From a virus (taxonomy: Duplodnaviria > Caudoviricetes), in the IMG/VR virus record IMGVR_UViG_3300028886_000028, positions 32,001 to 96,000 of that record: a stretch of 64,000 nt of DNA. One strand, given 5' to 3'. Under the pieces are notes generated by a model that had not been told where the DNA came from, did no database searches, and saw only the letters and a list, made by a program, of their open reading frames with translations. Each line of letters starts with the position of its first letter. Within the stretch, counting starts at the first letter, position 1. A program made the position numbers and the translations under genes. Shown here piece after piece: positions 1 to 64,000 of the stretch.

Positions 1-2
1 TT

Positions 3-1490
3 GTGAAAATATCTGGTAGTACATATTTACGCATAGTATTCAATACTGATGCCGGTAAAGATGACCTATATATTAATATAGGTGACATATTCAATACTGA
101 TAATTATTATACAAAAAGTGAAATTAATGAATTAAAAGATGAAATAATAACGATTATCAGTGACGATGAGGAAACTGTTGCTGTTGCATTAGGAGACCTT
201 AATGTTAGAAAACTTGATATTTCAGCATATACACCGGCTGATTTTTCAAATTATTATACTAAAGGACAGGTCGATACTAAGGTAAGTGATATTAACAATT
301 CAATATCAGCAGTGCAAAGGTCAGTAACAAATCTTGATTTTAAAAAGTTAGATGCTAGTGCTTATACACCAACAGACCTTTCTGACTATTATACTAAGGA
401 GGAAACAAACAATAAATTAAGTAAGAAACTTGATACCAGCGCTTATACCCCAACTGATTTATCTGATTATTATACTAAAGAAGATGTAAACTATAAATTA
501 AGCGAAAAACTTGATACAAGTGCTTATACACCGGTTGATTTATCTGATTATTACACAAAAGAAAATGTTAATGATATAATAATAGAAAATGAAGAAATAA
601 TATCTGCTGCGTTGAATGATTTAAAACATAGTAAATTAGACTCAAGTGCTTATACGCCTGTTGATTTGTCTGATTACTATACAAAAGAAGACGTTAATGC
701 AATTATAATAGACGATGAAGAGGTAATAAGTTCAGCATTAAATGATTTAAAAAGTAATAAGTTAGACATTAGTGCATATACACCAGTTGATTTATCTGAT
801 TATTATACTAAAGAAGAAACAAACGATGAATTAGATAATAAATTAGACATATCAGCTTATACGCCAACAGACCTTTCGAATTATTATACTAAGGAAGATA
901 CAAGTGCGTCAACTGAAATTTCTGACGCATTGGAAGAAAAGGTTAATTATCAAGAGTATATTTCGCATGCCATCAATTCTGATTTGCATTTCAATGGTTC
1001 TGAAAAAGAAAATCTTGACTCTCTAGAAGCAAATATTACTGCAATAAGTGGAATTTCATCTACTAATGTCGGTAATTGGAATGATGCATATGATAAAAAA
1101 CATATTCACGATAATAAATCGTATATTGATTCTATAAGTGGAAATGTTGGGACTATGGCTTATGAAAGCACAAATACATATTCAAGTGCTACGCAAGTTA
1201 ATACTGCATTGTCAGATAAGGCAGATATTTCAGCAGTTACAGAAGCCATTAGCAACATAACAATTACTTCTAATGCTGTAATTTCTATGGGTAATTATAT
1301 TATAGCAGAAAGTGGAACTCCAATAGCAGATTCAGATACTCTTAATCAGGCAATAGGAAAACTTGAAAAGATGATTGAAGAACTAAAATTATATATCAAT
1401 AGCATTAAAGATATTATAATTGACAATGAAGAAATTACAGCGGCTTCATTAAATGAACTTGATAATAGGATTAAACTTTTGGAGGAATAA
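3..1490 (+). CDS. Repeat-rich tail fibre / virion fibre protein (probably 5'-truncated by the window edge)
   Basis: Seven KLDxSAYTPxDxSxYYTK repeats, repeated IIxxEExxxAxLNxL segments, and an HxHxNK/GTMAYE module shared with 9766..11313. Confidence 0.65.
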   Translation: MKISGSTYLRIVFNTDAGKDDLYINIGDIFNTDNYYTKSEINELKDEIITIISDDEETVAVALGDLNVRKLDISAYTPADFSNYYTKGQVDTKVSDINNSISAVQRSVTNLDFKKLDASAYTPTDLSDYYTKEETNNKLSKKLDTSAYTPTDLSDYYTKEDVNYKLSEKLDTSAYTPVDLSDYYTKENVNDIIIENEEIISAALNDLKHSKLDSSAYTPVDLSDYYTKEDVNAIIIDDEEVISSALNDLKSNKLDISAYTPVDLSDYYTKEETNDELDNKLDISAYTPTDLSNYYTKEDTSASTEISDALEEKVNYQEYISHAINSDLHFNGSEKENLDSLEANITAISGISSTNVGNWNDAYDKKHIHDNKSYIDSISGNVGTMAYESTNTYSSATQVNTALSDKADISAVTEAISNITITSNAVISMGNYIIAESGTPIADSDTLNQAIGKLEKMIEELKLYINSIKDIIIDNEEITAASLNELDNRIKLLEE

Positions 1491-1555
1491 AAAAATAATT
1501 TAACACTTATTGTGATATTTATAATAAACTAATATTGCACAAATCAATAAAAAAT

Positions 1556-3898
1556 ATGAAATATTTAAGAAAATTTAATAGCCATTCAGATTATGAGGCG
1601 GCTGAAAGTAGTTTAGATTTGCCTAATGTTGCATATTGTAAGCAAGAAGATGATGTTCATTACAAACCTCTTGTTGTTGTTGAGGTGACGGGCGTTACTA
1701 TTAACAAACAGACTTTAGAACTTGCAAAAGGTTCAACTGAAACATTAATTGCAACAGTGAAACCAGCAAATGCAACAAACAAATCAGTTACGTGGGCATC
1801 AAGTAATGAAAACGTATTCACTGTATCATCAGATGGCCTAGTAACTGCTGTAGGAAATAATGGCAATGCAACCATTACAGTTACAACAGTTGATGGAGGC
1901 TTCACTGCCCAATGTACAGCCAATGTAGTTGTTCCAGTGGCAGTAACAGGTGTCACACTTAATAAGTCTACTATTAATTTAAGTAGCGGAGATTCTGAAA
2001 CACTTGTGGCTACTGTATTACCTAACAATGCAGCAAATAAAAATGTAGAATGGGCATCAAGTAATAATAGTGTTGCTACAGTAACATCAAATGGTTTGGT
2101 AACAGTTGTTGGAAACCCAGGAGATAGTGCAACCATTACAGTTACAACAGTTGATGGAGGCTTCACTGCTCAATGTGGTGTGACAGTTGATGACCCATGT
2201 GCAAGTGAAATTATAGAGACAACATATAGTTATGTTGACCTTGGATTGCCTAGTGGAAGATTATGGGCAAATAAGAACATCGGAGCATTGACTGAAACTG
2301 ATTACGGCCAGTATTTCCAATGGGGCGATACAAGTGGATACACCGCTGAACAAATAAGTGGTGGCTGCAAGGCATTTGCTTGGACTGGTTATAAGTACAA
2401 CGGTGATGGAGCAAGCCCATCTGCTTCTGATATGACCAAGTACAATTCAACTGATAATTTAACTGTAATTCAATTATCTGATGATGCAGCAAAGGCTAAT
2501 ATGGGTAATAATTGGAGAATTGCAAGTGAAGATGAGTATCTTGAACTTATAAATAACACGAATTATGAATGGACCACTATTAATGGGGTTTATGGATATA
2601 AGTTCATTAACAAGTCAGATTCAACTAAGTATATATTCTTACCAGCTGCTGGTAAAGCTGAAAATGCATCAGTAAATAATACTGAGGTAAGAGGATATTA
2701 TGCAACTAGTAGTATTAATAGTATACTAGCCTCTAGATGTTTGTATTTCTATATTGATGACTCTTTAATTATGGCAAACAGCAGCCGTTGCGTTGGTTTT
2801 TCTGTTCGCGCTGTAAAAACAAGTATTGCTGACCAACCATTGGCATTCACTGCTCTTGAGGATGGAACATTCAAATTCACTGGTAGAGCAGCACAAACTT
2901 CTGGAAACAATTTGAGCTATTCCCTTGACAGTGGTGAGACTTGGACAGTGTTGGCAAATGGTGCTGATTCTCCAACCGTGACTGCTGGTAAAAAGATTAT
3001 GTGGAAAAATGAAAGTACTTTAACCTCTTACGAAGGTGTTGGAACTTTCAGTTCCAGCGCAAAATTTAATGCTGAAGGAAATTTCCTCTCTATATTGAGA
3101 GGTGATAATTTTATCGGCGTTCAAAATAGTACTGCCGGTTCACTCGCTAGCTTTTTATTTGATGGGTGTACTCATTTAGTAAGTGCTGAAAACTTATCAT
3201 TATATTTAGTTAAACCAACATATAGAGCGTTTTATTGTATGTTTAGAGGCTGTACAAACCTAACAACAGCGCCACAATTAATGTCCCTTAATGTTGGTAG
3301 CGGGGCTTATGATTCTATGTTCCGAGATTGTACAAGTCTAACGACAGTCCATTCATTACCTGCTATGACAGTTGATTCTAGTGCATACAATTCCATGTTC
3401 CTTAATTGTACAAGTTTAACTACAGCACCCGAGTTACCAGCAACTACATTGGCAAATTACTGTTACAATTCTATATTCCAAAATTGTACAAGTTTAACTA
3501 CAGCACCCGAGTTACCAGCAACTACATTGGCAAATTACTGTTATAAAGGAATGTTCAAAGGTTGTACAAGTCTAACGACAGCGCCTGAGTTGCCAGCAGC
3601 AACAGTACCTACTAGCGCTTATACATCTATGTTCCAAGGTTGTACAAGTCTAACGACAGCGCCTGAGTTATCAGCAACAACATTGGGAGATTATTGTTAT
3701 GCTGAAATGTTCTATGGTTGTACGTCATTGAACAGTATAACTTGTTTAGCAACAGACATTAGTGCAACAAACTGCACATCTAATTGGGTAAATGGAGTTG
3801 CAAGCAATGGTACATTCACTAAAGCAGCAAGTATGAATGATTGGACAACTGGTATTAATGGCATTCCTAACAATTGGGAAGTAAATGATTCTATATGA
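1556..3898 (+). CDS. Modular receptor-binding/adhesin protein: N-terminal anchor, 2x Big_2 Ig domains, C-type-lectin-fold (Fib_succ_major/DUF1566-like) domain, LRR-like repeats
   Basis: ATG at 1556 follows the promoter motif. Ig repeats VTGVTxNK..ATNKSVTWASS..TVTTVDGGFTAQC; YVDLGLPSGRLWA..FLPAAG..GFSVRAV; 26-aa MFxxCTSLTTAPELPA repeats. Confidence 0.75.
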   Translation: MKYLRKFNSHSDYEAAESSLDLPNVAYCKQEDDVHYKPLVVVEVTGVTINKQTLELAKGSTETLIATVKPANATNKSVTWASSNENVFTVSSDGLVTAVGNNGNATITVTTVDGGFTAQCTANVVVPVAVTGVTLNKSTINLSSGDSETLVATVLPNNAANKNVEWASSNNSVATVTSNGLVTVVGNPGDSATITVTTVDGGFTAQCGVTVDDPCASEIIETTYSYVDLGLPSGRLWANKNIGALTETDYGQYFQWGDTSGYTAEQISGGCKAFAWTGYKYNGDGASPSASDMTKYNSTDNLTVIQLSDDAAKANMGNNWRIASEDEYLELINNTNYEWTTINGVYGYKFINKSDSTKYIFLPAAGKAENASVNNTEVRGYYATSSINSILASRCLYFYIDDSLIMANSSRCVGFSVRAVKTSIADQPLAFTALEDGTFKFTGRAAQTSGNNLSYSLDSGETWTVLANGADSPTVTAGKKIMWKNESTLTSYEGVGTFSSSAKFNAEGNFLSILRGDNFIGVQNSTAGSLASFLFDGCTHLVSAENLSLYLVKPTYRAFYCMFRGCTNLTTAPQLMSLNVGSGAYDSMFRDCTSLTTVHSLPAMTVDSSAYNSMFLNCTSLTTAPELPATTLANYCYNSIFQNCTSLTTAPELPATTLANYCYKGMFKGCTSLTTAPELPAATVPTSAYTSMFQGCTSLTTAPELSATTLGDYCYAEMFYGCTSLNSITCLATDISATNCTSNWVNGVASNGTFTKAASMNDWTTGINGIPNNWEVNDSI

Positions 3899-4017
3899 CA
3901 AATAGAACAGAAATTGTAGTTAATAACCATGTATTATATGGCGATTCAAGTACAGTTAAAATAGATTACTACACACGTAGTCAAGGTAAGTCTGTAAGAA
4001 GAGTAATTAATTTCTAA
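3895..4017 (+). CDS. Small 40-aa ORF (MTNRTEIVVNNHVLYGDSSTVKIDYYTRSQGKSVRRVINF), not in the ORF track
   Basis: ATGA overlap with the upstream stop; fills the gap up to the terminator. Confidence 0.4.
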   Translation: MTNRTEIVVNNHVLYGDSSTVKIDYYTRSQGKSVRRVINF

Positions 4018-4035
4018 AAAATTAAATAACAACAA

Positions 4036-4071
4036 AAAAAAAGGAATAACAGTAGAGTTATTCCTTTTTTT
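4036..4071 (+). terminator. Intrinsic terminator
   Basis: aaaaaaaggaataac-agtaga-gttattccttttttt. Confidence 0.8.
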
Positions 4072-4113
4072 ACTTTATTTTGAAATATTTATATAAGAAT
4101 ACACGCATATAAT

Positions 4114-6984
4114 ATGAAATATATAAGAAAATTTAATTCAACTGAAGAGTATGAAGTGGAAAAGGATAAATTACCTTTTCCAAATTTGTCTTTTGCTCTT
4201 GATAAGCCTAGAACTGTTTATTATCCATTTGAGGTAGAGGACAAATATTATGACCCAACATTATTTACTGGCCTTGGTAGAAAAAATCTTAAAAAGAATA
4301 TCGTAGATGGCGTTAATTTATTAACTCAGGATATGTTCAATGCTTCTCATACTGTGTATATTATTCAGTTTGATTATGTATTGAATTCTAACATTGAAAT
4401 TCCAAATAACAGCGTCTTGGAATTTAGAGGCGGTAGTATAAGTGGAGGAAGCATTTCATTGGAAAATACTTATTTAAATGGCGATGTTTCTTTTATTGAT
4501 ACTGTAATATCTGGTAGCTGTTCAAATGAAATACTGACGCCTAAATTATTTGGAGCAGTACCTTCTGTTTATGAAGATGAGAGTAATAAATATTTGCACA
4601 CAAAAGCATTTAAAAGTCTTGCCAATGTAATAGATAATCCTAATACGTTGTCAAGGGTTGTATTTATTCCAAGCGGCCACTATAGTTTAAATGAAAGGGT
4701 AATATTTATGTCAAGCTGTAAAGTGTATGGTAATGGTGACACAACAGTAATAGATTGTTACGATGGAGCTGGCGGGCTTGGTTTTGGCTATACTAAAGAT
4801 GGAAATCATTATTATCATAGTTGTGAGGTTTTAAATTGTACAATTGTGGAAGATGCTTATAAATTTAATGATTATATCATAGTTAATAATTCATCTGAAT
4901 TAAATGTAGGCGATTATATAATAATAACTGATACAAATGATTCCAGTTTTAATACCTCAAGAAAATATTACAGAACTAGTGAAATATTGAAAATTAGTAA
5001 CATTGAAGGCAACAAAATAATTTTTACAAGTAAATTATATGGGTATTATTTTGCTGATTTTGGAGAAGGCTATGCAACAACTTTAACACCGCAACCTCAA
5101 CACAGAACAGTTATTTCAAGGTTTACGCCTCAACAATATAATTTATCTGATTTTATGGTAGTGAGCCATAATCATGATATTTCAAATCCCACAACATATT
5201 ATACTTTAACAGTTTGTGGATTTAGAGATAGTGTTTTTTCAGGTGTTCATATGGAAAATCACGGAAACTATGTTCCTTGGTGTTTGAAACTTGGAATTCA
5301 TTATTCTGTAAGGGATTGCGTTGTAAGAAATTATGCTAAATACACTACTGATGGCTATGGGCTGGTTATAAGTACCTCTCAAGAATTTGTTGTTTACAAT
5401 TGTAAATTCCGTGCAACATCACATGCCCTTTCAACCGGAGGTGGCAGCTCTTTGTTTGATGTTATCAACAGAAATTTCGTATACGAGTGGCTTTATTTTG
5501 AGAATTGGGTTTATGACGCAAGTAGTGGTAAAACATATACAAAAATTGACTTAGATGTTCATGCTGATGCTGAGTATTATAAGTTTATTAACATAATGGC
5601 CCCAAATTCTACATGTGACACTGGAGGATATAATGTTCTTATTGAGAATTGTAAATTCAATAAAATATCAACATCATTTAATGAGGGCGATTTAACAATT
5701 AAAAATTGTGAAATATTTACTGAACAAGATGCAGGAGGGCTTCTTTGGAATAATAATGCGTATGATTACTATAGCGATAACTCATTAGTTATTGAAAATT
5801 CTGTTATACATGGTAATATGACACTAGATTATCAAGGTTCAAGTAAAGTTTATAAAAAATTAGTTTTCAAAAACAATAGATGTAAATCATTGCAAATGCG
5901 TCATGGACACATTGAAAGCACAATTATTGAGGATAACTTATTTGAATCTGGCGGTATATATAACTATAACTGCTCGTTTGATTTTGTCTCAGTAAGAGGA
6001 AATACATTATTGAATGGATTTATATTTATAACCTCTAAAGAGAGCGGAAATTGTATTGTTAATAATAATTATGTTAGAACTGTAGAGCATTCGCAATCAG
6101 ACAAAGAAACTATTATATTAAGGAACATGAATGGTAGTTTTAATGATAATACTGTTATAAGAGATTATGCATATTATCGGCCACCAATATCAATAACTCA
6201 AGGAAATATTATAATAAACAATTGTATTATAAAGTTGAACAATGACGATTTAAATAAAGAGATTGTAGCATCAAACGTTGCAAACGTTGTTCTTAAAAAT
6301 AATGTTCATAATTCAACATCAATTTCACTAATAAAGTATCCGGATGGAGATTCAAAGAAATATAGTTATGCATTTATTGATTCATATCCTAGCATATCAA
6401 ATAATTTAGACAGGTTTGATGTTAAAGATTCTATTGGAATGGTAACATATGATAATAGCACAAAGTCATTGGCATATATATCAAGCGTTCCGCAAGGTAA
6501 CGTGTTACTTAACTTAAAAGTTATAAACTCAGAGCCTGTTATAACTGAAAATGTGTTTGATAGTGGAAAAACATATTATGTTAAGTTCGGCAGAAATAAT
6601 GTGCATAATATGGTATATTTTTCAAAAACACGTATAATAGTAGAAGAAGATTTACTATGTGCATTACAAAGTTACGGTTCCTACGATGGAGTTTTCCAAG
6701 CACCAAATAAGACAGATTATCCGTATGTATATATAACATCATCTTATAACTCAAGTACTGGTGTGTCATTCGATTTCTATGAAAATAGAAATGTATCATC
6801 TTACGATGGTGCTGTATTTAATGTTAAAAGAAGTGGCACAACAGCACAACGCCCTATTGGATATGATGTATATGTTGGTTTTATGTATTTTGATACTAGT
6901 ATTGGTAAGCCAATATATGTAAAAAACATAAACTCTTCTAATTATTCGATAACTTGGGTTGACGCAAATGGAAATGTATGTTAA
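4114..6984 (+). CDS. Tail spike-like beta-helix (pectate-lyase-fold) putative depolymerase
   Basis: TPKLFGA..TKAF..VFIPSGHY entry motif, Asn/Ile-rich beta-helix rungs, C-terminal SGTTAQRP..GFMYFDTSIGKP..WVDANG; N-terminus similar to the 1556 gene. Confidence 0.7.
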   Translation: MKYIRKFNSTEEYEVEKDKLPFPNLSFALDKPRTVYYPFEVEDKYYDPTLFTGLGRKNLKKNIVDGVNLLTQDMFNASHTVYIIQFDYVLNSNIEIPNNSVLEFRGGSISGGSISLENTYLNGDVSFIDTVISGSCSNEILTPKLFGAVPSVYEDESNKYLHTKAFKSLANVIDNPNTLSRVVFIPSGHYSLNERVIFMSSCKVYGNGDTTVIDCYDGAGGLGFGYTKDGNHYYHSCEVLNCTIVEDAYKFNDYIIVNNSSELNVGDYIIITDTNDSSFNTSRKYYRTSEILKISNIEGNKIIFTSKLYGYYFADFGEGYATTLTPQPQHRTVISRFTPQQYNLSDFMVVSHNHDISNPTTYYTLTVCGFRDSVFSGVHMENHGNYVPWCLKLGIHYSVRDCVVRNYAKYTTDGYGLVISTSQEFVVYNCKFRATSHALSTGGGSSLFDVINRNFVYEWLYFENWVYDASSGKTYTKIDLDVHADAEYYKFINIMAPNSTCDTGGYNVLIENCKFNKISTSFNEGDLTIKNCEIFTEQDAGGLLWNNNAYDYYSDNSLVIENSVIHGNMTLDYQGSSKVYKKLVFKNNRCKSLQMRHGHIESTIIEDNLFESGGIYNYNCSFDFVSVRGNTLLNGFIFITSKESGNCIVNNNYVRTVEHSQSDKETIILRNMNGSFNDNTVIRDYAYYRPPISITQGNIIINNCIIKLNNDDLNKEIVASNVANVVLKNNVHNSTSISLIKYPDGDSKKYSYAFIDSYPSISNNLDRFDVKDSIGMVTYDNSTKSLAYISSVPQGNVLLNLKVINSEPVITENVFDSGKTYYVKFGRNNVHNMVYFSKTRIIVEEDLLCALQSYGSYDGVFQAPNKTDYPYVYITSSYNSSTGVSFDFYENRNVSSYDGAVFNVKRSGTTAQRPIGYDVYVGFMYFDTSIGKPIYVKNINSSNYSITWVDANGNVC

Positions 6985-7013
6985 TTATATTTTTTTAGTT
7001 TGCAAAAGCATAA

Positions 7014-7050
7014 AATGAGCAGCAATTAAATTGTCTGCTCATTCTTTTTT
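7014..7050 (+). terminator. Intrinsic terminator
   Basis: aatgagcag..ctgctcatt stem followed by a T-tract. Confidence 0.7.
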
Positions 7051-7120
7051 GTAAAAACTTATTATTTACCTGTTTATTTAAATATTTATAAGTAATAAGT
7101 TTTATAAAATATTTTATAAT

Positions 7121-9553
7121 ATGTCAAAAAAATATATAAATACTCTAGATTTTTATGGCTACGGAGAAAGTAATAAAATGGAGCCGGCATTAGGTTCATC
7201 TTACAAGGTAAAGGTATCAGACAAGGATGGAAATATCATTACCATTGAAAAAGATGGGTCTCTTTATGCTTGTGTTAAATTGGCATTTGACACAAACACA
7301 GGTATTTTGAGTTTACTTGATGCTGCCCATAATGATTCTGTTCTCGCGGAGGTAGAAATGCCTAATGCTGATTACATTTATAATTGCAGATTTGATGAAG
7401 AGTTAAATGCAATTTTATTTGATGTAAAATCTCTTTATGGCGATAATACAGATACCATAGAACTTGATGTTGAAAGTTTGGTAGAACTTTACGAAGCCGG
7501 CCAAGGTATTGAAATTGGCGAGAAAAATGAAGAGACCGGTAGAAAGCCAATTAGTGTTAAACTCGTTGAAGGGGAAGATTTACTTACTTTAACAGATGAT
7601 GGACTTGGTATTGATGATTCAGTTGTTACCGAGGATGAACTTTATGCTGCTATTAGCGGAAAAGCGGACATTTCATATGTTAACGAACTTTTTTATGGCA
7701 TTAGTGGAATAACTTCAGGCATTACTGATATACTTGAAGAGCATGAAACTGAAATAGAAAAGTTAAAAAGAATTGTTGGTACTGAAGAAGAAATTCCTTC
7801 ACTTTTTGAACAAATAGAAAGCAATAGAGAAGATATTTCTGAACTTGATGGAGAAATTGGCGATATTAGTGGGGCAGTAAACACAATATCTGAAAAGGTA
7901 GATAGCATTGAAAATAATATTGATTCATTAAATGATACTGTTAATTCATTATCTGATGATGTTGATGACCTTAGAGAGGCAATAGAAAAAGAAGTTGAAA
8001 GAGCAACGTCAGCAGAAACGGATTTAAGAATTTCAGTGGAAGTCGAAGAAGGTAGAGCAATAAGTGCGGAAACTGTATTAACAGAAAGAATTACTGGAGA
8101 AGAAAATGCGAGAAAAGAGTCTTCAGTGTCTGATGTTGTATATAATTCTTCAGCAAAAACAATTAATTTCTTTAATGAAAATGGAAACATTATAACTTCA
8201 ATTGACACTACTGATTTCATTAAAGATGGTATGGTTAAGTCTGTTGCTATTGAAACAGTAGATGACACTACTTATTTGGTAATAACGTGGAATACTGACG
8301 CTGGTATTGAAGAAACGAGAATTAATCTTGGAGATTTATTTGATGCTGACGATTATTACACAAAGGCAGAGATAGATTCAAAAATTGACGAATTACATAG
8401 CACAGATGATGAACTTGCTCAGGCAAACGAAAGACAATGGAGTGCTATAACCCAAAACAGGGAAGAAATTAACGATGTTGACCAAAATATTCGTTATCTT
8501 ATTTCTCAAGAAGCAGAATCTAGAGAAAACGAGGATAATAATTTATGGGAAGCATTAAGAACAGAGACAAATGAACGCACTACTTCAGATGCTTCTTTGC
8601 AAGCACAAATAAATGCAGAAGCAGAAGAAAGAAGAGCGAAAGACACTCAATTAGAAAACGCAATCGCAGATGAAAGAAGAGAAAGAATATCCGATATTAC
8701 TGATACAAGAAATCAAGTTATTTCAGGTATTACGAATCTTCAAATACAATTAACTGCTGAAGTACAAAGAGCTCAAGGAGAAGAAGGCAGAATAGACGCA
8801 AAATATGATGGTGCTATAACTGATTTAAGAAATGCAGATATAATAATAAACCAACATATTGATGACCAAGATGCTATAATTAATCGTAGAATAGATGGTG
8901 TCGTTTCTGACTTAGAAGTTGAACAAAACACAAGGCAAACTGCTGATTTGGAAATGTCAAATGATATTAATTATATCAGGAGAAATTATGCTACAGTAGA
9001 ATATGTAGATAATCAAGATGATAATTTCAAAGAAGCCGCAATTCAAACATCAACAGGATATGCTAAATCTTATACAGATACTGAGGTAGATAGATTAGAA
9101 GTAGCATTAAAAAGATATTGCGATTCAGGGCACACGGAACTTCAGCATGAAATAAGTGATAATGCTACTAAAATTAATGCAATATCAAGCCTTAGAGGAG
9201 TAACCGGTAGTAATATAAGTAATTATGACGATTCTGGAAATGGTATTTTAGATGTACTACATCGTGAATTCCACTATCACATTACACATGATGGCTCTAT
9301 TAAAGAAATATATTACGAAGATGGTAATATAATTATTATATATGAAACACCTTATGGAGAAAAATCAGCAACAATACCGGTTAGTACAGTAGTTGATTTA
9401 AGAGATTATTATAAGAAGAATGAAGTAGATGCCCTTCTTGATAATAAAGCGAATGTGACAGATTTAAATGGTGAAATACAAAGAGCAACCGAAGCAGAAA
9501 GATTGTTGAATGAAAAAATTGATAATCTTGATATTGATGGAGGTATATACTAG
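7121..9553 (+). CDS. Coiled-coil fibre/structural protein
   Basis: ExxRAxxAE heptad-like repeats, a DGMV..YLVITWNTDAG module, YYTK motifs, C-terminal IDGGIY. Confidence 0.6.
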   Translation: MSKKYINTLDFYGYGESNKMEPALGSSYKVKVSDKDGNIITIEKDGSLYACVKLAFDTNTGILSLLDAAHNDSVLAEVEMPNADYIYNCRFDEELNAILFDVKSLYGDNTDTIELDVESLVELYEAGQGIEIGEKNEETGRKPISVKLVEGEDLLTLTDDGLGIDDSVVTEDELYAAISGKADISYVNELFYGISGITSGITDILEEHETEIEKLKRIVGTEEEIPSLFEQIESNREDISELDGEIGDISGAVNTISEKVDSIENNIDSLNDTVNSLSDDVDDLREAIEKEVERATSAETDLRISVEVEEGRAISAETVLTERITGEENARKESSVSDVVYNSSAKTINFFNENGNIITSIDTTDFIKDGMVKSVAIETVDDTTYLVITWNTDAGIEETRINLGDLFDADDYYTKAEIDSKIDELHSTDDELAQANERQWSAITQNREEINDVDQNIRYLISQEAESRENEDNNLWEALRTETNERTTSDASLQAQINAEAEERRAKDTQLENAIADERRERISDITDTRNQVISGITNLQIQLTAEVQRAQGEEGRIDAKYDGAITDLRNADIIINQHIDDQDAIINRRIDGVVSDLEVEQNTRQTADLEMSNDINYIRRNYATVEYVDNQDDNFKEAAIQTSTGYAKSYTDTEVDRLEVALKRYCDSGHTELQHEISDNATKINAISSLRGVTGSNISNYDDSGNGILDVLHREFHYHITHDGSIKEIYYEDGNIIIIYETPYGEKSATIPVSTVVDLRDYYKKNEVDALLDNKANVTDLNGEIQRATEAERLLNEKIDNLDIDGGIY

Positions 9554-9576
9554 TGATTTTTTACAATTTTTAATAT

Positions 9577-9610
9577 AAATGAGCAAATCTTTTTAGGTTT
9601 GCTCATTTTT
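9577..9610 (+). terminator. Intrinsic terminator
   Basis: aaatgagcaaatct..aggtttgctcattttt. Confidence 0.75.
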
Positions 9611-9765
9611 ATATATATTCCAAAATATTTATAATAAAACAAATATCTTATTAAGATATATTTTGTTAAATAAAAACGCTGGTATCCTTACCATTTTTTG
9701 AACTCTATAGTTCTGAAAAACAATATATTGAAAGTAAAATAAATAAGATAAATAATTCACATATT

Positions 9766-11313
9766 ATGACTAAAAACGTTAATCATGTTTCTCATAAGAA
9801 AAGTAAAGTTAAAAATAATGGCAAGCCTCAATTACCATTGGCTTCTGCATTGACAGAAGGAGAAATTGCTATTAACTATGCTGAAAATGTCGAAACATTA
9901 TCTATTAAAAACGAAAGTGGAAACGTTGTCACGTTTTCATCAGATGATTATTATTCTGAGCAAAAACTTGGAAGCATGTTTATAGGCGCAAATAGCGCTA
10001 AAACCGTAACACAAGCAATAACTTTGCTTGATGAAAATAAGTTAGAAATTAGTTCATTTAGCAGTCACACTGCTGATACTACTGTTCACCTTACGTCAAC
10101 TGATAAGGCTAATATCGAGTCATTAACGACAAATATTGCCTCTATTAGCGCTATTTCTTCAAGTGATGTGACAAATTGGAATACTGCATATAGTAATAGT
10201 CATAGCCATAGTAATAAATCAGTTTTAGATGATATTACATCTACCAAAACAAGCAATTGGGACACTGCATATGGTAATAGTCATACTCATTCAAATATGA
10301 GTGCGTTAAATGATATTACGGCTGAAAGCGTTGCAATTCTCACAGGCTTAACCGGGAACGTAGGTTCAATGGCATATGAAGATAAAACATCGTATTCTAG
10401 TGCAACAGAAGTGTCTGGCGCCATTAATTCACACGCCACCAACACTGCACTGCATTTTAGCGGAAGCGAAAAGGCTAATCTTGATTCTTTGGCAACAAAT
10501 ATTGCTGCAATTAGTGGCGTAACATCTACTAAAGTAAATAATTGGGATGGTGCCGCAACAAATAGCCATACTCATAGCAATAAATCAGTTTTAGATAGTA
10601 TTACGTCAGAGAAAGTAAGTGGATGGGATAGCGCTTCAACAAATAGCCATACTCATAGTAATAAAACTTATTTAGACTCTGTATCAGGCACTATTGGCAC
10701 TATGGCTTATGAAAACGCAAGTTCTTATTCTAGTGCGACACAAGTTAATACCGCATTAACAGGAAAAGCAGATAATGCTTCATTTACTGCTCACACTGCT
10801 GATACTACTGTTCATCTTACATCAACAGAAAAAACTAATATTGATTCTTTGGCAACAAATATTGCTACCATTAGCGGCATTTCTTCAAACAATGTAAATA
10901 GTTGGAATAGTGCAGTCACAAGTAGCCATACACATGCAAATAAATCAGCATTAGATGCTATAACAGGTAATGTTGGCACTATGGCTTATGAAAGCACAAG
11001 CTCATATTCTAGCGCAACACAAGTTAATACTGCGTTAAGTAGTAAGTTAGACTATTCAATGTTTGTTATTAGCCGTGTAACTGTAAATGGAAATATTTCA
11101 TCAAGTTGTAGTATAACAGGAAGTAGTAATAGTGGTAGAAATGAGACTATTATTTATAATAATTCATCTACTACTACTGATAGAACTGTTACTATTCCGA
11201 CAACATATAAAACTCCTGATGGGGCTGCTATAGAATTAACATGCCCTGCCGGTGGTTATTGTGAGGTTAACTATTTAAATATTGATGGAACAATATACGC
11301 AAGAGGTTTATAA
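9766..11313 (+). CDS. Tail fibre protein with HxHxNK repeats
   Basis: N-terminal P..LTEGEIAINY domain, several W..A..SHTHSNK repeats (His-x-His, as in metal-binding trimeric fibres), Ser/Thr-rich. Confidence 0.65.
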   Translation: MTKNVNHVSHKKSKVKNNGKPQLPLASALTEGEIAINYAENVETLSIKNESGNVVTFSSDDYYSEQKLGSMFIGANSAKTVTQAITLLDENKLEISSFSSHTADTTVHLTSTDKANIESLTTNIASISAISSSDVTNWNTAYSNSHSHSNKSVLDDITSTKTSNWDTAYGNSHTHSNMSALNDITAESVAILTGLTGNVGSMAYEDKTSYSSATEVSGAINSHATNTALHFSGSEKANLDSLATNIAAISGVTSTKVNNWDGAATNSHTHSNKSVLDSITSEKVSGWDSASTNSHTHSNKTYLDSVSGTIGTMAYENASSYSSATQVNTALTGKADNASFTAHTADTTVHLTSTEKTNIDSLATNIATISGISSNNVNSWNSAVTSSHTHANKSALDAITGNVGTMAYESTSSYSSATQVNTALSSKLDYSMFVISRVTVNGNISSSCSITGSSNSGRNETIIYNNSSTTTDRTVTIPTTYKTPDGAAIELTCPAGGYCEVNYLNIDGTIYARGL

Positions 11314-11333
11314 TTTTTATTAAAAGATAGATT

Positions 11334-11924
11334 ATGGAAAAATACGTTTATATAAAGAAAAGTATAGCAAAGCATTTCGTTGACTTTGCAGAGCCTCTTA
11401 AAGCCGAGGAGTATAATAACCTCGGAGAGACTTATGAAGATTATGAGGAAAACAAATGGGTATTGCTCAGTGATGAACAAGTTGAGTTCTATGAGAATCA
11501 CCTTAATGCTTCACCTAAAGAGGTATGGGAAATGCAGATTTATGTTCCTGTGAAAACGTTGGAACAAGCTAAACAAGAGAAGATATTGGAGATTGATGAA
11601 TATGACCATAGCGATGCCGTAAATTCTTTCAGCGTCAACGGTAAGGAAATGTGGATTGATGCACAGATACGTCAACAACTTAGGATTAGCCTCGATGCTT
11701 GTAGGGATATGGGTAGGGAGACAGTTACTAAATGGTTTGATGGCATTGAGTATATTTATCCTATTAATCAATGGTATCAGATGCTTGCTGCTGTTGAAGT
11801 ATATGCAAGTGATGCTTTGAATGTTACAGAGTCTCATAAGGCTGCTGTCAATGCTCTAGAGACCATAGAGGCTGTGGAGAACTATGACTATACAAATAAT
11901 TATCCGGCTAAACTTGCATTCTAA
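11334..11924 (+). CDS. DUF4376-like tail fibre assembly/chaperone protein
   Basis: LEQAKQEKILEIDEYD..VNSF..MWID..YASDALNVTESHKAAV..YDY..YP pattern; lies directly after a fibre gene. Confidence 0.6.
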   Translation: MEKYVYIKKSIAKHFVDFAEPLKAEEYNNLGETYEDYEENKWVLLSDEQVEFYENHLNASPKEVWEMQIYVPVKTLEQAKQEKILEIDEYDHSDAVNSFSVNGKEMWIDAQIRQQLRISLDACRDMGRETVTKWFDGIEYIYPINQWYQMLAAVEVYASDALNVTESHKAAVNALETIEAVENYDYTNNYPAKLAF

Positions 11925-11979
11925 TTATGCTAAGAAGAAGGGTAATAATGAAGAAATGAACAATAAAAAACAATAAACA

Positions 11980-12450
11980 ATGTATATATCTTGTTTAATA
12001 GGATTTTTAATAATCTTATTATATTGTATTATTATAATAACTAAAGATAAGGAAATTCCAAATTCAATTTCTCAAATGGTATATTCGCTTGAAGAGAAAA
12101 TGAAATGGACATTTACTATGGTAATGATGATTGTAGGGTTTATGATTGTTCCACAATTGATGGAGGTCATAAACTCCAATTATGAATTTCTTGGTTTTTT
12201 AACTGTTCTTGGTATATTTGGAGTGGGCGCTGACCCACTGGTAAAAGGAGAAAAAAATATAGTACATTATGTGTCGGCAGCAATAATGGGAATTTCATCA
12301 CAAATTATTGTTCTAATGAATATGCCAAATTTAATGTATATGTGGATTCCTTATGTAATGTATACATTATATGAGAAAAAATCAGATAAAAACATGTTTT
12401 TTGCTGAAATAATAATGCTTATTTCATTGGGCATTGTTTGTTTAATTTAG
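11980..12450 (+). CDS. Multi-pass membrane protein
   Basis: About five hydrophobic segments; IPNSIS and HYVSA motifs. Confidence 0.6.
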   Translation: MYISCLIGFLIILLYCIIIITKDKEIPNSISQMVYSLEEKMKWTFTMVMMIVGFMIVPQLMEVINSNYEFLGFLTVLGIFGVGADPLVKGEKNIVHYVSAAIMGISSQIIVLMNMPNLMYMWIPYVMYTLYEKKSDKNMFFAEIIMLISLGIVCLI

Positions 12451-12458
12451 TACATAAA

Positions 12459-13901
12459 ATGATTAGAAGAAGACGATTATTAGAAGCGAAGAAAGAAATG
12501 GCATTAAAATGCACTTTTAACCTACCATCCAATCAAATTAGCAATATAAAAATAATGGGTGTTAGTGAGCCATCAAGTGTGGTGGAAAAAATGAGAGTTG
12601 ATGGCGTTTTTAAAACGCCAAGCAATTATTGTGATTTTTCAGGAGGTGGGTATCATGTTGTTGAATATACGTTAATAAATCCGTCTATATTGAGTGAAAG
12701 TTTTTTTGAAAAATGCGAAAAACTTATATATGTTGAAATGCCTGAAACAATTGAAAGCATCGAATCGTATGCCTTTAGCGGATGCACAGGCTTAACTAGA
12801 GTGAATAGCAATACTAATGGAGTATGTAATATACCAAGTGACGTAACAAGCATAGGTATAAATGCTTTCTATAATTGTAAAACACTTTCAAGAATAAATA
12901 TACCAAGTGGCGTAACAAGTATTGGTAGTGGGGCTTTCAATAGTTGTAGCGGGCTTACAAGTATAAATATTCCAAGTGGAGTTACAAGTATTGGACAAAA
13001 TACTTTCGAAAGATGTAGAAAACTTCCAAGTATTATTATACCTGATAGCATAACAAGTATTGGGGCCAGCGCCTTCACTTATTGTAGTGGCCTTACGAGT
13101 ATAAACATACCTAATAGTGTGAGAAGTATTGGTAATTATGCTTTCAGTGCATGTACTAAACTTACGAGCTGTACAATAGGTAGTGGGCTAACAAGCATTA
13201 ATAGTGGAGTTTTTGGCAATTGTAGTAGTCTTACAAGTATAGGACCGGTTGGAAGTGGGGCATCAGTAAAAATTCCAAGCGGCGTAACAAACATTGGCTA
13301 TGAAAGTTTCAGATATTGCTATGGCCTTACAAACGTAATTATCCCTGATAATGTAAGAACTATTGGTAATTATGCTTTCGATAGTTGTTCTAATATGACA
13401 AGTTGTACAATAGGTAGTGGAGTTACAAGTATTGGACGTTATGTTTTTGCTAAATGTATTAACCTTCCAAGTATAGTTATACCTGATAGTGTAACAATTA
13501 TTGATAACTATGCTTTTTCTAATTGTAGCGGTCTTACGAGTATAGATATACCAGATAGTGTAACAAAAATTAATGAAAGGGTTTTCGAATATTGCTATGG
13601 TATTACAAGCTGTACAATAGGAAATGGAGTTACAAGTATTGGCCAAAGTGCTTTTTATGAATGCCACGGTATTAAAAATTTAACATTAGGTAGCGCAGTT
13701 AGAAGCCTTAATTTTAAAACTTTTTATTATTGCAGTAGCCTTAGTAGTATAACTTCAAATGCAATAACTGCTCCTTCAATACAAGATGATACGTTTCGAT
13801 ATGTTAAAAACAATGGTACATTATACGTTCCAATAGGTAGTAGTGGTTATGATGTATGGATTAGCAAGTTAGGCAGTGTATGGACAAAAGTAGAGCAATA
13901 A
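12459..13901 (+). CDS. BspA-type leucine-rich repeat (LRR_5) protein, paralogue 1
   Basis: 23-aa IPxxVTSIGxxAFxxCxxLTS repeats; start at MIRRRRLL. Confidence 0.85.
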   Translation: MIRRRRLLEAKKEMALKCTFNLPSNQISNIKIMGVSEPSSVVEKMRVDGVFKTPSNYCDFSGGGYHVVEYTLINPSILSESFFEKCEKLIYVEMPETIESIESYAFSGCTGLTRVNSNTNGVCNIPSDVTSIGINAFYNCKTLSRINIPSGVTSIGSGAFNSCSGLTSINIPSGVTSIGQNTFERCRKLPSIIIPDSITSIGASAFTYCSGLTSINIPNSVRSIGNYAFSACTKLTSCTIGSGLTSINSGVFGNCSSLTSIGPVGSGASVKIPSGVTNIGYESFRYCYGLTNVIIPDNVRTIGNYAFDSCSNMTSCTIGSGVTSIGRYVFAKCINLPSIVIPDSVTIIDNYAFSNCSGLTSIDIPDSVTKINERVFEYCYGITSCTIGNGVTSIGQSAFYECHGIKNLTLGSAVRSLNFKTFYYCSSLSSITSNAITAPSIQDDTFRYVKNNGTLYVPIGSSGYDVWISKLGSVWTKVEQ

Positions 13902-13921
13902 AATATGAAATTAATAATGAA

Positions 13922-15328
13922 ATGATTAGAAGAAGACGATTGTTATCCCCGGCTAAAAAAACTGTATTAATAGGAACTTTTAATATAATAAACACCGGCG
14001 CCACTAAAATAATAGGTTATGGAATTCCATCAAGTGTAGTGAAAAAAATGAAAGTTGATGGGGTTTCTGAAAAGCCTTCAAATAGATATTCTTTTACTTC
14101 AACTGGAGACCATGTTATTGAATATACATTAGTAGATTCATCTTATATACCGGGAAATTTTTTTGAAAGTTGTTCGGCTCTTACAAGTGTTGAAATGCCT
14201 GAAACTATAAAAAATATCGAATGGTATGCTTTTAGCGGTTGTACAAGGTTAACTAAAGTGAATAGTAATATTAATGGAGTATGTAATATTCCAAGTGGTG
14301 TTACAACTATTGGCGAAAATACATTCATTAAATGTAGTAGCCTCACAAGCTGCACAATAAATAGTGGCGATATTGGAAATAATGCATTTTCTGGCTGTAG
14401 TAACCTTAAAAGTTGTACTTTTAATAGTGGCGTTACTAGTATTGGCGATGGTGCTTTCAGAGCTTGTAGTGGCCTTACAAGTATAGATGTTCCTGATAGT
14501 GTAACAAGTATTGGTAACTATGCTTTCTATTATTGTAGAAGTATTACAAGTTGCACCATAGGTAGTGGTGTAACAAGTATTGGCGAATATGCTTTCTATA
14601 ATTGTGGAAGCCTTACAAGTTGTACAATAGGTGGTGGCCTTACAACTATAGGTAATAGTGCTTTTTCTAATTGTAGCGGCCTTACAAATATAGTCATGTC
14701 AAGTGGTGTTACAAGTATTGGTAACTTTGCTTTCCAGAGTTGTAATGCACTTACAAGTGTAACTATACCAGATACTGTTACAAGTATTGGTTATTATGTT
14801 TTCGCTTATTGTAAAAGCCTTACAAGCTGTACAATAGGTAGTGGCGTAACAAGTATTGGCGAACATACTTTCTATGGTTGTAGTGGCCTTACAAGTATAG
14901 ATATTCCTGATAGTGTTACAAGTATTGGTAACTATGCTTTCAGTAATTGTAAAGGTCTTACAAGTTGTACAATAGGTAGTGGTGTAACAAGTATTGGTAA
15001 TTATTCTTTCGAAGCTTGTAATGGTCTTACAAGTATAGATATTCCTGATAGTGTAACAAGTATTGGTACTTATACTTTCTTTTATTGTAATGGCCTTACA
15101 AGTTGTACCATAGGTAGCGGTGTTACAAGTATTGGAAATTCTGCTTTTTATGGGTGTAGAGGCCTTATAAATATATTATCTAACGCAACAACAGCTCCTA
15201 CAATACAAAGTAATACATTCTACTTAATCGCAGAAAATGGTACATTGTATGTTCCTATAGGTAGTAGCGGCTATGACACTTGGATGCAGAGATTAGGAAA
15301 TTATAGCTGGACAAAAGTAGAGCAATAG
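13922..15328 (+). CDS. BspA-type leucine-rich repeat (LRR_5) protein, paralogue 2
   Basis: Same architecture, same MIRRRRLL start and same WTKVEQ end as paralogue 1. Confidence 0.85.
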   Translation: MIRRRRLLSPAKKTVLIGTFNIINTGATKIIGYGIPSSVVKKMKVDGVSEKPSNRYSFTSTGDHVIEYTLVDSSYIPGNFFESCSALTSVEMPETIKNIEWYAFSGCTRLTKVNSNINGVCNIPSGVTTIGENTFIKCSSLTSCTINSGDIGNNAFSGCSNLKSCTFNSGVTSIGDGAFRACSGLTSIDVPDSVTSIGNYAFYYCRSITSCTIGSGVTSIGEYAFYNCGSLTSCTIGGGLTTIGNSAFSNCSGLTNIVMSSGVTSIGNFAFQSCNALTSVTIPDTVTSIGYYVFAYCKSLTSCTIGSGVTSIGEHTFYGCSGLTSIDIPDSVTSIGNYAFSNCKGLTSCTIGSGVTSIGNYSFEACNGLTSIDIPDSVTSIGTYTFFYCNGLTSCTIGSGVTSIGNSAFYGCRGLINILSNATTAPTIQSNTFYLIAENGTLYVPIGSSGYDTWMQRLGNYSWTKVEQ

Positions 15329-15429
15329 TGCTAAAAAAAAATCAATTAAATAGAAATTTATAAAACATTTAAGATATTTATTATAAAAGTATAATAAAGA
15401 AAATAAATAATTTTTAAAATATTTTAATT

Positions 15430-17157
15430 ATGGCAAACGCTAGAAACATAAGACTTTTACGTAATGGTGATTTGTATGCATCAGCTAATGCTGCAAGAAA
15501 TGCATTAAATAACCAAACAATAACATTAGAGCAAGATGGTACTATCATATTGGCTCGTTATGGCTCTTCAGGTACTCCTGAAGAAGTTAAAACACTTGCA
15601 GGTTTTGTCTTTTCAAATGTCAATGGGCATTCATTAACGATATTTGACGTCGATGGCTCTGGAGCTGACGTGGATGAAAAAATTCAAGATGTTTATGATA
15701 CAATAGGCAATGAATTTAACAGTGGGCATACAGTAGCAGATGCTATTGATGAAATTAATGAAATTTTAGGCGAAGGTTTTAATACCGGAAATACTGTTAC
15801 TGATGCAATAGACGAAATCAATGGTGCTATTGATGAGATTAATGATAAATTAGGCGATGGATTCGACAGTGCAAATACAGTAGCAGATGCTATTAACGAT
15901 ATTAATGATGCTTTAGGCGAAGGTTTTGATGCTGAAAACACTGTTGCTGATGCTATTGATGAATTGAAAGGCAATACTGCAAGCACAAGCGCAGATACTT
16001 CTATAGAAGGTGCTAAAAAGTATGCTGACGAAAAAGATAATGAACTTGAAGAAAAATTAAAGGGTAATACTGCAAGTACCGGTAGTGAAGAGTCAATAGC
16101 AGGTGCTAAGGCATATACTGATGAAAAGATTAGCGGTTTGTCAGCAACTTCTGTTTCTGCTGATGGCAAAGTTATTATTAATATAACTCAGAACAATGGT
16201 AAAATTAGCGCAACAACTGGTGATATTACAGATATAAAGCTTAACAGTTATTCTAAAGATTCTTCAACTGGCGCAATTACGTCAGCCGATACCATTAATT
16301 CCGCATTATCAAAAATTGAAAACAGCATTAATGCTGCTGCTGACATTAAAATTGAAAAGGTTACTACTGGTCTTCCTGAAACAATTAAGGAAAGCTATAA
16401 ATTGCTTGCAAGTGATAATTCACAACTTGGTGATAGCATTGATATTCCAAAGGACAGCCATATTGTAAGTATAAATTATATCACAACAGGAGAACATGCG
16501 CAAAACCTTGAATATGTATATGTTGATGTATCAGGTAATTCTCAAACTACATATGTAGATATGTCAGAACTTGTTCTTGAAACAGAGTTTGCAAGTGGTA
16601 TAACAGTTACTAACCATATCGCTCATGGTAAAGTTGACACAACTTCTGAGAAAGATAGTAACAATGCAGATTTCTTAACCGTAGGAGCAGATGGATTTAA
16701 AGTAAATGGAATTAAGGCTGAAATTGATGCAAAAATTAATCCTTTAAGTGGTAAAACAGTAACTGAGATTATTTCTTCTAATTCAAGTATTAGTGCAGCA
16801 TCAACATCGGCAACTGATGGTACTGTTAAGTATGATGTCGTGACAGACGCATCTAAGATTAAGATGGCAGGCTTCACGGCAGATACAAGTGGCTTTACTG
16901 GTATTACCACAGCAACATCTGTTTCTGATGCAGTAAAGGAAATTGAAACATCTATTATAAATAATGAACAAGTTGTATCTTCTTCATTAAATGACCTTAA
17001 TACAAGAGTGTTGGCTGCTAAGTCTGAAGTTACGTCTAGTAATGATGCAGCAGCTAGTGGAGAAACAGCAGCTATAGTTGTTACAGAGGAAACAGGAAGT
17101 GATGGCCAAACAATTTATACTTTACAGTTAGGAACAATTGATTGTGGAACGTATTAA
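15430..17157 (+). CDS. Fibre/structural protein with GxGFxxxxTVADAIDEIN repeats
   Basis: Tandem acidic repeats, SIxGAKxYxD motifs, IINNEQVVSSSLNDL shared with the first gene, C-terminal IDCGTY. Confidence 0.6.
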   Translation: MANARNIRLLRNGDLYASANAARNALNNQTITLEQDGTIILARYGSSGTPEEVKTLAGFVFSNVNGHSLTIFDVDGSGADVDEKIQDVYDTIGNEFNSGHTVADAIDEINEILGEGFNTGNTVTDAIDEINGAIDEINDKLGDGFDSANTVADAINDINDALGEGFDAENTVADAIDELKGNTASTSADTSIEGAKKYADEKDNELEEKLKGNTASTGSEESIAGAKAYTDEKISGLSATSVSADGKVIINITQNNGKISATTGDITDIKLNSYSKDSSTGAITSADTINSALSKIENSINAAADIKIEKVTTGLPETIKESYKLLASDNSQLGDSIDIPKDSHIVSINYITTGEHAQNLEYVYVDVSGNSQTTYVDMSELVLETEFASGITVTNHIAHGKVDTTSEKDSNNADFLTVGADGFKVNGIKAEIDAKINPLSGKTVTEIISSNSSISAASTSATDGTVKYDVVTDASKIKMAGFTADTSGFTGITTATSVSDAVKEIETSIINNEQVVSSSLNDLNTRVLAAKSEVTSSNDAAASGETAAIVVTEETGSDGQTIYTLQLGTIDCGTY

Positions 17158-17160
17158 CAT

Positions 17161-17191
17161 AAAAAGCCCTATTTTAACAATAGGGCTTTTT
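17161..17191. terminator. Bidirectional terminator between convergent genes
   Basis: aaaaagccctatt..aatagggcttttt. Confidence 0.85.
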
Positions 17192-17228
17192 CATGAGAAT
17201 AAATTTAAAATTATTTAAAACTGAGTGT

Positions 17229-18425
17229 TTATTTGTTTACAGAATTATATGTATTTTGCGAAACAACAACAACTTGTGCTTCTTTTAAATCATCAAGCGT
17301 TCTTGAATTTGTATAACTCATTGCTGATTTAAGATAATCTGTCATATTTTCAGTCCATGTTTTCATTGTATAGGTGACTGGCAATGTTTTTTCTATTCCT
17401 TCGCTTGTATGCACTTTCTTGCCTTTCATTGCTATTTGTCCAGCTTTTGAAGCCATACCGTAAAATTTTGCTTCTATGCCGCCTATCACCTTATTCTTTT
17501 TTTCAATGTTGCGACCGTCTTTTTTCATTTTTTCAACAAAATCATCTGTGTAATCCCCATACCAACAATTATTTTCAAATTTTAAATTTTCGTATCTTTC
17601 AATTGGAAATCTTAATTGTAATTTTTTCCCAGTTGAACTATCTTTATCCATTATCTTCATGGCGGCAGATTCTAACATTTTTGAAAATACACTTCCAATC
17701 ATAACATAGTCGGCCCCTAACGCAATGGCTTTAATTACATCTGAATAATTTCTAATTCCACCATCTGCAACTATTTTCGTTAATTTATTTTTATCAACTC
17801 CACGTTCTATAAATTCTTTTTTAATAGCGGCTATTTCTGATATGAGAGAAGCAATAGGATAGCCAACTGATGTGTTACTAGAAGTTATGCAGCCGGCCCC
17901 TGTACCTATAGAGCATCTAACATAATCAACCTTGCTTTCAACGCATACTCTGTATGTTTCAGGGTTTGCTATATTTCCAACCATTACTTGAATTTTATCT
18001 CCATATATTTCTTTAGATTTCCTTACTAAATCGTAAAGTCTAGCAACGTGGCCATTTGCAATATCTATAAGAGCCTTAATATTATCAGCCGTTACTATTT
18101 TCCCTTTTGTAAATTCTTCTTCAAATTCTTGTAATGAAAATGCTGCCCAATATCCATCACAAGAATAATTAATTCTATGCTCAAGAGATTCTGTTCTAGG
18201 CAATATTGGAGTTATTTTATTTTCTATGAATTTAGAAAAATTTTCAATGTTAACAACGCTATCCATTGGGGCTGTAAATAATGGCAGCATTCCATTTTCG
18301 TTATAAGGGTTGCATTCTGCTCTATGTTCTATTGTTGATAGCATTGCAGGTTTTACCATTATATCATTATAACTGTATTTCATTGCAGCGTTCGTCAATT
18401 TTCCCATAATCAATTCCATTTTCAC
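17229..18425 (-). CDS. IMP dehydrogenase / GMP reductase family enzyme (no CBS domains)
   Basis: APMDSV, DIANGH, VGNIA, IGTGAGCITS (catalytic Cys loop), ADGGI, GADYVMIGS, FYGMAS..SEG. The true start may be 18407. Confidence 0.85.
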   Translation of the reverse strand: MKMELIMGKLTNAAMKYSYNDIMVKPAMLSTIEHRAECNPYNENGMLPLFTAPMDSVVNIENFSKFIENKITPILPRTESLEHRINYSCDGYWAAFSLQEFEEEFTKGKIVTADNIKALIDIANGHVARLYDLVRKSKEIYGDKIQVMVGNIANPETYRVCVESKVDYVRCSIGTGAGCITSSNTSVGYPIASLISEIAAIKKEFIERGVDKNKLTKIVADGGIRNYSDVIKAIALGADYVMIGSVFSKMLESAAMKIMDKDSSTGKKLQLRFPIERYENLKFENNCWYGDYTDDFVEKMKKDGRNIEKKNKVIGGIEAKFYGMASKAGQIAMKGKKVHTSEGIEKTLPVTYTMKTWTENMTDYLKSAMSYTNSRTLDDLKEAQVVVVSQNTYNSVNK

Positions 18426-18915
18426 TTTTATAAAAAATGTTTTTTACAATATCTTTTCCTTCAATTTTATGTATGCTAAATATTGTCCTGTCAAATTCTG
18501 TCATGTAATTTACATCTTTAATATGAAAGATGTTTTTATTTATTTTAAGTATTCTCCCAACTCTTGTGGCGCAACAACAATCAGTAAATTCTACAATATC
18601 TCCAACACATACGTTATGCTGTAAAAAAAAATTTTCCTTTACAAATTCTTTCCATTTTTTGTTTAGTTTATAGAAATACTTTCTTTCTTTAGAATTATGG
18701 TCGCCAAGAAAAATAGCACTATGTTTGAATACTTCATAAAAAATCATTTCAATGCCATTTTGAAATACTGAATTACGCATGTCTATTATGTAAGGTGCTA
18801 TTAGCCTATTAATTTTTATATGATTTAACGAATTACGTTTTTTAATTTGGCATTTTAATGGCCAATAAATACCGTTATCTTTAAGAAATCTGTATAGTAA
18901 TTGTTCTAGTGTCAT
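18367..18915 (-). CDS. Hypothetical protein
   Basis: 182-aa ORF inside the minus-strand operon. Confidence 0.6.
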   Translation of the reverse strand: MTLEQLLYRFLKDNGIYWPLKCQIKKRNSLNHIKINRLIAPYIIDMRNSVFQNGIEMIFYEVFKHSAIFLGDHNSKERKYFYKLNKKWKEFVKENFFLQHNVCVGDIVEFTDCCCATRVGRILKINKNIFHIKDVNYMTEFDRTIFSIHKIEGKDIVKNIFYKSENGIDYGKIDERCNEIQL

Positions 18916-18919
18916 TTTG

Positions 18920-19690
18920 TCATTTTTTTAAATCAGTACTACCAAAAGCGCCGTCGCCTCTTTCTGTTTCTGATAGTTGTTCCCTTTCAGATAATTTAAC
19001 ATTAGGGTAAGGTAAAACTACCATTTGACCTATTTTTTCTCCTATTTTATATGGAGCAAATAGCATTGGGTTTTTAAAAACATAATTCCACGATTCAATG
19101 CTTTCTTTTTGTGCATTTTCTACTGATTTTCCTTCATTAATATAATTGAAAAATGAAATAGTTCTGCTTTCAAGTGCTACTTGCCTCAATGAAGTTCTAT
19201 TTTTATAACAAAAAATAATTTCTCCGCGATATATAGCAGAATCTGCTATACCAACATGATTGCAAAGGTACGCTTCAGTTTTTCTGTTAGAACTTCTTGG
19301 AAATAAAAATATTCCATAGTGCAAATCGCTTTCAAAAGCAAGTCCAGTGTGGTATAGATAGCAATCCATATCGGCATTATATTCAACATCAATTGCAGTA
19401 AAATCCATTCCAACGTCACCATTATGGGCGTATGTTGGCATTACTGCTCTTTCATCTAGTTTTTTGAATTTTATTTCCAATGGAGATAACCCTATTGCTT
19501 CTTTTGCAAATGTTATAAAATCTTTTCTGTCACTTATAATTTCCCTTTCTTCTCCGCTAGTTGTTGGAGTTATTTTTGTAATGATGTGCTTTGTTAGTTT
19601 TTCATCATCTTTTTTAGACTTATCTGATATTTCGTTTAAAAAATTGATTTTTTTAAAAATATCATTAATTTTAATACTTTCTTCCATCAT
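18920..19690 (-). CDS. dut: Trimeric dUTPase with N-terminal extension and an internal insertion
   Basis: GMDF, FPRSS, GIADSAIYRGEI, GEKIGQ and RGDGAFGST motifs. Confidence 0.9.
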   Translation of the reverse strand: MMEESIKINDIFKKINFLNEISDKSKKDDEKLTKHIITKITPTTSGEEREIISDRKDFITFAKEAIGLSPLEIKFKKLDERAVMPTYAHNGDVGMDFTAIDVEYNADMDCYLYHTGLAFESDLHYGIFLFPRSSNRKTEAYLCNHVGIADSAIYRGEIIFCYKNRTSLRQVALESRTISFFNYINEGKSVENAQKESIESWNYVFKNPMLFAPYKIGEKIGQMVVLPYPNVKLSEREQLSETERGDGAFGSTDLKK

Positions 19691-20256
19691 TAAGTAGTTT
19701 TTATTGTGTTATTTGCCTCAAGATAAACCATTTCATTTGCCTGCCTTATTATAGATGCCATTATGCTTGAATGCCATCTTGCCTGGTCATCACTCAAATC
19801 CCTATCATTTATCGTCATAGCTTCTGCTTCTTCTGCTGTAAATTGTATTCCACAGTTTGTTGCTATAATAAGTGAATGTAAACCGGTTCTGATAGATGGT
19901 TGTTTTTCAGAATATTTATAAATTATTCCTCTTTTTTCTATTTCCCATTCATTATCATTTTTTTCTAATCTTATCGCCTTTGCTATTTGGTGAAGTAGAC
20001 AAATTTTAACAAGAGAATTTTTATCAACCTGTAATTCTTTTGGTAGCATTTCGTTAATTTTAATCGCATATGGGGTTAATTTATATAACAAAGTATTTAT
20101 TAATGCCCCATCATACGCCAAGCCGCTTGTTGATAAATGACTAAACGGCGCATCGGCAATTTTTTCTCCAATTGTATCGGCTAAATTTGTTGTTTCAATT
20201 CCGATTTGATTTAACTTTTTCAAATAAAGTTCATAATTTTTTAATTTATCTGCCAT
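19690..20256 (-). CDS. YhaM-like HD-domain protein with degenerate metal-binding motifs
   Basis: AP..AYDGAL..LLHQIAK corresponds to the APA..HAY.GGL.H..LLHDxGK pattern. Confidence 0.55.
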   Translation of the reverse strand: MADKLKNYELYLKKLNQIGIETTNLADTIGEKIADAPFSHLSTSGLAYDGALINTLLYKLTPYAIKINEMLPKELQVDKNSLVKICLLHQIAKAIRLEKNDNEWEIEKRGIIYKYSEKQPSIRTGLHSLIIATNCGIQFTAEEAEAMTINDRDLSDDQARWHSSIMASIIRQANEMVYLEANNTIKTT

Positions 20257-20286
20257 AATTATATGTTTTTTAAAAATGAATTCTAT

Positions 20287-20318
20287 TGCAAATATACAAA
20301 AAATTGTTAAAAAACAAA
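20287..20318 (-). promoter_or_regulatory. Bacteroidota-type housekeeping promoter (TTTG..TATATTTGCA)
   Basis: Minus strand reads TTTG-N18-TATATTTG upstream of the HD/dUTPase/IMPDH-like operon. Confidence 0.65.
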
Positions 20319-20375
20319 AAAAAAGGCAAACTTTTTAAAAAAGTAAGCCTTTAATGATAGGTTTAATAAAATATT

Positions 20376-21596
20376 TTAATTATGTACAGATTTATCTACA
20401 ATTGATTTATACAACTTAACTCTTTCTGCGCAAACTGCTTCAATGGAATATTTGTCTTTTACATAATTGTATAAATTATCTTGTAATTTTTTTAGCATAT
20501 CAGGATTTTCTGCTAATTTATTTATGTATTTTGTCCAATCTTTATGATTTTTTCTTGAATCTACCAATAAACAATTTCCATTTTCGTTTATCTTACCACC
20601 AAATTCAATCATTGGTATTGCATCTATTGTATACGCCCCAAAATTCTGTGCAATTAATGCTGTATGCGTAAATCCTGCTTCAATTGTTTTAAGCTGCGAT
20701 TTCATTTGATTAAATTCGTTTTCTTTCAATGGAGCAAGTAGTACATCTACGTTTTCATAATGAGTAGCATATTCTGTAATATTACGTGTCCACATTCTTC
20801 TATACTTTTCATTAACAAATGGGTCATCAACTCCTTTCATGAACCCCATAAGGAAATCTTTATGCTCTTGAGAAAGTCCTTTATAATTGCCTGTAATTAT
20901 TTTTTCATAGGTGAACCATACACTTTCTTCTGGTTTAATTGGACGTTGTGTTTTCTCTCCAGTATCTCTATTGTAAGTAGTGATAGTTCCGTTTGTATCG
21001 AAACCGCATAACACTATTTGAACATTGTCATTAACCCTATTAACCAAATCTCCAAGCAATTCAATGTCTTTTAAATGAGACGAGCCACAAATTATTCCTA
21101 CTCTCATTTTATCTGACTTTTTCTTCTCCTGAATGTATTGTTTTTCGTTAGGGTTAATTGCATTAGGCAAAACATATACATTTTTATTGTGCTTGCTTAA
21201 TTCCTTTGCAAAAATAGGAGTTGTTGTCGTAACATAATCTGCAAGTTTTAGGTGGCTAATTATAGGTTCGTGCCATTTTTCTTTTTTTGCAGTCAAAGAC
21301 ATTGGGTGGTCATTTCCTAATTTGTAGTGGTCATCAATATCAATAATTACTGGTATTTCCAAAAATTTAATCATTTTCATAATTTCACAGTTCCTGTCTA
21401 ACTGTTTATGAATATGAATTAAATCGTATTTTTTCAAATAAGTGTCTAAATTTTCTTTTGGCAAATTGTAAACAATATCAATATCGAATTCATCTTTATA
21501 ATGTTCCGCAATATAAACATGAGGGTCTACAGAACGGAACTTGCCCACTCCAGTCCTATCGGACGGTATCACTAACATTTTAATTTTTTTATCCAT
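20376..21596 (-). CDS. GT-B fold glycosyltransferase (GT4-like)
   Basis: DIDD, ADYVTTTT, VLPNAI, GSSHLKD, DVLLAPL..FNQMKSQLKTIEAG. Start reassigned to MDKKIK. Confidence 0.8.
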   Translation of the reverse strand: MDKKIKMLVIPSDRTGVGKFRSVDPHVYIAEHYKDEFDIDIVYNLPKENLDTYLKKYDLIHIHKQLDRNCEIMKMIKFLEIPVIIDIDDHYKLGNDHPMSLTAKKEKWHEPIISHLKLADYVTTTTPIFAKELSKHNKNVYVLPNAINPNEKQYIQEKKKSDKMRVGIICGSSHLKDIELLGDLVNRVNDNVQIVLCGFDTNGTITTYNRDTGEKTQRPIKPEESVWFTYEKIITGNYKGLSQEHKDFLMGFMKGVDDPFVNEKYRRMWTRNITEYATHYENVDVLLAPLKENEFNQMKSQLKTIEAGFTHTALIAQNFGAYTIDAIPMIEFGGKINENGNCLLVDSRKNHKDWTKYINKLAENPDMLKKLQDNLYNYVKDKYSIEAVCAERVKLYKSIVDKSVHN

Positions 21597-21658
21597 GCTT
21601 ATCGTTTTTATAAAAAATATTATTTTTATTTGCATAATCAAGTTTTATTGATATATAA

Positions 21659-21684
21659 AAAGGTGAATCTTAAGATTCACCTTT
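21659..21684. terminator. Perfect palindrome / terminator
   Basis: aaaggtgaatcttaagattcaccttt, overlapping the stop of 21670..22398. Confidence 0.65.
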
Positions 21685-22398
21685 AATATTTTTTTTAAAT
21701 TCTAATTTCCCTTCATACAAATTACCAGATTTTGTTACAATTGCTATTTTTTTATCTGTAATTTGTATTGCATTAATTTCATCTAAATTAGGTATTGATT
21801 TATTTTCGTTTAGCATTTTTTTACCTAGTGCGTTTACATATTTTTTAACAGATGACTCAACTATTGCCTTAATCATTTCATAATCTATTTTTGAAGTAGT
21901 TTGATTTTGTTGAGGTATATAATTTTCTTGTTGGGCTTGTAAATTATTATCAGTTATACCTATTTTGTCAAGAATAGATGTATTAGGATTAAACGCACTT
22001 TGGTCTATATAATTGTTACTAAATGATTCTAGTATTTCTTTTGGTAAACTTTTATTGATTTGAGCGTGAGATTGCATTGGTTGAGAAGGCTGAGATTTTC
22101 TGCTTTCTGCATATTGTTTCATCCTATTGTCAATATCATTATATAATTTTTCTTCGCTAGTATCATTAGAGTAATTTTCATTTATTTTATTTATAGACGT
22201 TCCATTTGAGCCATATGAAGGAGCAATATTTTCGAAACCTGTCATAACAGGAGCACTTGAACTCTTTAAACTTCTGTAAGTTCTTTCCCTGTCTTCTTGG
22301 CGTTCTTTTATTATTTTGCTATCAATTTTTGCATCATCATGAATCATTTTTCGTGCTTTATCTTTAATAGCATCAAATTTACTAATATCCATTGCCAT
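21670..22398 (-). CDS. Hypothetical protein
   Basis: 242-aa ORF coupled to the upstream gene; SLPKEILESF motif. Confidence 0.65.
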   Translation of the reverse strand: MAMDISKFDAIKDKARKMIHDDAKIDSKIIKERQEDRERTYRSLKSSSAPVMTGFENIAPSYGSNGTSINKINENYSNDTSEEKLYNDIDNRMKQYAESRKSQPSQPMQSHAQINKSLPKEILESFSNNYIDQSAFNPNTSILDKIGITDNNLQAQQENYIPQQNQTTSKIDYEMIKAIVESSVKKYVNALGKKMLNENKSIPNLDEINAIQITDKKIAIVTKSGNLYEGKLEFKKNIKGES

Positions 22399-23141
22399 TA
22401 TTTTTCATCATTTTTTTTATCATTATTTTTAGTGTTAATCGGCCCCTGCTTATTTTGTTGCGGGGCTTTTACGCTATTTTGTAACATTAAATTTTTTTGT
22501 TGCTCTTTTTCTGCTTCTGCTTTTGACCAAATATCATCATCAAACCTATTAAAATCGTTTTCAGTATCTTTTATGTTTTTAGCATATTGAGCATATTTTT
22601 TACTATTTGGCTGAGAAGTGAATACGTTCTTTTTCCATTGCTGATTTGCGTATGGAATTGGCCCTTGATTGTTTTTAGAAGATATTTTAGGCACATTTCT
22701 AACAAACTCTCTTTGTGCTTTGACAAAGGATAAAGTGTCATCTAAATCATTGTTAAATTTAACTTGGGAATATACTACACTCATAGAGCCATCACCCTCT
22801 TCATTGTATTCAGGTGTGTCATATCCTTGCATTGGTGGCGGTATATTAAATGTTTTATTACTTGGTTGCCAATAATTAATGCCAGACAGTAAAAACATTT
22901 TCCATCCTGGTTGCCCTCTTAATGAATCTCCAGATACTTGAAACGCTCTTAATGCTTCATTTCCCGCTTTTGTAAGCCCATAATCATAAGGTTGAATCAA
23001 ACGTTTTCCTGGCGCGCTATTGTTTTCATCAGAATATTCTATTGTGACATATCTGCGTTTATTAATAACATCAACCACTTCGTTTGACCCAACCGACTCA
23101 TTTAAAACCTTTTGTAAAATTTCACATAGATTTAATGACAT
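22398..23141 (-). CDS. Stand-alone WYL-domain protein
   Basis: VTIEY..GKRLIQPY..LRAFQ..GWKMFLLSGI matches the WYL pattern; no HTH domain. Confidence 0.7.
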   Translation of the reverse strand: MSLNLCEILQKVLNESVGSNEVVDVINKRRYVTIEYSDENNSAPGKRLIQPYDYGLTKAGNEALRAFQVSGDSLRGQPGWKMFLLSGINYWQPSNKTFNIPPPMQGYDTPEYNEEGDGSMSVVYSQVKFNNDLDDTLSFVKAQREFVRNVPKISSKNNQGPIPYANQQWKKNVFTSQPNSKKYAQYAKNIKDTENDFNRFDDDIWSKAEAEKEQQKNLMLQNSVKAPQQNKQGPINTKNNDKKNDEK

Positions 23142-23151
23142 GGTAAATTAA

Positions 23152-23562
23152 TTATAAATGTTTAATTGTTTGACCTATGTAGTACTGACCTTGTGCTATA
23201 TTTTCAGCAGTGTTAATTAAATCTGCCCCATACTGATTTTCATAGTTATACTTTGAACTGCGTATAGATTTTTCACGGCCGCCAACATCGTTCCTACCAT
23301 TAATATCATATGAGCCTCCGCCGTTGAACGTGTCAAAATTACTATAATCAATCATGTTTGTTGGCTTAGTACAATCTGGTTGCCAAGCATTATGGCCACC
23401 ATGACCAGTACCTTTACCCTGAGGGTCTCCATCGCTCAATGCATCTTTGTGAGTTGGGCCATAAGGTCTTAACTCGTTATAGTCACTTTTATTAATTTCA
23501 TTACTTCTTTCATCAATGCCTCTTTTTTCGAGACAAGATTGACCATTTTCAAATGTTGCCAT
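23152..23562 (-). CDS. Hypothetical Gly/Asp/Asn-rich protein (probably virion-associated)
   Basis: Preceded by the late-type motif at 23596-23603. Confidence 0.6.
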   Translation of the reverse strand: MATFENGQSCLEKRGIDERSNEINKSDYNELRPYGPTHKDALSDGDPQGKGTGHGGHNAWQPDCTKPTNMIDYSNFDTFNGGGSYDINGRNDVGGREKSIRSSKYNYENQYGADLINTAENIAQGQYYIGQTIKHL

Positions 23563-23618
23563 ATCTGTTTAAATTTTAAATATTTTATTTTATATATAAA
23601 TAGTTATTTACTATGTTT

Positions 23619-25697
23619 TTAATATGTTATAATATATGGAGTTTTCATCAATGATTTACCAGAAACTGATTGCCCATTAACCTTTCCATACTCTAACACA
23701 ATGTCAAATACTTCAATTTTCGCTCCATATGCGTTTACGCAAACTTCTTTTTCATCTTTTAGAGAATAACAATTACGATAAACTGTTTCTTTCCAATTTA
23801 TATCTTTTGGGTCTACCCAACATTTTAATTTTATCTCTGAATGCCCTTCTTTACCAAAACTGTTTCCACAATATGCTTCGCCTCGTCCTTCTTCCCAGGA
23901 AAAACAATTTCCTAAATCGTTATATGTATTTTTAAGATAATTAAAATAGTTTTTGCTTCCGAAATAGTTAAAATTAGGCGAATTAAAATTAGGTATGGTA
24001 ATATTTCTTTCTATGTAAACTAATCCTCTTTCATTAACAATCATATCAGACTCCATACCGTTATAGTCAAAATTTTCAATGAATTTTTCTTTTAATATTT
24101 CGTCAAATTTTCTATACCCATCATAAGTTAAAAAATCTTCTATACAGTCTATATCATATAAAATGTTTGTTTTGTTTTTGATATATTTTTCTATTATAGT
24201 GCATTCGTCATAATCATTAAATTCTTTTTTATATTCTTCATAACCTTCAAAGAATTCAAAAAAATCTTCATTAAACATTTCTTCTTTATAGCCATTAATA
24301 AATGATTCGCACACTAGAGATATAAAAGCATCTACATATTCATATTCATCTATATCATCTTGCATAGGTTCTATTTCTTCTTTTGCACGGTTTATAGCAC
24401 TTCCAATATTATATTCGTTCCATTCACTTTTAGGCAAAATTCCAGGTGTTCCAATATATTCAATGAAATCAACATAATTTTCCCAATTGTTTTTTTCATA
24501 ATATGCATTTCCATCGTTATCAAAATTGAAAACTAATTGGTCATGATATTCTTTTAAGCAAAGTAGTTGGCTTTCATTAACTATTATTTTTTTACTTCTT
24601 TTTATTGATTCAGAAATTGATGAAAGTGTTTTACTTCCGCCAACTATAAATATAGAAGATAAATCACCTCTTGGGTGAGCAACATCTAGTGCTTTATTGA
24701 TTATAACAATTGTTTCTTCAGGAGTCATGCCTTCTTTATATTCACATATAACCTTTTCTAATGTCGGTAAACCATCATCTGACCACGCATCACTTCCATC
24801 AGGCATACACATCCAATCATAAAAGCCAAGATAATCCATAAAATCATAGCAATTGTCTTTATTTGGCGTTCCAAATTTTTTTATTGGTTCATTAAAAAAG
24901 TTAGGATACATTTCAATAGCTTCTTCTAACTCATCTATTGGGAATACCGCAAGTTCAATATGACCAGCTAACTCACTATTAGCCCTTAATTTTGCCGTAT
25001 TATTTAAAATAATACCAATCCATTGATAAACATATTTTGTTGGAAAATGGATAAATTTACCAAATTTTACAAATTCAGACAATGCTTTTTTATACATATC
25101 AGGCTGTATAAGCGGAGTCCAATCCTGTTTTCCATTTGCATCATGAATAAAATCGCATAAAACATTCCATGTGTTGTTTTCCTCAAATGCATCATAATAT
25201 GGTAGCCAATCATTAGATTCTGTTAGCCTAATAGACGCATTGCCCATTTTAATGTCTTTATTTGTGTCTTTTGGCTTTGCTGGATTTTTTTCTAATTTTG
25301 GAACCTGTGGCACACATTTTACTTTTTTGACAGCAGTCCTCATTTTTCTAAGAGTATCATGCGCCCAATTTTTCATGTCATTACCACCAGGTAAAATATA
25401 TCCTAAATTTTTAGCATTAACATCGTCATCGTTAATACTCATATTTTTATATTCATGGTCTATTTTTTTTATATCAGAAAAAGACAATGTTTTATCTCCG
25501 TTGTGTATTTTATCTTTTTTATTAGACCTTTTGTTATAATCATCGTTAACAATAGAACTAGCTCGCTTAAATCCTTTTGATTGTTTATATTTGCCAAAAA
25601 GATTTAAGTTATTTTTTATTTTATTAACAAGTTTATCAGGAACCTTTACTTGCCTTTTGCCAAGTACTTTCCCTTCATCTTCTATTATTAGTGGCAT
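23619..25697 (-). CDS. Multi-domain protein with a C-terminal ADP-ribosyltransferase-like (R-S-ExE) region
   Basis: YIERNI..LGNCFSW..DEKEV; domains separated by IRLTES and KKIIVNESQL..LKE linkers. Confidence 0.45.
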   Translation of the reverse strand: MPLIIEDEGKVLGKRQVKVPDKLVNKIKNNLNLFGKYKQSKGFKRASSIVNDDYNKRSNKKDKIHNGDKTLSFSDIKKIDHEYKNMSINDDDVNAKNLGYILPGGNDMKNWAHDTLRKMRTAVKKVKCVPQVPKLEKNPAKPKDTNKDIKMGNASIRLTESNDWLPYYDAFEENNTWNVLCDFIHDANGKQDWTPLIQPDMYKKALSEFVKFGKFIHFPTKYVYQWIGIILNNTAKLRANSELAGHIELAVFPIDELEEAIEMYPNFFNEPIKKFGTPNKDNCYDFMDYLGFYDWMCMPDGSDAWSDDGLPTLEKVICEYKEGMTPEETIVIINKALDVAHPRGDLSSIFIVGGSKTLSSISESIKRSKKIIVNESQLLCLKEYHDQLVFNFDNDGNAYYEKNNWENYVDFIEYIGTPGILPKSEWNEYNIGSAINRAKEEIEPMQDDIDEYEYVDAFISLVCESFINGYKEEMFNEDFFEFFEGYEEYKKEFNDYDECTIIEKYIKNKTNILYDIDCIEDFLTYDGYRKFDEILKEKFIENFDYNGMESDMIVNERGLVYIERNITIPNFNSPNFNYFGSKNYFNYLKNTYNDLGNCFSWEEGRGEAYCGNSFGKEGHSEIKLKCWVDPKDINWKETVYRNCYSLKDEKEVCVNAYGAKIEVFDIVLEYGKVNGQSVSGKSLMKTPYIITY

Positions 25698-25708
25698 ATT
25701 TTATTTAT

Positions 25709-25981
25709 TTAACGAACAATTCCACCACCCCATCCTGCACCGGTACTTGACCAAGTATTATCAGTTGTAAGGCGGCTAGAAATTTTATCAGCAGTAGGCA
25801 TTTTTCCATATTTTGGATTGCCTTCATCATCATGTATGGTTGCACTAATACCATTTTCAGTAGTATCACCATATTCTTTAACATCGCCATCCTCAAAATC
25901 AGGCGCTTCACTAGTATCTTCTATCAATTTAGTGAATAACCTCATTTGGCATTCAGTTAACTTTATTTTTTTCATTATCAC
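25709..25981 (-). CDS. Small acidic protein with a KKIKLTE leader
   Basis: 90 aa; leader motif shared with other late genes. Confidence 0.65.
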   Translation of the reverse strand: MIMKKIKLTECQMRLFTKLIEDTSEAPDFEDGDVKEYGDTTENGISATIHDDEGNPKYGKMPTADKISSRLTTDNTWSSTGAGWGGGIVR

Positions 25982-25995
25982 ATCTTTTATTATTT

Positions 25996-26007
25996 ATAAA
26001 TATTTAT
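25996..26007. promoter_or_regulatory. Palindromic late-promoter candidate serving divergent genes
   Basis: ATAAATATTTAT between 25981(-) and 26033(+). Confidence 0.55.
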
Positions 26008-26032
26008 TGATGATAAATAATATAAATTGTGA

Positions 26033-28033
26033 ATGGCTAATTTAAAAGACAATAATTATCATAATTTAAAAATTAGGGTAAATAAGGACGAATATTGGGA
26101 CTTTTTCATAAATAAAGACTATTATGGCCCTTTTAAATCAAATAGTAATAGCATGTATGATGAATGTTTAATATCATACATTGATGCTTCATTGTCTGAA
26201 TGCGTTAGCGGAGATACTTGGATTTATAGCACTAATAAATATAAATGGGAAAGTGCTTATACAACAAATAGTATATTAAATAATATAGGATATACTGGCG
26301 TTGATAATGGACTTGTTTCTTACAGAAAAGATAGAATAAGCAATAAAGATTTTTTTAATATATTTACAACCTCTAAATATGAAATTGATGGCGATGATAT
26401 TAGGCTTAAGTTACACGCTGTTAGTGGCAATACTTTACTTTACGAGTATCCACTGCATGCTGAAAATGGAGTAATAAAATTAAATGGTGGTTTTTATCAA
26501 GGATTTTTTAAAACAAAATGCGATGAATATTATATACTTCCATCTAAAATGGATGATAATGACACATGGGAATTTGAGTTTGTTTTAAATAAGTGCGAAC
26601 TCGAAAAAGAATCAAATAAAACATTAAATGATAAGTACCCAAATAATAAAGGAATATTTTTTTATTTAGGAACGAGAGCTGAAAATAAATGGATATATTT
26701 ATATGATAAAGAAGATATTGAAGGAAGGGAATCTTGTTTTACTTTATCATATGACGAATACATTGAAGATGCAAAAGTAAATAAAGAAGATTACATAATA
26801 GGTAATTTTTATGATTTGGACCCTGAATTTACAGAAACACCTCCACTAGATATTGATGATTATTTAAATTTTCAATATTATGATGAATCATACTATACGC
26901 CAAACGAGGAAGAACTGTTTTCTGACAATATAGAATGTGATGGACATAGTATATTAGATGATTATTTGGACTATGAAATAACGCCAAGGACTATAGACGA
27001 AAATCTACCTCATATAACTTTAGATAGTTGGTGCTGTGATATTGAAAAAAAGAAAAAAAAGGTAAAGCAAGTGTCATTTTTTAATGCATGCGGATGCGTA
27101 AAACAAGCATACGTAAAAGTTGATGTTGAAGATGATTCAAAATTATCTGGATGCGATTTATTTGGAGAAGGTGACTATATTGATGATTTTGATGGACTAG
27201 ATTATGATACCGATTATTGGGAACCTGAATTAAATATAACAGATTTTGAGTATGAGACAAACAATGGCTTCTTACTTACATCGGCTAATGATTACTATTT
27301 CTACACAGATAATAAATTTTTATTGTTCGACAGAACTTCTAAAGGATATACAATAAAAGATTGGGTAGAAGGTACACAAATGATGTATTTCGGCAAAAAA
27401 AATAAATTTAAAGATAATTTATTCATATTAATGAATAGAACGTCAACCGGCTATACAGTAAAAGACATTGACCAATTAAAAGATAAAGCAAACAATAAAT
27501 ATGATGATTTATATAATGACATATATAACAATGCATTTGCTTTGAGGATTAAAGATGATGGTTCAATAGGATATAGGTATTTGGTGTTTGATTGCGACGC
27601 TAGCAATAAAGGAAAATATACAGTAGAAGAAGGATATTCTTTCCCTAACGTCATAAAAGATTGCGAGTGGCATACTGTACACATCAAGATAAAATCGTTC
27701 TTCAGCTGCCTTAAAATATACTTCTACGTTGATGGAAAATTGGTGTATATAACAAAAGGCTTACCGAAATTTAATTTTCACGAATTAAATGACCTTTATG
27801 AAAAGCAAGAAGGAGTTCCATTCAATATTTCAATTGGCGGAGGAACACAAGGTTTGGCAGAAACTGTTTTAACTAATTACATGCTAGAGCCAACAAGAGT
27901 GTATCCATTAGAAGAAAACTTTGCTGGAACATTTATAGGGTATATGAAGTCATTTAAATTCTATAATTGTGGAATGGAATATATGAGAATATTGAATAAT
28001 TTTAAATATGAAAAAAATATGTTTAAAGTATGA
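26033..28033 (+). CDS. Structural protein with a LamG/ConA-like beta-sandwich
   Basis: WHTVHI..FYVDGKLV..ISIGGG..FIGYMKSFKFY; acidic, Cys-containing inserts. Confidence 0.55.
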   Translation: MANLKDNNYHNLKIRVNKDEYWDFFINKDYYGPFKSNSNSMYDECLISYIDASLSECVSGDTWIYSTNKYKWESAYTTNSILNNIGYTGVDNGLVSYRKDRISNKDFFNIFTTSKYEIDGDDIRLKLHAVSGNTLLYEYPLHAENGVIKLNGGFYQGFFKTKCDEYYILPSKMDDNDTWEFEFVLNKCELEKESNKTLNDKYPNNKGIFFYLGTRAENKWIYLYDKEDIEGRESCFTLSYDEYIEDAKVNKEDYIIGNFYDLDPEFTETPPLDIDDYLNFQYYDESYYTPNEEELFSDNIECDGHSILDDYLDYEITPRTIDENLPHITLDSWCCDIEKKKKKVKQVSFFNACGCVKQAYVKVDVEDDSKLSGCDLFGEGDYIDDFDGLDYDTDYWEPELNITDFEYETNNGFLLTSANDYYFYTDNKFLLFDRTSKGYTIKDWVEGTQMMYFGKKNKFKDNLFILMNRTSTGYTVKDIDQLKDKANNKYDDLYNDIYNNAFALRIKDDGSIGYRYLVFDCDASNKGKYTVEEGYSFPNVIKDCEWHTVHIKIKSFFSCLKIYFYVDGKLVYITKGLPKFNFHELNDLYEKQEGVPFNISIGGGTQGLAETVLTNYMLEPTRVYPLEENFAGTFIGYMKSFKFYNCGMEYMRILNNFKYEKNMFKV

Positions 28034-28407
28034 AAAAATTGATAAGATTAACAGAATCAGATTTACACAAAATAATAAAAGAATCAGTAAATAGAATTTT
28101 AAAAGAAGAAGAATACCGCATTCCAACAGGCGGTATGGATGTATACGCCTATGATTATGATAAGGCGCTTGAAAAAGCAAATTCGTTGGAAGATTGGGAT
28201 AGCATGATGGTAAATAGAAAAAAACGCAGCGATGTTAGTTATAATAATGGAATTTTAAATCATCCACAGCGTAATCAGCCATATGGCGGTTTGGGGGCAT
28301 CGCAATATGTTAATCCAGAACTTTATTGCAGGAATGATGATAATATACTAGACAGTCTTGAATCAGACGCTGAATACAGAAAAAAACAGCACGGCTTTCC
28401 ATTTTAA
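28030..28407 (+). CDS. Small protein with an MKKLIRLTESDLHKIIKESV leader
   Basis: Leader shared with the 45203 and 58888 genes. Confidence 0.7.
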   Translation: MKKLIRLTESDLHKIIKESVNRILKEEEYRIPTGGMDVYAYDYDKALEKANSLEDWDSMMVNRKKRSDVSYNNGILNHPQRNQPYGGLGASQYVNPELYCRNDDNILDSLESDAEYRKKQHGFPF

Positions 28408-28415
28408 AATAAATG

Positions 28416-28443
28416 AAGGGGTGATTATTAGTCACTCCTTTTT
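28416..28443. terminator. Terminator between convergent genes
   Basis: aaggggtgat-tatt-agtcactccttttt. Confidence 0.65.
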
Positions 28444-28765
28444 AATATTCTATGTAGTTGTCAATGAAAAAATCATCTATTATTCCCATTTTTAAAGCAG
28501 CTCTATATGCAGTTTGATTTTTTTTGAAAAATTCTGTTTTTGTTTTATATTTTATTGCTTCTTCTTCAATATGCTTATAATTCCAATAGTTTTTTTTATG
28601 CTGTTTTTGCTTAACCAACCAGGTCATTTCATCTACATACCCATATTTATAGGCAGCCAGAAAAGCACTCAAATTGTGTTTTTTAAATTCTTCTTTGGTT
28701 GAGTATTTTTTAGCTTCTTCCATCATGTTTTCCCTATTTTTCCAATATCCTTTAATATGTTTCAT
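28442..28765 (-). CDS. Two-repeat helical protein resembling homing-endonuclease-associated repeats, without a nuclease domain
   Basis: Two copies of YW..E..EEAxKYxTKxEFxKxNxxAxxAAxKxGxxD. Confidence 0.5.
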   Translation of the reverse strand: MKHIKGYWKNRENMMEEAKKYSTKEEFKKHNLSAFLAAYKYGYVDEMTWLVKQKQHKKNYWNYKHIEEEAIKYKTKTEFFKKNQTAYRAALKMGIIDDFFIDNYIEY

Positions 28766-28865
28766 TTTTTTGTAAGGTTTATATTAATAAATAGTTTATA
28801 AATATAAACAAAGGGAAAACTTTCAATATTTATAATAAATTAATAAATAAAATAAAAATAATAAC

Positions 28866-31223
28866 ATGTCAAAGGGACTTTATTTCTATAAGTTAGTTAG
28901 TCCTTACGAAGAAGATGTAACGAAGAATTGCAAATTAACAGTAAATGAAATTGATAGCAATTTTTTAAATCTTAAGGACGTAGATATTAAGAAAGCAGAA
29001 CTTGATGAAAATACAAAATCTGTTATTCTTACAAGAAATGATGGGGACAAGTTAGTTGTAGATTTAACGCCTATATTGAGTGGCGCAGTTTACGACCTTG
29101 AAGTAGTTTATGAGAATCCTTCTGATTCAGGCTCTTGCGAAGGTGCTAATGTATATGTTACATACAGTACTTTAACTAGTGATGATATTAAAACAACTGT
29201 TACTGTTCCTATTACAGGGTTAGTTACCACAGAGAACATTAATGAGGTTCTTGGTGGCGGCTTCTTATCTAGTGTTATTTCTGATGGTAGCCTTACAGGA
29301 AAGGGTACGATTGATTCCCCATTAGGTATTAGTCCTACTGAGAAAAATAGACCTGCTGTTAAAATTATTGACAAGACAAAAGGAGAAGAACTACCTGAAA
29401 CTTTTACAGTTGGCACAAGATACGTTACTAAGGAGTACACTAGTGAATTTGGTTATCTTTACAATTATTATGCTGTACAGCAGATTGATGCTAAACTTAA
29501 AGCAGAGGGAAGAGGATGGAGAATTCCGACAAAAGCAGACTGGGATTGTTTATTGAATTCAATAGAGCCTTGTGATTATAGAGACCACGATTCAGCACTT
29601 TGCCACCAGATACTTGGTAAATATGCAGGAACTAAGCTCAAATCAGCATGCGGATGGTTAGAAGAACCTGATTGCGAATGCAAAGTAACAAAGCCAATGA
29701 GAGGCAATTATTGCCCGGATGGGGATGGAATAGAAAGCGACGAAATTGACCCATTTGCAGATGATTTTGACTCTGATGATTCTGTTATTGACGTTGATAA
29801 TGAAACTGAGCCTGAATTAGTTCGTAAACCATATTGGGGAACTGATGACTTCGGCATGAAAATTCTTCCTACTGGTTATGGCGATGGTGATGAAGTTGAG
29901 CATTATTTTAACAAGAAGACTGTATTTTGGACAACAACTCATATTTACAACGATTTAGGACAAGACATTTACGTTAAAGAGTTTGATTGGAACAAATCAG
30001 GAGTAATTCAAGAGGCTCAATGCCCAGATGCATTATTTAGCATTCGCCTTGTTAAAGACTATACAGGAAGCAACCATTTTGAAAGTGAAACAATAGATGG
30101 TAATAACTATAGAACTATTTTATTTGCTGATTGTGGCACAGTTTGGACAGCATCTAATTTTGCCGGCACAAACTATAATTACAAAGAAGCCAATATGGGT
30201 CAGAATCCATATAAGAGAATAGTTTATTATATAAATGTATGGAATGGCAAAGAGTGGGAAAAGAGAGAGTTAGAAGAAGGTGAAAGCATTACCATTATGG
30301 AAGGTAATGAACATTGTCAATACAACGTTCAATATCGTGTATATACTGAAGATGATTGCAATCATGTTCTTGTTAATATTGATGATGTTGTAACTGATGG
30401 CGTTATTAATCAAATTCTTCCAATAATTGATGAAGAAAGAAAAGAAAGAATTTCTGCTGACACTGAATTATGGGATGCGTTAATGGCTGAAATTTCAGCA
30501 AGGACTGAAGCGGATGCAGAAGAAAAAGAAGAAAGAGAAAATGCAGATGAAATACTGCAAGAAGAAATTGATGCAGAAATATTAAGAGCACAAGAAGCAG
30601 AACAAGAACTGTGGGACGCAATTAACCAAGAGTCTCAAGCTCGTGAAGAAGTAGACCAGGAACTTTGGGACGCAATTGCGCAAGAAGCTTCTGCTAGAAC
30701 TGATGATTACTATAAACTTTTGGATGCAATTGAACAAGAAGTTTCTGCAAGAACTGATGCTGACAACGACATTTGGGATGCTATTAATCAGGAAATATCT
30801 GCAAGAACAGATGCAGATGACCAATTAAGTGATGAAATTGCACAAGAAATTTCTGCAAGAACTGATGCTGACAACGACATTTGGGATGCTATTAATCAGG
30901 AAATATCTGCAAGAACAGATGCGGATAACCAATTAAGCGATGCAATAACTGTAGAAACTGAAAGGGCTAAAGAATCTGAAGAAGAACTCTTTAATGCTAT
31001 TAGCGGAGAAACCGAAAGGGCAAAATCAGAAGAAGAGAGAATAGAATGCCAGTTAATTGATAACCCTGCTGAACCTGTTAATGAAAACACAAGATTTGAA
31101 ACCAAAATAATCGACGGAACTGCTTATTATATTTTGCACGTAAATGGTGGCTTAACACTTTATTCAAAATGTGGAACAAATGATATTCCAATTAAGTTGG
31201 ATGCGGATTTCGGAACTTTCTAA
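28866..31223 (+). CDS. Structural protein with a Fib_succ_major (FISUMP)-like domain and a coiled-coil stalk
   Basis: FGYLYN..GWRIPT..KLKS..GW..FWTTT..FSIRLVKD; 18-aa EISARTDAD repeats; C-terminal DFGTF. Confidence 0.7.
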   Translation: MSKGLYFYKLVSPYEEDVTKNCKLTVNEIDSNFLNLKDVDIKKAELDENTKSVILTRNDGDKLVVDLTPILSGAVYDLEVVYENPSDSGSCEGANVYVTYSTLTSDDIKTTVTVPITGLVTTENINEVLGGGFLSSVISDGSLTGKGTIDSPLGISPTEKNRPAVKIIDKTKGEELPETFTVGTRYVTKEYTSEFGYLYNYYAVQQIDAKLKAEGRGWRIPTKADWDCLLNSIEPCDYRDHDSALCHQILGKYAGTKLKSACGWLEEPDCECKVTKPMRGNYCPDGDGIESDEIDPFADDFDSDDSVIDVDNETEPELVRKPYWGTDDFGMKILPTGYGDGDEVEHYFNKKTVFWTTTHIYNDLGQDIYVKEFDWNKSGVIQEAQCPDALFSIRLVKDYTGSNHFESETIDGNNYRTILFADCGTVWTASNFAGTNYNYKEANMGQNPYKRIVYYINVWNGKEWEKRELEEGESITIMEGNEHCQYNVQYRVYTEDDCNHVLVNIDDVVTDGVINQILPIIDEERKERISADTELWDALMAEISARTEADAEEKEERENADEILQEEIDAEILRAQEAEQELWDAINQESQAREEVDQELWDAIAQEASARTDDYYKLLDAIEQEVSARTDADNDIWDAINQEISARTDADDQLSDEIAQEISARTDADNDIWDAINQEISARTDADNQLSDAITVETERAKESEEELFNAISGETERAKSEEERIECQLIDNPAEPVNENTRFETKIIDGTAYYILHVNGGLTLYSKCGTNDIPIKLDADFGTF
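30742..30922 (+). repeat. Intragenic exact direct repeat (about 72 bp, 108-bp period)
   Basis: tttctgcaagaactgatgctgacaacgacatttgggatgctattaatcaggaaatatctgcaagaacagatgc occurs twice. Confidence 0.85.
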
Positions 31224-31247
31224 TAAATAAAAAATATATTATAGAGC

Positions 31248-34200
31248 ATGGAAAATATATACGATAGATTGCAATTTATAAGGCATGAAGAAGTCTTCCC
31301 TACCAGAGAAGATGCTTACAACTATGTTATTAATTATCAGATTATGGGTAATTATCCCACAATAGAAGACCCAACAAAAAATATGCCAACACTTTTTGGT
31401 GAACCTATGGTTCTTTTATATGAAAGTGGAGATAATACTAAAGGCCCAAATGTTATTTTAGCAATTGGTTCTGTAGGAAATGGCATACCAGACAATAAGA
31501 ACAGAACATTCTTTATTGATACCCATAAAACTGAAGAAGAGATAGATGCCCTTAATATAAGAATTGACGAAATAAAGTCTCTTATAGGAATTGGTATAAA
31601 TCCTATTGATAGTGATACTATAGATATGAGTGCAGAATTTCATACTAGTGGTACTACTATTAGTGGCGATGTTAAAATTGCTGATTATAGAATCGTTGAC
31701 GGCAAAGCCAATTATAACATAATCCAAAAAGAAGGCAACAAAGGAATTTATGCTTTTGTTGATATGGATTATGACCCAGAAACTCTTGCTATTAAGTTAA
31801 ATGTTAATGGCGTAACAAAAGAAATTCAATTGCCTGCTGACCAACACGTAGTTAGAGGATGGTATGACCCAAGGGAAGAATCTATTATCTTTAAATTGGC
31901 AGATGATTCACAGGTTAAAGTACTTGTAAGTAAATTAATTGAAGAATGGACTGTATTGCCTGATGGACAGACAATCAATGGATATGATATATCCGGCCAA
32001 ACTGTTAACTTTACCCCTGTTGTATTTACTAAGACACATGTTGGTTCTAAAGCAACAGAACACGAAGGAATATATGAATGGCAAGATGTTCTTGAAGCAG
32101 ACATTAGACTTGCTGACCATATTACTGATAATATTTTGCATAAAGATAGAACTGGTAGATACCTTTATGTAAAAGGAACTGCTGACAATATCAAATACAA
32201 AGATGGCCTTACGGTTAAAGATGCGTTAGATAATACAAGTGCAAATATTTCATCAAGCGCAGGTAATTTAATTTACAGACGCCCAGATGGTATATATGCC
32301 ACTGCAATGATTGGCTACAATTCAGCAGAAAACAAACTTATCTACACATATTCTGATAGTGAAACAGGTAGAATTAAAGAACAGGAGATTAAACTTAATG
32401 GAGTTAAATTACTTGAAGATATTACATATGACCCAATTAAAGAAGCAATTGTTATTAGATATGTAGATTCTCAAGGAGAATATCAAAGAGTCGAAATACC
32501 TGTTTCAGATATTATAGAAGAATGGGATATTGAAAATGAAGGCCATAACATAATTTTAGATAAGTTCCGCAGCGAAGGTAAAGGAAAGGACATTCTTACA
32601 GCAGACGCTAGAATACATGTTGGCGATAATAATATCCTTCAAGACGTTAACCATGAATTATATGTTAAAGGCATTTCAGAAAATATTAAATATGACGTTA
32701 CAGGAGATACAACAGTAAAGGACGTTCTTGATGGCCTTTCTTTATCTGCTGAAACACTTAACGCTAAAATAAACCAAGAAGCCGAAAGAGCCAAAGATGC
32801 TGAAATTGAAATAAACAACAAAATAGGCAATGGCTTTGATATTAGGAACACTGTAAGGGACGAAATAGATGCTTTAAAGGGTAAGATTGATAACGTTAGT
32901 GCTAACACTGCTTTAAAATTAAGCGATGTCATTAACGAAGATAACTCAATAAATGTTGAAACAAGAAATGATGAGTTTGATAATCCTACAGTTAAGGTAA
33001 TTAAAACCAATTTAAGCAGCGAGGTTGAAGATGGTAAGGCAAACATCATCAAGTTAAATGCTGATGGTATATATGCTGGCGTTGACCTTATTTACGAGTT
33101 TAATGAAGAAATAGGAACTAATCAACTTATTTTCAAAACAACAAACGGTACTAAAACATATGACCTTAAAACCAATTCTGTAGTAGATAAAATTTATTAT
33201 GATTCTAACAGAGAAGCAATTATAATAGAATACACTGTAAATGGCCATAGAATGCCTGATGTTGTTATTCCTGTTGGAGATTTAATAAATGAATGGAGAG
33301 TTTGGGATGGGCATGAAGGCGCAGTACAACTTGAAAAAACAAGAATTCCAAGCGGAACATCAGAACAAGATATATTAAAGGCTTCTGTTGTAATTTCAGA
33401 CCATGATGATAATATAGTCATTAATGATAATGGGGCACTTTATGTATCTAACAGTGGTATTACAAGCAACAAGAATGAAATTGATTCGTTAAAAGAAAGA
33501 CTTTCAACTGATGAAGAAAACATTGGCATAATAGAAACTGCAATTTCAAATGAAATCACCAGAGCAATATCTGCTGAAACGGTATTGCAAACTAACGATA
33601 ATAGAATCGAACATTTATTAGAAGATGAAATTAATCGTTCTACCAACAAAGATAATGAGTTGCAAAATCAATTAAGCAACATTGAATCAGCGCTTGAAAA
33701 TGAAATTAATCGTTCTGAAAATGTTGACAATCAGTTAAGGTCAGATTTAAATACTGAAATTACACGAGCAACAACTCAAGAATCATATCTTCTCCATTTG
33801 ATTAGTGATGAGGTTGAAAATAGAATTAGTGGTGATTCGATTAATTCAAATGCAATAGTTAGTGAAGAAACTCGCGCTAGGGAAGCAGAAACGAGATTGG
33901 AGGCAACTATTAATAGTGAAATTTCAAGAGCTCAAAACGCAGAGGGAGATTTAAGGGAAGCAATCACTGCTGAAACGTTAAGGGCGCAAGAAGCCGATAA
34001 CGAACTTTATCAGAGGATTTCAGATGAGGTTGTTGAAAGGTCTAATGGCGATGCATCATTAAGTGCTGCAATTATAACAGAGATAAGTAGAGCAACTGGA
34101 GCAGAAAACACTATTTCTCAAACATTAAATACAGAAGTTGAACGCTCTACGCAAGAGGATGCAAGGCTTAATAGTCTAATTACAGCAGAAACGGCATCAA

Positions 34201-35852
34201 GGGAAGCAGCAGATAACGAATTAGAAGAGGAAATTAGGAAACTAGTATTGACATTTGATGATACTAATTCAATTGATTTCACAAAGACAACAGGCAATGT
34301 TGTAACTGCTGACGTTAAGCTACAAAGTGGAAATAATATCATAAAAGTTGGAGAAGGCCTTTATGCGACAGTTTCTCTTTCTTATGATGGGGCGAGAAAC
34401 ACTATTAAATTGATAACTTCTAATGGAGAGCAAGAAGCAATTCAATTGAATACTGTTGGAAGCTTAATTGATGGGATGGAATATAATGCTGACGAGAGAG
34501 CACTTGTTATTAAATATCATGATGCAGCAGGAAATCCATTACAAATTTCATTCCCTGTAAATCAGTTATTTAACGATTGGGAGGTTGATAACCCATCTGA
34601 AAAGAGTGCTGTTGAATTGACCAAAACTTCTCCTTCTGAGCCAGATGACCCAGATAAATTAAAGGCTCGCATCCTTATTACAGATGACCATGACGGCGAC
34701 GGAAAGCCAGACCAAGGTAGTAATAACTTAATAGAAATAAGGAATAATGGACTTTATGTTGATGGTTCTTTTATAGATTCATATACAGGAGATAGCGAAT
34801 GCTTGAAACGAGAAGTTAAAGCAGTAGAGAGGGCTATATTTGGCAATCAACAGATAAATGAATGTGGCGATGGATTTGTATATGTTGCGCCAGATGGTAC
34901 TTATTATATAAACAGTGCAAATACAGTTAATAATGCTACATACATTTTAGACCTATCAATAAAAAGATTGTCTTCATATACTGAAGATATAGATAATAGA
35001 CTTATTATTGTGTCAGGCAAAACTGATTGCAACGCTGAAGAACTAAAAGTTGTAGAAAACGATTTCCTTGGAATGCCACTTTTACACGCTTGTGGAGAAG
35101 GTGATTCATATAGGCCAAATCAAGGAACGTTCTACATATTTAGCGGAACGTCATTTAACGACACTGATATTATATTAGATAGAGAAATAAAACGCACAAA
35201 TGATGATGTTGATATTTTAAATCAAAAAGTAAATATAATATCTGGCGATGTTGAGTGTCTTGAATCTACAGTTGATGCGATGAATGCAATAACATTCGGT
35301 TCAGCTTATACTATGCCTGTTTGCGGAGAAGATGCCGCATATCCAGTATATGATGGGTGCGTAATTAGTGCCGCTACGTCATTCTATGAAGCAGACAAAC
35401 TTTTAGACCAAGCTGTATGTGAATTGATGGGTAAAAGCACTGTAGCAGGCTCTGATACCCCTTCTAATCACACATCAATTGAAAAGATAGACGATTTAGA
35501 CCATATTAATGTTGATACTAGACTTTCTCATGGTAGCCTAAATGGTATGTCTGATGATGATTTAGTTATTACTGATGCAAGTGGCGCTTATATAGACCCA
35601 ACTAGAACAGAATTCACAGATACTAATGCATTAAGAATAATAAGCATTAGTGGAGAATCTGCCGATAGTCCATATAATGGTATTTATTTGAGTAATATTT
35701 GGGATTGCGGTTTATATTATGACGAAACTGAAGATGCTGATGCAATAGAAGCAGCTAATGAGGCAGGATATAATACAAATTACAGAACTGATAATGCACC
35801 AAGCGCAAGTAATATAAACTATATGAATAACGTCAGACAGAACGATATTTAA
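31248..35852 (+). CDS. Large fibre/structural protein (1534 aa)
   Basis: Four repeats of YD...EAIxIxY..IPVxDxIxEW..L.ADxxI..NI...GLYV, a central ExxRA coiled coil, and WDCGLY near the end. Confidence 0.6.
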   Translation: MENIYDRLQFIRHEEVFPTREDAYNYVINYQIMGNYPTIEDPTKNMPTLFGEPMVLLYESGDNTKGPNVILAIGSVGNGIPDNKNRTFFIDTHKTEEEIDALNIRIDEIKSLIGIGINPIDSDTIDMSAEFHTSGTTISGDVKIADYRIVDGKANYNIIQKEGNKGIYAFVDMDYDPETLAIKLNVNGVTKEIQLPADQHVVRGWYDPREESIIFKLADDSQVKVLVSKLIEEWTVLPDGQTINGYDISGQTVNFTPVVFTKTHVGSKATEHEGIYEWQDVLEADIRLADHITDNILHKDRTGRYLYVKGTADNIKYKDGLTVKDALDNTSANISSSAGNLIYRRPDGIYATAMIGYNSAENKLIYTYSDSETGRIKEQEIKLNGVKLLEDITYDPIKEAIVIRYVDSQGEYQRVEIPVSDIIEEWDIENEGHNIILDKFRSEGKGKDILTADARIHVGDNNILQDVNHELYVKGISENIKYDVTGDTTVKDVLDGLSLSAETLNAKINQEAERAKDAEIEINNKIGNGFDIRNTVRDEIDALKGKIDNVSANTALKLSDVINEDNSINVETRNDEFDNPTVKVIKTNLSSEVEDGKANIIKLNADGIYAGVDLIYEFNEEIGTNQLIFKTTNGTKTYDLKTNSVVDKIYYDSNREAIIIEYTVNGHRMPDVVIPVGDLINEWRVWDGHEGAVQLEKTRIPSGTSEQDILKASVVISDHDDNIVINDNGALYVSNSGITSNKNEIDSLKERLSTDEENIGIIETAISNEITRAISAETVLQTNDNRIEHLLEDEINRSTNKDNELQNQLSNIESALENEINRSENVDNQLRSDLNTEITRATTQESYLLHLISDEVENRISGDSINSNAIVSEETRAREAETRLEATINSEISRAQNAEGDLREAITAETLRAQEADNELYQRISDEVVERSNGDASLSAAIITEISRATGAENTISQTLNTEVERSTQEDARLNSLITAETASREAADNELEEEIRKLVLTFDDTNSIDFTKTTGNVVTADVKLQSGNNIIKVGEGLYATVSLSYDGARNTIKLITSNGEQEAIQLNTVGSLIDGMEYNADERALVIKYHDAAGNPLQISFPVNQLFNDWEVDNPSEKSAVELTKTSPSEPDDPDKLKARILITDDHDGDGKPDQGSNNLIEIRNNGLYVDGSFIDSYTGDSECLKREVKAVERAIFGNQQINECGDGFVYVAPDGTYYINSANTVNNATYILDLSIKRLSSYTEDIDNRLIIVSGKTDCNAEELKVVENDFLGMPLLHACGEGDSYRPNQGTFYIFSGTSFNDTDIILDREIKRTNDDVDILNQKVNIISGDVECLESTVDAMNAITFGSAYTMPVCGEDAAYPVYDGCVISAATSFYEADKLLDQAVCELMGKSTVAGSDTPSNHTSIEKIDDLDHINVDTRLSHGSLNGMSDDDLVITDASGAYIDPTRTEFTDTNALRIISISGESADSPYNGIYLSNIWDCGLYYDETEDADAIEAANEAGYNTNYRTDNAPSASNINYMNNVRQNDI

Positions 35853-35858
35853 CAAAAT

Positions 35859-35890
35859 AAAAAAGGTTAGGGAATTCCCTAACCTTTTTT
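35859..35890. terminator. Perfect 32-bp palindrome, bidirectional terminator
   Basis: aaaaaaggttagggaattccctaacctttttt between convergent genes. Confidence 0.85.
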
Positions 35891-38800
35891 ATTCATCAGG
35901 AGTTCTATCAATGTAATCATATGATATATCATCAAATACAAGCCCACCAGTAGATGGTGTCATTGAAGGGATTTTAATGAAATGAAATCTCATATCAGTG
36001 TCTAAAGATACTACATCTAAAATAGATTGTGGTATTTCTCCATCATTTTCAAATGCTTCAACATCTTTATTTGTTAAATTATTTAAAGCATCAATATATT
36101 TTTTATTTTCTTCTTGAAATAATTCATCCTCTTCTTTTTTCTTTTCTTCTAAATATTGCTTAACTAATTCATCCCAATCAATTCCACATTCTTCAACAAA
36201 AGGAGGAACTTCATTTATTTTAATCCAATAACCTATTTCTTTTTTCTCAGGCGTCATTAAAGCCTCATATGTGTCTTGGTCAGATTCTTTATTTGGATAA
36301 CCTGATACTAATTTAGATTCTTCTTCTGTAAAATATTTTCTATCTTCAGGGTTTGTTATCAATATATTATTTCTTATTTCAGGAGAAAAGCAGACAAGTA
36401 ATGGCGTAATTCTATTGTTAAATTGTTCAATATATTTTTCTGAATTATATTCTAGACCTTCAACATCGCTACAAAGAATTTCCTTTTCATCTTCTATAAT
36501 ATCATTAGGAACTAATTGGCAATTAAGTATTATTTCTTCTTCTTCTCTTATGACATACTTTTTTATTATTTCCTTTTTTATTGCAGCAGAAAGTTCTTTA
36601 ACTTTTTCAACACCATAATTATTTAATTCTTTTTTAAATAATTCTGTTTTCATTTTGTTGGTTAGTTCTATTTCATCACCATCTTCATTTTTTATGAATT
36701 GATGGGTTACTTTTTTTACATCAGAATGGCCTTTTTTCGTTCCTGTGTTTATATAATAAATTGTATCGCTAACGTTAACATTAAGATTTTCTCTTATAGC
36801 CAATTCATACCAGGCCTGTCTTGATTTTTTATTACCTGCCTTTGTCAAAGTATTGCAGTCTTCTTTATATTCTTTGATGGTTTTCTTTATTTTACCTTTT
36901 GAAGCAATATCTTTAATTGGTATTTGGTAATTATATATTTTTGAAATATATTCATAATAATTTTCTAAAAATTTTGAGCCATTGCCATGAAGAAGAAGAT
37001 TAATACCATCATCAATAAATTTTTCAAGATACCCTGACATTTTTCTTGATTTTATTGTATTTCCTACTTTTTTTGTTTTTCCGCTTGGCATTAAGTCAGC
37101 ATAATTTTTTCTCGCAAAATTAATTGTTGCGTCACAAAATTCATCTATTCCTAATCCCATTTTATTTATGCCACCATTATATGCTTTGTTTAGGTATAAA
37201 TCTTCAAATTCTGCAACATCTGCTTCTACACCAGTGTATGTTTTTCCTTTTATTGTATTTCTTCCTTCCCCATTACTAATATATGGGTGCTCATTAGTAT
37301 AACGGAATTTATCTTCTGTGGGCATTTGGAAGTTGAAGCCATCGGTGTCACCTACAATTGGATTATATCCCAAATTTGTAAAATGAGAAATCATCAATCT
37401 TAATGACATTCTTCCTATACAAGTTGTTTTTTCAGCAGCATCAATGTCTCCAAATGGAAAGACCATAGGACACCCATAGGAGCCGAAAAATGAATTAGCT
37501 AGAATTTTAAGAGGCAATTGTTTTTTATCATTAGCCATTTTTTCAGCTTTCCACATTTGTATTTCATTTTTAATGCGTGATTTATCTTCCTCTGTTCCAT
37601 CGAAAATTTTTAACTTCTTTTCAAGTTCTTTCGCCTTCTCTCCAGCCACAGCTTTAAGGTCTTTATATTTTTCACGGTTTGTAAGAATATACTCTAATAA
37701 ATATAGCATGATATTATCAATATCAAGCGGAGTTTTAACCCACCATGTCAAATCTATAGAAGGATAAAGAGAGTTATAGTCAAGTTTAACAATTCTATCT
37801 ACATAGCCCGTTCTAATGAGTCTTGAAAGACCTCCAGTAAACCTTTTATTTGAATCAGATGATGGTACAGCAAGATTATTTTCATAACACCACGCCAACA
37901 TAATTAATTTCCATATTCCAGCTGTGCCCATTGTACAAGCCCTTGTAAATGTTGTTGGTAAAATTTTAGATACAAGAAAATTTGACTCGTTAAGTTTCAA
38001 TTCAACTTTATCTGTTTCCCATAAGTCATCAAGCAAATATCTTTCTACAATATATCTACCGCTTGTTGGTTTATATCCATCCAATAAACCCCTTCCTTCT
38101 TTTATTTCATACCAATCGCCATCAGATTCTCTAAAGGCATATCTATTTGATATGACATTCCATGTTTTTGTGATAATATTACCAGGGACATATACACGAT
38201 TAGGCTTTTTTAAATCAAGATATTTTGTAGCATACTTCAAACTTGCTGATTTCATATTTGAATCAAGTGCTTGCGCCCTTCTTACAGCATGTAACGAATC
38301 CAATACACTGAATCCCCAAGCGATAGTAGGCCTATAATACTCCATTTCACCACCAAGTTTAAGTATTGATTCTTTTTTCTTTTTATAAATCGCATGTTTG
38401 AAATATTTCAAAGACATATCAGCAAATGATGTGCCCAACACCTCGCATCTTACAATAAGGAAGTCCCAGTCAAAATTTTCTGAGTTATGTCCTGCTATAA
38501 TATCAGGTTTTTCAATTGCTATGGTTTTTAAAAATTCATCAATTGCTTTCAACTCGTTAATTTTCCTTTCTTCCCCTTCTCCTGTGATTGTTATAATTTT
38601 TTCAAAGCCTTTATTAGTGCGCATACCAATTTGGTCAATTGCGTGAATTTTTGGATTAAGACCTTGTGTTTCAAGGTCAAATAAAAACCTTTTTAAATCG
38701 TCATAATTTTCATAACCTTTGAACAATCTTTTGCCTGTTTGAATCATGTATTGTTCAACAGGTGAAATAACCATAAATTCTTTTGAACCATCGCCAATAC

Positions 38801-39212
38801 CGTCCTTCTTTTTTTCATATACAGGAGTACCCGCTTCTGTGAAGAAGTTTAAAAATTTAGAATAAGGCATCCGTTTTGTTGAATAAAATATATATTTATA
38901 TCCATTTGTTAATCTTTCACTATCAATGCTATCATCAGTTTTAGTTATAAGTTCTTTCACATTGATTCCAAGTTCTCTCATTTTTCTCCTGAGAGTTCCT
39001 CTATTACCTCCAAACATTCTTACGCATGCGCTATTCTTAACCCAAGCAAATGGCTTAAAATCATCTTTTTTCACTCTTTTTTCGCCATTTTCGTTAAGGT
39101 AAACAATGTTAACTTTATCTTCCATATAATCGCATTCAATTGTGACTATATGTTCCATAGGGTCGTGTCCACTAAGGAAAGTGTTTACCATTTCAGCTGT
39201 TATTTCTTTCAT
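35889..39212 (-). CDS. Family B DNA polymerase with 3'-5' exonuclease
   Basis: FDLET, GHNSENFDW, DYNSLYPS, KILANSFFG and GDTDG motifs. Confidence 0.95.
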   Translation of the reverse strand: MKEITAEMVNTFLSGHDPMEHIVTIECDYMEDKVNIVYLNENGEKRVKKDDFKPFAWVKNSACVRMFGGNRGTLRRKMRELGINVKELITKTDDSIDSERLTNGYKYIFYSTKRMPYSKFLNFFTEAGTPVYEKKKDGIGDGSKEFMVISPVEQYMIQTGKRLFKGYENYDDLKRFLFDLETQGLNPKIHAIDQIGMRTNKGFEKIITITGEGEERKINELKAIDEFLKTIAIEKPDIIAGHNSENFDWDFLIVRCEVLGTSFADMSLKYFKHAIYKKKKESILKLGGEMEYYRPTIAWGFSVLDSLHAVRRAQALDSNMKSASLKYATKYLDLKKPNRVYVPGNIITKTWNVISNRYAFRESDGDWYEIKEGRGLLDGYKPTSGRYIVERYLLDDLWETDKVELKLNESNFLVSKILPTTFTRACTMGTAGIWKLIMLAWCYENNLAVPSSDSNKRFTGGLSRLIRTGYVDRIVKLDYNSLYPSIDLTWWVKTPLDIDNIMLYLLEYILTNREKYKDLKAVAGEKAKELEKKLKIFDGTEEDKSRIKNEIQMWKAEKMANDKKQLPLKILANSFFGSYGCPMVFPFGDIDAAEKTTCIGRMSLRLMISHFTNLGYNPIVGDTDGFNFQMPTEDKFRYTNEHPYISNGEGRNTIKGKTYTGVEADVAEFEDLYLNKAYNGGINKMGLGIDEFCDATINFARKNYADLMPSGKTKKVGNTIKSRKMSGYLEKFIDDGINLLLHGNGSKFLENYYEYISKIYNYQIPIKDIASKGKIKKTIKEYKEDCNTLTKAGNKKSRQAWYELAIRENLNVNVSDTIYYINTGTKKGHSDVKKVTHQFIKNEDGDEIELTNKMKTELFKKELNNYGVEKVKELSAAIKKEIIKKYVIREEEEIILNCQLVPNDIIEDEKEILCSDVEGLEYNSEKYIEQFNNRITPLLVCFSPEIRNNILITNPEDRKYFTEEESKLVSGYPNKESDQDTYEALMTPEKKEIGYWIKINEVPPFVEECGIDWDELVKQYLEEKKKEEDELFQEENKKYIDALNNLTNKDVEAFENDGEIPQSILDVVSLDTDMRFHFIKIPSMTPSTGGLVFDDISYDYIDRTPDE

Positions 39213-39283
39213 GAAAAATTGTTTTTTAAATGTTATTATTTTTTAAATTTTAAGTTTTCACTTTTCGAAAACATCAATTTATT

Positions 39284-39293
39284 TGCAAATATA
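39284..39293 (-). promoter_or_regulatory. Bacteroidota-type -7 promoter element
   Basis: TATATTTGCA on the minus strand upstream of the polymerase gene. Confidence 0.6.
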
Positions 39294-39342
39294 TAAAAAA
39301 ATTTTAAGAAAAAGAAATATATTTATATATAAATTGTTATAT

Positions 39343-39579
39343 ATGAATATTAAAAAAAATATTATAAATGAAGTAATAAATAACTATTTAAAAAGTAAGT
39401 GCATGATAAAAGAATATAAAAATCCTAATGATGCTGATACAGTTAGGGCTTGTGGAGATATGCTTCAACAGTTGTATAACAACATAATTGGAAACGGAAT
39501 GTCTAAAAGGGAAATAACTGTTGAAATTATGGCAAAAATAATAGGTGAACTTAGACACCTTGAAGAAATGATGAAATAA
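39343..39579 (+). CDS. Small hypothetical protein
   Basis: ATG at 39343 follows ATATTTAT at 39319; IINEVI..IKE leader. Confidence 0.55.
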   Translation: MNIKKNIINEVINNYLKSKCMIKEYKNPNDADTVRACGDMLQQLYNNIIGNGMSKREITVEIMAKIIGELRHLEEMMK

Positions 39580-39580
39580 T

Positions 39581-39958
39581 ATGCAAGAATTTTATATAAA
39601 CAAAAATTCATTATTACCAATAATTAGGATTGAGTTAATAGAAGACGGCAGGCATGACTATAACAAATTTCATGAATTAATACAGAATAGCAATATTACG
39701 TTTACAATGGTTAATAGGGAAACCGGCGTTACTAAAATTGCTAAAGCCCCTTGCTATATTAAAGCAAGAGAAAATGGTGGCTGTGTTGAGCAATATGTTA
39801 TTTGTTACGACTGGAAAAAACGCGATGTAAATGAAGAAGGTAACTATATTGGAAAGTTTGATATAGAATTTGGAGAAGTAAAAAATGATGAATATGATTA
39901 TCCAACAGGCAATTTAATCATGCCGATTAGAGAAGAATTGCTAATTGTCATAAAATAA
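39581..39958 (+). CDS. Small Ig-fold, BppU-N-like structural protein
   Basis: FYIxKNSxLP.IxIEL..ITFTM..YDW..D..EG.Y.G.F.I.F..P pattern. Confidence 0.45.
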   Translation: MQEFYINKNSLLPIIRIELIEDGRHDYNKFHELIQNSNITFTMVNRETGVTKIAKAPCYIKARENGGCVEQYVICYDWKKRDVNEEGNYIGKFDIEFGEVKNDEYDYPTGNLIMPIREELLIVIK

Positions 39959-39960
39959 AA

Positions 39961-39985
39961 AAAGGTGAGATAATTTCTCACCTTT
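39961..39985. terminator. Terminator between convergent genes
   Basis: aaaggtgaga-taatt-tctcaccttt. Confidence 0.75.
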
Positions 39986-40385
39986 ATTGTTCTATTAGTA
40001 TGTTTTTAAGAGCAAGTTTTCTTTCAACTTCGTTAAAAGTTTCTCCAAACATAAAAATCAGTCTTCCATCTTCTGGATATGTTTCATAATCGTCCAATGA
40101 TTCATATGCAATTGCAACAATACCATCTAAAGCGTCTTGCATACCAAAGCAACAATTATTTTGTATTAAATCTAATTTTATTTTAGTTTTAACAATATGT
40201 ATTTCTGTTATATATTCATCAGATGGCATTAAATTATTTACCAAACAGCATGGCTTAAATTCGAAATTTTCCCCCCATGCTTCATCCGGGTTATCAGTAA
40301 ATAAGAATTCATATCTATAATATCCATCATTTTCCTCTCCAACCAATCTAACAAATAGTAAATATATGTTATTTTCTTCTTCCAT
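39984..40385 (-). CDS. Hypothetical protein
   Basis: 133-aa ORF in the helicase operon. Confidence 0.65.
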   Translation of the reverse strand: MEEENNIYLLFVRLVGEENDGYYRYEFLFTDNPDEAWGENFEFKPCCLVNNLMPSDEYITEIHIVKTKIKLDLIQNNCCFGMQDALDGIVAIAYESLDDYETYPEDGRLIFMFGETFNEVERKLALKNILIEQ

Positions 40386-40819
40386 TATTCAACATTTTCG
40401 TTTTTTTCATCATCTGAACTTATTATTCTTTTTTGTTTCGGCGTTTCTCTTTCATCATTAACAACGTATGGGTCAGGTTCTGGATAAAATTCTATAGTAT
40501 TTTCTCCTTTTTTAACTTTTCCATTTTCTACTTTAGGATAAATGTTTAAAGTACCAATTTTTTCAATTGCAGTATAAGGAATATCTTTTATTTTATTCAT
40601 TAAATTTTTGCTTTTATTCAGTGGCAACGAATCAATCTCATATTTTTTCTTTTCAGATGATTTGTTGCAAGTACAAGATTTATCACAACAATTTTTTTCT
40701 TCTTCAATTTCAACGTCTTCTAAATTGAAATTTCGTAGCTTAAATATGATAGTTTTTCCTTCTTTTACTTCGTATTTAATCTCTTTAATTTTGTATTGGT
40801 TTAGCCCTAAATCAATCAT
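40385..40819 (-). CDS. Hypothetical protein
   Basis: 144-aa ORF in the helicase operon. Confidence 0.6.
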   Translation of the reverse strand: MIDLGLNQYKIKEIKYEVKEGKTIIFKLRNFNLEDVEIEEEKNCCDKSCTCNKSSEKKKYEIDSLPLNKSKNLMNKIKDIPYTAIEKIGTLNIYPKVENGKVKKGENTIEFYPEPDPYVVNDERETPKQKRIISSDDEKNENVE

Positions 40820-40823
40820 AATG

Positions 40824-42782
40824 TTATTTATTTTTTTCTGTTAATATTATTTTGTCTATTACTTTTTCTTTATTATGTACTATTTCAAGCATTTTATCAA
40901 AATATGTATCATTAAACGATTGATAATACACCGTACAAGGTTTCGTTTGATTCAATCTGTGAATTCTATCTTCACATTGCAAATTATCAGCTGGTACAAA
41001 TGAGAAATTATTGAAAATTGCAACTGTTGCAGATGTAAGAGTTAGGCCTACCCCTGCTGATATTATGTTACCAATGAATACTTTTACAGAATCATCGTTT
41101 TGAAATTTTTCAACTGCTTCATTTTTCTTTTTTTCTGTGAGTTTTCCATTATGATACACACATATATCGCCAAATTCTTTCCTGAATTTATCTATTTCAT
41201 TGTCATACGCACAAAATATAACAATTTTATGATTTAATTCAATACATTTTTTTGCGAGGCTAATGGTTCTAGGTATCATTTTGTCTGCTAACCATTGTCT
41301 CATAAGGCTTGTTTCTTCTAATTTTTTATATTTTTCAGCCCTTTCTTTATCCTCTTGCATTAAAACATATTCATCCCATAGATTTTCATATGATTTCTTT
41401 TCATCTGGAGACATTTCGTAGTGCAAATATTTTATTTTTTTATCAACAATTGTTGAAAATTCTTCTTTTAAACGTCTTAAATAATATGGCTTAATTATTT
41501 CTTGAAGTTCTTCCATATTAGTGTCTTCGCCAGGAATGCACATTTTTTTACATTTTTTCTCTAAAATTTCATCAAGTTGTTTTTTTTCGTCATTTGAAAG
41601 GTGAAACCAATCTGTTTTCCCAACTGATTTACAGAAAAGAGCAGTGTGAGCGTTTCTTTCGTTCTTTTTATAAAATACTTTTGCTCCACAATACCTTTTC
41701 ATATAATATTGCCAATCTTTTGTTATAGGAAGCCCTATTATTTTAAGCAAATTATACAAATTTTTTGAAGAATTTGTAATCATAGTACCTGTCAACTCAA
41801 AAATACCCTTTGGATTACTCCTTTTAATTAGGTCAGATAGTATTTTAAACCTTCCAGAAGTGCTATTTGAGAGCCTATGTGCTTCATCTATTATAATTAA
41901 GTCATATTGTGCTTGAAAAAGCTGGCTATCTGCCATTGCTTTATCTATTATTTTCTGACTTCTTGAAACAATTTCCTTTTCTTTATATTCGGCGACAACT
42001 TCTCCATCATCATTTACGTTCAATTCCTTTTTTTTTATCTTTTGTATAGGAATTTTATAAAAATTATCTAGAATATCATAGTTAATTATTGTAAATTTTG
42101 CATCTTTCCATTTTGAGCCTTGCACAATTGTTATATCTTCATCATCTACAAGTGTTTTTAATTCGTTTTCCCACGTTTTTTTCACAGATGATGGGGAAAT
42201 TACCAATATGTGCTCAAAATTGCCCTCTAAAGCCGCTAAAATCGCTGAAAAAGTCTTTCCATAACCCATATCTAAAGCAAGAATTCCTTTTTTCCTTGAT
42301 AATAAGAATTTCACTGCTTCTTTTTGGTGCTCATACACTTCTCTGCCACTTTTTTCTTCATATGGTTTGAAATCCACTTCTAGTTTTCTATAATCTTCAA
42401 GCAAAAAGTCTGTTAGAACAGCATTTTTAGGGGCAAATGCCATAATAGCCTTTTCCTGTGACTTTCTATATTTGCAATAAAACAAATAATGTGTTTCTGT
42501 GCAGCCAAGATACCAACCAATAACTAGCAGCCTTGGAGAGAAATCAATTTCCCACTTTTCTTGCAGTTTATCTCCCCACCAATCTGCTATTTTAACTAAT
42601 TTATTAACGTATTTTGGTTCTTTATCGTAATTTCTTAATATGAATTCAGATTGAAAATCATTAAGTGTTGCTGTTTTATATGCATATACATTGTTTTTAA
42701 GGTCAATAATATAAGAATTATTACCTTTATATTTTTTTAAAATATCATATGATTTTTTTATTTTATCTAGTGATAACGCCAT
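40824..42782 (-). CDS. SNF2-family (SF2) helicase/translocase
   Basis: DMGYGKT, IIDEAH, LTGT, AGVGLTL and QCEDRIHR motifs. Confidence 0.9.
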   Translation of the reverse strand: MALSLDKIKKSYDILKKYKGNNSYIIDLKNNVYAYKTATLNDFQSEFILRNYDKEPKYVNKLVKIADWWGDKLQEKWEIDFSPRLLVIGWYLGCTETHYLFYCKYRKSQEKAIMAFAPKNAVLTDFLLEDYRKLEVDFKPYEEKSGREVYEHQKEAVKFLLSRKKGILALDMGYGKTFSAILAALEGNFEHILVISPSSVKKTWENELKTLVDDEDITIVQGSKWKDAKFTIINYDILDNFYKIPIQKIKKKELNVNDDGEVVAEYKEKEIVSRSQKIIDKAMADSQLFQAQYDLIIIDEAHRLSNSTSGRFKILSDLIKRSNPKGIFELTGTMITNSSKNLYNLLKIIGLPITKDWQYYMKRYCGAKVFYKKNERNAHTALFCKSVGKTDWFHLSNDEKKQLDEILEKKCKKMCIPGEDTNMEELQEIIKPYYLRRLKEEFSTIVDKKIKYLHYEMSPDEKKSYENLWDEYVLMQEDKERAEKYKKLEETSLMRQWLADKMIPRTISLAKKCIELNHKIVIFCAYDNEIDKFRKEFGDICVYHNGKLTEKKKNEAVEKFQNDDSVKVFIGNIISAGVGLTLTSATVAIFNNFSFVPADNLQCEDRIHRLNQTKPCTVYYQSFNDTYFDKMLEIVHNKEKVIDKIILTEKNK

Positions 42783-42885
42783 TTTATTAATTATATTTTA
42801 TACTTTGTATAAAATATAAGATTTTTTTAAAAACAATCAAGTTTATTTGTTTTAAGTACTATTTATTGTAAATAAAGTGTTTTTT

Positions 42886-43575
42886 ATGAAAATTTTATTG
42901 TCAGAATCTCAATTTAAAAAGATATGCGAGGCAATGATGCCAGGGTTTAGACTTGATTATTTAACATCTGCTCAATCATTTAGTGAAAGGAACAAATATT
43001 GTTTGAAAATGTTGGGTGAACCTGTAGGAAAAGGTTCAAGTAGAATTGTCTACCAAATAGACGATGAGACTTGCCTTAAATTGGCATGGAATGAAAAAGG
43101 TATTGAACAAAATTTGGAAGAAATTTCTATAGCAAGTGATGGGTTTATATCTTATATACCTAAAATATATAATGGTAGTGATGAAGAAAATGGTTTGTGG
43201 ATTATAACACAATACGTTTTACCAGCAAAAGCGTCAGATTTTAAAGAAATACTTGGAATACCTTTCAGAGACGTAGCTAAATTTGCAAAAAATACAGATG
43301 ATAGATTTAAATATAAATCAGGGCAATTTTATATGAACATTGCTGATAATATTGTGCGTAAATTATACCAAAAGTATGAAGATAATTATGATGTAATATC
43401 TTTATTCAATGATATTAGCGATTTAAAAGCAAATTATAATCAACTTGTTATTGATTTGGCAGCAATACGAAATTGGGGTATGGTAAGAGAAAATGGAAAC
43501 ACATACATGGTAATGTTAGATACTGGTTTTAGCGAAGAAGTTTATAACCAATATTATAAAAGTAATTTTAGATAA
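42886..43575 (+). CDS. Protein kinase-like protein
   Basis: GKGSSRIVY (Gly loop), LKLA (Lys), QNLEE (helix C), DLAAIRNWG (catalytic loop), LDTGF (DFG-like). Confidence 0.7.
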   Translation: MKILLSESQFKKICEAMMPGFRLDYLTSAQSFSERNKYCLKMLGEPVGKGSSRIVYQIDDETCLKLAWNEKGIEQNLEEISIASDGFISYIPKIYNGSDEENGLWIITQYVLPAKASDFKEILGIPFRDVAKFAKNTDDRFKYKSGQFYMNIADNIVRKLYQKYEDNYDVISLFNDISDLKANYNQLVIDLAAIRNWGMVRENGNTYMVMLDTGFSEEVYNQYYKSNFR

Positions 43576-43576
43576 T

Positions 43577-44119
43577 ATGGCAAATTTACAATTTAACGCA
43601 AAAAATATAAAACGTGTTCCAATAAATAGAAATAATATTTTCTATTCTGAAGAATCATTTGCTTTTGAGGGTGCTATCGGAAAAAACTATATTGAACAAG
43701 ATATGAATCAAACTGCTGTTTTATATCAAGTTGACGCTAGCGCAACTAATATACATGATGTCTATGGAGAAACGCAGTCAGATAATGTTCAATTTAAAAC
43801 CCCAGTAGAATTCCATTGCGTTTATAAAATTGAACAGCCAGAATTGAAAGCATATGATAAAACGAAAAACATTGGCACTTATATGAAAACCGGTAAGCTG
43901 ACCATTGGCGTTTATGAAGAAACTTTAAAAGAACTTGGGATAGATATTAAAAAAGGAGATTATATTGGAATACAAATAACCCCTGAACATATGGAGTTCT
44001 TTAGTGTGACAAATGATGGAAAAAATAACTATGATAATGCTCATACATTGTTCGGTGTTAAACCTTTATATAGAACAGTGCAGTGTTATCCGGTTGATTC
44101 AAGCGAATTCCAAGCATAG
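43577..44119 (+). CDS. Neck / head-closure protein (T4 gp14-like)
   Basis: LYQVD..DVYGE..F..PVE..LKELGIDIKKGDYI..FFSV pattern; virion gene context. Confidence 0.55.
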   Translation: MANLQFNAKNIKRVPINRNNIFYSEESFAFEGAIGKNYIEQDMNQTAVLYQVDASATNIHDVYGETQSDNVQFKTPVEFHCVYKIEQPELKAYDKTKNIGTYMKTGKLTIGVYEETLKELGIDIKKGDYIGIQITPEHMEFFSVTNDGKNNYDNAHTLFGVKPLYRTVQCYPVDSSEFQA

Positions 44120-44120
44120 T

Positions 44121-45179
44121 ATGAAAGTTATATTAACAGAGGAACAGTTTATAAAATTAACAGAGTCTGCCGAAAATTTGGACTCTCCGTTATATCATTA
44201 CACATATTTATCTTTTTTGATAGGTATGTTAGAAACCGGCACGTTTGAAACGTCTTACGACGATTTTGATTATTATAGAGCAGATAGACAAAATGGAGTT
44301 CTGCGGTGTGGTGGCGAAGATACAAGAGATTATATATCATTTACAAGGGATAAAATGTATAATGTTAACATGGATAAGGGTTTGTATAGTATTCCTTCTT
44401 TTAGAGGTTCTTACGAAAAAACGGATTACATAGGCCCACAAGTTAGAATACAATTTAATCCTAATTTTGTAAAAAATGTTAGAAATGGTAGATTACAACC
44501 TTATTTTTTTGACAGTTATCCAGACCAAAAGGAAGAAAAACTATATTTTGAGAAAGACACAAAATCAATACCATTAGATACAAAATATATTGAAAAGATA
44601 GATATTCTTCTTCAAGTTTTAAGAAAAGACGATATTCCTTTCATTAAAAAATTATTTGATTTCCCTGAAATCGTTGGTAAAACACGAATTTATTATGTTA
44701 AATACGCTGTCAGCCAATGGTCTATAGATAGAAGCAATGGCAAAGCGATAAAAGACGATAATTATAAATTGTATATTGAATTTTTAAAAGGCAATGAAAA
44801 GTTTTCAACTCCATTAATTTCATTAAAAAATGTTTTACACTATTTTTCTGATGATGAATTAAACAATTATAAAGAACCTTCTTATATGGAAAAATATTAT
44901 AATGGAAATGTAAAAGATGAAAATGAACAATGGGAATTAAATAATAAAAGGAAAAAATATACTGACAAAATTATTTCATTATATAATCAGGCCACTGATG
45001 AGCAGAAAAAAGAAATAAGAAACATATATAGAAAGTATAAAGATAAATTAGCAATGCCGTTATCGTATAAAATTCATGACCAGACCACAGGCTATAAAGG
45101 TGATTTTAGTGATGATGTAGGGTATTTGGAAAAGTTTTACGATGATGTTAACGAAATTTTTGAACGTTTTGAATTATGA
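44121..45179 (+). CDS. Putative ART-fold protein with an MKVILTEEQF leader
   Basis: LYHYT..ISFTRD..VRI.F..EEKL (H-S-E-like arrangement). Confidence 0.4.
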   Translation: MKVILTEEQFIKLTESAENLDSPLYHYTYLSFLIGMLETGTFETSYDDFDYYRADRQNGVLRCGGEDTRDYISFTRDKMYNVNMDKGLYSIPSFRGSYEKTDYIGPQVRIQFNPNFVKNVRNGRLQPYFFDSYPDQKEEKLYFEKDTKSIPLDTKYIEKIDILLQVLRKDDIPFIKKLFDFPEIVGKTRIYYVKYAVSQWSIDRSNGKAIKDDNYKLYIEFLKGNEKFSTPLISLKNVLHYFSDDELNNYKEPSYMEKYYNGNVKDENEQWELNNKRKKYTDKIISLYNQATDEQKKEIRNIYRKYKDKLAMPLSYKIHDQTTGYKGDFSDDVGYLEKFYDDVNEIFERFEL

Positions 45180-45202
45180 AAAATATTTATAAAAAAAATT
45201 AT

Positions 45203-45967
45203 ATGAAAAAGATAATTAGGTTAACAGAAGGTGATTTACATAAAATTATAAAGGAATCCGTTAAAAAAATAATAAAAGAGGCATCTATATATCCAGGATA
45301 TAATAGCACATCAACACAAGGCATGACACCTATTAATAATAAAAACTATGAGTATGACCCATCAACGTTTACTGGGGTTGACAAAACAATGGGTTATGCA
45401 CAAAAATTCAAGTATAATGGTGATGACCCAGAATGGTTTAGAGAGACACTAAGAATATCAGATGGAGATGATTTCAATCCAGATTGGATGGAAAGCGCCG
45501 GCGTAGATTTTGAAGGGGATACAGCTTTCGATGTTGATTCTTTGTATAATAGTATAACGGAAAAACTCATTAGCGCAGGAGTAAAAGATGTTACTGAAGC
45601 ACATAAAAATGTTTATCAAAACGCATATGGTGGCGGAAACTACGATGATGAAGAATATTATGTTGTAAATCCTGAATTTGTAAAACATTTTTTAAGTGCA
45701 AGTGGAGAACAGCGTTTACATAAACAAGGATATGTGTATAATTGGTTTATTGAATTGGGTGATAGAACATTTTGTTCAAGACATAATTTTGATGATGAAG
45801 ACATTGCACAAGAAAATTGCGATAAATATATAAAATTAATAAACAAGTTAGGCGGAAGTTGTGAAGCGTGGGTAGATGGAATATCTTTAGAAAACGGAAA
45901 ATATATAATGGATACATGTTTAGCCTATGAAAATTTTGGCGGCGGAGAGCCTTTTTGGATGGATTAA
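45203..45967 (+). CDS. Hypothetical protein with an MKKIIRLTEGDLHKIIKESV leader
   Basis: Start follows ATATTTAT at 45183. Confidence 0.7.
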   Translation: MKKIIRLTEGDLHKIIKESVKKIIKEASIYPGYNSTSTQGMTPINNKNYEYDPSTFTGVDKTMGYAQKFKYNGDDPEWFRETLRISDGDDFNPDWMESAGVDFEGDTAFDVDSLYNSITEKLISAGVKDVTEAHKNVYQNAYGGGNYDDEEYYVVNPEFVKHFLSASGEQRLHKQGYVYNWFIELGDRTFCSRHNFDDEDIAQENCDKYIKLINKLGGSCEAWVDGISLENGKYIMDTCLAYENFGGGEPFWMD

Positions 45968-45984
45968 TTAAAAAAATATTAATT

Positions 45985-47082
45985 ATGATTAACGAAGCAG
46001 ATATAACAAGAAGGTTTAGAAACCTTGTTTCAACAGCACAACTTGTAAAAAAGATTGCTCAACATGGGTATTTCAGTTTTAAAAATATTGTAAACGAAGC
46101 CGTTGATGAAGATTATGGCCAATATAAAATGCCAACTATTAATGATATAGAAGGAGAAACAATGACAACTATATATCGAGTGGCTTTTAAATATCAATTG
46201 GACAGTATTTTTGAATTCGGATATAATAGAGCATTTACTGGTTCAAAAGGTGGCAATATGTATGGAGCAGGAGTTTATTGCACTTATAAGTTAGAAGATA
46301 GCATACATAATGTAAAAACAAAATCAGAATACGGCGATTGTATCGTTAAAATGTTTTTAATAGGCGGCTTTGATGGGTTTATAATATTTGATGAACGTAA
46401 TGCAAGGCGTATGTATGGTAATTTTTGGCGCATTAAAGACCAATTAATTCATAGATATGGAGTTGACAGTTTCGAGGCTGAAAGAATTGAGAGACGTTGT
46501 TCTTCATCAGGAGTAGATTTATACCACGGAAGAACAGCTCCTGCCGCATATACTTTTGCGTCTGATTATAAAAATTTAATAAAAGAAAAGGGGATAAGAG
46601 GCGTCATATATAAAGGTAATAGAGACGGACATTGTGTAGTACCTTATGATTTTAGTGCAGTAATACCTTATTCTGTGTCATTTGACCAAGGTAAAACATT
46701 TAAAAAAATGTTTAAGCCGGAAACATACCAAAGAATGCATGATAGTATAGATGTGCAATTTAGATATGGTAATAGATATGCAAAGGTTTTTGAAAGTGTA
46801 AAAGGTTTTACGATGGTTCAAAAAAGAGACGGTAAATATAATTTCATTGATAATAGTGATGATAAAGAACTATCTCCAATATGGTTCGATGAAATATTAA
46901 GCAAAATAAACCCTAATAATGGAACTTTTGGCTTTAGATGGGGAGGGCATGATTTTATTGGCTCTATAATGTCGCCACAAGGCTCATCAGAAAAGGGGTG
47001 CATAATGGATGATGGACAACCTTATTGCGATTTTTCTGATTTACCAGAACTTGTTCAAGCGATAGAAAATGGAGAAGAGTAA
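45985..47082 (+). CDS. ADP-ribosyltransferase-like (PARP-type signature) protein with a C-terminal WG-like repeat
   Basis: IYRV..SIFEFGY..GNMYGAGVYCT..YGDCIVK; GFTMV..GKYNFID..WFD. Confidence 0.5.
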   Translation: MINEADITRRFRNLVSTAQLVKKIAQHGYFSFKNIVNEAVDEDYGQYKMPTINDIEGETMTTIYRVAFKYQLDSIFEFGYNRAFTGSKGGNMYGAGVYCTYKLEDSIHNVKTKSEYGDCIVKMFLIGGFDGFIIFDERNARRMYGNFWRIKDQLIHRYGVDSFEAERIERRCSSSGVDLYHGRTAPAAYTFASDYKNLIKEKGIRGVIYKGNRDGHCVVPYDFSAVIPYSVSFDQGKTFKKMFKPETYQRMHDSIDVQFRYGNRYAKVFESVKGFTMVQKRDGKYNFIDNSDDKELSPIWFDEILSKINPNNGTFGFRWGGHDFIGSIMSPQGSSEKGCIMDDGQPYCDFSDLPELVQAIENGEE

Positions 47083-47086
47083 AAAT

Positions 47087-47113
47087 AAAAAGAGTGGTTT
47101 TTCCACTCTTTTT
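47087..47113. terminator. Bidirectional terminator
   Basis: aaaaagagtgg-tttt-ccactcttttt. Confidence 0.8.
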
Positions 47114-47163
47114 AAATTGTATATAGCTATTTTGTTTAATAGTTAACATGTATATGGTTCACT

Positions 47164-48690
47164 TTATTTTACCATTCTATTGAACAAATCAACAAAATCA
47201 TTTTTAATTTTTCTTTGTTCTTCAATTTGTTCTTCAGGTAAGCCATATTTTTTAATTGCCATGTTAATAATATCATCTATCGTAAATTCTTTTTTATTTT
47301 CCATTACTTCAAGTATTTTTGATTCTGAAATTTTCTTTGCCATTGTTGGTATTATTGAGTTTGTTATTGTAAATATTGACATTACATCATTATCGTTATA
47401 CGTAATATTACCACCTATACCTGTTAAAATTTTATGATTTGCTTCATTAATTCCTGAACTTATAGCGACTATCAATGTTGATACTAACGCAATTCGTTCT
47501 ATATCTTGAGGTTTTACATAACCAAGAGATTTTGCCATTACTTTAGAATATTGATAAGTTCCATCTACAATAAATTTTTCATCAGATACATTTTTTAAAG
47601 TTGGTATGTTTTTCTTTCCGCATAACCATTCTATTATTCCTTTCCTTTTTTTCATTGCGGTGCTTGAACTTGCTGATGGCTGAGTCTGTTGCTGCGTTTG
47701 AACACTTCCAATTTGGGCTTTTAATTCATCTTCTTTAGTTTGAGCAACTGAATTAATTTCACCGGTTAAATTGTTTATTAACCCCATGTCATTTGTGAAA
47801 ACATCATCTTTCGGGTCTGATGGCGGTATTGTATCTGCTACGTCATACATTATAACTTTATAAAATCCACCATTTCCTTTGTTAGCATCCATTTCAATGC
47901 TTCCAATTGTTTGTACTGAATTTTTAGTAAAATCTTTAGCATCTTTCATATCTTGGAAGCCATGTGCTCTAGCAGAATTATTCCTTGCCGCCCAAGATGT
48001 ATTTCCATAATTTGATGATTTAACAACTATGATTTTTTGCGCCCCAGGTTTAATTTGCCTGTTAAACTTTAAACGCCAAGTTTCTGGTGTTGTTACAAAA
48101 CTAGCCATAGGGTTTTGAGATAAGATGCTCATAACGTTTTTCTTACTAAGTACATGCCCATATTTTTTAGCGCATGCGACTGTAGTTTGGAAATTAAGAA
48201 GCGTTTTTCTAAAGTTAGGGTCTTGTAACTTTGTAAGCATTTCTTTCCAGTTTGAGGCTATGTTAGCATTACTATTTGCAATGTCTGCTTCTGTTGGGCA
48301 TTGTGCTATTTTATCCATCAATGAATCGCCAAATGAATCAGCTGACGTGTCGTTATATGTTCCTAAACTTTTTATGCAATTAGTTATTTTGTCAATAAAT
48401 GTTGTGCCTAATTCGTTGATTTTATCAATGTTTATTTTTAAAATAATACCTTTATCATATTTAGGATGCGCAACAGCAACCATTATATTATTAGGAATAT
48501 TCGCAGCCCATGAATTAATTAATTGTTGTCTGTCTGTTGGGTTAATTCCATCAACATATGCTTCAAGATATTCTTTTTCTTTACCTGTAACTTTACTTCT
48601 CGCTTTTTTAGCTTCGCAATGACTAATTCTTATAAAAGATTTAGATGAAGTATTATTATTAAATTTGTTAAATTTTTTTGGTAGTGCCAT
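47164..48690 (-). CDS. ArdC-N-like ssDNA-binding domain protein
   Basis: LSKKNVMSILSQNPMASFV...W..KFNRQIKPGA..I..MYDVADT resembles the ArdC/DUF1738 N-terminal pattern. Confidence 0.55.
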   Translation of the reverse strand: MALPKKFNKFNNNTSSKSFIRISHCEAKKARSKVTGKEKEYLEAYVDGINPTDRQQLINSWAANIPNNIMVAVAHPKYDKGIILKINIDKINELGTTFIDKITNCIKSLGTYNDTSADSFGDSLMDKIAQCPTEADIANSNANIASNWKEMLTKLQDPNFRKTLLNFQTTVACAKKYGHVLSKKNVMSILSQNPMASFVTTPETWRLKFNRQIKPGAQKIIVVKSSNYGNTSWAARNNSARAHGFQDMKDAKDFTKNSVQTIGSIEMDANKGNGGFYKVIMYDVADTIPPSDPKDDVFTNDMGLINNLTGEINSVAQTKEDELKAQIGSVQTQQQTQPSASSSTAMKKRKGIIEWLCGKKNIPTLKNVSDEKFIVDGTYQYSKVMAKSLGYVKPQDIERIALVSTLIVAISSGINEANHKILTGIGGNITYNDNDVMSIFTITNSIIPTMAKKISESKILEVMENKKEFTIDDIINMAIKKYGLPEEQIEEQRKIKNDFVDLFNRMVK

Positions 48691-48713
48691 AGTGCATTTT
48701 GTATTTTAATTAA

Positions 48714-48729
48714 TTATAAATATTTATAA
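48714..48729. promoter_or_regulatory. 16-bp palindromic late-promoter candidate serving divergent genes
   Basis: TTATAAATATTTATAA between 48690(-) and 48765(+). Confidence 0.55.
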
Positions 48730-48764
48730 ATAAAAAAAACTTTGATAATTTAAGTAATGTAATT

Positions 48765-49961
48765 ATGGTACAATATAATGATTTAACGCAGCAAGAATCT
48801 ATTAAAAATATCAGTAATTTATTGAATGAAGCTGATGTATCAAGAAGGTTTAGGAATTTAATATGCACATCAACACTTGTTAAATACATCGCTAAGTGTG
48901 GGTATGAAGGAAAATATACAGAAGAAGCGTTATATAAAACGTTAGAAAAGTGTGGTATTAAACCTAAAACTTATCGTGGAGGTAAACCATATTTCAATAG
49001 GAAAAATGCATGTAATTGCGTTGAAAAACACATATTTGATATAAGAGATATGGCGGAAAAAATGGAACAGTATAATCAACCAAAAGACGAAACTGAATGG
49101 AATGTTGGTTATGGCAGGGGCGATATGAGTGTTGCCTCTAGAGAAATGTTGGCTAACGATGGTGTGTTTGGTTCTGATGAAAATGAGTTGTATAAAACAA
49201 ACGAAAGCAAAAAAATTATCAGAATATCTGAAGATAAACTAAAATTGTTTACAATAAATGTTAAGCAATTAGAAGAAGCCTATGATTGGAATGCATGGGG
49301 TTCATTAGAAGGCGGCATCGGTAAAAGACCGTATCGTAAAACAGCAACAGCAGAAATGCCAAAGAGAAAGCCAGTAAAAAGTTTTTACGACGCAAAAACA
49401 GTTAGCCAAATAGGTAAAACATTAAGAAAGGCATGGGATTCTTTAAAATTGAGGGCAATAATAGGCTATAATAGAAATGTTACTCGTATATACGGACGTG
49501 GTAACGCTGATGCTATTTACAATTTTTTTAATGATAATGGAGAAAATATGTTTGCCAAATTTGCAGAAAAATATAACACAATTTCAAAATTAACAAGCGA
49601 TATTGAAAAGTGGGCAAAGGAAGGCGATAGAAACGGGGTAGATTATAGATTACGTGATTTGCCTAAAAATTTAGAAGAACTTGCTATTATGTTAAATGGG
49701 CTTTTTAACAAATATAAAGAATTGAAAAGAGTTCGCCAATTCAGCCCAACTTTAAATGGTAATGCAAATATGGTCGGAAATATGATAGATGGATATAAAA
49801 CAACTAATGGATTATCTGATTTAGTAATTGCAAAAAGTCCGGCAGAATTATCAAAAATAACAAGCCAACTTAATACTTGTGCCGAATACATTAGAAATAT
49901 GTGGGGAGATAACCTTGAAGGTGGAACAGTTAGGGATGGCTCAGATAGAATTGTACGTTAA
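48765..49961 (+). CDS. Two-domain hypothetical protein with an internal KKIIRISE linker
   Basis: N-terminal NEADVSRRFRNL..GY segment shared with the 45985 gene. Confidence 0.65.
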   Translation: MVQYNDLTQQESIKNISNLLNEADVSRRFRNLICTSTLVKYIAKCGYEGKYTEEALYKTLEKCGIKPKTYRGGKPYFNRKNACNCVEKHIFDIRDMAEKMEQYNQPKDETEWNVGYGRGDMSVASREMLANDGVFGSDENELYKTNESKKIIRISEDKLKLFTINVKQLEEAYDWNAWGSLEGGIGKRPYRKTATAEMPKRKPVKSFYDAKTVSQIGKTLRKAWDSLKLRAIIGYNRNVTRIYGRGNADAIYNFFNDNGENMFAKFAEKYNTISKLTSDIEKWAKEGDRNGVDYRLRDLPKNLEELAIMLNGLFNKYKELKRVRQFSPTLNGNANMVGNMIDGYKTTNGLSDLVIAKSPAELSKITSQLNTCAEYIRNMWGDNLEGGTVRDGSDRIVR

Positions 49962-49973
49962 TAGTAAAAAACA

Positions 49974-51329
49974 ATGTTAATTCAACCTAAACCATATATG
50001 GATAGATTACGACTCAGAAATCACGCTGTTGGAACTGAGCGTAGAAGAAATATGTCCAAAATTGTTTTGGAAAATCAAACATTTTTTCCAAAACCAGTAG
50101 AGTATGTAGATATAGATAAGGCTTTTTTTGATTGGGTTGACAAAAAATTAGATGTTGTTTACAACGGCAAAAAATTACCAACATACAAATTATTTAGTAA
50201 CCAAAAATTAAGCGAATATTCTCAAACTTGGGAAAATCTTGATGAAACAGGTAATATAATAATGAACTTTAAAACAATAACACGAGAAAATAACCCTCAG
50301 CATGGAGAAAGTCAGGGTGGCAATTATAATGTTCCCGGTAATCGTGATTATCCAATGTTTTATGTTCCAATACTGCAAGAAAATGGGGAAGAAGCTTATG
50401 ACCTTTATTCAATGAAACAGCCTTTGTCGGTCAATTTTATGTATACTGTATCAGTTATATGTAACAAATATGAAATTTTAAATAAGTTTAATGAATTAAT
50501 GCATTATGAATTCAGTGCATTAGAATGCTATATTTACCCTAATGAACACCCAATGCCTATGGTTATTGAAAACATAACAGACGAGTCAGAGTATAGCATA
50601 GATGATAGGAAATATTATTCTCAATCGTATCAAATTAAACTTATGGCTTACATAATAAGGAAAGAAGACTTTAAAGTTAGTAAAGTTCCTTCTAGGTTTA
50701 TTGTTAAAATAAATGATGTTAAGTCTAAAAAGAAATACAAGAAAAAAACTTTAAATGATTGCTGGCTTGGTAATTTAAACAATTTACCACTTGAAAACGA
50801 TGATAAAAAAGGTATAGAAAATGAATTACCAAAATTAGAACGTTCGTCAGCATTTGAAAAATGCGAAAAACCTATTGATTTAGCACCACCTCATAGAACC
50901 CCATCAGTCATAGTAGAAGAAGAAGTGCCTGAATGCTGTTTTAAACATGAAGACCCATATATTCACAAAAAGATAAAACTTATTGCAGATTTTCCTTATT
51001 GCGAAGAACATACAGTTACATTTACAGCAGACACAATCATAGATATTGATGAAATAGAAACAAATAATGTTCACGATTTCATTATAAAGATTAATGGAAA
51101 AGTTGAGACTTTTGAAGATGAAGTAAAGATAAATGTAGGCGATGAAATTTTTATTAATATAAGTAGAGAAGATGAATATGGAGATTCTTCATTAACAATT
51201 GTAGGAAGCGACCCGGAAACTGTTATTGATACAAGAATAGATTATGAATCAGAATTGGACACTCCAGTATCAGAAGAAGATATATACATAAATAAAGGCA
51301 ATAATATAGCAGTTGACACGAATAAATGA
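49974..51329 (+). CDS. Putative tail terminator/completion protein (gp15-like) with a C-terminal extension
   Basis: DIDxAFFDWV..P..VNFMYTVSV..YQIKLMAYI pattern; virion gene context. Confidence 0.45.
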   Translation: MLIQPKPYMDRLRLRNHAVGTERRRNMSKIVLENQTFFPKPVEYVDIDKAFFDWVDKKLDVVYNGKKLPTYKLFSNQKLSEYSQTWENLDETGNIIMNFKTITRENNPQHGESQGGNYNVPGNRDYPMFYVPILQENGEEAYDLYSMKQPLSVNFMYTVSVICNKYEILNKFNELMHYEFSALECYIYPNEHPMPMVIENITDESEYSIDDRKYYSQSYQIKLMAYIIRKEDFKVSKVPSRFIVKINDVKSKKKYKKKTLNDCWLGNLNNLPLENDDKKGIENELPKLERSSAFEKCEKPIDLAPPHRTPSVIVEEEVPECCFKHEDPYIHKKIKLIADFPYCEEHTVTFTADTIIDIDEIETNNVHDFIIKINGKVETFEDEVKINVGDEIFINISREDEYGDSSLTIVGSDPETVIDTRIDYESELDTPVSEEDIYINKGNNIAVDTNK

Positions 51330-51330
51330 G

Positions 51331-51359
51331 AAATGCAGCCATAAATGGCTGCATTTTTT
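51331..51359. terminator. Hairpin, copy 1 of the AAATGCAGCCA family
   Basis: aaatgcagccat-aa-atggctgcattttt between convergent genes. Confidence 0.8.
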
Positions 51360-51364
51360 GCTAT

Positions 51365-51724
51365 CTATATTATTGTTACTTCTGTTACTATTGTTTTTGC
51401 GCTATTAACAACAGAAGCCCTAAGTTTTATTAATTGGCTTATAAAAAATTGTTCTTTATTAGCGAAATCAGAAAGGTATGAATTGTAAATAAAATCATCA
51501 AAATTTTTTCTTTCTCCATTCCCAGTTTCAAAAACTAACTTATATTCTATAAAGTAGTCATCAACCTCAATATAATACGTAATTTGCTTTTTCAAAAATT
51601 TGTTCCATTCTTGTTTTTGAACTTTCTTTTTTGATTTTACAGCAGATAGTATATTAAGCCACAAATGCTGATTATGAGGTTTTTGAGTACTCTTTAATAA
51701 AGAATTAAAAATAATTTTTTCCAT
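51365..51724 (-). CDS. Hypothetical protein
   Basis: 119-aa ORF ending at a terminator. Confidence 0.5.
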   Translation of the reverse strand: MEKIIFNSLLKSTQKPHNQHLWLNILSAVKSKKKVQKQEWNKFLKKQITYYIEVDDYFIEYKLVFETGNGERKNFDDFIYNSYLSDFANKEQFFISQLIKLRASVVNSAKTIVTEVTII

Positions 51725-52075
51725 ATGACAACAATTAAAACTTTAATAGATATTGAAGAAATTCTTCTTAAAGCAGATAATGATTTAAGATATTCGTATT
51801 CTTTAAATGAATTGATGACAAGCGAAAAATATATAAAAGAGCTAGGAGAAATAACTAATCTTTTTTTTGCTGTTCAAATAGAATATGGTAAAATAAATGA
51901 TGAAAAAAATAATGATTATAAACAAAAATTGGTTGATTACCATAATAAATTAATTTCTGATGAACTAGATGTAAATATAGAAAAATATGTTGATTTCATC
52001 AAAAAAATTGAAAGCAAAATAAAAGATAAAGAATATTTTGATAAAGCAAAAAATATACTGGCTTTTAACAATTAA
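51725..52075 (+). CDS. Hypothetical protein
   Basis: 116-aa ORF ending at a terminator. Confidence 0.55.
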   Translation: MTTIKTLIDIEEILLKADNDLRYSYSLNELMTSEKYIKELGEITNLFFAVQIEYGKINDEKNNDYKQKLVDYHNKLISDELDVNIEKYVDFIKKIESKIKDKEYFDKAKNILAFNN

Positions 52076-52089
52076 GCCAGTATATTTTT
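52050..52089. terminator. Bidirectional terminator
   Basis: aaaatatactggctt..aagccagtatatttt. Confidence 0.75.
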
Positions 52090-53182
52090 ATACAAAACCT
52101 ATTTTCCTTTGTTTCTTTTCTGAAAAATCATTTTTCTTATGAGCATTATGAGCATCGGCAAGAGTCATAGGCTCTTTTGCTTCAGGATATATTGCTTTTG
52201 TTTTTTCTAATGATAATTCTTTAAATTCGTATTTTAAAGAAAGTCTTCCTTTCCTGAGAAGCGCTTTATCAACCTTTTCCAAATCACAATTGAATGTACA
52301 AATGAATTTAATTTTCATTGATTCTGCTATTATACCATCAGTTAGATTTAAAATAGTACCAATTGATTCATTTACACTATCTTCTCTACTTGATAACAAT
52401 TTTTCACAATCTTCAAACACTATTACAGCATTTTTGTTTTCCTGTAAAAACTCCAAAAACAAACCGTCACTTATAGATTCACATACAGATGTGTCAACAA
52501 ATATAAAGTTTGTTTCCCTGTTATCGTTTATTAAAGATTTAACCAATGATGTCTTGCCGGTTCCTGGCTTTCCGTAAAGCATAATAAGTCCTGCATTTTC
52601 ATCCCTTATGATTGAATTCATTTCTTTGTAAGGAACATCATCATTATAGTTGGTATCAATATTACTTTTCCAATCGTTAAATTTACAAACAGTTGTGTCA
52701 ATTGAATACTGGCCTCTATATGCTATCCTATAACTATTTTCATCGTTAATTACATTTTTAATAACAAGAGAACCTTCAATCAAACTGCATACAGTTTCTA
52801 AATCATCACGATTTGTTGCAATGCTAATGTCATCAATCGCTCCATATCCGGAGGTGTCAGCGTTAAGTTTTAGAATAATCTTATCTCCAACTATGAATAT
52901 TTGACCTTCGTGAATTTGGAACTTAATACCATCAAATGCTGCAACTAAATTTTTAACTGTTGGTGTTAAATCAATAATGTTGTTTCTACCATCCGTCATA
53001 GGCTCTTCAGAGCTAACAACTTCAACAGCAAAACCAGTTTTTTTCTTATTGAAATGATATATATAACCAATATCATCAAAAAGATAAGAGAACAATCTGA
53101 CTTTTGTTATTCCCTCATAACTGTCTATAGACATATCGCTAATAAGTTTAATTAAGCGAATTTTAATGTGTTCATCTAACAT
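52088..53182 (-). CDS. AAA+ ATPase
   Basis: GKPGTGKTS (Walker A), VFEDCE (Walker B), ILNLTDG, DKALLRKGR. Confidence 0.85.
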   Translation of the reverse strand: MLDEHIKIRLIKLISDMSIDSYEGITKVRLFSYLFDDIGYIYHFNKKKTGFAVEVVSSEEPMTDGRNNIIDLTPTVKNLVAAFDGIKFQIHEGQIFIVGDKIILKLNADTSGYGAIDDISIATNRDDLETVCSLIEGSLVIKNVINDENSYRIAYRGQYSIDTTVCKFNDWKSNIDTNYNDDVPYKEMNSIIRDENAGLIMLYGKPGTGKTSLVKSLINDNRETNFIFVDTSVCESISDGLFLEFLQENKNAVIVFEDCEKLLSSREDSVNESIGTILNLTDGIIAESMKIKFICTFNCDLEKVDKALLRKGRLSLKYEFKELSLEKTKAIYPEAKEPMTLADAHNAHKKNDFSEKKQRKIGFV

Positions 53183-53216
53183 TTAATATATTATTTGTAT
53201 TTATAGTTAAACTCGA

Positions 53217-53226
53217 TGCAAATATA
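53217..53226 (-). promoter_or_regulatory. Bacteroidota-type -7 promoter element
   Basis: TATATTTGCA on the minus strand upstream of the ATPase gene. Confidence 0.6.
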
Positions 53227-53392
53227 CATAAAAAAAATATAAAAAAAAACTTTTTTATGTTAAAAAATATTAAAATATTAGATATTAAATATTTGTTTAT
53301 ACGTTTTTTTTACATTTATTAATAAATTATCTAAAACTATCAAATATTTATTATTAAATAAAAATAATAAAATATAAAAATATAAAGAAATT

Positions 53393-56300
53393 ATGGCAGA
53401 TAATGCAAGAGGAGTTCATGTCTCACCTGGAGTTTATTCACGTGAAATCGACCTAACATATGCTGTGAAGAGTCTTGGTATTACAACACTCGGTGTTGCT
53501 GGCGAAACAATGCGTGGCCCAGCATTCCAACCAATGCATATTGAAAACTGGCGCCAATTTACTGAAGTTTTCGGTGGAACAAGTACAGAAAAATTTAAAG
53601 GAAGCCAATATCCTAAATATGAGTTACCTTATATTGCAAAGTCATATCTTACTGAATCTAAACAATTGGAAGTTGTTCGCGTTCTTGGACTTAGCGGATA
53701 TAAGGCTGGACCCGCATGGGTTGTAACAGCTAATAGGCCAAACGCTAATGGTGAAACGGTTAAAAAAGATATGGTTGTTGCAGTTCTCCGTTCAAGAGGA
53801 CATTATGAAAAATACCATAAGTTTGATGTAAATAAAGATTCATGCGAATGCCCTTCAAGTGCATATGATAAATTAATATATGAAGTTGGAGAAATAAAAA
53901 GAGAAAGCGGAACGTGCAATGTTTATGGCTATAACGATATTGTCAAACTTAAAGCCTATAAACCTTTGTATGCAGCAGGAAATGAATGTACAGGCTATGA
54001 AATAGACGGCATGGCCAGTGATTTCAAAGTAAGTTCAACAAATTATGGAAGATTTACAATTTATGGATTGAAAGGATTCCAATCTACTGGTACTACAGAA
54101 ATTTCTAGCGGCAATTCTGATTATTTTGAGTATTCTGTTTCTTTAAATCCTCATGATAAAGATTTTATTTTGAAAGTTTTAGGAACAGACCCTCAAGATG
54201 GCGATGCACCATTATATGTTGAATCATTGTATGATGTTGCACTTGCTCATGGTATTATGGATGGAATTACTGAACCAACTTATATTGACGGTATTAATCA
54301 AAAACTTACATTCTATAATGTATACGACCCATCTGATTATTGTGGTTTAGAGCCTATAAATGGTTTACTTAGGCTACAAGAATCTTCTTTACAGAGAAAA
54401 AATGTTGGTCAGAGATTTGTTGCAGATTGCAGCACAGTTAGCAACGAGGATTATAAAGGTGATGTGTACATTTATGCTCACCCATATGATTATGAGACAG
54501 GATTACCATTTACATTTGATAATTTGTTTAAAACAACCGCAACTGCAACAGAAAATAAAGATAGTTCTGGCTCTATAACATCATATACTGTTACAGTAAA
54601 TGGTAATTTAGATACAGAATTTGTTAGTAAAAATTTTGGCGATGCTTCCGGCTCTGTATGTTGCATTTATGATGATGAAATCAAAAAAATAGATGAAATT
54701 AATTTTACCGGTACCGGAACATGCGCAACAGCAGAAGAAAGCGGCACTACAGTTGAAGCAATAATCGCTGACCATTTTACACCTGAAGGGTTAATATTAT
54801 CAATAATAAATAAAGACCTTATTGGACAAGTATTTACAGTAGCAAGATATGTCGATAATCAAGGAAAAGTTCATTATTTCTACAAATACTATCCTGAAGC
54901 AAATGTAAAAAAATGGGGAGAAGACCATAAAAATGTTGACCTAGTTCCTATAGTTGATAAGTTGCAATCAGGTAGCGAATCTATTACAAACAAAGATTAT
55001 AATGATAAGGGAGAATCCACAAGACTTGTTATAGTTAAAAATTTAGCCGATAACTTGTACTATAAATTAGTGGAAGATGAAAATATTGAGAAATCTGATT
55101 GTGGCGGAAAAGATGTAAGGTTTGTAAATTGCGACCTTAACAACTATGCTTCTCCGTATAGATACGCTTCTACTCCTTGGATTGTTTCTAACCTTAAGGG
55201 AGATTACAATCATATAGAACTGAATAAGTTGTTCAGATTCCATACTATTTCTGATGGTACTAATTCTAACTACGAAATCAAGATTTCTATAGAAAATATT
55301 AGGCCTGATGAGGGTGTATTCGATGTAGTTGTAAGAGATATAAATGATAGTGATGAATTCATTATGCCACTTGAGAAATTCTCAAAATGTACATTAACCC
55401 CTGGCGATAGGAATTATATTGGTTATAAGATTGGTACATTTGATGGAATTTATGAAACAAAATCTAAATTCATTACAGTAGAGATTGCTGAAGGAACTGC
55501 TGTTGAACATTCTGCACCTGCTGGTTTCTTAGGATACCCAATGGCTCATTATGATGGTTTGGAAATTGTTTCTCCTAGCGAAGAAAATGAGAAAAAAGTT
55601 GATGGCCCAACTATCAAGTACAACTTGTACTACGATAATGATGTTAAGAACAGAAAACAGTATTTTGGCTTATCTACAAGAGTTGGTGTTGACGTAGACA
55701 CATTCACATATAAAGGAAAAGCCGCATATATTGATTTACCAGAGATGTTAACGCAAGGCTTCCACCTTGACTCAAGACTTGACAAGTCTAATTATAAAGG
55801 AGGGCATTTGCCATATATTACTGTCGATGGAGAAAGTGGCTATACATTCGATGCAGTATCTGTAAACAACAGAACATCAGTTCTTACTGACATTCCAGCC
55901 ATTGGAACTGAAGAACTTATGAACGGTTCAATTTATGAATACGTAAATCTTCGTAAGTTCACAGTTTATTTCTATGGAGGATTTGACGGATGGGACATTT
56001 ATAGGAATCAGAGAAGTAATACTGATGACTTTAAGATGTCTAAATATCTTGGAGTGTATGACAATAACAGTGGAGAAGGATATTCATTCAATAGAATTGA
56101 TGACCCTGATGGACTTGGTTTAAATCAAAATGGTATTACATCTGACTGGTATGCTTATCTTGCAGCATATAGACAGTTTGCTAACCCTGAAGCTGTAGAT
56201 ATTAACGTATTTGCTTCTCCTGGTATTGATTATGTTAATAACAAAACTCTTGTTAATGAAGTAATTGATATGCTTGAAGAGGAACGTGCAGACTCAATCT

Positions 56301-57025
56301 ATGTTGTTACAACTCCAGATAAACCAAGTGGTGCAGCAGATTTCGTAGACGAAATGTATACGCCTGACGATGCTGTTTATAACCTTGAGGATACTGAAAT
56401 TGATTCAAATTATACTTGTACATATTATCCTTGGGTTAAATATCTTGACCAAGATAATAACCAGTATATTTACTTGCCTGCGACAAAAGACGTTGTACGT
56501 AATTTCGCACAGACAGATAATCAAACATTCCCTTGGTTTGCACCAGCAGGTCTTGAACGTGGTGATGTTAATTGCGTAAGAGCACACTTCATTACAAAAT
56601 TAGCTGACGAAGATGTACTTTATGAAGGAAGAATTAACCCAATTAAGACATTCGCAACAGATGGAGTTAAAGTTTGGGGACAGAAAAACTTACAAGTACG
56701 TGAGTCACAACTTAACAGAATTGCAGTTCGTAGACTACTTCTTAGAATGAGAAAACTTATTGCAATCGCTTGCAGAAGTTTGATATTCGAGCCAAACGAC
56801 CCAGTAACAAAGAACATGTTCTTGAGCGCAGTTTCTCCAATTATGGACAATATTAGAGCGAATAGAGGTATTTCAGATTATAAGATTGAAGTAAATGATA
56901 CGCCTGAATCTCGTGACAGACGCGAATTACCGGCTAAGATATATTTCAAACCTTATAACGCATTAGAGTACGTTGTTCTTGACTTTATACTCACGCCAGA
57001 AGGTGTTTCATTTGATAATATTTAA
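53393..57025 (+). CDS. Tail sheath protein
   Basis: SPGVYSREID, GPAF.P, YYPW, PWFAPAGLERG, INPI, VWGQK, RIAVRRLL, FEPND. Confidence 0.95.
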   Translation: MADNARGVHVSPGVYSREIDLTYAVKSLGITTLGVAGETMRGPAFQPMHIENWRQFTEVFGGTSTEKFKGSQYPKYELPYIAKSYLTESKQLEVVRVLGLSGYKAGPAWVVTANRPNANGETVKKDMVVAVLRSRGHYEKYHKFDVNKDSCECPSSAYDKLIYEVGEIKRESGTCNVYGYNDIVKLKAYKPLYAAGNECTGYEIDGMASDFKVSSTNYGRFTIYGLKGFQSTGTTEISSGNSDYFEYSVSLNPHDKDFILKVLGTDPQDGDAPLYVESLYDVALAHGIMDGITEPTYIDGINQKLTFYNVYDPSDYCGLEPINGLLRLQESSLQRKNVGQRFVADCSTVSNEDYKGDVYIYAHPYDYETGLPFTFDNLFKTTATATENKDSSGSITSYTVTVNGNLDTEFVSKNFGDASGSVCCIYDDEIKKIDEINFTGTGTCATAEESGTTVEAIIADHFTPEGLILSIINKDLIGQVFTVARYVDNQGKVHYFYKYYPEANVKKWGEDHKNVDLVPIVDKLQSGSESITNKDYNDKGESTRLVIVKNLADNLYYKLVEDENIEKSDCGGKDVRFVNCDLNNYASPYRYASTPWIVSNLKGDYNHIELNKLFRFHTISDGTNSNYEIKISIENIRPDEGVFDVVVRDINDSDEFIMPLEKFSKCTLTPGDRNYIGYKIGTFDGIYETKSKFITVEIAEGTAVEHSAPAGFLGYPMAHYDGLEIVSPSEENEKKVDGPTIKYNLYYDNDVKNRKQYFGLSTRVGVDVDTFTYKGKAAYIDLPEMLTQGFHLDSRLDKSNYKGGHLPYITVDGESGYTFDAVSVNNRTSVLTDIPAIGTEELMNGSIYEYVNLRKFTVYFYGGFDGWDIYRNQRSNTDDFKMSKYLGVYDNNSGEGYSFNRIDDPDGLGLNQNGITSDWYAYLAAYRQFANPEAVDINVFASPGIDYVNNKTLVNEVIDMLEEERADSIYVVTTPDKPSGAADFVDEMYTPDDAVYNLEDTEIDSNYTCTYYPWVKYLDQDNNQYIYLPATKDVVRNFAQTDNQTFPWFAPAGLERGDVNCVRAHFITKLADEDVLYEGRINPIKTFATDGVKVWGQKNLQVRESQLNRIAVRRLLLRMRKLIAIACRSLIFEPNDPVTKNMFLSAVSPIMDNIRANRGISDYKIEVNDTPESRDRRELPAKIYFKPYNALEYVVLDFILTPEGVSFDNI

Positions 57026-57044
57026 AAACAGCATTTTATAATTG

Positions 57045-57077
57045 TTGTGGGTTAACTCTCGTTAGCCCACAATTTTT
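57045..57077 (+). terminator. Intrinsic terminator
   Basis: ttgtgggttaac-tctc-gttagcccacaa-ttttt. Confidence 0.75.
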
Positions 57078-57121
57078 ATTTTTCTTTTTTTGAAAATATT
57101 TATTGAAAAATAGTATACGTT

Positions 57122-57604
57122 ATGAAAAAACCTAGTAAAATTAAAACAGTATCTGCCAAAAAGGCATTTTTATTGCCATCTTCTTTCGCGGCAATAACTC
57201 TTTTTGGCGTGGTTTATTGCAAATCAAAAGCAAAAGCAGATAAAATAAATGAAAGCGATAAGATAGATAGTCAACTTGAAAGTCATGAAACAATACATGT
57301 TAGGCAAGCAGAGAGTACAAAAAATTCTTGGCTTTTGTTTTATTTAATTTACATTTGGCAATGGATTAAAAATTTACAATTAATTTTTATAGATTCACAC
57401 GCTCCTTATAAGTTCATGCCATTTGAATTGGAAGCGTATAGGTATCAAGATAATTGGGATTATTGTTTTGGAAAATGCGAAAAATGGAAAGAATATAATA
57501 AATTGAAATTAAAAGAAAAATATTATTTAGCAAAAAAGTATTATAGTAATAAAACATATTTTCCCAGTTTCATTTATAATAATGTGGATGAATTTTTAAA
57601 TTGA
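57122..57604 (+). CDS. HExxH-containing (zincin-like) protein
   Basis: AITLFG..HETIHVRQ..PFELEAY. Confidence 0.55.
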   Translation: MKKPSKIKTVSAKKAFLLPSSFAAITLFGVVYCKSKAKADKINESDKIDSQLESHETIHVRQAESTKNSWLLFYLIYIWQWIKNLQLIFIDSHAPYKFMPFELEAYRYQDNWDYCFGKCEKWKEYNKLKLKEKYYLAKKYYSNKTYFPSFIYNNVDEFLN

Positions 57605-57632
57605 TATAAATATTTATATAAAAAATATTAAC

Positions 57633-58028
57633 ATGAATAAAAAAAATAATTTTGTAAAAGATTTGCTTAAAGATTTAAAAAATACTTCTAAATATCTTTC
57701 AGAAGCATATATATTTGATGGCCAAGAAGGAGCGCCAGAAATACCAGGAGAAGAGCAAGAAATGTATCGCGGAGAACACCAAGTTGCTGACCCAACAGTT
57801 CCACAACAGCAGCCACAAGCTGCGCAACAAGGAGATAATGCGGAGGAACAAGCAATGCATGCACAAGAAGTTATTAAGCACGAACCAATTATCGGAAGAA
57901 TAAGAGAAACTGCCATAGAAGGATTGAAAAAATATTCTGACAATCCAACATCAAAACTTTATGAGTTCTTTAAAAAAGTGTTCTTGGAAAGCGATAAAGT
58001 TTTAACAGATACAGGAAGCAAAAATTAA
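57633..58028 (+). CDS. Hypothetical protein (acidic, Gln-rich)
   Basis: Own late-type motif at 57604-57619; LSE near the N-terminus. Confidence 0.65.
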   Translation: MNKKNNFVKDLLKDLKNTSKYLSEAYIFDGQEGAPEIPGEEQEMYRGEHQVADPTVPQQQPQAAQQGDNAEEQAMHAQEVIKHEPIIGRIRETAIEGLKKYSDNPTSKLYEFFKKVFLESDKVLTDTGSKN

Positions 58029-58084
58029 ATTAAATTTATTGCTGTAAAAGATAAATATTAATGGGAACAACATACTTGTTTATA

Positions 58085-58115
58085 AAAAATGCAGCCATTT
58101 TTGACTGCATTTTTT
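58085..58115. repeat. Hairpin, copy 2 of the AAATGCAGCCA family
   Basis: aaaaatgcagcca-tttt-tgactgcattttt. Confidence 0.7.
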
Positions 58116-58244
58116 GTTTATTGGGGCCAAACCATATATAATTGCCAAAATTTTAAAAAAAGAGAATTTTTTTGTTGAAAAAATATAATATTATATATTT
58201 ATATTAAATAATTAAAATAATCTAGATTAAAATATTTATTTACA

Positions 58245-58733
58245 ATGAGTGATTTACTTTTGAAAATGCCATTGAATTATGAGCCACTCCGGAAGAATAG
58301 ATGGCTATTTAGATTTCCAGCAGATTTGGGAATTCAAGAGTGGTGGTTATCAAGTGCAGCTCGTCCTTCAATAACACAGGATGAAACTCAAATACCTTTC
58401 TTGAACACTTCAACATATGTTGTAGGTCGTTATACTTGGGATACAATTCAGGTTACTCTTCGTGACCCAATCGGCCCTTCAGCATCACAGGCTGTTATGG
58501 AATGGGTTCGTTTACATTCTGAATCTGTAACTGGTAGACAAGGCTATGCAGCCGGTTACAAAAGAGATGTTGAACTTGAAATGCTTGACCCAACCGGTGT
58601 TGTGGTTTCAAAATGGATTCTTAAAAACTGTATGCTAACTACAGTAAACTTTGGTGACTTGGATTATCAGTCTAGTGATTTGGCAACAATTCAAATGACC
58701 CTGAGGTTTGATTATGCTATATTAGCGTATTAA
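58245..58733 (+). CDS. Tail tube protein (gp19-like)
   Basis: EPLRKNRW..RP..GRYTW..DPI..EW..YKRD..LDPTG..W..FGDLDY..LRFD; downstream of the sheath gene. Confidence 0.9.
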   Translation: MSDLLLKMPLNYEPLRKNRWLFRFPADLGIQEWWLSSAARPSITQDETQIPFLNTSTYVVGRYTWDTIQVTLRDPIGPSASQAVMEWVRLHSESVTGRQGYAAGYKRDVELEMLDPTGVVVSKWILKNCMLTTVNFGDLDYQSSDLATIQMTLRFDYAILAY

Positions 58734-58759
58734 TCTGATAATCATACTATTAGTAATTT

Positions 58760-58785
58760 TGGCGCGCTTTATGTGCGCCATTTTT
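58760..58785 (+). terminator. Intrinsic terminator of the tube gene
   Basis: tggcgcgc-tttat-gtgcgcca-ttttt. Confidence 0.75.
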
Positions 58786-58822
58786 ATTGGCAATAATATA
58801 GCAGTTTGCACAACTAATTCTT

Positions 58823-58851
58823 AAAATGCAGCCATTTCTGACTGCATTTTT
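58823..58851. repeat. Hairpin, copy 3 of the AAATGCAGCCA family
   Basis: aaaatgcagcca-tttc-tgactgcattttt. Confidence 0.7.
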
Positions 58852-58887
58852 CATTTGCACTGATATTTATTATAAAATTATAGTAAT

Positions 58888-59208
58888 GTGAAAAAGATTA
58901 TAAGATTGACGGAATCTGACTTGCATAGAATAATAAAAAGGTCAGTTAGCAAGATATTGAGAGAGGGCGTATTAGGAAACGACTGGCGTCAAAATGAAGA
59001 TGATGCATTAAATAACTACGAGCCATTTGAAGACCAGATTGATAGATATGAAGCTGAAACAGAATTCAGAAATCAACATAGTGATGCATTGGGTTGGAAT
59101 GATGACGAAGCAGAAGGATATGAGGAAGACCCTGATTGGCATAGAGATGATGTTAGCGGGTGGAATGGAGATATATCTGATGGCGATTTATATAGAGGCA
59201 CATGGTAA
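58888..59208 (+). CDS. Small acidic protein with a KKIIRLTESDLHRII leader (GTG start)
   Basis: Shared leader; ATATTTAT at 58863. Confidence 0.7.
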   Translation: MKKIIRLTESDLHRIIKRSVSKILREGVLGNDWRQNEDDALNNYEPFEDQIDRYEAETEFRNQHSDALGWNDDEAEGYEEDPDWHRDDVSGWNGDISDGDLYRGTW

Positions 59209-59328
59209 AAATAAAGTAATCTATATAGATTATATGATTGTGGATGCGGAGTTTATGTTTACAAAAGGAATAAGTAAAAAATGCTTATTCCTTTATTTTT
59301 TTTAATAAATGGCTATTTTTTAAAAAAA

Positions 59329-60756
59329 ATGAACATATTAATAGTTAATTATAATACGCAAAATCTAACTAATGCTTGTATATTAAGTGTTTTAAAAACC
59401 ACTCCTGATGTAAACATATATGTGTTTGATAATAGTGATATTGAACCTTTTAAAAATAGTTATGATAATGTAACTGTAATAGATAACACTAAAGGAGATA
59501 TTATTAATTTTGATAAAATACTTAATAGTTATGATAATAAAACAGAATATGGTGCTGAAAGTGGTTTTGGAACTTTGAAACATACTATGAGTATTGATAA
59601 ATGCTTTGATATAATAAATGATAATTTCATTCTTCTTGATTCTGATGTGTTAGTTAAAAAAGACTTGACGGAATTGTGTGACGAAGGCTGCATATATGTT
59701 GCTGATGAAGAAATAAACGGTAAATCAAAAAAAATGCGTGTATCTCCACATGTTTGTTTTATCAATGTTAATGCATGCAAAAAGTATGGAATAAGGTATT
59801 ATGATGAAAAAAGAATTGTAGGTTTATCAAAAGAATCTGATGATTATGATACTGGTTCATCATTTTATTTTGACTGTAAGGGGCATAAGTCAAAAAAAAT
59901 TACAGAAAAAAATTGGATTGTTCATTACGGTGCCGGAAGTTGGGTTAAGATGACTAAATTAAAAAAAATCAGTGAAGATGAGTGGCTAAAAAAATATATA
60001 GATTTATGGAGTGATAAAAAAAAAGTGAATGAAAGCAATGTTGACATTTTTATTTGTACTCATAAATCATTTGAACCAAAGGTTAAGTCCAGTAAATATA
60101 AAATAATTGATAGTAGATATATAACTGTTGATTTGCCATTGAAAGATGATTTTTTTAGCGAATTTTACCAATATAAATACGTTAATGATAATATTCCTCT
60201 TGAGAAATATGTTGGCTTTTGCCATTATAGAAGGTATTTCAGTTTTTTTGATGATGTGCCTGATTTAGATTATTTATTTTCAAAATGTGATATTATTATA
60301 GGCAAACCAATTAAATATGATTTTTCTATAAAAGAACAATATGAAAGATGTCATAATATAGAAGATTTATACTTGATTGGCGGTATTTTGACTGACAAAT
60401 ATCCTGAGTATTCAGATGTGTGGCATAATTTTATTAATGGTAACACATTTATACCTTATAATATGTTTATAATGAAAAGTGAAGATTTTAAAAAGTATTG
60501 TGAGTTTATTTTTACAATAATGGGAGAATATTTAAAAATTGTAGGCGTTGATATTTATAAAAGAATTGAAAATAACAAAGAACATTATTTGAAACATATT
60601 AAAGATTTACCTCAAAACAGTAAAAGCTGGTATCAATATAGAATAGGAGGGTATATAGGAGAAAGGCTAACAAATATTTTTATCATTAAAAATTTTAGTA
60701 AAGCCATGTATTATAAAGTTATAACTACTGAAGATAAATATAAAACTGACAAATAA
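59329..60756 (+). CDS. Bifunctional glycosyltransferase: GT-A/GT2-like domain fused to DUF4422
   Basis: ILIVNYNT..VFDNSD..LLDSDV (DxD); then IFICTHK..FSE..YVGFCHYRRYF..PYNMFIM..GYIGERL. Confidence 0.8.
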   Translation: MNILIVNYNTQNLTNACILSVLKTTPDVNIYVFDNSDIEPFKNSYDNVTVIDNTKGDIINFDKILNSYDNKTEYGAESGFGTLKHTMSIDKCFDIINDNFILLDSDVLVKKDLTELCDEGCIYVADEEINGKSKKMRVSPHVCFINVNACKKYGIRYYDEKRIVGLSKESDDYDTGSSFYFDCKGHKSKKITEKNWIVHYGAGSWVKMTKLKKISEDEWLKKYIDLWSDKKKVNESNVDIFICTHKSFEPKVKSSKYKIIDSRYITVDLPLKDDFFSEFYQYKYVNDNIPLEKYVGFCHYRRYFSFFDDVPDLDYLFSKCDIIIGKPIKYDFSIKEQYERCHNIEDLYLIGGILTDKYPEYSDVWHNFINGNTFIPYNMFIMKSEDFKKYCEFIFTIMGEYLKIVGVDIYKRIENNKEHYLKHIKDLPQNSKSWYQYRIGGYIGERLTNIFIIKNFSKAMYYKVITTEDKYKTDK

Positions 60757-60779
60757 AATATTAAAAAAAGGATATACGT

Positions 60780-61571
60780 ATGGATAACAAAGAAATTTTA
60801 TATGAAATATCATTAAAGTATAACACATTAAAAATGTATGAAAGTACTATAGAAGAAATGAAAAAAAATAACATTTCCGGAAAATCTTTAGACGCTGTTA
60901 TCTTTGAAAAAAACGTCGTTGAAAAAGAACTTATTGATTTATTGAATCCAAACACTCCTACTCCTGAACATGGATGGCTTAAAAACCCATCAATAAGTAA
61001 TGGCAATGAATTTATTCAAAAATTGCAAAAAAAGGCTGAATATAATAGTTTATATGATATTAGGAAAAATTTTTTTGATGATATAGTTAAAGAGAGTGAT
61101 AATTCTATTGCTAATGATTTTTCTAATGAAATAAATTTTAAAAAGCCGACATATGCTGAAATACAGGAAAAGATTTCAGATTCTCAATGGATTAGTATGT
61201 CTAACTTTATAGTTAATTTTCCTAAAAATAAGGTTAATATTGACGAATGGAGGGTATCTAGTTTTTATTATACTTCAGGAGATATATATGTAATTGTTAA
61301 TGATTTTGCTGAAAAAAAAGATGATGGTAAATATGTTATTTTATCTCAAATAATAGAAGATTTATATGTTAATAGTGAAGATGTAATTGGAAATATAATT
61401 CTTGATGTGGTTAACAACAACGGAGATACGTTATATAGCATTAATTTTTCAAATTGTAAGTTTAGCGATGCTTCTCCGGATTCTTTTACATATGAATCAA
61501 CAGAATTAAGAAAAATTAATTTGCATTTTACTTATGATAATTTTAAAATAATTCCTCCAACTGAAAAATGA
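60780..61571 (+). CDS. Protein with a C-terminal tail-tube-like domain
   Basis: NFIVNFP..IDEW..LDVV..G..F.NC..FTYESTEL..I.L.F.YD parallels the tube protein. Confidence 0.5.
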   Translation: MDNKEILYEISLKYNTLKMYESTIEEMKKNNISGKSLDAVIFEKNVVEKELIDLLNPNTPTPEHGWLKNPSISNGNEFIQKLQKKAEYNSLYDIRKNFFDDIVKESDNSIANDFSNEINFKKPTYAEIQEKISDSQWISMSNFIVNFPKNKVNIDEWRVSSFYYTSGDIYVIVNDFAEKKDDGKYVILSQIIEDLYVNSEDVIGNIILDVVNNNGDTLYSINFSNCKFSDASPDSFTYESTELRKINLHFTYDNFKIIPPTEK

Positions 61572-62065
61572 GGCAACCCATAAAAAAAGGAAAGGTTATT
61601 GATGGTAAAAAGCCCAAGCCAAAAAAAAGGTTAATTAAACCTAATGGCAAATTAGAAAAAACTCATCCTAAGTTTGGCACATCAAAACTCGAACAGGATT
61701 TTGCAGAGCAATTTTTAGACAAACTTGGAGTTGAATATATATGGCAATTTGAAGCAAAAGATATTGGTAGGTTTTATGATTTTAAAATAAAAAATGGCCC
61801 AATAATTGAAATAAATGGCTCTTATTGGCATGGCGACCCTAGGTTATATGAAGAAAAGGATTTGAACAAAACTCAAAAAAACGCAAAAAGAATTGATGAG
61901 TATAAAGAGAAATGGGCTTTAATTAATGGAATACCAATTTACTATATTTGGGAAAAAGACATACGTGAGAACCCATCAAAGGTAATGTTATTTTTGAAAA
62001 AAATATTGTACAAATCTGATATTAAAAAAGAAAAAAATAAAAGGCATAAAAACATTTTGAAATAA
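61568..62065 (+). CDS. DUF559/Vsr-like PD-(D/E)xK endonuclease
   Basis: SKLE..YDF..IIEINGSYWHG..D..K..IWE. Confidence 0.75.
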   Translation: MRQPIKKGKVIDGKKPKPKKRLIKPNGKLEKTHPKFGTSKLEQDFAEQFLDKLGVEYIWQFEAKDIGRFYDFKIKNGPIIEINGSYWHGDPRLYEEKDLNKTQKNAKRIDEYKEKWALINGIPIYYIWEKDIRENPSKVMLFLKKILYKSDIKKEKNKRHKNILK

Positions 62066-62075
62066 AAAAATTATC

Positions 62076-62684
62076 ATGAAAGTTACATTGTATTTAAAAA
62101 TAGAAAATTTTGATGATGGAGATTTTGATATGAATGACGATTATTATAAATCTGATGAAGATTTTTTTAACGCTATGGATGCAGAAAATAGAAAATATTC
62201 AGGCGTTACAAAAGATGCATTATGGCACATTGGAATGAAAAATAAAAGTGATGCAACCAGTTTTGGAACTTTATCAAAATCTTCTAAAAACGCAAAAGAA
62301 AATATTTATAAATCCGAAGCATTACTTTTTGATGAAAAAGGAAATGCTGAAACTGTTGATAATTTAATTACAAATTGTTTTTCTAATGATGTTGTTGTTA
62401 ATATTATAAAATTTAATCGTGAATCTATGGACGAAGAGTTTGAAGAAGATTATAATTTTTGGATTAATGACCATGAAAATATTAATAACCCAAAATATAA
62501 AGAATCACTTGACGAAGAAAAAATTTGGAAAAATGAACCAACAAGGACGTTTTATGCTGAATTTTTAAATAATGCAAATGAAATTAAATACGCTGTTTTT
62601 GAAAATTGTAAAATTTTAGAAAAAGGTGATGAAGATGAATATGCTATATTAGCAGAAAAAATAAGTTTAATAGAAAAAATATAG
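62076..62684 (+). CDS. Hypothetical protein
   Basis: 202-aa acidic ORF. Confidence 0.65.
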   Translation: MKVTLYLKIENFDDGDFDMNDDYYKSDEDFFNAMDAENRKYSGVTKDALWHIGMKNKSDATSFGTLSKSSKNAKENIYKSEALLFDEKGNAETVDNLITNCFSNDVVVNIIKFNRESMDEEFEEDYNFWINDHENINNPKYKESLDEEKIWKNEPTRTFYAEFLNNANEIKYAVFENCKILEKGDEDEYAILAEKISLIEKI

Positions 62685-62686
62685 TT

Positions 62687-64000
62687 ATGCCAGCAAAGAA
62701 AAAACTAACGCCAGAACAAGAAAAAGAAATTAAGTTGTTGCAAGCAAGCAACGAAATGTACGAGCGCGCTAAAGAAGAAACAATGTTGAGGGGCAATAAA
62801 CAGTCCGTAAAGCGAATAGAAATTGCCCAAGAGGAAGTTCAGCAAAAAATGAAAAGTATTATGGATGGTACTATTAAAAACATAGAAATTCCTAAAGAAG
62901 ATTTACAAGAAGTAATTATCGAGCATAAACCGATTATTGAAACAGAAGAAAGCATAAACAATTTAAATGAACCTTCTTTTTTGGATTTTCCATCTAATAA
63001 AGAGACAGATTCAATTTTTGATATTTTGGAAAGCCATAAAAAAGAAGAAGAATTGAAGATTAAAAAGCATAAAAGGCGCGAAACAGAAACATATGCTGAA
63101 GAAGAATTGAAATATGGAGAAGAAATAGTAAATCCAACCAATACTACATTCAATAATACAGATAGTAATGCTCAATATGACGTAATTTCATTGCCTAGTA
63201 ACGGAGAATGTTATAAGAGTAAAATTGGAAGAGTACCAGTTTCATATCTAACTGCATATGATGAAAATATTATAACATCGCCAAATCTTTATAGGGATGG
63301 ACTTGTTATTGATTATTTGCTAAAGAATAAAATAGTTAACAAAGATATTAATGTAGAAGAATTAGTTAGTGGTGATGTTGATGCTATTGTATTGTTCTTG
63401 AGAGCGACAAGTTATGGCATAGATTTTCCTGTATCTGTATCAGACCCAGAAACTGGTGAAAATATAGAAACAACAGTTGATTTAACAAAAATAAAATCAA
63501 AAGAATTTAAGTTAAAAGGTGATGAAAATGGGCATTTTACATACACTCTTCCTAATTCAGGAGTGGAAGTAAAATTTAAATATTTAACAAGAAAAGAAGA
63601 AAACGATTTGAGGCTTCTTTCAAGAATAGAAGGGGAAGGCGCAGCTGCTTTAGACTTAAGGGATTCAAATAGGGTTATCAGCGGCATTTTAAAATCTGAT
63701 ACTGTTCTGGATAGCAAAGAAAAATCTGTAATACTTGAAGCAACAAGAAAAATAGATGAGTGGGCTAAAAAAATAGAAAGCAAAAATAGTAATAAATTCA
63801 ATAAGGCAATTACCAATAGAATGGAAATGCAAATTATGGCTATAAACGGAAATTATGATAAAGAATACATAAGAAAGGCCATATATAATATGCCGGCTAA
63901 TGATTCACTTAAATTAAGAAGGTACATAATTGAAAATGAGCCTGGTTTGAATTTTGAAGTTGAAATAGAAAGACCTGAGAGTCTTGGAGGTGGCTCATTT
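62687..64000 (+). CDS. Baseplate hub assembly protein (T4 gp26-like), runs off the window; not in the ORF track
   Basis: ATG at 62687 (MPAKKKL..), in frame with ISLPSNGECY..YLTAYDENIITS..GDVDAIVLFLRATSYG..DP..VDL..LP.S..FKYLT. Confidence 0.75.
   Translation, partial: MPAKKKLTPEQEKEIKLLQASNEMYERAKEETMLRGNKQSVKRIEIAQEEVQQKMKSIMDGTIKNIEIPKEDLQEVIIEHKPIIETEESINNLNEPSFLDFPSNKETDSIFDILESHKKEEELKIKKHKRRETETYAEEELKYGEEIVNPTNTTFNNTDSNAQYDVISLPSNGECYKSKIGRVPVSYLTAYDENIITSPNLYRDGLVIDYLLKNKIVNKDINVEELVSGDVDAIVLFLRATSYGIDFPVSVSDPETGENIETTVDLTKIKSKEFKLKGDENGHFTYTLPNSGVEVKFKYLTRKEENDLRLLSRIEGEGAAALDLRDSNRVISGILKSDTVLDSKEKSVILEATRKIDEWAKKIESKNSNKFNKAITNRMEMQIMAINGNYDKEYIRKAIYNMPANDSLKLRRYIIENEPGLNFEVEIERPESLGGGSF

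Follow-up and report, generated by a model that had tools for sequence, protein, structure and literature searches.

The capsid-targeting sequence (CTS) of the phage T4 internal proteins IPI, IPII and IPIII was reportedly described by Mullaney and Black in 1996. The T4 internal proteins are diverse and have in common only this sequence, which sends them into the scaffolding core (PMC3012670, PMC9958956), and the addressing of proteins to that core is still called "mysterious" (PMC9958956). Cleavage by the T4 protease gp21 follows I/L-x-E (PMC12991175), whereby 65 residues are removed from gp23, 10 from gp24 and 9 from gp21 itself (PMC9958956). In a T4-like record, the sites in gp23, gp24 and gp21 read FLTE/A, LLRE/S and LLIE/T, respectively (the slash marks the cut).

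Encapsulins, which are bacterial nanocompartments, load their cargo through peptides that are usually C-terminal and uncleaved. The prohead protease of phiKZ-like phages cuts at sites of the type S/A/G-x-E, and we know of no single tag shared by the propeptides of these phages. In phiKZ, 201phi2-1 and SPN3US such propeptides of head and inner-body proteins are removed by the prohead protease (PMC5694885, PMC7411985, PMC10052503). Finally, in polymorphic toxins (CdiA with VENN, Rhs with PxxxxDPxGL) a short conserved junction separates a conserved N-terminal part from a hypervariable C-terminal part.

Here, we analysed a peptide leader that recurs in the 401,138-bp genome of a T4-like rumen phage, from which a stretch of 64,000 nucleotides (hereafter the window) had been described previously. 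A six-frame profile search of the whole genome returned 16 strong copies of the leader, all of them N-terminal and with per-domain E-values between 6e-7 and 3e-17, as well as a further copy that is internal to the gene at genome position 168776. This number of copies is far above chance. The preliminary description had reported near-identical leaders on otherwise unrelated proteins at 28030, 45203 and 58888 of the window, and the translations place them exactly there (Table 1). The cargo parts showed no mutual similarity in BLASTP either, except for 13 residues shared by the proteins encoded at genome positions 77203 and 386987. Leader genes also form tandem arrays at 355-358 kb and 386-387 kb of the genome.

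The leader consensus comprises about 26 residues, M-x-K-K-x-I-R-L-T-E-S-D-L-H-x-I-V-K-E-S-V-x-K-I-L-x-E, and begins with a short N-terminal stretch that leads into an amphipathic helix. L7, E9 and E26 are invariant in all 16 copies, position 24 is I, L, V or M in each of them, and conservation ends at E26, the last residue of a closing (I/L/V/M)-x-E. This boundary recurred in 212 copies collected more widely from 150 diverse proteins, where the final E was retained in 85–95% and L or I stood two residues ahead of it in about 85–90%, while no column beyond the final E exceeded about 20% conservation. E9 belongs to a helix-capping box, and hydrophobic residues are spaced as in any amphipathic helix, so that structure could account for part of the (I/L)-x-E pattern. 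Codons differed between copies, as had been noted before: identical leader residues used the same codon in 56% of pairs compared to 48% expected from codon usage, Ser was encoded by both TCN and AGY, and synonymous sites were saturated. Selection therefore acts on the protein and not on the DNA, and a DNA-level repeat or recombination handle is ruled out.

Table 1. Leader copies, candidate variants and associated late-type boxes in the window (positions counted from its first nucleotide).
Feature	Position	Strand	Gene and remarks
Gene with N-terminal LCEILQKVLNE	22398..23141	-	no profile match at E <= 10; not a member
Short variant MKKIKLTECQMRLFTKLIE (MKKIKLTECQM..LIE)	25919..25975	-	88-aa gene 25709-25975; profile not significant
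ATATTTAT box	25996-26003	-	28 nt upstream of 88-aa gene 25709-25975
ATATTTAT box of 666-aa gene 26033-28033	26000-26007		666-aa gene precedes leader gene 28030-28407
Full leader, 26 aa	28030..28107	+	125-aa gene 28030-28407; 58.6 bits, E 1.9e-16; MKKLIRLTESDLHKIIKESVNRILKE
78-aa gene with IINEVI..IKE	39343..39579	+	no profile match; not a member
Short variant MKILLSESQFKKICE	42886..42930	+	229-aa kinase-like gene 42886-43575
Short variant MKVILTEEQFIKLTE	44121..44165	+	352-aa gene 44121-45179; profile not significant
ATATTTAT late-type box	45183..45190	+	20 nt ahead of 45203 start
Full leader	45203..45280	+	254-aa gene 45203-45967; profile 55.5 bits; MKKIIRLTEGDLHKIIKESVKKIIKE
Weak partial internal copy (NESKKIIRISEDKL..)	49200..49259	+	398-aa gene 48765-49961; profile not significant
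ATATTTAT late-type box	58863..58870	+	25 nt ahead of 58888 start
Full leader, GTG start	58888..58965	+	very acidic 106-aa gene 58888-59208; 54.6 bits; KKIIRLTESDLHRIIKRSVSKILRE

Not every resemblance listed previously belongs to this family. The three short variants at 25975(-), 42886 and 44121 are N-terminal, yet their profile E-values of 17–20 are not significant. Orthologues of the 42886 gene in relatives retain MK(I/V)(V/I)KINESQKKRLFEA (internal in relative G009), and because this motif resembles divergent full leaders found elsewhere (KINESQLRKIIKESV..), the variants are, judged by their sequence, plausible relatives of the full leader. The phrog_4301 match of the 42886 protein begins only at residue 26, and the head module contains a paralogue carrying MKIVLHENQLLPIRE, at genome position 22753. 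The two looser variants, at 23141(-) and 39343, gained no support from the leader profile and were dropped; an orthologue of the 39343 gene is located within the head module of relative G008. The weak partial copy at 49200..49259 has the 'E-S-K/R' prefix that is typical of internal copies in metagenomic proteins.

The preliminary description had also placed the leader genes behind a late-type motif or next to genes that have one. Indeed, 9 of the 16 leader genes have ATATTTAT in the 70 nt that precede them, compared with 66 among 468 crude gene calls (Fisher p = 7e-5), and five further leader genes directly follow a gene bearing it. Throughout the genome the box peaks 22–33 nt ahead of start codons, and it also precedes the portal, protease, scaffold, sheath and tube-like genes. 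Judged from this common box, the leader proteins are probably made late, together with virion proteins. At 45203 an alternative ATG (45176) is located ahead of the box, an order that favours 45203 as the start codon, and at 28030 the start of the leader gene overlaps the stop codon of the preceding 666-aa gene. RNA runs contain this stretch of DNA, including one metatranscriptome in which 55% of the sampled words were present.

The head genes of the phage are of the T4 type. The genome encodes a Gp23 capsid protein (PF07068, E 4.7e-65) and a gp21-type Peptidase_S77 protease (PF03420, E 5.8e-23), with an acidic 521-aa scaffold protein encoded between the two. The protease gene occupies genome positions 25035-25733, and a conserved neighbouring 144-aa protein is encoded at 21696-22130. 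The catalytic motifs GELNHP and GVSSRG are both retained in the protease, where they match H85 and S140 of a T4-like gp21, the residues named for this enzyme (PMC12991175). In the phage and its relatives, motifs matching the T4-like sites were found in the capsid protein (LIYE/ATAS or LLKE/AT), in the scaffold (K(I/L)LxE, followed by an acidic tract) and near the N-terminus of the protease ((L/I)LIE). The leader and the scaffold N-terminus showed no significant likeness when compared directly (about 0 bits), yet both end in K-(I/L)-L-x-E. A complex prediction from the leader and scaffold alignments scored 0.00, a value that gives no verdict and is not evidence either way.

All five relatives that were at least 59% complete encode the S77 protease together with 6–20 leaders each, these five observations coming from one related clade and not being independent. 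In three related jumbo phages, G008, G006 and G007, leader genes are located between the protease and portal genes, an interval that corresponds to the slot of the T4 core genes 67/68. The orthologues of the 58888 gene in G008 and G006 lie about 1–2 kb from the prohead protease gene, amid other leader genes.

With respect to the cargo, each of the nine homologues found for the 45203 protein consists of the leader, an indel-rich linker and a conserved C-terminal domain. An AlphaFold2 model of the 45203 protein has a helix at residues 9–28, disorder at 26–109 and a folded domain at 110–254, and the leader helix is not packed on the cargo domain; the leader is thus modelled as a free helix tied to its cargo by a disordered linker. 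The strong-leader proteins had no match in PHROGs or Pfam, and neither had 10 long carriers from metagenomes. Among about 19 cargo-bearing proteins, the only Pfam family found was HNH_3, in a single ORF that is probably fused, and Pfam revealed no toxin or immunity domain in the cargo. A Foldseek search with the 45203 cargo domain gave nothing above noise, and an ESM Atlas search returned unnamed clusters only.

Given these observations, we consider it about evenly balanced whether the leader is a portable tag for prohead targeting and processing, employed by a large clade of uncultured T4-like jumbo phages whose hosts are Prevotellaceae of the rumen and gut. According to this proposal, the tagged proteins would be made late, alongside virion proteins, and during assembly of the head shell the helix would dock them into the scaffolding core. 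The gp21-type S77 protease would then cut after the invariant (I/L/V/M)-x-E that closes the tag, possibly with further cuts after L-T-E and (I/V)-K-E within it, and would thereby release small, diverse and fast-evolving cargo inside the head. The mature N-termini predicted in this way are A-S-I-Y-P-G-Y.. for the 45203 protein, G-V-L-G-N-D-W.. for the 58888 protein and A-T-A-S-D-N-S.. for the capsid protein. Released cargo could exit with the DNA, as do the T4 internal proteins to which we liken it, and its injection into the host is something we infer purely from that analogy. The proposal is favoured by the T4-type head genes, the intact protease, the sharp boundary of the leader, the unrelated cargo, the linker, the shared box and the protease-adjacent genes. 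On this circumstantial support, the tag most likely follows a principle known from T4, which here takes a new form that is far more widespread.

The likeness to T4 extends over several levels. Both phages have a gp23 shell, a gp22-like core and a gp21 S77 protease, and in both a short N-terminal peptide ending in I/L-x-E, the gp21 site type, sits on otherwise unrelated small proteins that are polymorphic between related phages. However, the leader has 26 residues compared to about 10 in the T4 CTS (PMC9958956), and it is borne by 16 or more genes scattered over the genome as opposed to three in T4. Unlike the T4 CTS, it also occurs internally, in tandem units, behind a conserved N-domain and in host chromosomes. 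Packaging and cleavage, which are proven for the CTS, are predicted for the leader. The window DNA had no match among GenBank phages, and the leader peptide had none in 50,697 GenBank phage records (E <= 1, 33-residue query, low-complexity filter on), so that no cultured relative bearing the leader is present there and, as far as visible, the leader is an analogue and not a homologue of the CTS. The phage further resembles the phiKZ-like giants in that many proteins would be loaded into the head and, by prediction here, trimmed after Glu, but the phiKZ-like capsid and protease lineages differ from those of T4. Encapsulin peptides share with the leader that a short terminal peptide serves varied cargo and that the shell has the HK97-type fold, the sequences being, to our knowledge, unrelated.

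Among the alternatives, an uncleaved docking or oligomerisation helix is the one that fares best, even though we regard it as rather unlikely. Such a helix would join diverse late proteins to a common phage partner other than the core, such as a chaperone, the assembly machinery or the neck or tail, or would bundle them into hetero-oligomers, and its terminal Glu would be structural. The amphipathic heptad-like pattern with its T-E-S-D helix cap fits this idea, and so do the internal and C-terminal positions of some copies and a putatively late expression shared with virion genes. What it leaves unexplained is that conservation stops exactly at (I/L)-x-E, that a disordered linker follows and that, in relatives, leader genes gather around those for the protease, scaffold and portal.

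The position of the module was examined beyond this genome, where it is very widespread (6,971 protein clusters). The best 150 metagenomic hits contained 261 copies, of which 117 were internal and 14 C-terminal, which means that an N-terminal position is not required. Upstream of the internal copies we found x-E-S-K/R, without I/L at P3. Moreover, 66 of 77 homologues of an N-domain of about 195 residues bear the module at about residue 200, and N-domains that are 95–99% identical continue into unrelated tails. In metagenomic proteins, the module is often the junction between this conserved domain and hypervariable tails. Foldseek and VIA-align searches with the N-domain returned nothing that rose above noise (best Z 5.0). 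The module was also found in bacterial isolates, namely in one copy each in Segatella bryantii DSM 11371 and Prevotella sp. MA2016, which have no S77 protease; these chromosomal copies adjoin IS elements.

The capsid-tag reading put forward in the preliminary description was supported in part: every indirect prediction that was tested fits, but the module is not strictly N-terminal, and both its junction role and the single copies in Prevotella and Segatella chromosomes lacking such a protease had been missed. The reading is weakened by the internal copies and the missing I/L at P3 before them, the isolates without S77, the length of 26 instead of about 10 residues, the possibly structural Glu and the origin of the S77 co-occurrence in one clade.

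Could the module instead be an exchange point for C-terminal effectors, comparable to the VENN of CdiA or the DPxGL of Rhs? Such effectors would act in the infected cell or between bacteria, with no role for the capsid, and the stand-alone leader genes would be free-standing modules. The location at about residue 200 behind near-identical N-domains, the tandem arrays in the phage genome and the copies beside IS elements all suit this explanation. Against it, the module differs from toxin junctions in also standing alone at the start of small genes, which have their own start codons and promoter boxes, in not being conserved as DNA (within this genome the saturated synonymous sites rule out a recombination handle) and in the lack of any recognised toxin or immunity domain in the cargo. 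We consider this explanation improbable on its own, somewhat more so than the docking helix; it is compatible with the capsid tag and not exclusive of it. Under the capsid-tag proposal, the module would be a cleavable joint in the multi-unit proteins and in the fusions behind the domain of about 195 residues. It is possible, although we propose this more tentatively than the capsid tag itself, that a clade-wide, position-independent module acts as prohead label, cleavable joint and cargo-swap seam at once, that through it an open-ended, quickly changing set of thousands of small effectors is packed into the head and delivered alongside the DNA, and that hosts captured some of the tagged genes.

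Targeting to a host structure (membrane, nucleoid or host enzyme) or a turnover mark, independent of the virion, would agree with a short helix highly conserved on diverse proteins and with the copies in host genomes, but it is very unlikely considering the late-type promoter class shared with virion genes, the genes in head modules and the charge of the peptide, which rules out a signal peptide or membrane anchor. The stretch L-T-E-S-D-L-H-x-I-I resembles L-S-x-x-E-L-x-x-I-x, which we take to be the consensus of bacteriocin-type double-glycine leaders. Those leaders end in G-G (or G-A/G-S) and are cut by a C39 peptidase; here K-E-S-V replaces G-G and 10 more conserved residues follow, so this candidate was rejected.

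A literature search for the motif letters gave nothing relevant, and we found no description of the tag in the titles and abstracts of the rumen jumbo phage literature. What is new here is the wide spread of the module with its internal junction copies, as well as the single copies beside IS elements in isolates. If the clade-wide reading is true, the tag would be a sequence handle with which injected phage effectors could be listed in metagenomes. It would also allow proteins that the capsid is likely to deliver to be picked out by their sequence alone in jumbo phages of the gut and rumen. Such proteins would be prime candidates for anti-defence and host takeover functions, and currently have no annotation at all. 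Only a handful of proteins are known to bear the T4 tag; the present one occurs on 16 or more genes per genome, and the natural variants of the longer tag would help to work out the docking rule. It could likewise become a tool to package foreign proteins, with engineering use if validated. The distribution of the tag points to Prevotella/Segatella as the host range.

The virus record measures 401,138 bp with 31% G+C, and the window corresponds to its bases 32001-96000. Three near-identical N-termini had been reported in the preliminary description, and the translations agree for the proteins beginning at window positions 28030 (125 aa), 45203 (254 aa) and 58888 (106 aa, GTG start). A motif scan, followed by a profile search over all six genome frames, identified 16 strong copies of this leader, a peptide of about 26 residues, each at the very beginning of an open frame and with domain E-values from 6e-7 to 3e-17. 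The protein starting at genome position 168776 carries a second, internal copy, and two groups of leader genes form tandem arrays (355-358 kb and 386-387 kb). When the 16 leaders were aligned, L7, E9 and E26 were invariant and T8 and V20 nearly so, position 24 was I, L, V or M in every copy, and no conservation was seen past E26. The parts behind the leader (the cargo) were mutually unlike by BLASTP, ranged from 28 to 228 residues and were in the majority acidic and aromatic-rich. Given that identical residues had matching codons in 56% of cases versus 48% expected from codon usage, and that Ser was encoded by both codon families, the leader is conserved at the protein level, as had been proposed from differing codons. 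At its far end (401055-401138, ~80 bases) the record duplicates the upstream region and beginning of its first leader gene (start at genome 81; region 1-617); such a brief overlap of the two ends is what a circular or permuted assembly would give.

Positions of leader genes, late-type boxes and N-domain family loci
Feature	Sequence	Position
Leader gene start 1	genome	81
Leader gene start 2	genome	60030
Leader gene start 3	genome	77203
Leader gene start 4	genome	90888
Leader gene start 5	genome	123720
Leader gene start 6	genome	168776
Leader gene start 7	genome	177154
Leader gene start 8	genome	187897
Leader gene start 9	genome	236809
Leader gene start 10	genome	355261
Leader gene start 11	genome	357021
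Leader gene start 12	genome	357362
Leader gene start 13	genome	357795
Leader gene start 14	genome	386392
Leader gene start 15	genome	386614
Leader gene start 16	genome	386987
ATATTTAT box before 45203 gene	window	45183-45190
ATATTTAT box before 58888 gene	window	58863-58870
Isolate leader gene	Segatella bryantii DSM 11371	L152:6932-7195
Isolate leader gene	Prevotella sp. MA2016	L156:5795-6823(-)
N-domain family homologues		P0184-P0260
N-domain family locus		L156:5798-6823(-)
N-domain family locus		L170:8001-8870

In all nine homologues of the 45203 protein, the leader is followed by an indel-rich, low-complexity linker and then by a conserved C-terminal domain. In the AlphaFold2 model, residues 9-28 form a helix, residues 26-109 are disordered and residues 110-254 fold into a confidently predicted domain, for which no match was found in the PDB. 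From this layout and the helix set apart by disorder, the leader is predicted to be a separate appendage outside the cargo fold.

A ATATTTAT box, often lengthened to TATAAATATTTAT and often preceded by TATAAAT, the T4 late-promoter core, peaks genome-wide 22-33 nt before start codons. It lies upstream of the portal, protease, scaffold, sheath, tube-like and large fibre-like genes; the genes for DNA polymerase and SNF2 helicase have no such box upstream. The box precedes 9 of the 16 leader genes versus 66 of 468 crude gene calls (Fisher p = 7e-5), and five further leader genes lie directly downstream of a box-bearing gene, which bears out the earlier claim that leader genes sit behind the late-type motif or are coupled to genes that do, and supports their probable co-expression with virion genes. 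Genes 25975(-) and 26033(+) diverge from an intergenic stretch of 57 bp, in which boxes on the two strands overlap at window 25996-26007.

The phage has genes for a Gp23-type major capsid protein with 30-40% identity to capsid proteins of cultured T4-like phages, a Peptidase_S77 (S77) prohead protease and, between their genes, an acidic 521-aa scaffold; portal and tail sheath genes are also present. T4 gp21 cleaves after the Glu of I/L-x-E, and H85 and S140 are the residues that were changed to obtain dead gp21 (PMC12991175); it trims 65 residues off gp23, 10 off gp24 and 9 off itself (PMC9958956). In one T4-like record the gp23, gp24 and gp21 sites read FLTE/A, LLRE/S and LLIE/T. The motifs GELNHP and GVSSRG, aligned to H85 and S140 of T4-like gp21, are kept in our protease. 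Moreover, an I/L-x-E-type motif occurs in the capsid protein (..HLIYE/ATAS..; LLKE/AT in the 349-kb relative G007), the N-terminal scaffold helix closes with K(I/L)LxE before a long acidic tract, here and in relatives, and (L/I)LIE is found at the protease N-terminus, likewise here and in relatives. Because the catalytic motifs are kept and matching motifs occur in capsid protein, scaffold and protease, we infer a T4-like cleavage specificity. The scaffold gene lies outside the window, at genome 25912-27477. The end of the scaffold helix is built like the leader end, and the protein also contains a conserved D-M-N-E-S motif reminiscent of the E-S that precedes internal leader copies; sequence comparison of scaffold and leader gave no significant similarity. 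In G007, the protease gene (L166:7810-9633) encodes 607 aa and its alignment is broken at the catalytic GELNHP motif (GECYKPD..), suggesting that the active-site region holds an intein or other insertion.

When IMG/VR was searched with the leader written as a degenerate DNA pattern, more than 115 places matched. All 15 carriers checked are jumbo phages or their fragments (19-100% complete by CheckV), and S77 was present in 5/5 carriers at least 59% complete and in 2/10 fragments. The five large relatives have 6-20 leaders each. G008 has four leader genes and G006 three at no more than 3 kb from the protease gene, and in G007 one follows it directly; in all three, leader genes stand between the capsid-scaffold-protease and portal genes, the place of the T4 prohead core genes 67 and 68. 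An orthologue of the window 58888 protein is among these head-module genes. Since the relatives form one clade, these observations in them are not independent. A conserved 144-aa protein, M(I/K)RLNKE(I/Y)K(I/L)D.C.., is encoded among the leader genes of these head modules (L164:10200-10634(-), L165:11172-11606(-)) and, in the present genome, between the portal and protease genes (21696-22130); we regard this protein as a candidate leader partner. The leader was not found among cultured phages in 50,697 GenBank phage records (33-residue query, E <= 1, low-complexity filter on).

At a cut-off of E <= 1e-3, the leader profile matched 6,971 clusters in a search of 1.84 billion representative proteins; 1,404 of these passed E <= 1e-10. 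Among the 150 best matches, 106 contained two or three copies, and of 261 copies 130 were N-terminal, 117 internal and 14 C-terminal. The final Glu was retained in 85-95% of 212 copies, and conservation collapsed behind it. Since internal copies usually retain their Met, with x-E-S-(K/R) just before, and some directly follow ..KGKGW(Q), which also ends one stand-alone protein of the present genome, the multi-copy proteins appear to be whole units joined head to tail.

In the bacterial and archaeal species genome set, 21 contigs match the leader pattern; most are metagenome bins, and with few exceptions they bear the label Prevotella, Prevotellaceae or Bacteroidales. The two isolates among them, DSM 11371 and MA2016, have one copy each and no S77 protease in either genome, so the leader module is able to persist without the protease. 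Each of the two genes has an IS1595-family transposase, or part of one, as its immediate neighbour; because they adjoin IS elements, they may be captured phage DNA, and they also give a hint of host range. The MA2016 protein consists of a ~195-residue N-domain with four Cys, for which structure searches matched no known fold, followed by ENKQYKRNTN, the leader including its Met, and a tail. In 66 of 77 N-domain homologues the leader lies at about residue 200. The four Cys are invariant, the family shares the motifs RLSNHGT and IQYVY, and N-domains 95-99% identical carry unrelated tails. The family occurs in bacterial chromosomes and jumbo phage contigs, including one of 279,749 bp; the bacterial N-domain-only copies examined (L171, L172) terminate at or near transposase genes.

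A strongly conserved short helix on many unrelated proteins points to a common partner, for which late promoter class, head-module position and a T4-type protease indicate the prohead, while the exact end at (I/L)-x-E with a disordered linker behind indicates cleavage there. We see about even chances that the leader is a T4-style capsid tag. The shared helix would then bring diverse late proteins to the prohead, the prohead protease would cut at the terminal (I/L)-x-E, and in internal and fused copies the module would work at any position, as a cleavable joint. Those copies fit equally well a docking helix that is not cleaved, and equally well a junction of polymorphic effectors. T4 internal proteins are diverse and share only a capsid-targeting sequence trimmed by gp21 (PMC3012670, PMC9958956); the present proteins are similarly diverse with one common N-terminal peptide, here ending at (I/L)-x-E. 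Unlike the T4 sequence, with which it has no recognisable kinship, the leader is longer and far more widely used. As a capsid tag, it might further serve to have its proteins injected into the host, by analogy with T4 IPI. We found no mention of the motif in titles and abstracts of the literature, including rumen jumbo phage papers.

The shorter variants described earlier lie at 25975(-), 42886 and 44121. They are indeed N-terminal, match leader residues 1 to 15-19 and also terminate in (I/L)-x-E, but their profile scores were not significant. Related phages have orthologues of the kinase-like 42886 protein that retain MK(I/V)(V/I)KINESQKKRLFEA, similar to divergent full leaders elsewhere (e.g. 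..KINESQLRKIIKESVKNVLNE), and the short forms are probably relatives of the full leader. The kinase-like protein (window 42886-43575) has a paralogue within the head module (genome 22753-23589), and its orthologue in the related phage G009 carries a fused N-terminal extension of ~175 residues, by which the short leader becomes internal. The looser variants at 23141(-) and 39343 found no support as leader members. The 78-aa protein at window 39343-39579 is encoded near the DNA polymerase gene, and its G008 orthologue (L164:12695-12919(-)) adjoins the head-module genes on the portal side.

Follow-up and report, generated by a model that had tools for sequence, protein, structure and literature searches.

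The window analysed here, a 64,000-nt stretch of a 401-kb T4-like rumen megaphage genome, holds within its late block an accessory island which, together with a kinase gene of the conserved backbone, may encode modifying and binding proteins that are loaded into the capsid and injected into the host cell; we put this reading forward tentatively, as somewhat short of probable. By analogy with described systems, such a kit of packaged effectors could plausibly be a variant of both the T4 cargo carrying a capsid targeting sequence and the polyvalent proteins.

All ORFs named in the initial annotation of this region are present in the ORF listing and are tightly packed. Five plus-strand genes (42886–43575, 43577–44119, 44121–45179, 45203–45967, and 45985–47082) form an operon with intergenic gaps of 1–24 nt, and a bidirectional intrinsic terminator (47083–47115, AAAAAGAGTGGTTTTTCCACTCTTTTT), formed by a G+C hairpin and a T-run, is common to this operon and the convergent minus-strand gene 47164–48690. 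According to the comparison with related loci, genes 44121–48765 are an insertion into a conserved backbone formed by the kinase gene, 43577, 49974, and the sheath gene: in relatives, the kinase gene is directly upstream of 43577 in 23 loci, with 49974 and the sheath gene following. The island is not present in loci L003 and L004, and loci L002 and L005 have, at the position of 48765, homologues of the NEAD..RRFRNL module alone. In the window, the last gene of the island (48765–49961, plus strand, 398 aa) encodes the complete NEAD..RRFRNL module followed by the internal leader-like segment KKIIRISEDKLKLF.

The backbone gene 49974 (49974–51329, plus strand), which in island-free relatives comes immediately after 43577, has no family match, and its profile finds nothing in PDB. 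The 180-aa product of 43577, encoded directly after the kinase, had been described as a head-closure or neck protein. Its conserved place upstream of the sheath gene agrees with this description, but homology evidence is nil, as we found no match in PHROG, Pfam, PDB, or to T4 gp13/14/15, and hhalign comparisons of the 43577 and 49974 alignments with T4 gp13, gp14, and gp15, taken as single-sequence templates, yielded probabilities below 1%. The name "neck gene" hence reflects synteny alone.

The operon and the SNF2 helicase gene on the minus strand are separated by a divergent promoter region (42783–42885, plus strand), where TATTTAT is located 26 nt upstream of the 42886 start. Another divergent promoter region (48691–48764), containing the palindromic sequence TATAAATATTTATAAATA, has TATTTAT at −42/−32 of 47164 and at −44 of 48765. 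The same promoter type is observed upstream of the sheath, tube, prohead protease, and leader genes, and is nearly exclusive with the host-type TAnnTTTG (overlap of 12 observed vs. 26 expected, P = 1e-5). The suggestion of late-type promoters is thus borne out by TATTTAT 26–44 nt upstream of 42886, 47164, and 48765, as for structural genes, with "late-type" denoting a class derived from k-mer enrichment and not an expression time. The prohead protease itself (positions 25125–25592 of the genome, minus strand) is of the T4 type and matches PF03420 Peptidase_S77 over the cut-off (E = 5.8e-23).

The first gene of the operon, 42886 (42886–43575, plus strand), encodes a minimal kinase-like protein of 229 aa, which has no C-lobe after the DFG-equivalent. 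In its family (33 homologues, 29–90% identity), the Gly-rich loop, the VAIK-type Lys, and the αC Glu are represented by G50-S-S-R53, K65, and E79, respectively, and the catalytic-loop Asp...Asn and the DFG-type Asp, by D190, N196, and D212; all these residues are invariant, except for the nearly invariant N196. The 42886 profile matches the effector kinase SteC (E = 0.003), the alignment spanning the Gly-loop/Lys/Glu region, and STE20 kinases are matched at only E = 0.2–1.5. No curated kinase family from Pfam or NCBIfam was matched, and a match to phrog_4301 (E = 6e-16) leads to a family of unknown function. We identified 435 relatives in IMG/VR, and a second kinase paralogue is present in this genome beside the head module and the prohead protease. 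The kinase assignment made in the initial annotation is well supported by the invariant catalytic residues and the SteC match, and 42886 is predicted to be a C-lobe-less protein kinase.

The last gene of the operon, 45985 (45985–47082, plus strand), encodes a protein of 365 aa consisting of four parts: a remnant of the NEAD..RRFRNL module (residues 1–29), the leader-like helix FKNIVNEAVDE, an ART-fold domain (residues ~42–238), and a β-rich C-terminal domain (residues 264–343). The ART assignment of this domain is confident: it has the split β-sheet core fold of the PARP/diphtheria/RES-like type, and RES/MbcT, ParT, and Tpt1, all enzymes acting on NAD+ or nucleic acids, are found among its top neighbours; further matches include the TASOR pseudo-PARP and PARP13. 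Motifs I and II are represented by Y64-R65 and G89-G-N..Y93-G-x-G-x-Y98, invariant in 25 sequences with identity down to 40%. The protein itself has no match to Pfam PARP/ART profiles; its paralogue, reading VYHGT, scores 16.9 bits with PF00644 PARP (E = 0.0047), which is below the cut-off of 26.7. As for the catalytic Glu of motif III, no Glu is invariant in the domain, where only D214 and D222 are nearly so, and the position tentatively aligned with the PARP glutamate in our own alignment is occupied by H, C, or V. Since no invariant Glu or Asp is found at the expected catalytic position, 45985 may be a pseudo-enzyme or may bind NAD in a non-canonical manner.

Of the two ART-like ORFs initially proposed, 45985 therefore retains the fold without an identifiable catalytic Glu, and the other, 44121 (44121–45179, plus strand), is supported by leads only, namely language-model and low-confidence structure neighbours. 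This rare protein of 352 aa, for which four homologues were found, has in the ESM Atlas feature neighbours among DarT/PARP (0.87) and Arr (0.84) proteins, and DUF2971 is a structural neighbour (TM 0.55/0.36) of its Atlas model (pLDDT 0.60). In the five available sequences, H26, Y71, S73, and E138-E139 are invariant, and the motif order H...Y/S...E(x)E is present. There is no match in Pfam, NCBIfam, or PADLOC, including PF11185 and the DarT models, and hhalign found no similarity to the 45985 family. Hence, 44121 is possibly a DarT/DUF2971-like ART and is treated here as a candidate.

The minus-strand gene 47164 (47164–48690) encodes a three-part protein of 508 aa with an α/β N-domain (residues 14–130), a weakly ArdC-like central region (residues 164–450), and a helical C-terminus; its family comprises 147 clusters at 50% identity. 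It had been proposed to contain an ArdC-N-like domain, and a weak structural likeness is suggested by ArdC being the best structural match of the central region, but profile comparisons lend no support. PF08401 ArdC-N matches neither 47164 nor the six-frame translation of the genome at E up to 10, one out of 64 homologues matches ArdC-N (E = 0.0077), and hhalign of the 47164 family vs. R388 ArdC and vs. an alignment of nine ArdC sequences yields a probability of at most 1%. Moreover, HExxH is absent from the 47164 sequence, and no His is found among the conserved columns.

In the kinase, ART, and ArdC-like families, leader-like segments turn up repeatedly at N-termini and at the junctions between domains. 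The canonical leader of 24 residues, KIIRLTEGDLHKIIKESVKKIIKE followed by A, is carried by the 254-aa product of 45203 (45203–45967, plus strand; leader HMM, E = 7e-14), and its paralogues occur genome-wide; this gene had been omitted from the initial set of four ORFs, each said to bear an (I/L/V)xE tag. The N-termini of 42886 (MKILLSESQFKKICE followed by A) and 44121 (MKVILTEEQFIKLTES), which match each other at E = 0.035, belong to a looser leader-like class, MKI(I/L)x(S/T/N)ExQ(F/L), found almost only at ORF N-termini. They are not scored by the canonical-leader HMM (E = 13 or worse) and could be just the first helix of each fold. FKNIVNEAVDE of 45985, an internal helix here, aligns with leader-like N-terminal helices of homologues. 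In contrast to these degenerate tags and this helix match, the fourth proposed tag, KKISESKILE of 47164, is not upheld, being an unconserved insertion without a counterpart in most of the 64 homologues, and no leader-like N-terminus was found in 47164 of this genome. In the 47164 family, leader-like matches fall on residues 3–24 in 12 out of 16 cases; in the ART family, where relatives of ~600 aa have two domains, they lie N-terminally or where the second domain joins; and kinase homologues with an extra N-domain have the motif between the two domains.

Taking the gene order, the promoter class, and these segments together, we propose the following scheme, which would combine the principle of T4 Alt and internal proteins with a "split" version of the polyvalent proteins. 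The island and the backbone kinase gene, transcribed from the promoter type of the structural genes, would yield modifying and binding proteins, which the N-terminal leader or its degenerate forms would target to the core of the prohead. Trimming after (I/L/V)xE by the T4-type prohead protease would follow, and the cargo would leave the capsid together with the DNA; it would modify proteins or nucleic acids of the host ahead of phage gene expression, the ART domains taking part if they are catalytically active. A more general form of the scheme, which we consider doubtful, gives a single portable helical leader two uses in the megaphages of rumen and gut Bacteroidota: it would serve as an address at the N-terminus and as a linker to be cleaved between domains, so that the prohead protease would turn ordinary late genes and small polyproteins into an injected kinase, PARP/RES-like and DarT-like ARTs, and an ART-coupled ArdC-like binder, with the cargo exchanged at the 43577/49974 hotspot in the neck-to-tail block.

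The same genes could instead encode late intracellular enzymes. These would act in the infected cell during assembly or packaging or in the timing of lysis, with phage or host proteins, or else DNA, as targets, and the helices at the N-termini would have an ordinary role in structure or oligomerisation. The statistical unlikeness of the 42886 and 44121 N-termini to the canonical leader, the conservation of E15-A16 in the kinase family in the manner of a fold element, and the leaderless 47164 agree with this explanation, but we consider it fairly unlikely, as the genes lie within the structural block, the kinase paralogue adjoins the prohead protease, and leader-like segments are found both at junctions and at N-termini of three unrelated families, a pattern which a portable module fits better than a fold element.

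Other explanations concern the island proteins themselves. In two sets of distant phage loci (L044 and L059/61/63), homologues of 47164 and 45985, only 23–34% identical to the window proteins, are encoded by adjacent co-directional genes whose stop and start codons overlap, and thus the ArdC-like and ART genes are coupled there. Hence, whether packaged or not, 47164 and 45985 might form a nucleic-acid-directed module: the ArdC-like partner would bind ssDNA and recruit or regulate the ART-fold protein, and the latter, acting on DNA or RNA (e.g., by DarT-like ADP-ribosylation or NAD+ consumption), would protect or mark phage DNA or attack host DNA. This agrees with ArdC being the best structural match of the 47164 centre, with RES/MbcT, ParT, and Tpt1 among the top ART neighbours, and with 44121 having as neighbours DarT/DUF2971, proposed to be DNA-acting ARTs (PMC12522546). 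However, the two genes converge in this genome and are not co-transcribed, no sequence profile backs the ArdC-N assignment, and the catalytic Glu was not identified in 45985, making such a module unlikely. Lastly, the ART-fold and ArdC-like proteins might be catalytically dead and serve as internal, scaffold, or decoy proteins of the virion, leaving the kinase as the sole enzyme. The ART core without an invariant acidic residue, H/C/V at the tentative glutamate position, the matches to the TASOR pseudo-PARP and PARP13, and the lack of HExxH in 47164 conform to this possibility; at the same time, the strict invariance of the NAD-pocket-like GGN.YG.G.Y and of Y64-R65 in 25 sequences argues for ligand binding, and we regard wholly inactive proteins as very unlikely.

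In our preferred reading, that of packaged and injected cargo, the closest parallel is phage T4, which loads the ADP-ribosyltransferase Alt and the internal proteins IPI–III via an N-terminal capsid targeting sequence, its prohead protease gp21 cutting capsid-targeted cargo after (L/I)xE. The megaphage similarly encodes a T4-type prohead protease, a short N-terminal leader ending in (I/L/V)xE, late-type promoters, and an ART-fold protein among the candidate cargo. Unlike in T4, the leader is ~24 aa long, unrelated in sequence, present on many more genes, and found also at domain junctions; the ART is PARP/RES-like and not of the R-S-E type of Alt; and the candidate cargo adds a kinase and an ArdC-like protein. 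If these proteins are packaged, capsid loading of the T4 type would be scaled from a few internal proteins to a modular, exchangeable host-modifying kit, with its enzymes already in the host cell when the first phage gene is read. This would also link T4 capsid targeting to the theme of polyvalent proteins, so far known from comparative genomics only, open to experiment three uncharacterised protein families that abound in viromes of gut and rumen, and point to the conserved ArdC-like/ART gene pair.

Polyvalent proteins have C-lobe-less kinases, ART, and ArdC-N as their hubs, and stand-alone versions of the kinase occur in Bacteroidetes phages (Iyer et al., 2017; PMC5512222). The region considered here shares with them the repertoire of a C-lobe-less Ser/Thr/Tyr-type kinase, ART, and, with a weak likeness only, ArdC-N, an adjacent SWI2/SNF2 ATPase gene, and the proposed delivery with DNA (PMC5512222), but in place of a single giant polypeptide it has separate ORFs of 229–508 aa, or, in relatives, two-domain proteins with a leader-like linker; it has neither a zincin MPTase nor MuF, and in the release of the proteins the prohead protease would take the place of autoproteolysis. 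SPN3US and phiKZ, giant myoviruses like the phage considered here, have ejection proteins: a T4-like prohead protease matures many of the proteins inside their heads, and these pass into the host cell (PMC5694885, PMC7411985). Those phages also encode a prohead protease of the T4 type, but have a different cleavage motif and other proteins, including the virion RNA polymerase, and are not known to have a portable leader in common.

Individual proteins have known counterparts as well. ArdC of R388/pSa (PDB:6SNA) combines an ssDNA-binding ArdC-N with a zincin metalloprotease in 297 aa, vs. 508 aa in 47164, which has an extra α/β N-domain and lacks HExxH and a Pfam ArdcN match. The kinase-like 42886 has no significant overall similarity to Salmonella SteC (PDB:8JBI) or the T7 gp0.7 kinase and no Pfam Pkinase match, but is small and C-lobe-poor as they are, and by analogy a role in host takeover would be expected. 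Similarly, 44121 has no profile match to PF11185 or the DarT models, but resembles the DarT/DUF2971 HYE-clade ARTs (PMC12522546) in its invariant LYHYT, Y/S, and EE, arranged in the order of motifs I–III, and among Atlas clusters with a name, those of DUF2971 and DarT/PARP are the nearest to it.

The contig (401,138 bp, 31% G+C), of which the window covers bases 32001–96000, encodes a contractile sheath (window 53393–57025) and a T4-type prohead protease (genome 25125–25592, minus strand; PF03420, E 5.8e-23), and also a DNA polymerase and an SNF2 helicase. The four effector ORFs and the neck gene described in the initial annotation as one cluster do exist, but the region holds six ORFs, 45203–45967 having been left unlisted. 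Five plus-strand genes (42886–43575, 43577–44119, 44121–45179, 45203–45967, and 45985–47082; named below by their window starts) are spaced by 1–24 nt and end at a terminator (47083–47115, a hairpin with a T-run), on which the minus-strand gene 47164–48690 converges; the latter has a 74-nt divergent promoter region in common with 48765–49961. As some relatives exceed 600 aa, 45176–45967 and 45985–47082 were suspected to be one frameshifted gene, which was rejected: relatives owe their additional residues to a C-terminal domain or an N-terminal module, neither of which resembles 45203. Comparison of the proteins of the island (44121–48765) and of the kinase with Pfam, PHROG, NCBIfam, and PADLOC yielded nothing except phrog_4301 (unknown function) for the kinase (E 6e-16), and searches of 50,697 phage records with blastn and tblastn gave zero matches.

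The alignment of kinase 42886 retrieved 435 relatives from IMG/VR, and 79 loci were examined. The gene order SNF2(−) / kinase, 43577-like, 49974-like, (ATPase), sheath was seen in 23 loci. Since homologues of 43577 and 49974 are directly adjacent in loci L003 and L004, and separated only by a short gene encoding the NEAD module (see below) in L002 and L005, 44121–48765 is an insertion at a hotspot, and the kinase, a backbone gene.

The kinase-like nature of 42886 was borne out by its family. Despite the lack of a Pfam match, the catalytic motifs are kept in 33 homologues (the Gly-loop G50-S-S-R53, K65, E79, D190, N196, and D212 are invariant or near-invariant), and the family profile matches SteC (8JBI), a minimal Salmonella effector kinase, in the Gly-loop and Lys region (E 0.003); the single sequence matches STE20 kinases at E 0.2–1.5. 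The usual C-lobe is missing, as the protein stops 17 residues past D212. Iyer et al. (2017, PMC5512222) described kinases without the C-lobe as parts of polyvalent proteins and, in Bacteroidetes phages, as separate proteins, and we take 42886 to be a member of this group, predicted by computation alone so far. A second kinase paralogue (genome 22753–23589, plus strand; 28% identity, E 8e-20), starting with MKIVLHENQL, lies 9.2 kb ahead of the window start and adjoins head-assembly genes and the prohead protease.

Both 45985 and 44121 had been described as ART-like. The AlphaFold2 model of 45985, built on 25 of its sixty homologues, has pLDDT 83.4, and about 35 of the top 50 fold rows are ARTs, the others matching a separate beta-rich C-terminal domain (264–343); the Foldseek rows (MbcT, AcrIF11 (6KYF), Tpt1, diphtheria-like toxins, PARP10/15) are weak. 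Y64-R65 and G89-G-N-x-Y-G-x-G-x-Y98 are invariant in the family. A paralogue outside the window (genome 119041–120075, minus strand; 30% identity) carries VYHGT on beta-1 and a leader-like N-terminus (INEAYKKILTE), and matches Pfam PARP below the cut-off (E 0.0047). Taking together the fold rows, the invariant motifs, and this paralogue, we assign the ART fold to the modeled 45985, and NAD+ binding is plausible. The gene downstream of the paralogue begins with a loose tag, MKIKINEQKL.

Compared to its 89%-identical relative P0001, 45985 lacks about 105 residues of its N-terminal module, owing to an in-frame loss. A 29-aa part of this NEAD..RRFRNL module is common to 45985 and 48765 (window 45985–46075 and 48819–48905, respectively; ~75% DNA identity); the remainder of the ~135-aa module, kept in P0001, is gone from 45985, and the complete form heads the neighboring gene 48765. 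Homologues of the ART protein mostly measure about 600 aa (P0007–P0056, columns 600–900 of the family alignment A1). Beyond a leader-like linker, they have another conserved domain, absent from the window copy, in which the motifs DNFD, DDVWFVQIIKRHKDN, NSRAYI.PNKRS, FLDIDSDD, and NNGWHILLP occur.

For 44121, just four homologues were found among 5.8 billion clusters and zero in IMG/VR, where neither its alignment nor the single 45985 sequence retrieved relatives. H26 (LYHYT), Y71/S73 (YISFTRD), and E138-E139 are invariant in the family. The nearest ESM Atlas clusters are DarT/PARP (0.87) and Arr (0.84) by features and, by its own low-confidence model, DUF2971 (TM 0.55/0.36), proposed to be a DarT-like HYE-clade ART (PMC12522546). 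These motifs and neighbors speak for an ART, but no profile method agrees (no match in Pfam, NCBIfam, or PADLOC), and hhalign detected no relation between the 44121 and 45985 families; on balance, we slightly favor the ART assignment.

The identification of 47164 as ArdC-N-like did not hold at the level of family membership. The family is broad (147 clusters at 50% identity), with N185 and W205 invariant and R211 nearly so. The model (pLDDT 87.4) consists of three parts, of which the N-domain (14–130) resembles generic alpha/beta folds, and a BFVD fold search with the whole model was uninformative. Pfam ArdcN (PF08401) matched neither the protein nor the six-frame genome translation, and only one of 64 homologues (E 0.0077); hhalign of the whole protein and sub-regions against R388 ArdC and a nine-member ArdC alignment was negative (probability 1% or less), and the sequence contains no HExxH. 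Given these negative results, "ArdC-like" is retained for a possible, weak structural resemblance of the model. Similarly, 43577, a well-conserved protein of 180 aa (mean column identity of alignment A4, 60%), had no match in PHROG, Pfam, PDB, or T4 gp13/14/15, and its "neck," or head-closure, label derives from position only; 49974 likewise had no match, including T4 gp13/14/15.

The HMM of 13 canonical leaders (N-terminal segments of ~24 residues ending in (I/L/V)xE) finds in the region 45203 (plus strand; E 7e-14) and nothing else. The payload following the canonical 24-residue leader of 45203 begins with EASIYPGY, as in the paralogue at genome 386999. The HMM of the first 24 residues of the kinase family matches, besides this family, N-termini of ORFs only; as it finds 44121 (E 0.035) and, weakly, canonical leaders (E 1–16), the N-termini of 42886 and 44121 are probably looser relatives of the first half of the leader. 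Some kinase homologues read MKIRLTESQY, and in homologues with an extra N-domain the motif sits between the two domains. In the 47164 family, 12 of the 16 leader-HMM matches fall at residues 3–24 (e.g., P0166, MKRTIRLTESRLNSIIR, E 0.001), and in the ART family they fall at the junction to the second C-terminal domain (13 cases, e.g., VSLTEEQFRTLVKGVVSSVLYE) or at the N-terminus, where they line up with FKNIVNEAVDE of 45985. This positional bias to N-termini and domain junctions argues for a portable module, apparently attached to all three families. Of the four tags initially proposed, KKISESKILE of 47164 lies within an insertion absent from most homologues.

Upstream motif classes were defined by k-mer enrichment across 227 upstream gaps of the whole genome. 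TATTTAT occurs in 74 regions, with a position peak 20–50 nt ahead of the start codon, and TAnnTTTG, which we take to be of the Bacteroidota housekeeping −7 type, in 81; both occur together in 12 regions versus ~26 expected (hypergeometric P = 1e-5), that is, the classes are nearly exclusive. As TATTTAT precedes the prohead protease, neighboring head genes, sheath, tube, and leader genes as well as 42886 (−26), 47164 (−42/−32), and 48765 (−44), the claim of late-type promoters is supported in the sense of a predicted shared motif class, distinct from measured expression time. The T4 late consensus TATAAATA was not convincing as a late promoter (41 of 166 copies are upstream of genes), TATTTAT being a better fit.

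The best-supported reading of these data is a late-expressed accessory island and a backbone kinase, whose products would be loaded into the prohead via leader-type segments. The T4-type protease would trim them before their delivery together with DNA. The precedents closest to this reading come from T4 (Alt and internal proteins), from giant phages of the SPN3US type (ejection proteins processed by a protease), and from polyvalent proteins. The present analysis adds that part of the putative cargo is enzymatic in nature, that the insertion lies at a hotspot, that ArdC-like and ART genes form a coupled pair, and that the leader also serves to link domains.

Other explanations remain. The products may be enzymes that act late within the cell and stay out of the virion. 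They may also be catalytically dead structural proteins; catalysis by 45985 is uncertain, with no invariant Glu in its family alignment, and the catalytic motifs of the kinase are retained. Finally, the ArdC-like and ART proteins may form a DNA-directed module. In distant megaphages (L044:522–3198, L059:2949–6198, and also L061 and L063), homologues of 47164 and 45985 share one strand, the ArdC-like gene being first and its stop overlapping the ART start by 8–23 nt, at just 23–34% identity to the window proteins; unlike these pairs, the window genes are convergent. The conserved coupling suggests that the two proteins work together.

The TATTTAT promoters are also found upstream of two large ORFs (785 and 1534 aa; window 28866–35852, plus strand), whose sole match is phrog_13589 (unknown function).
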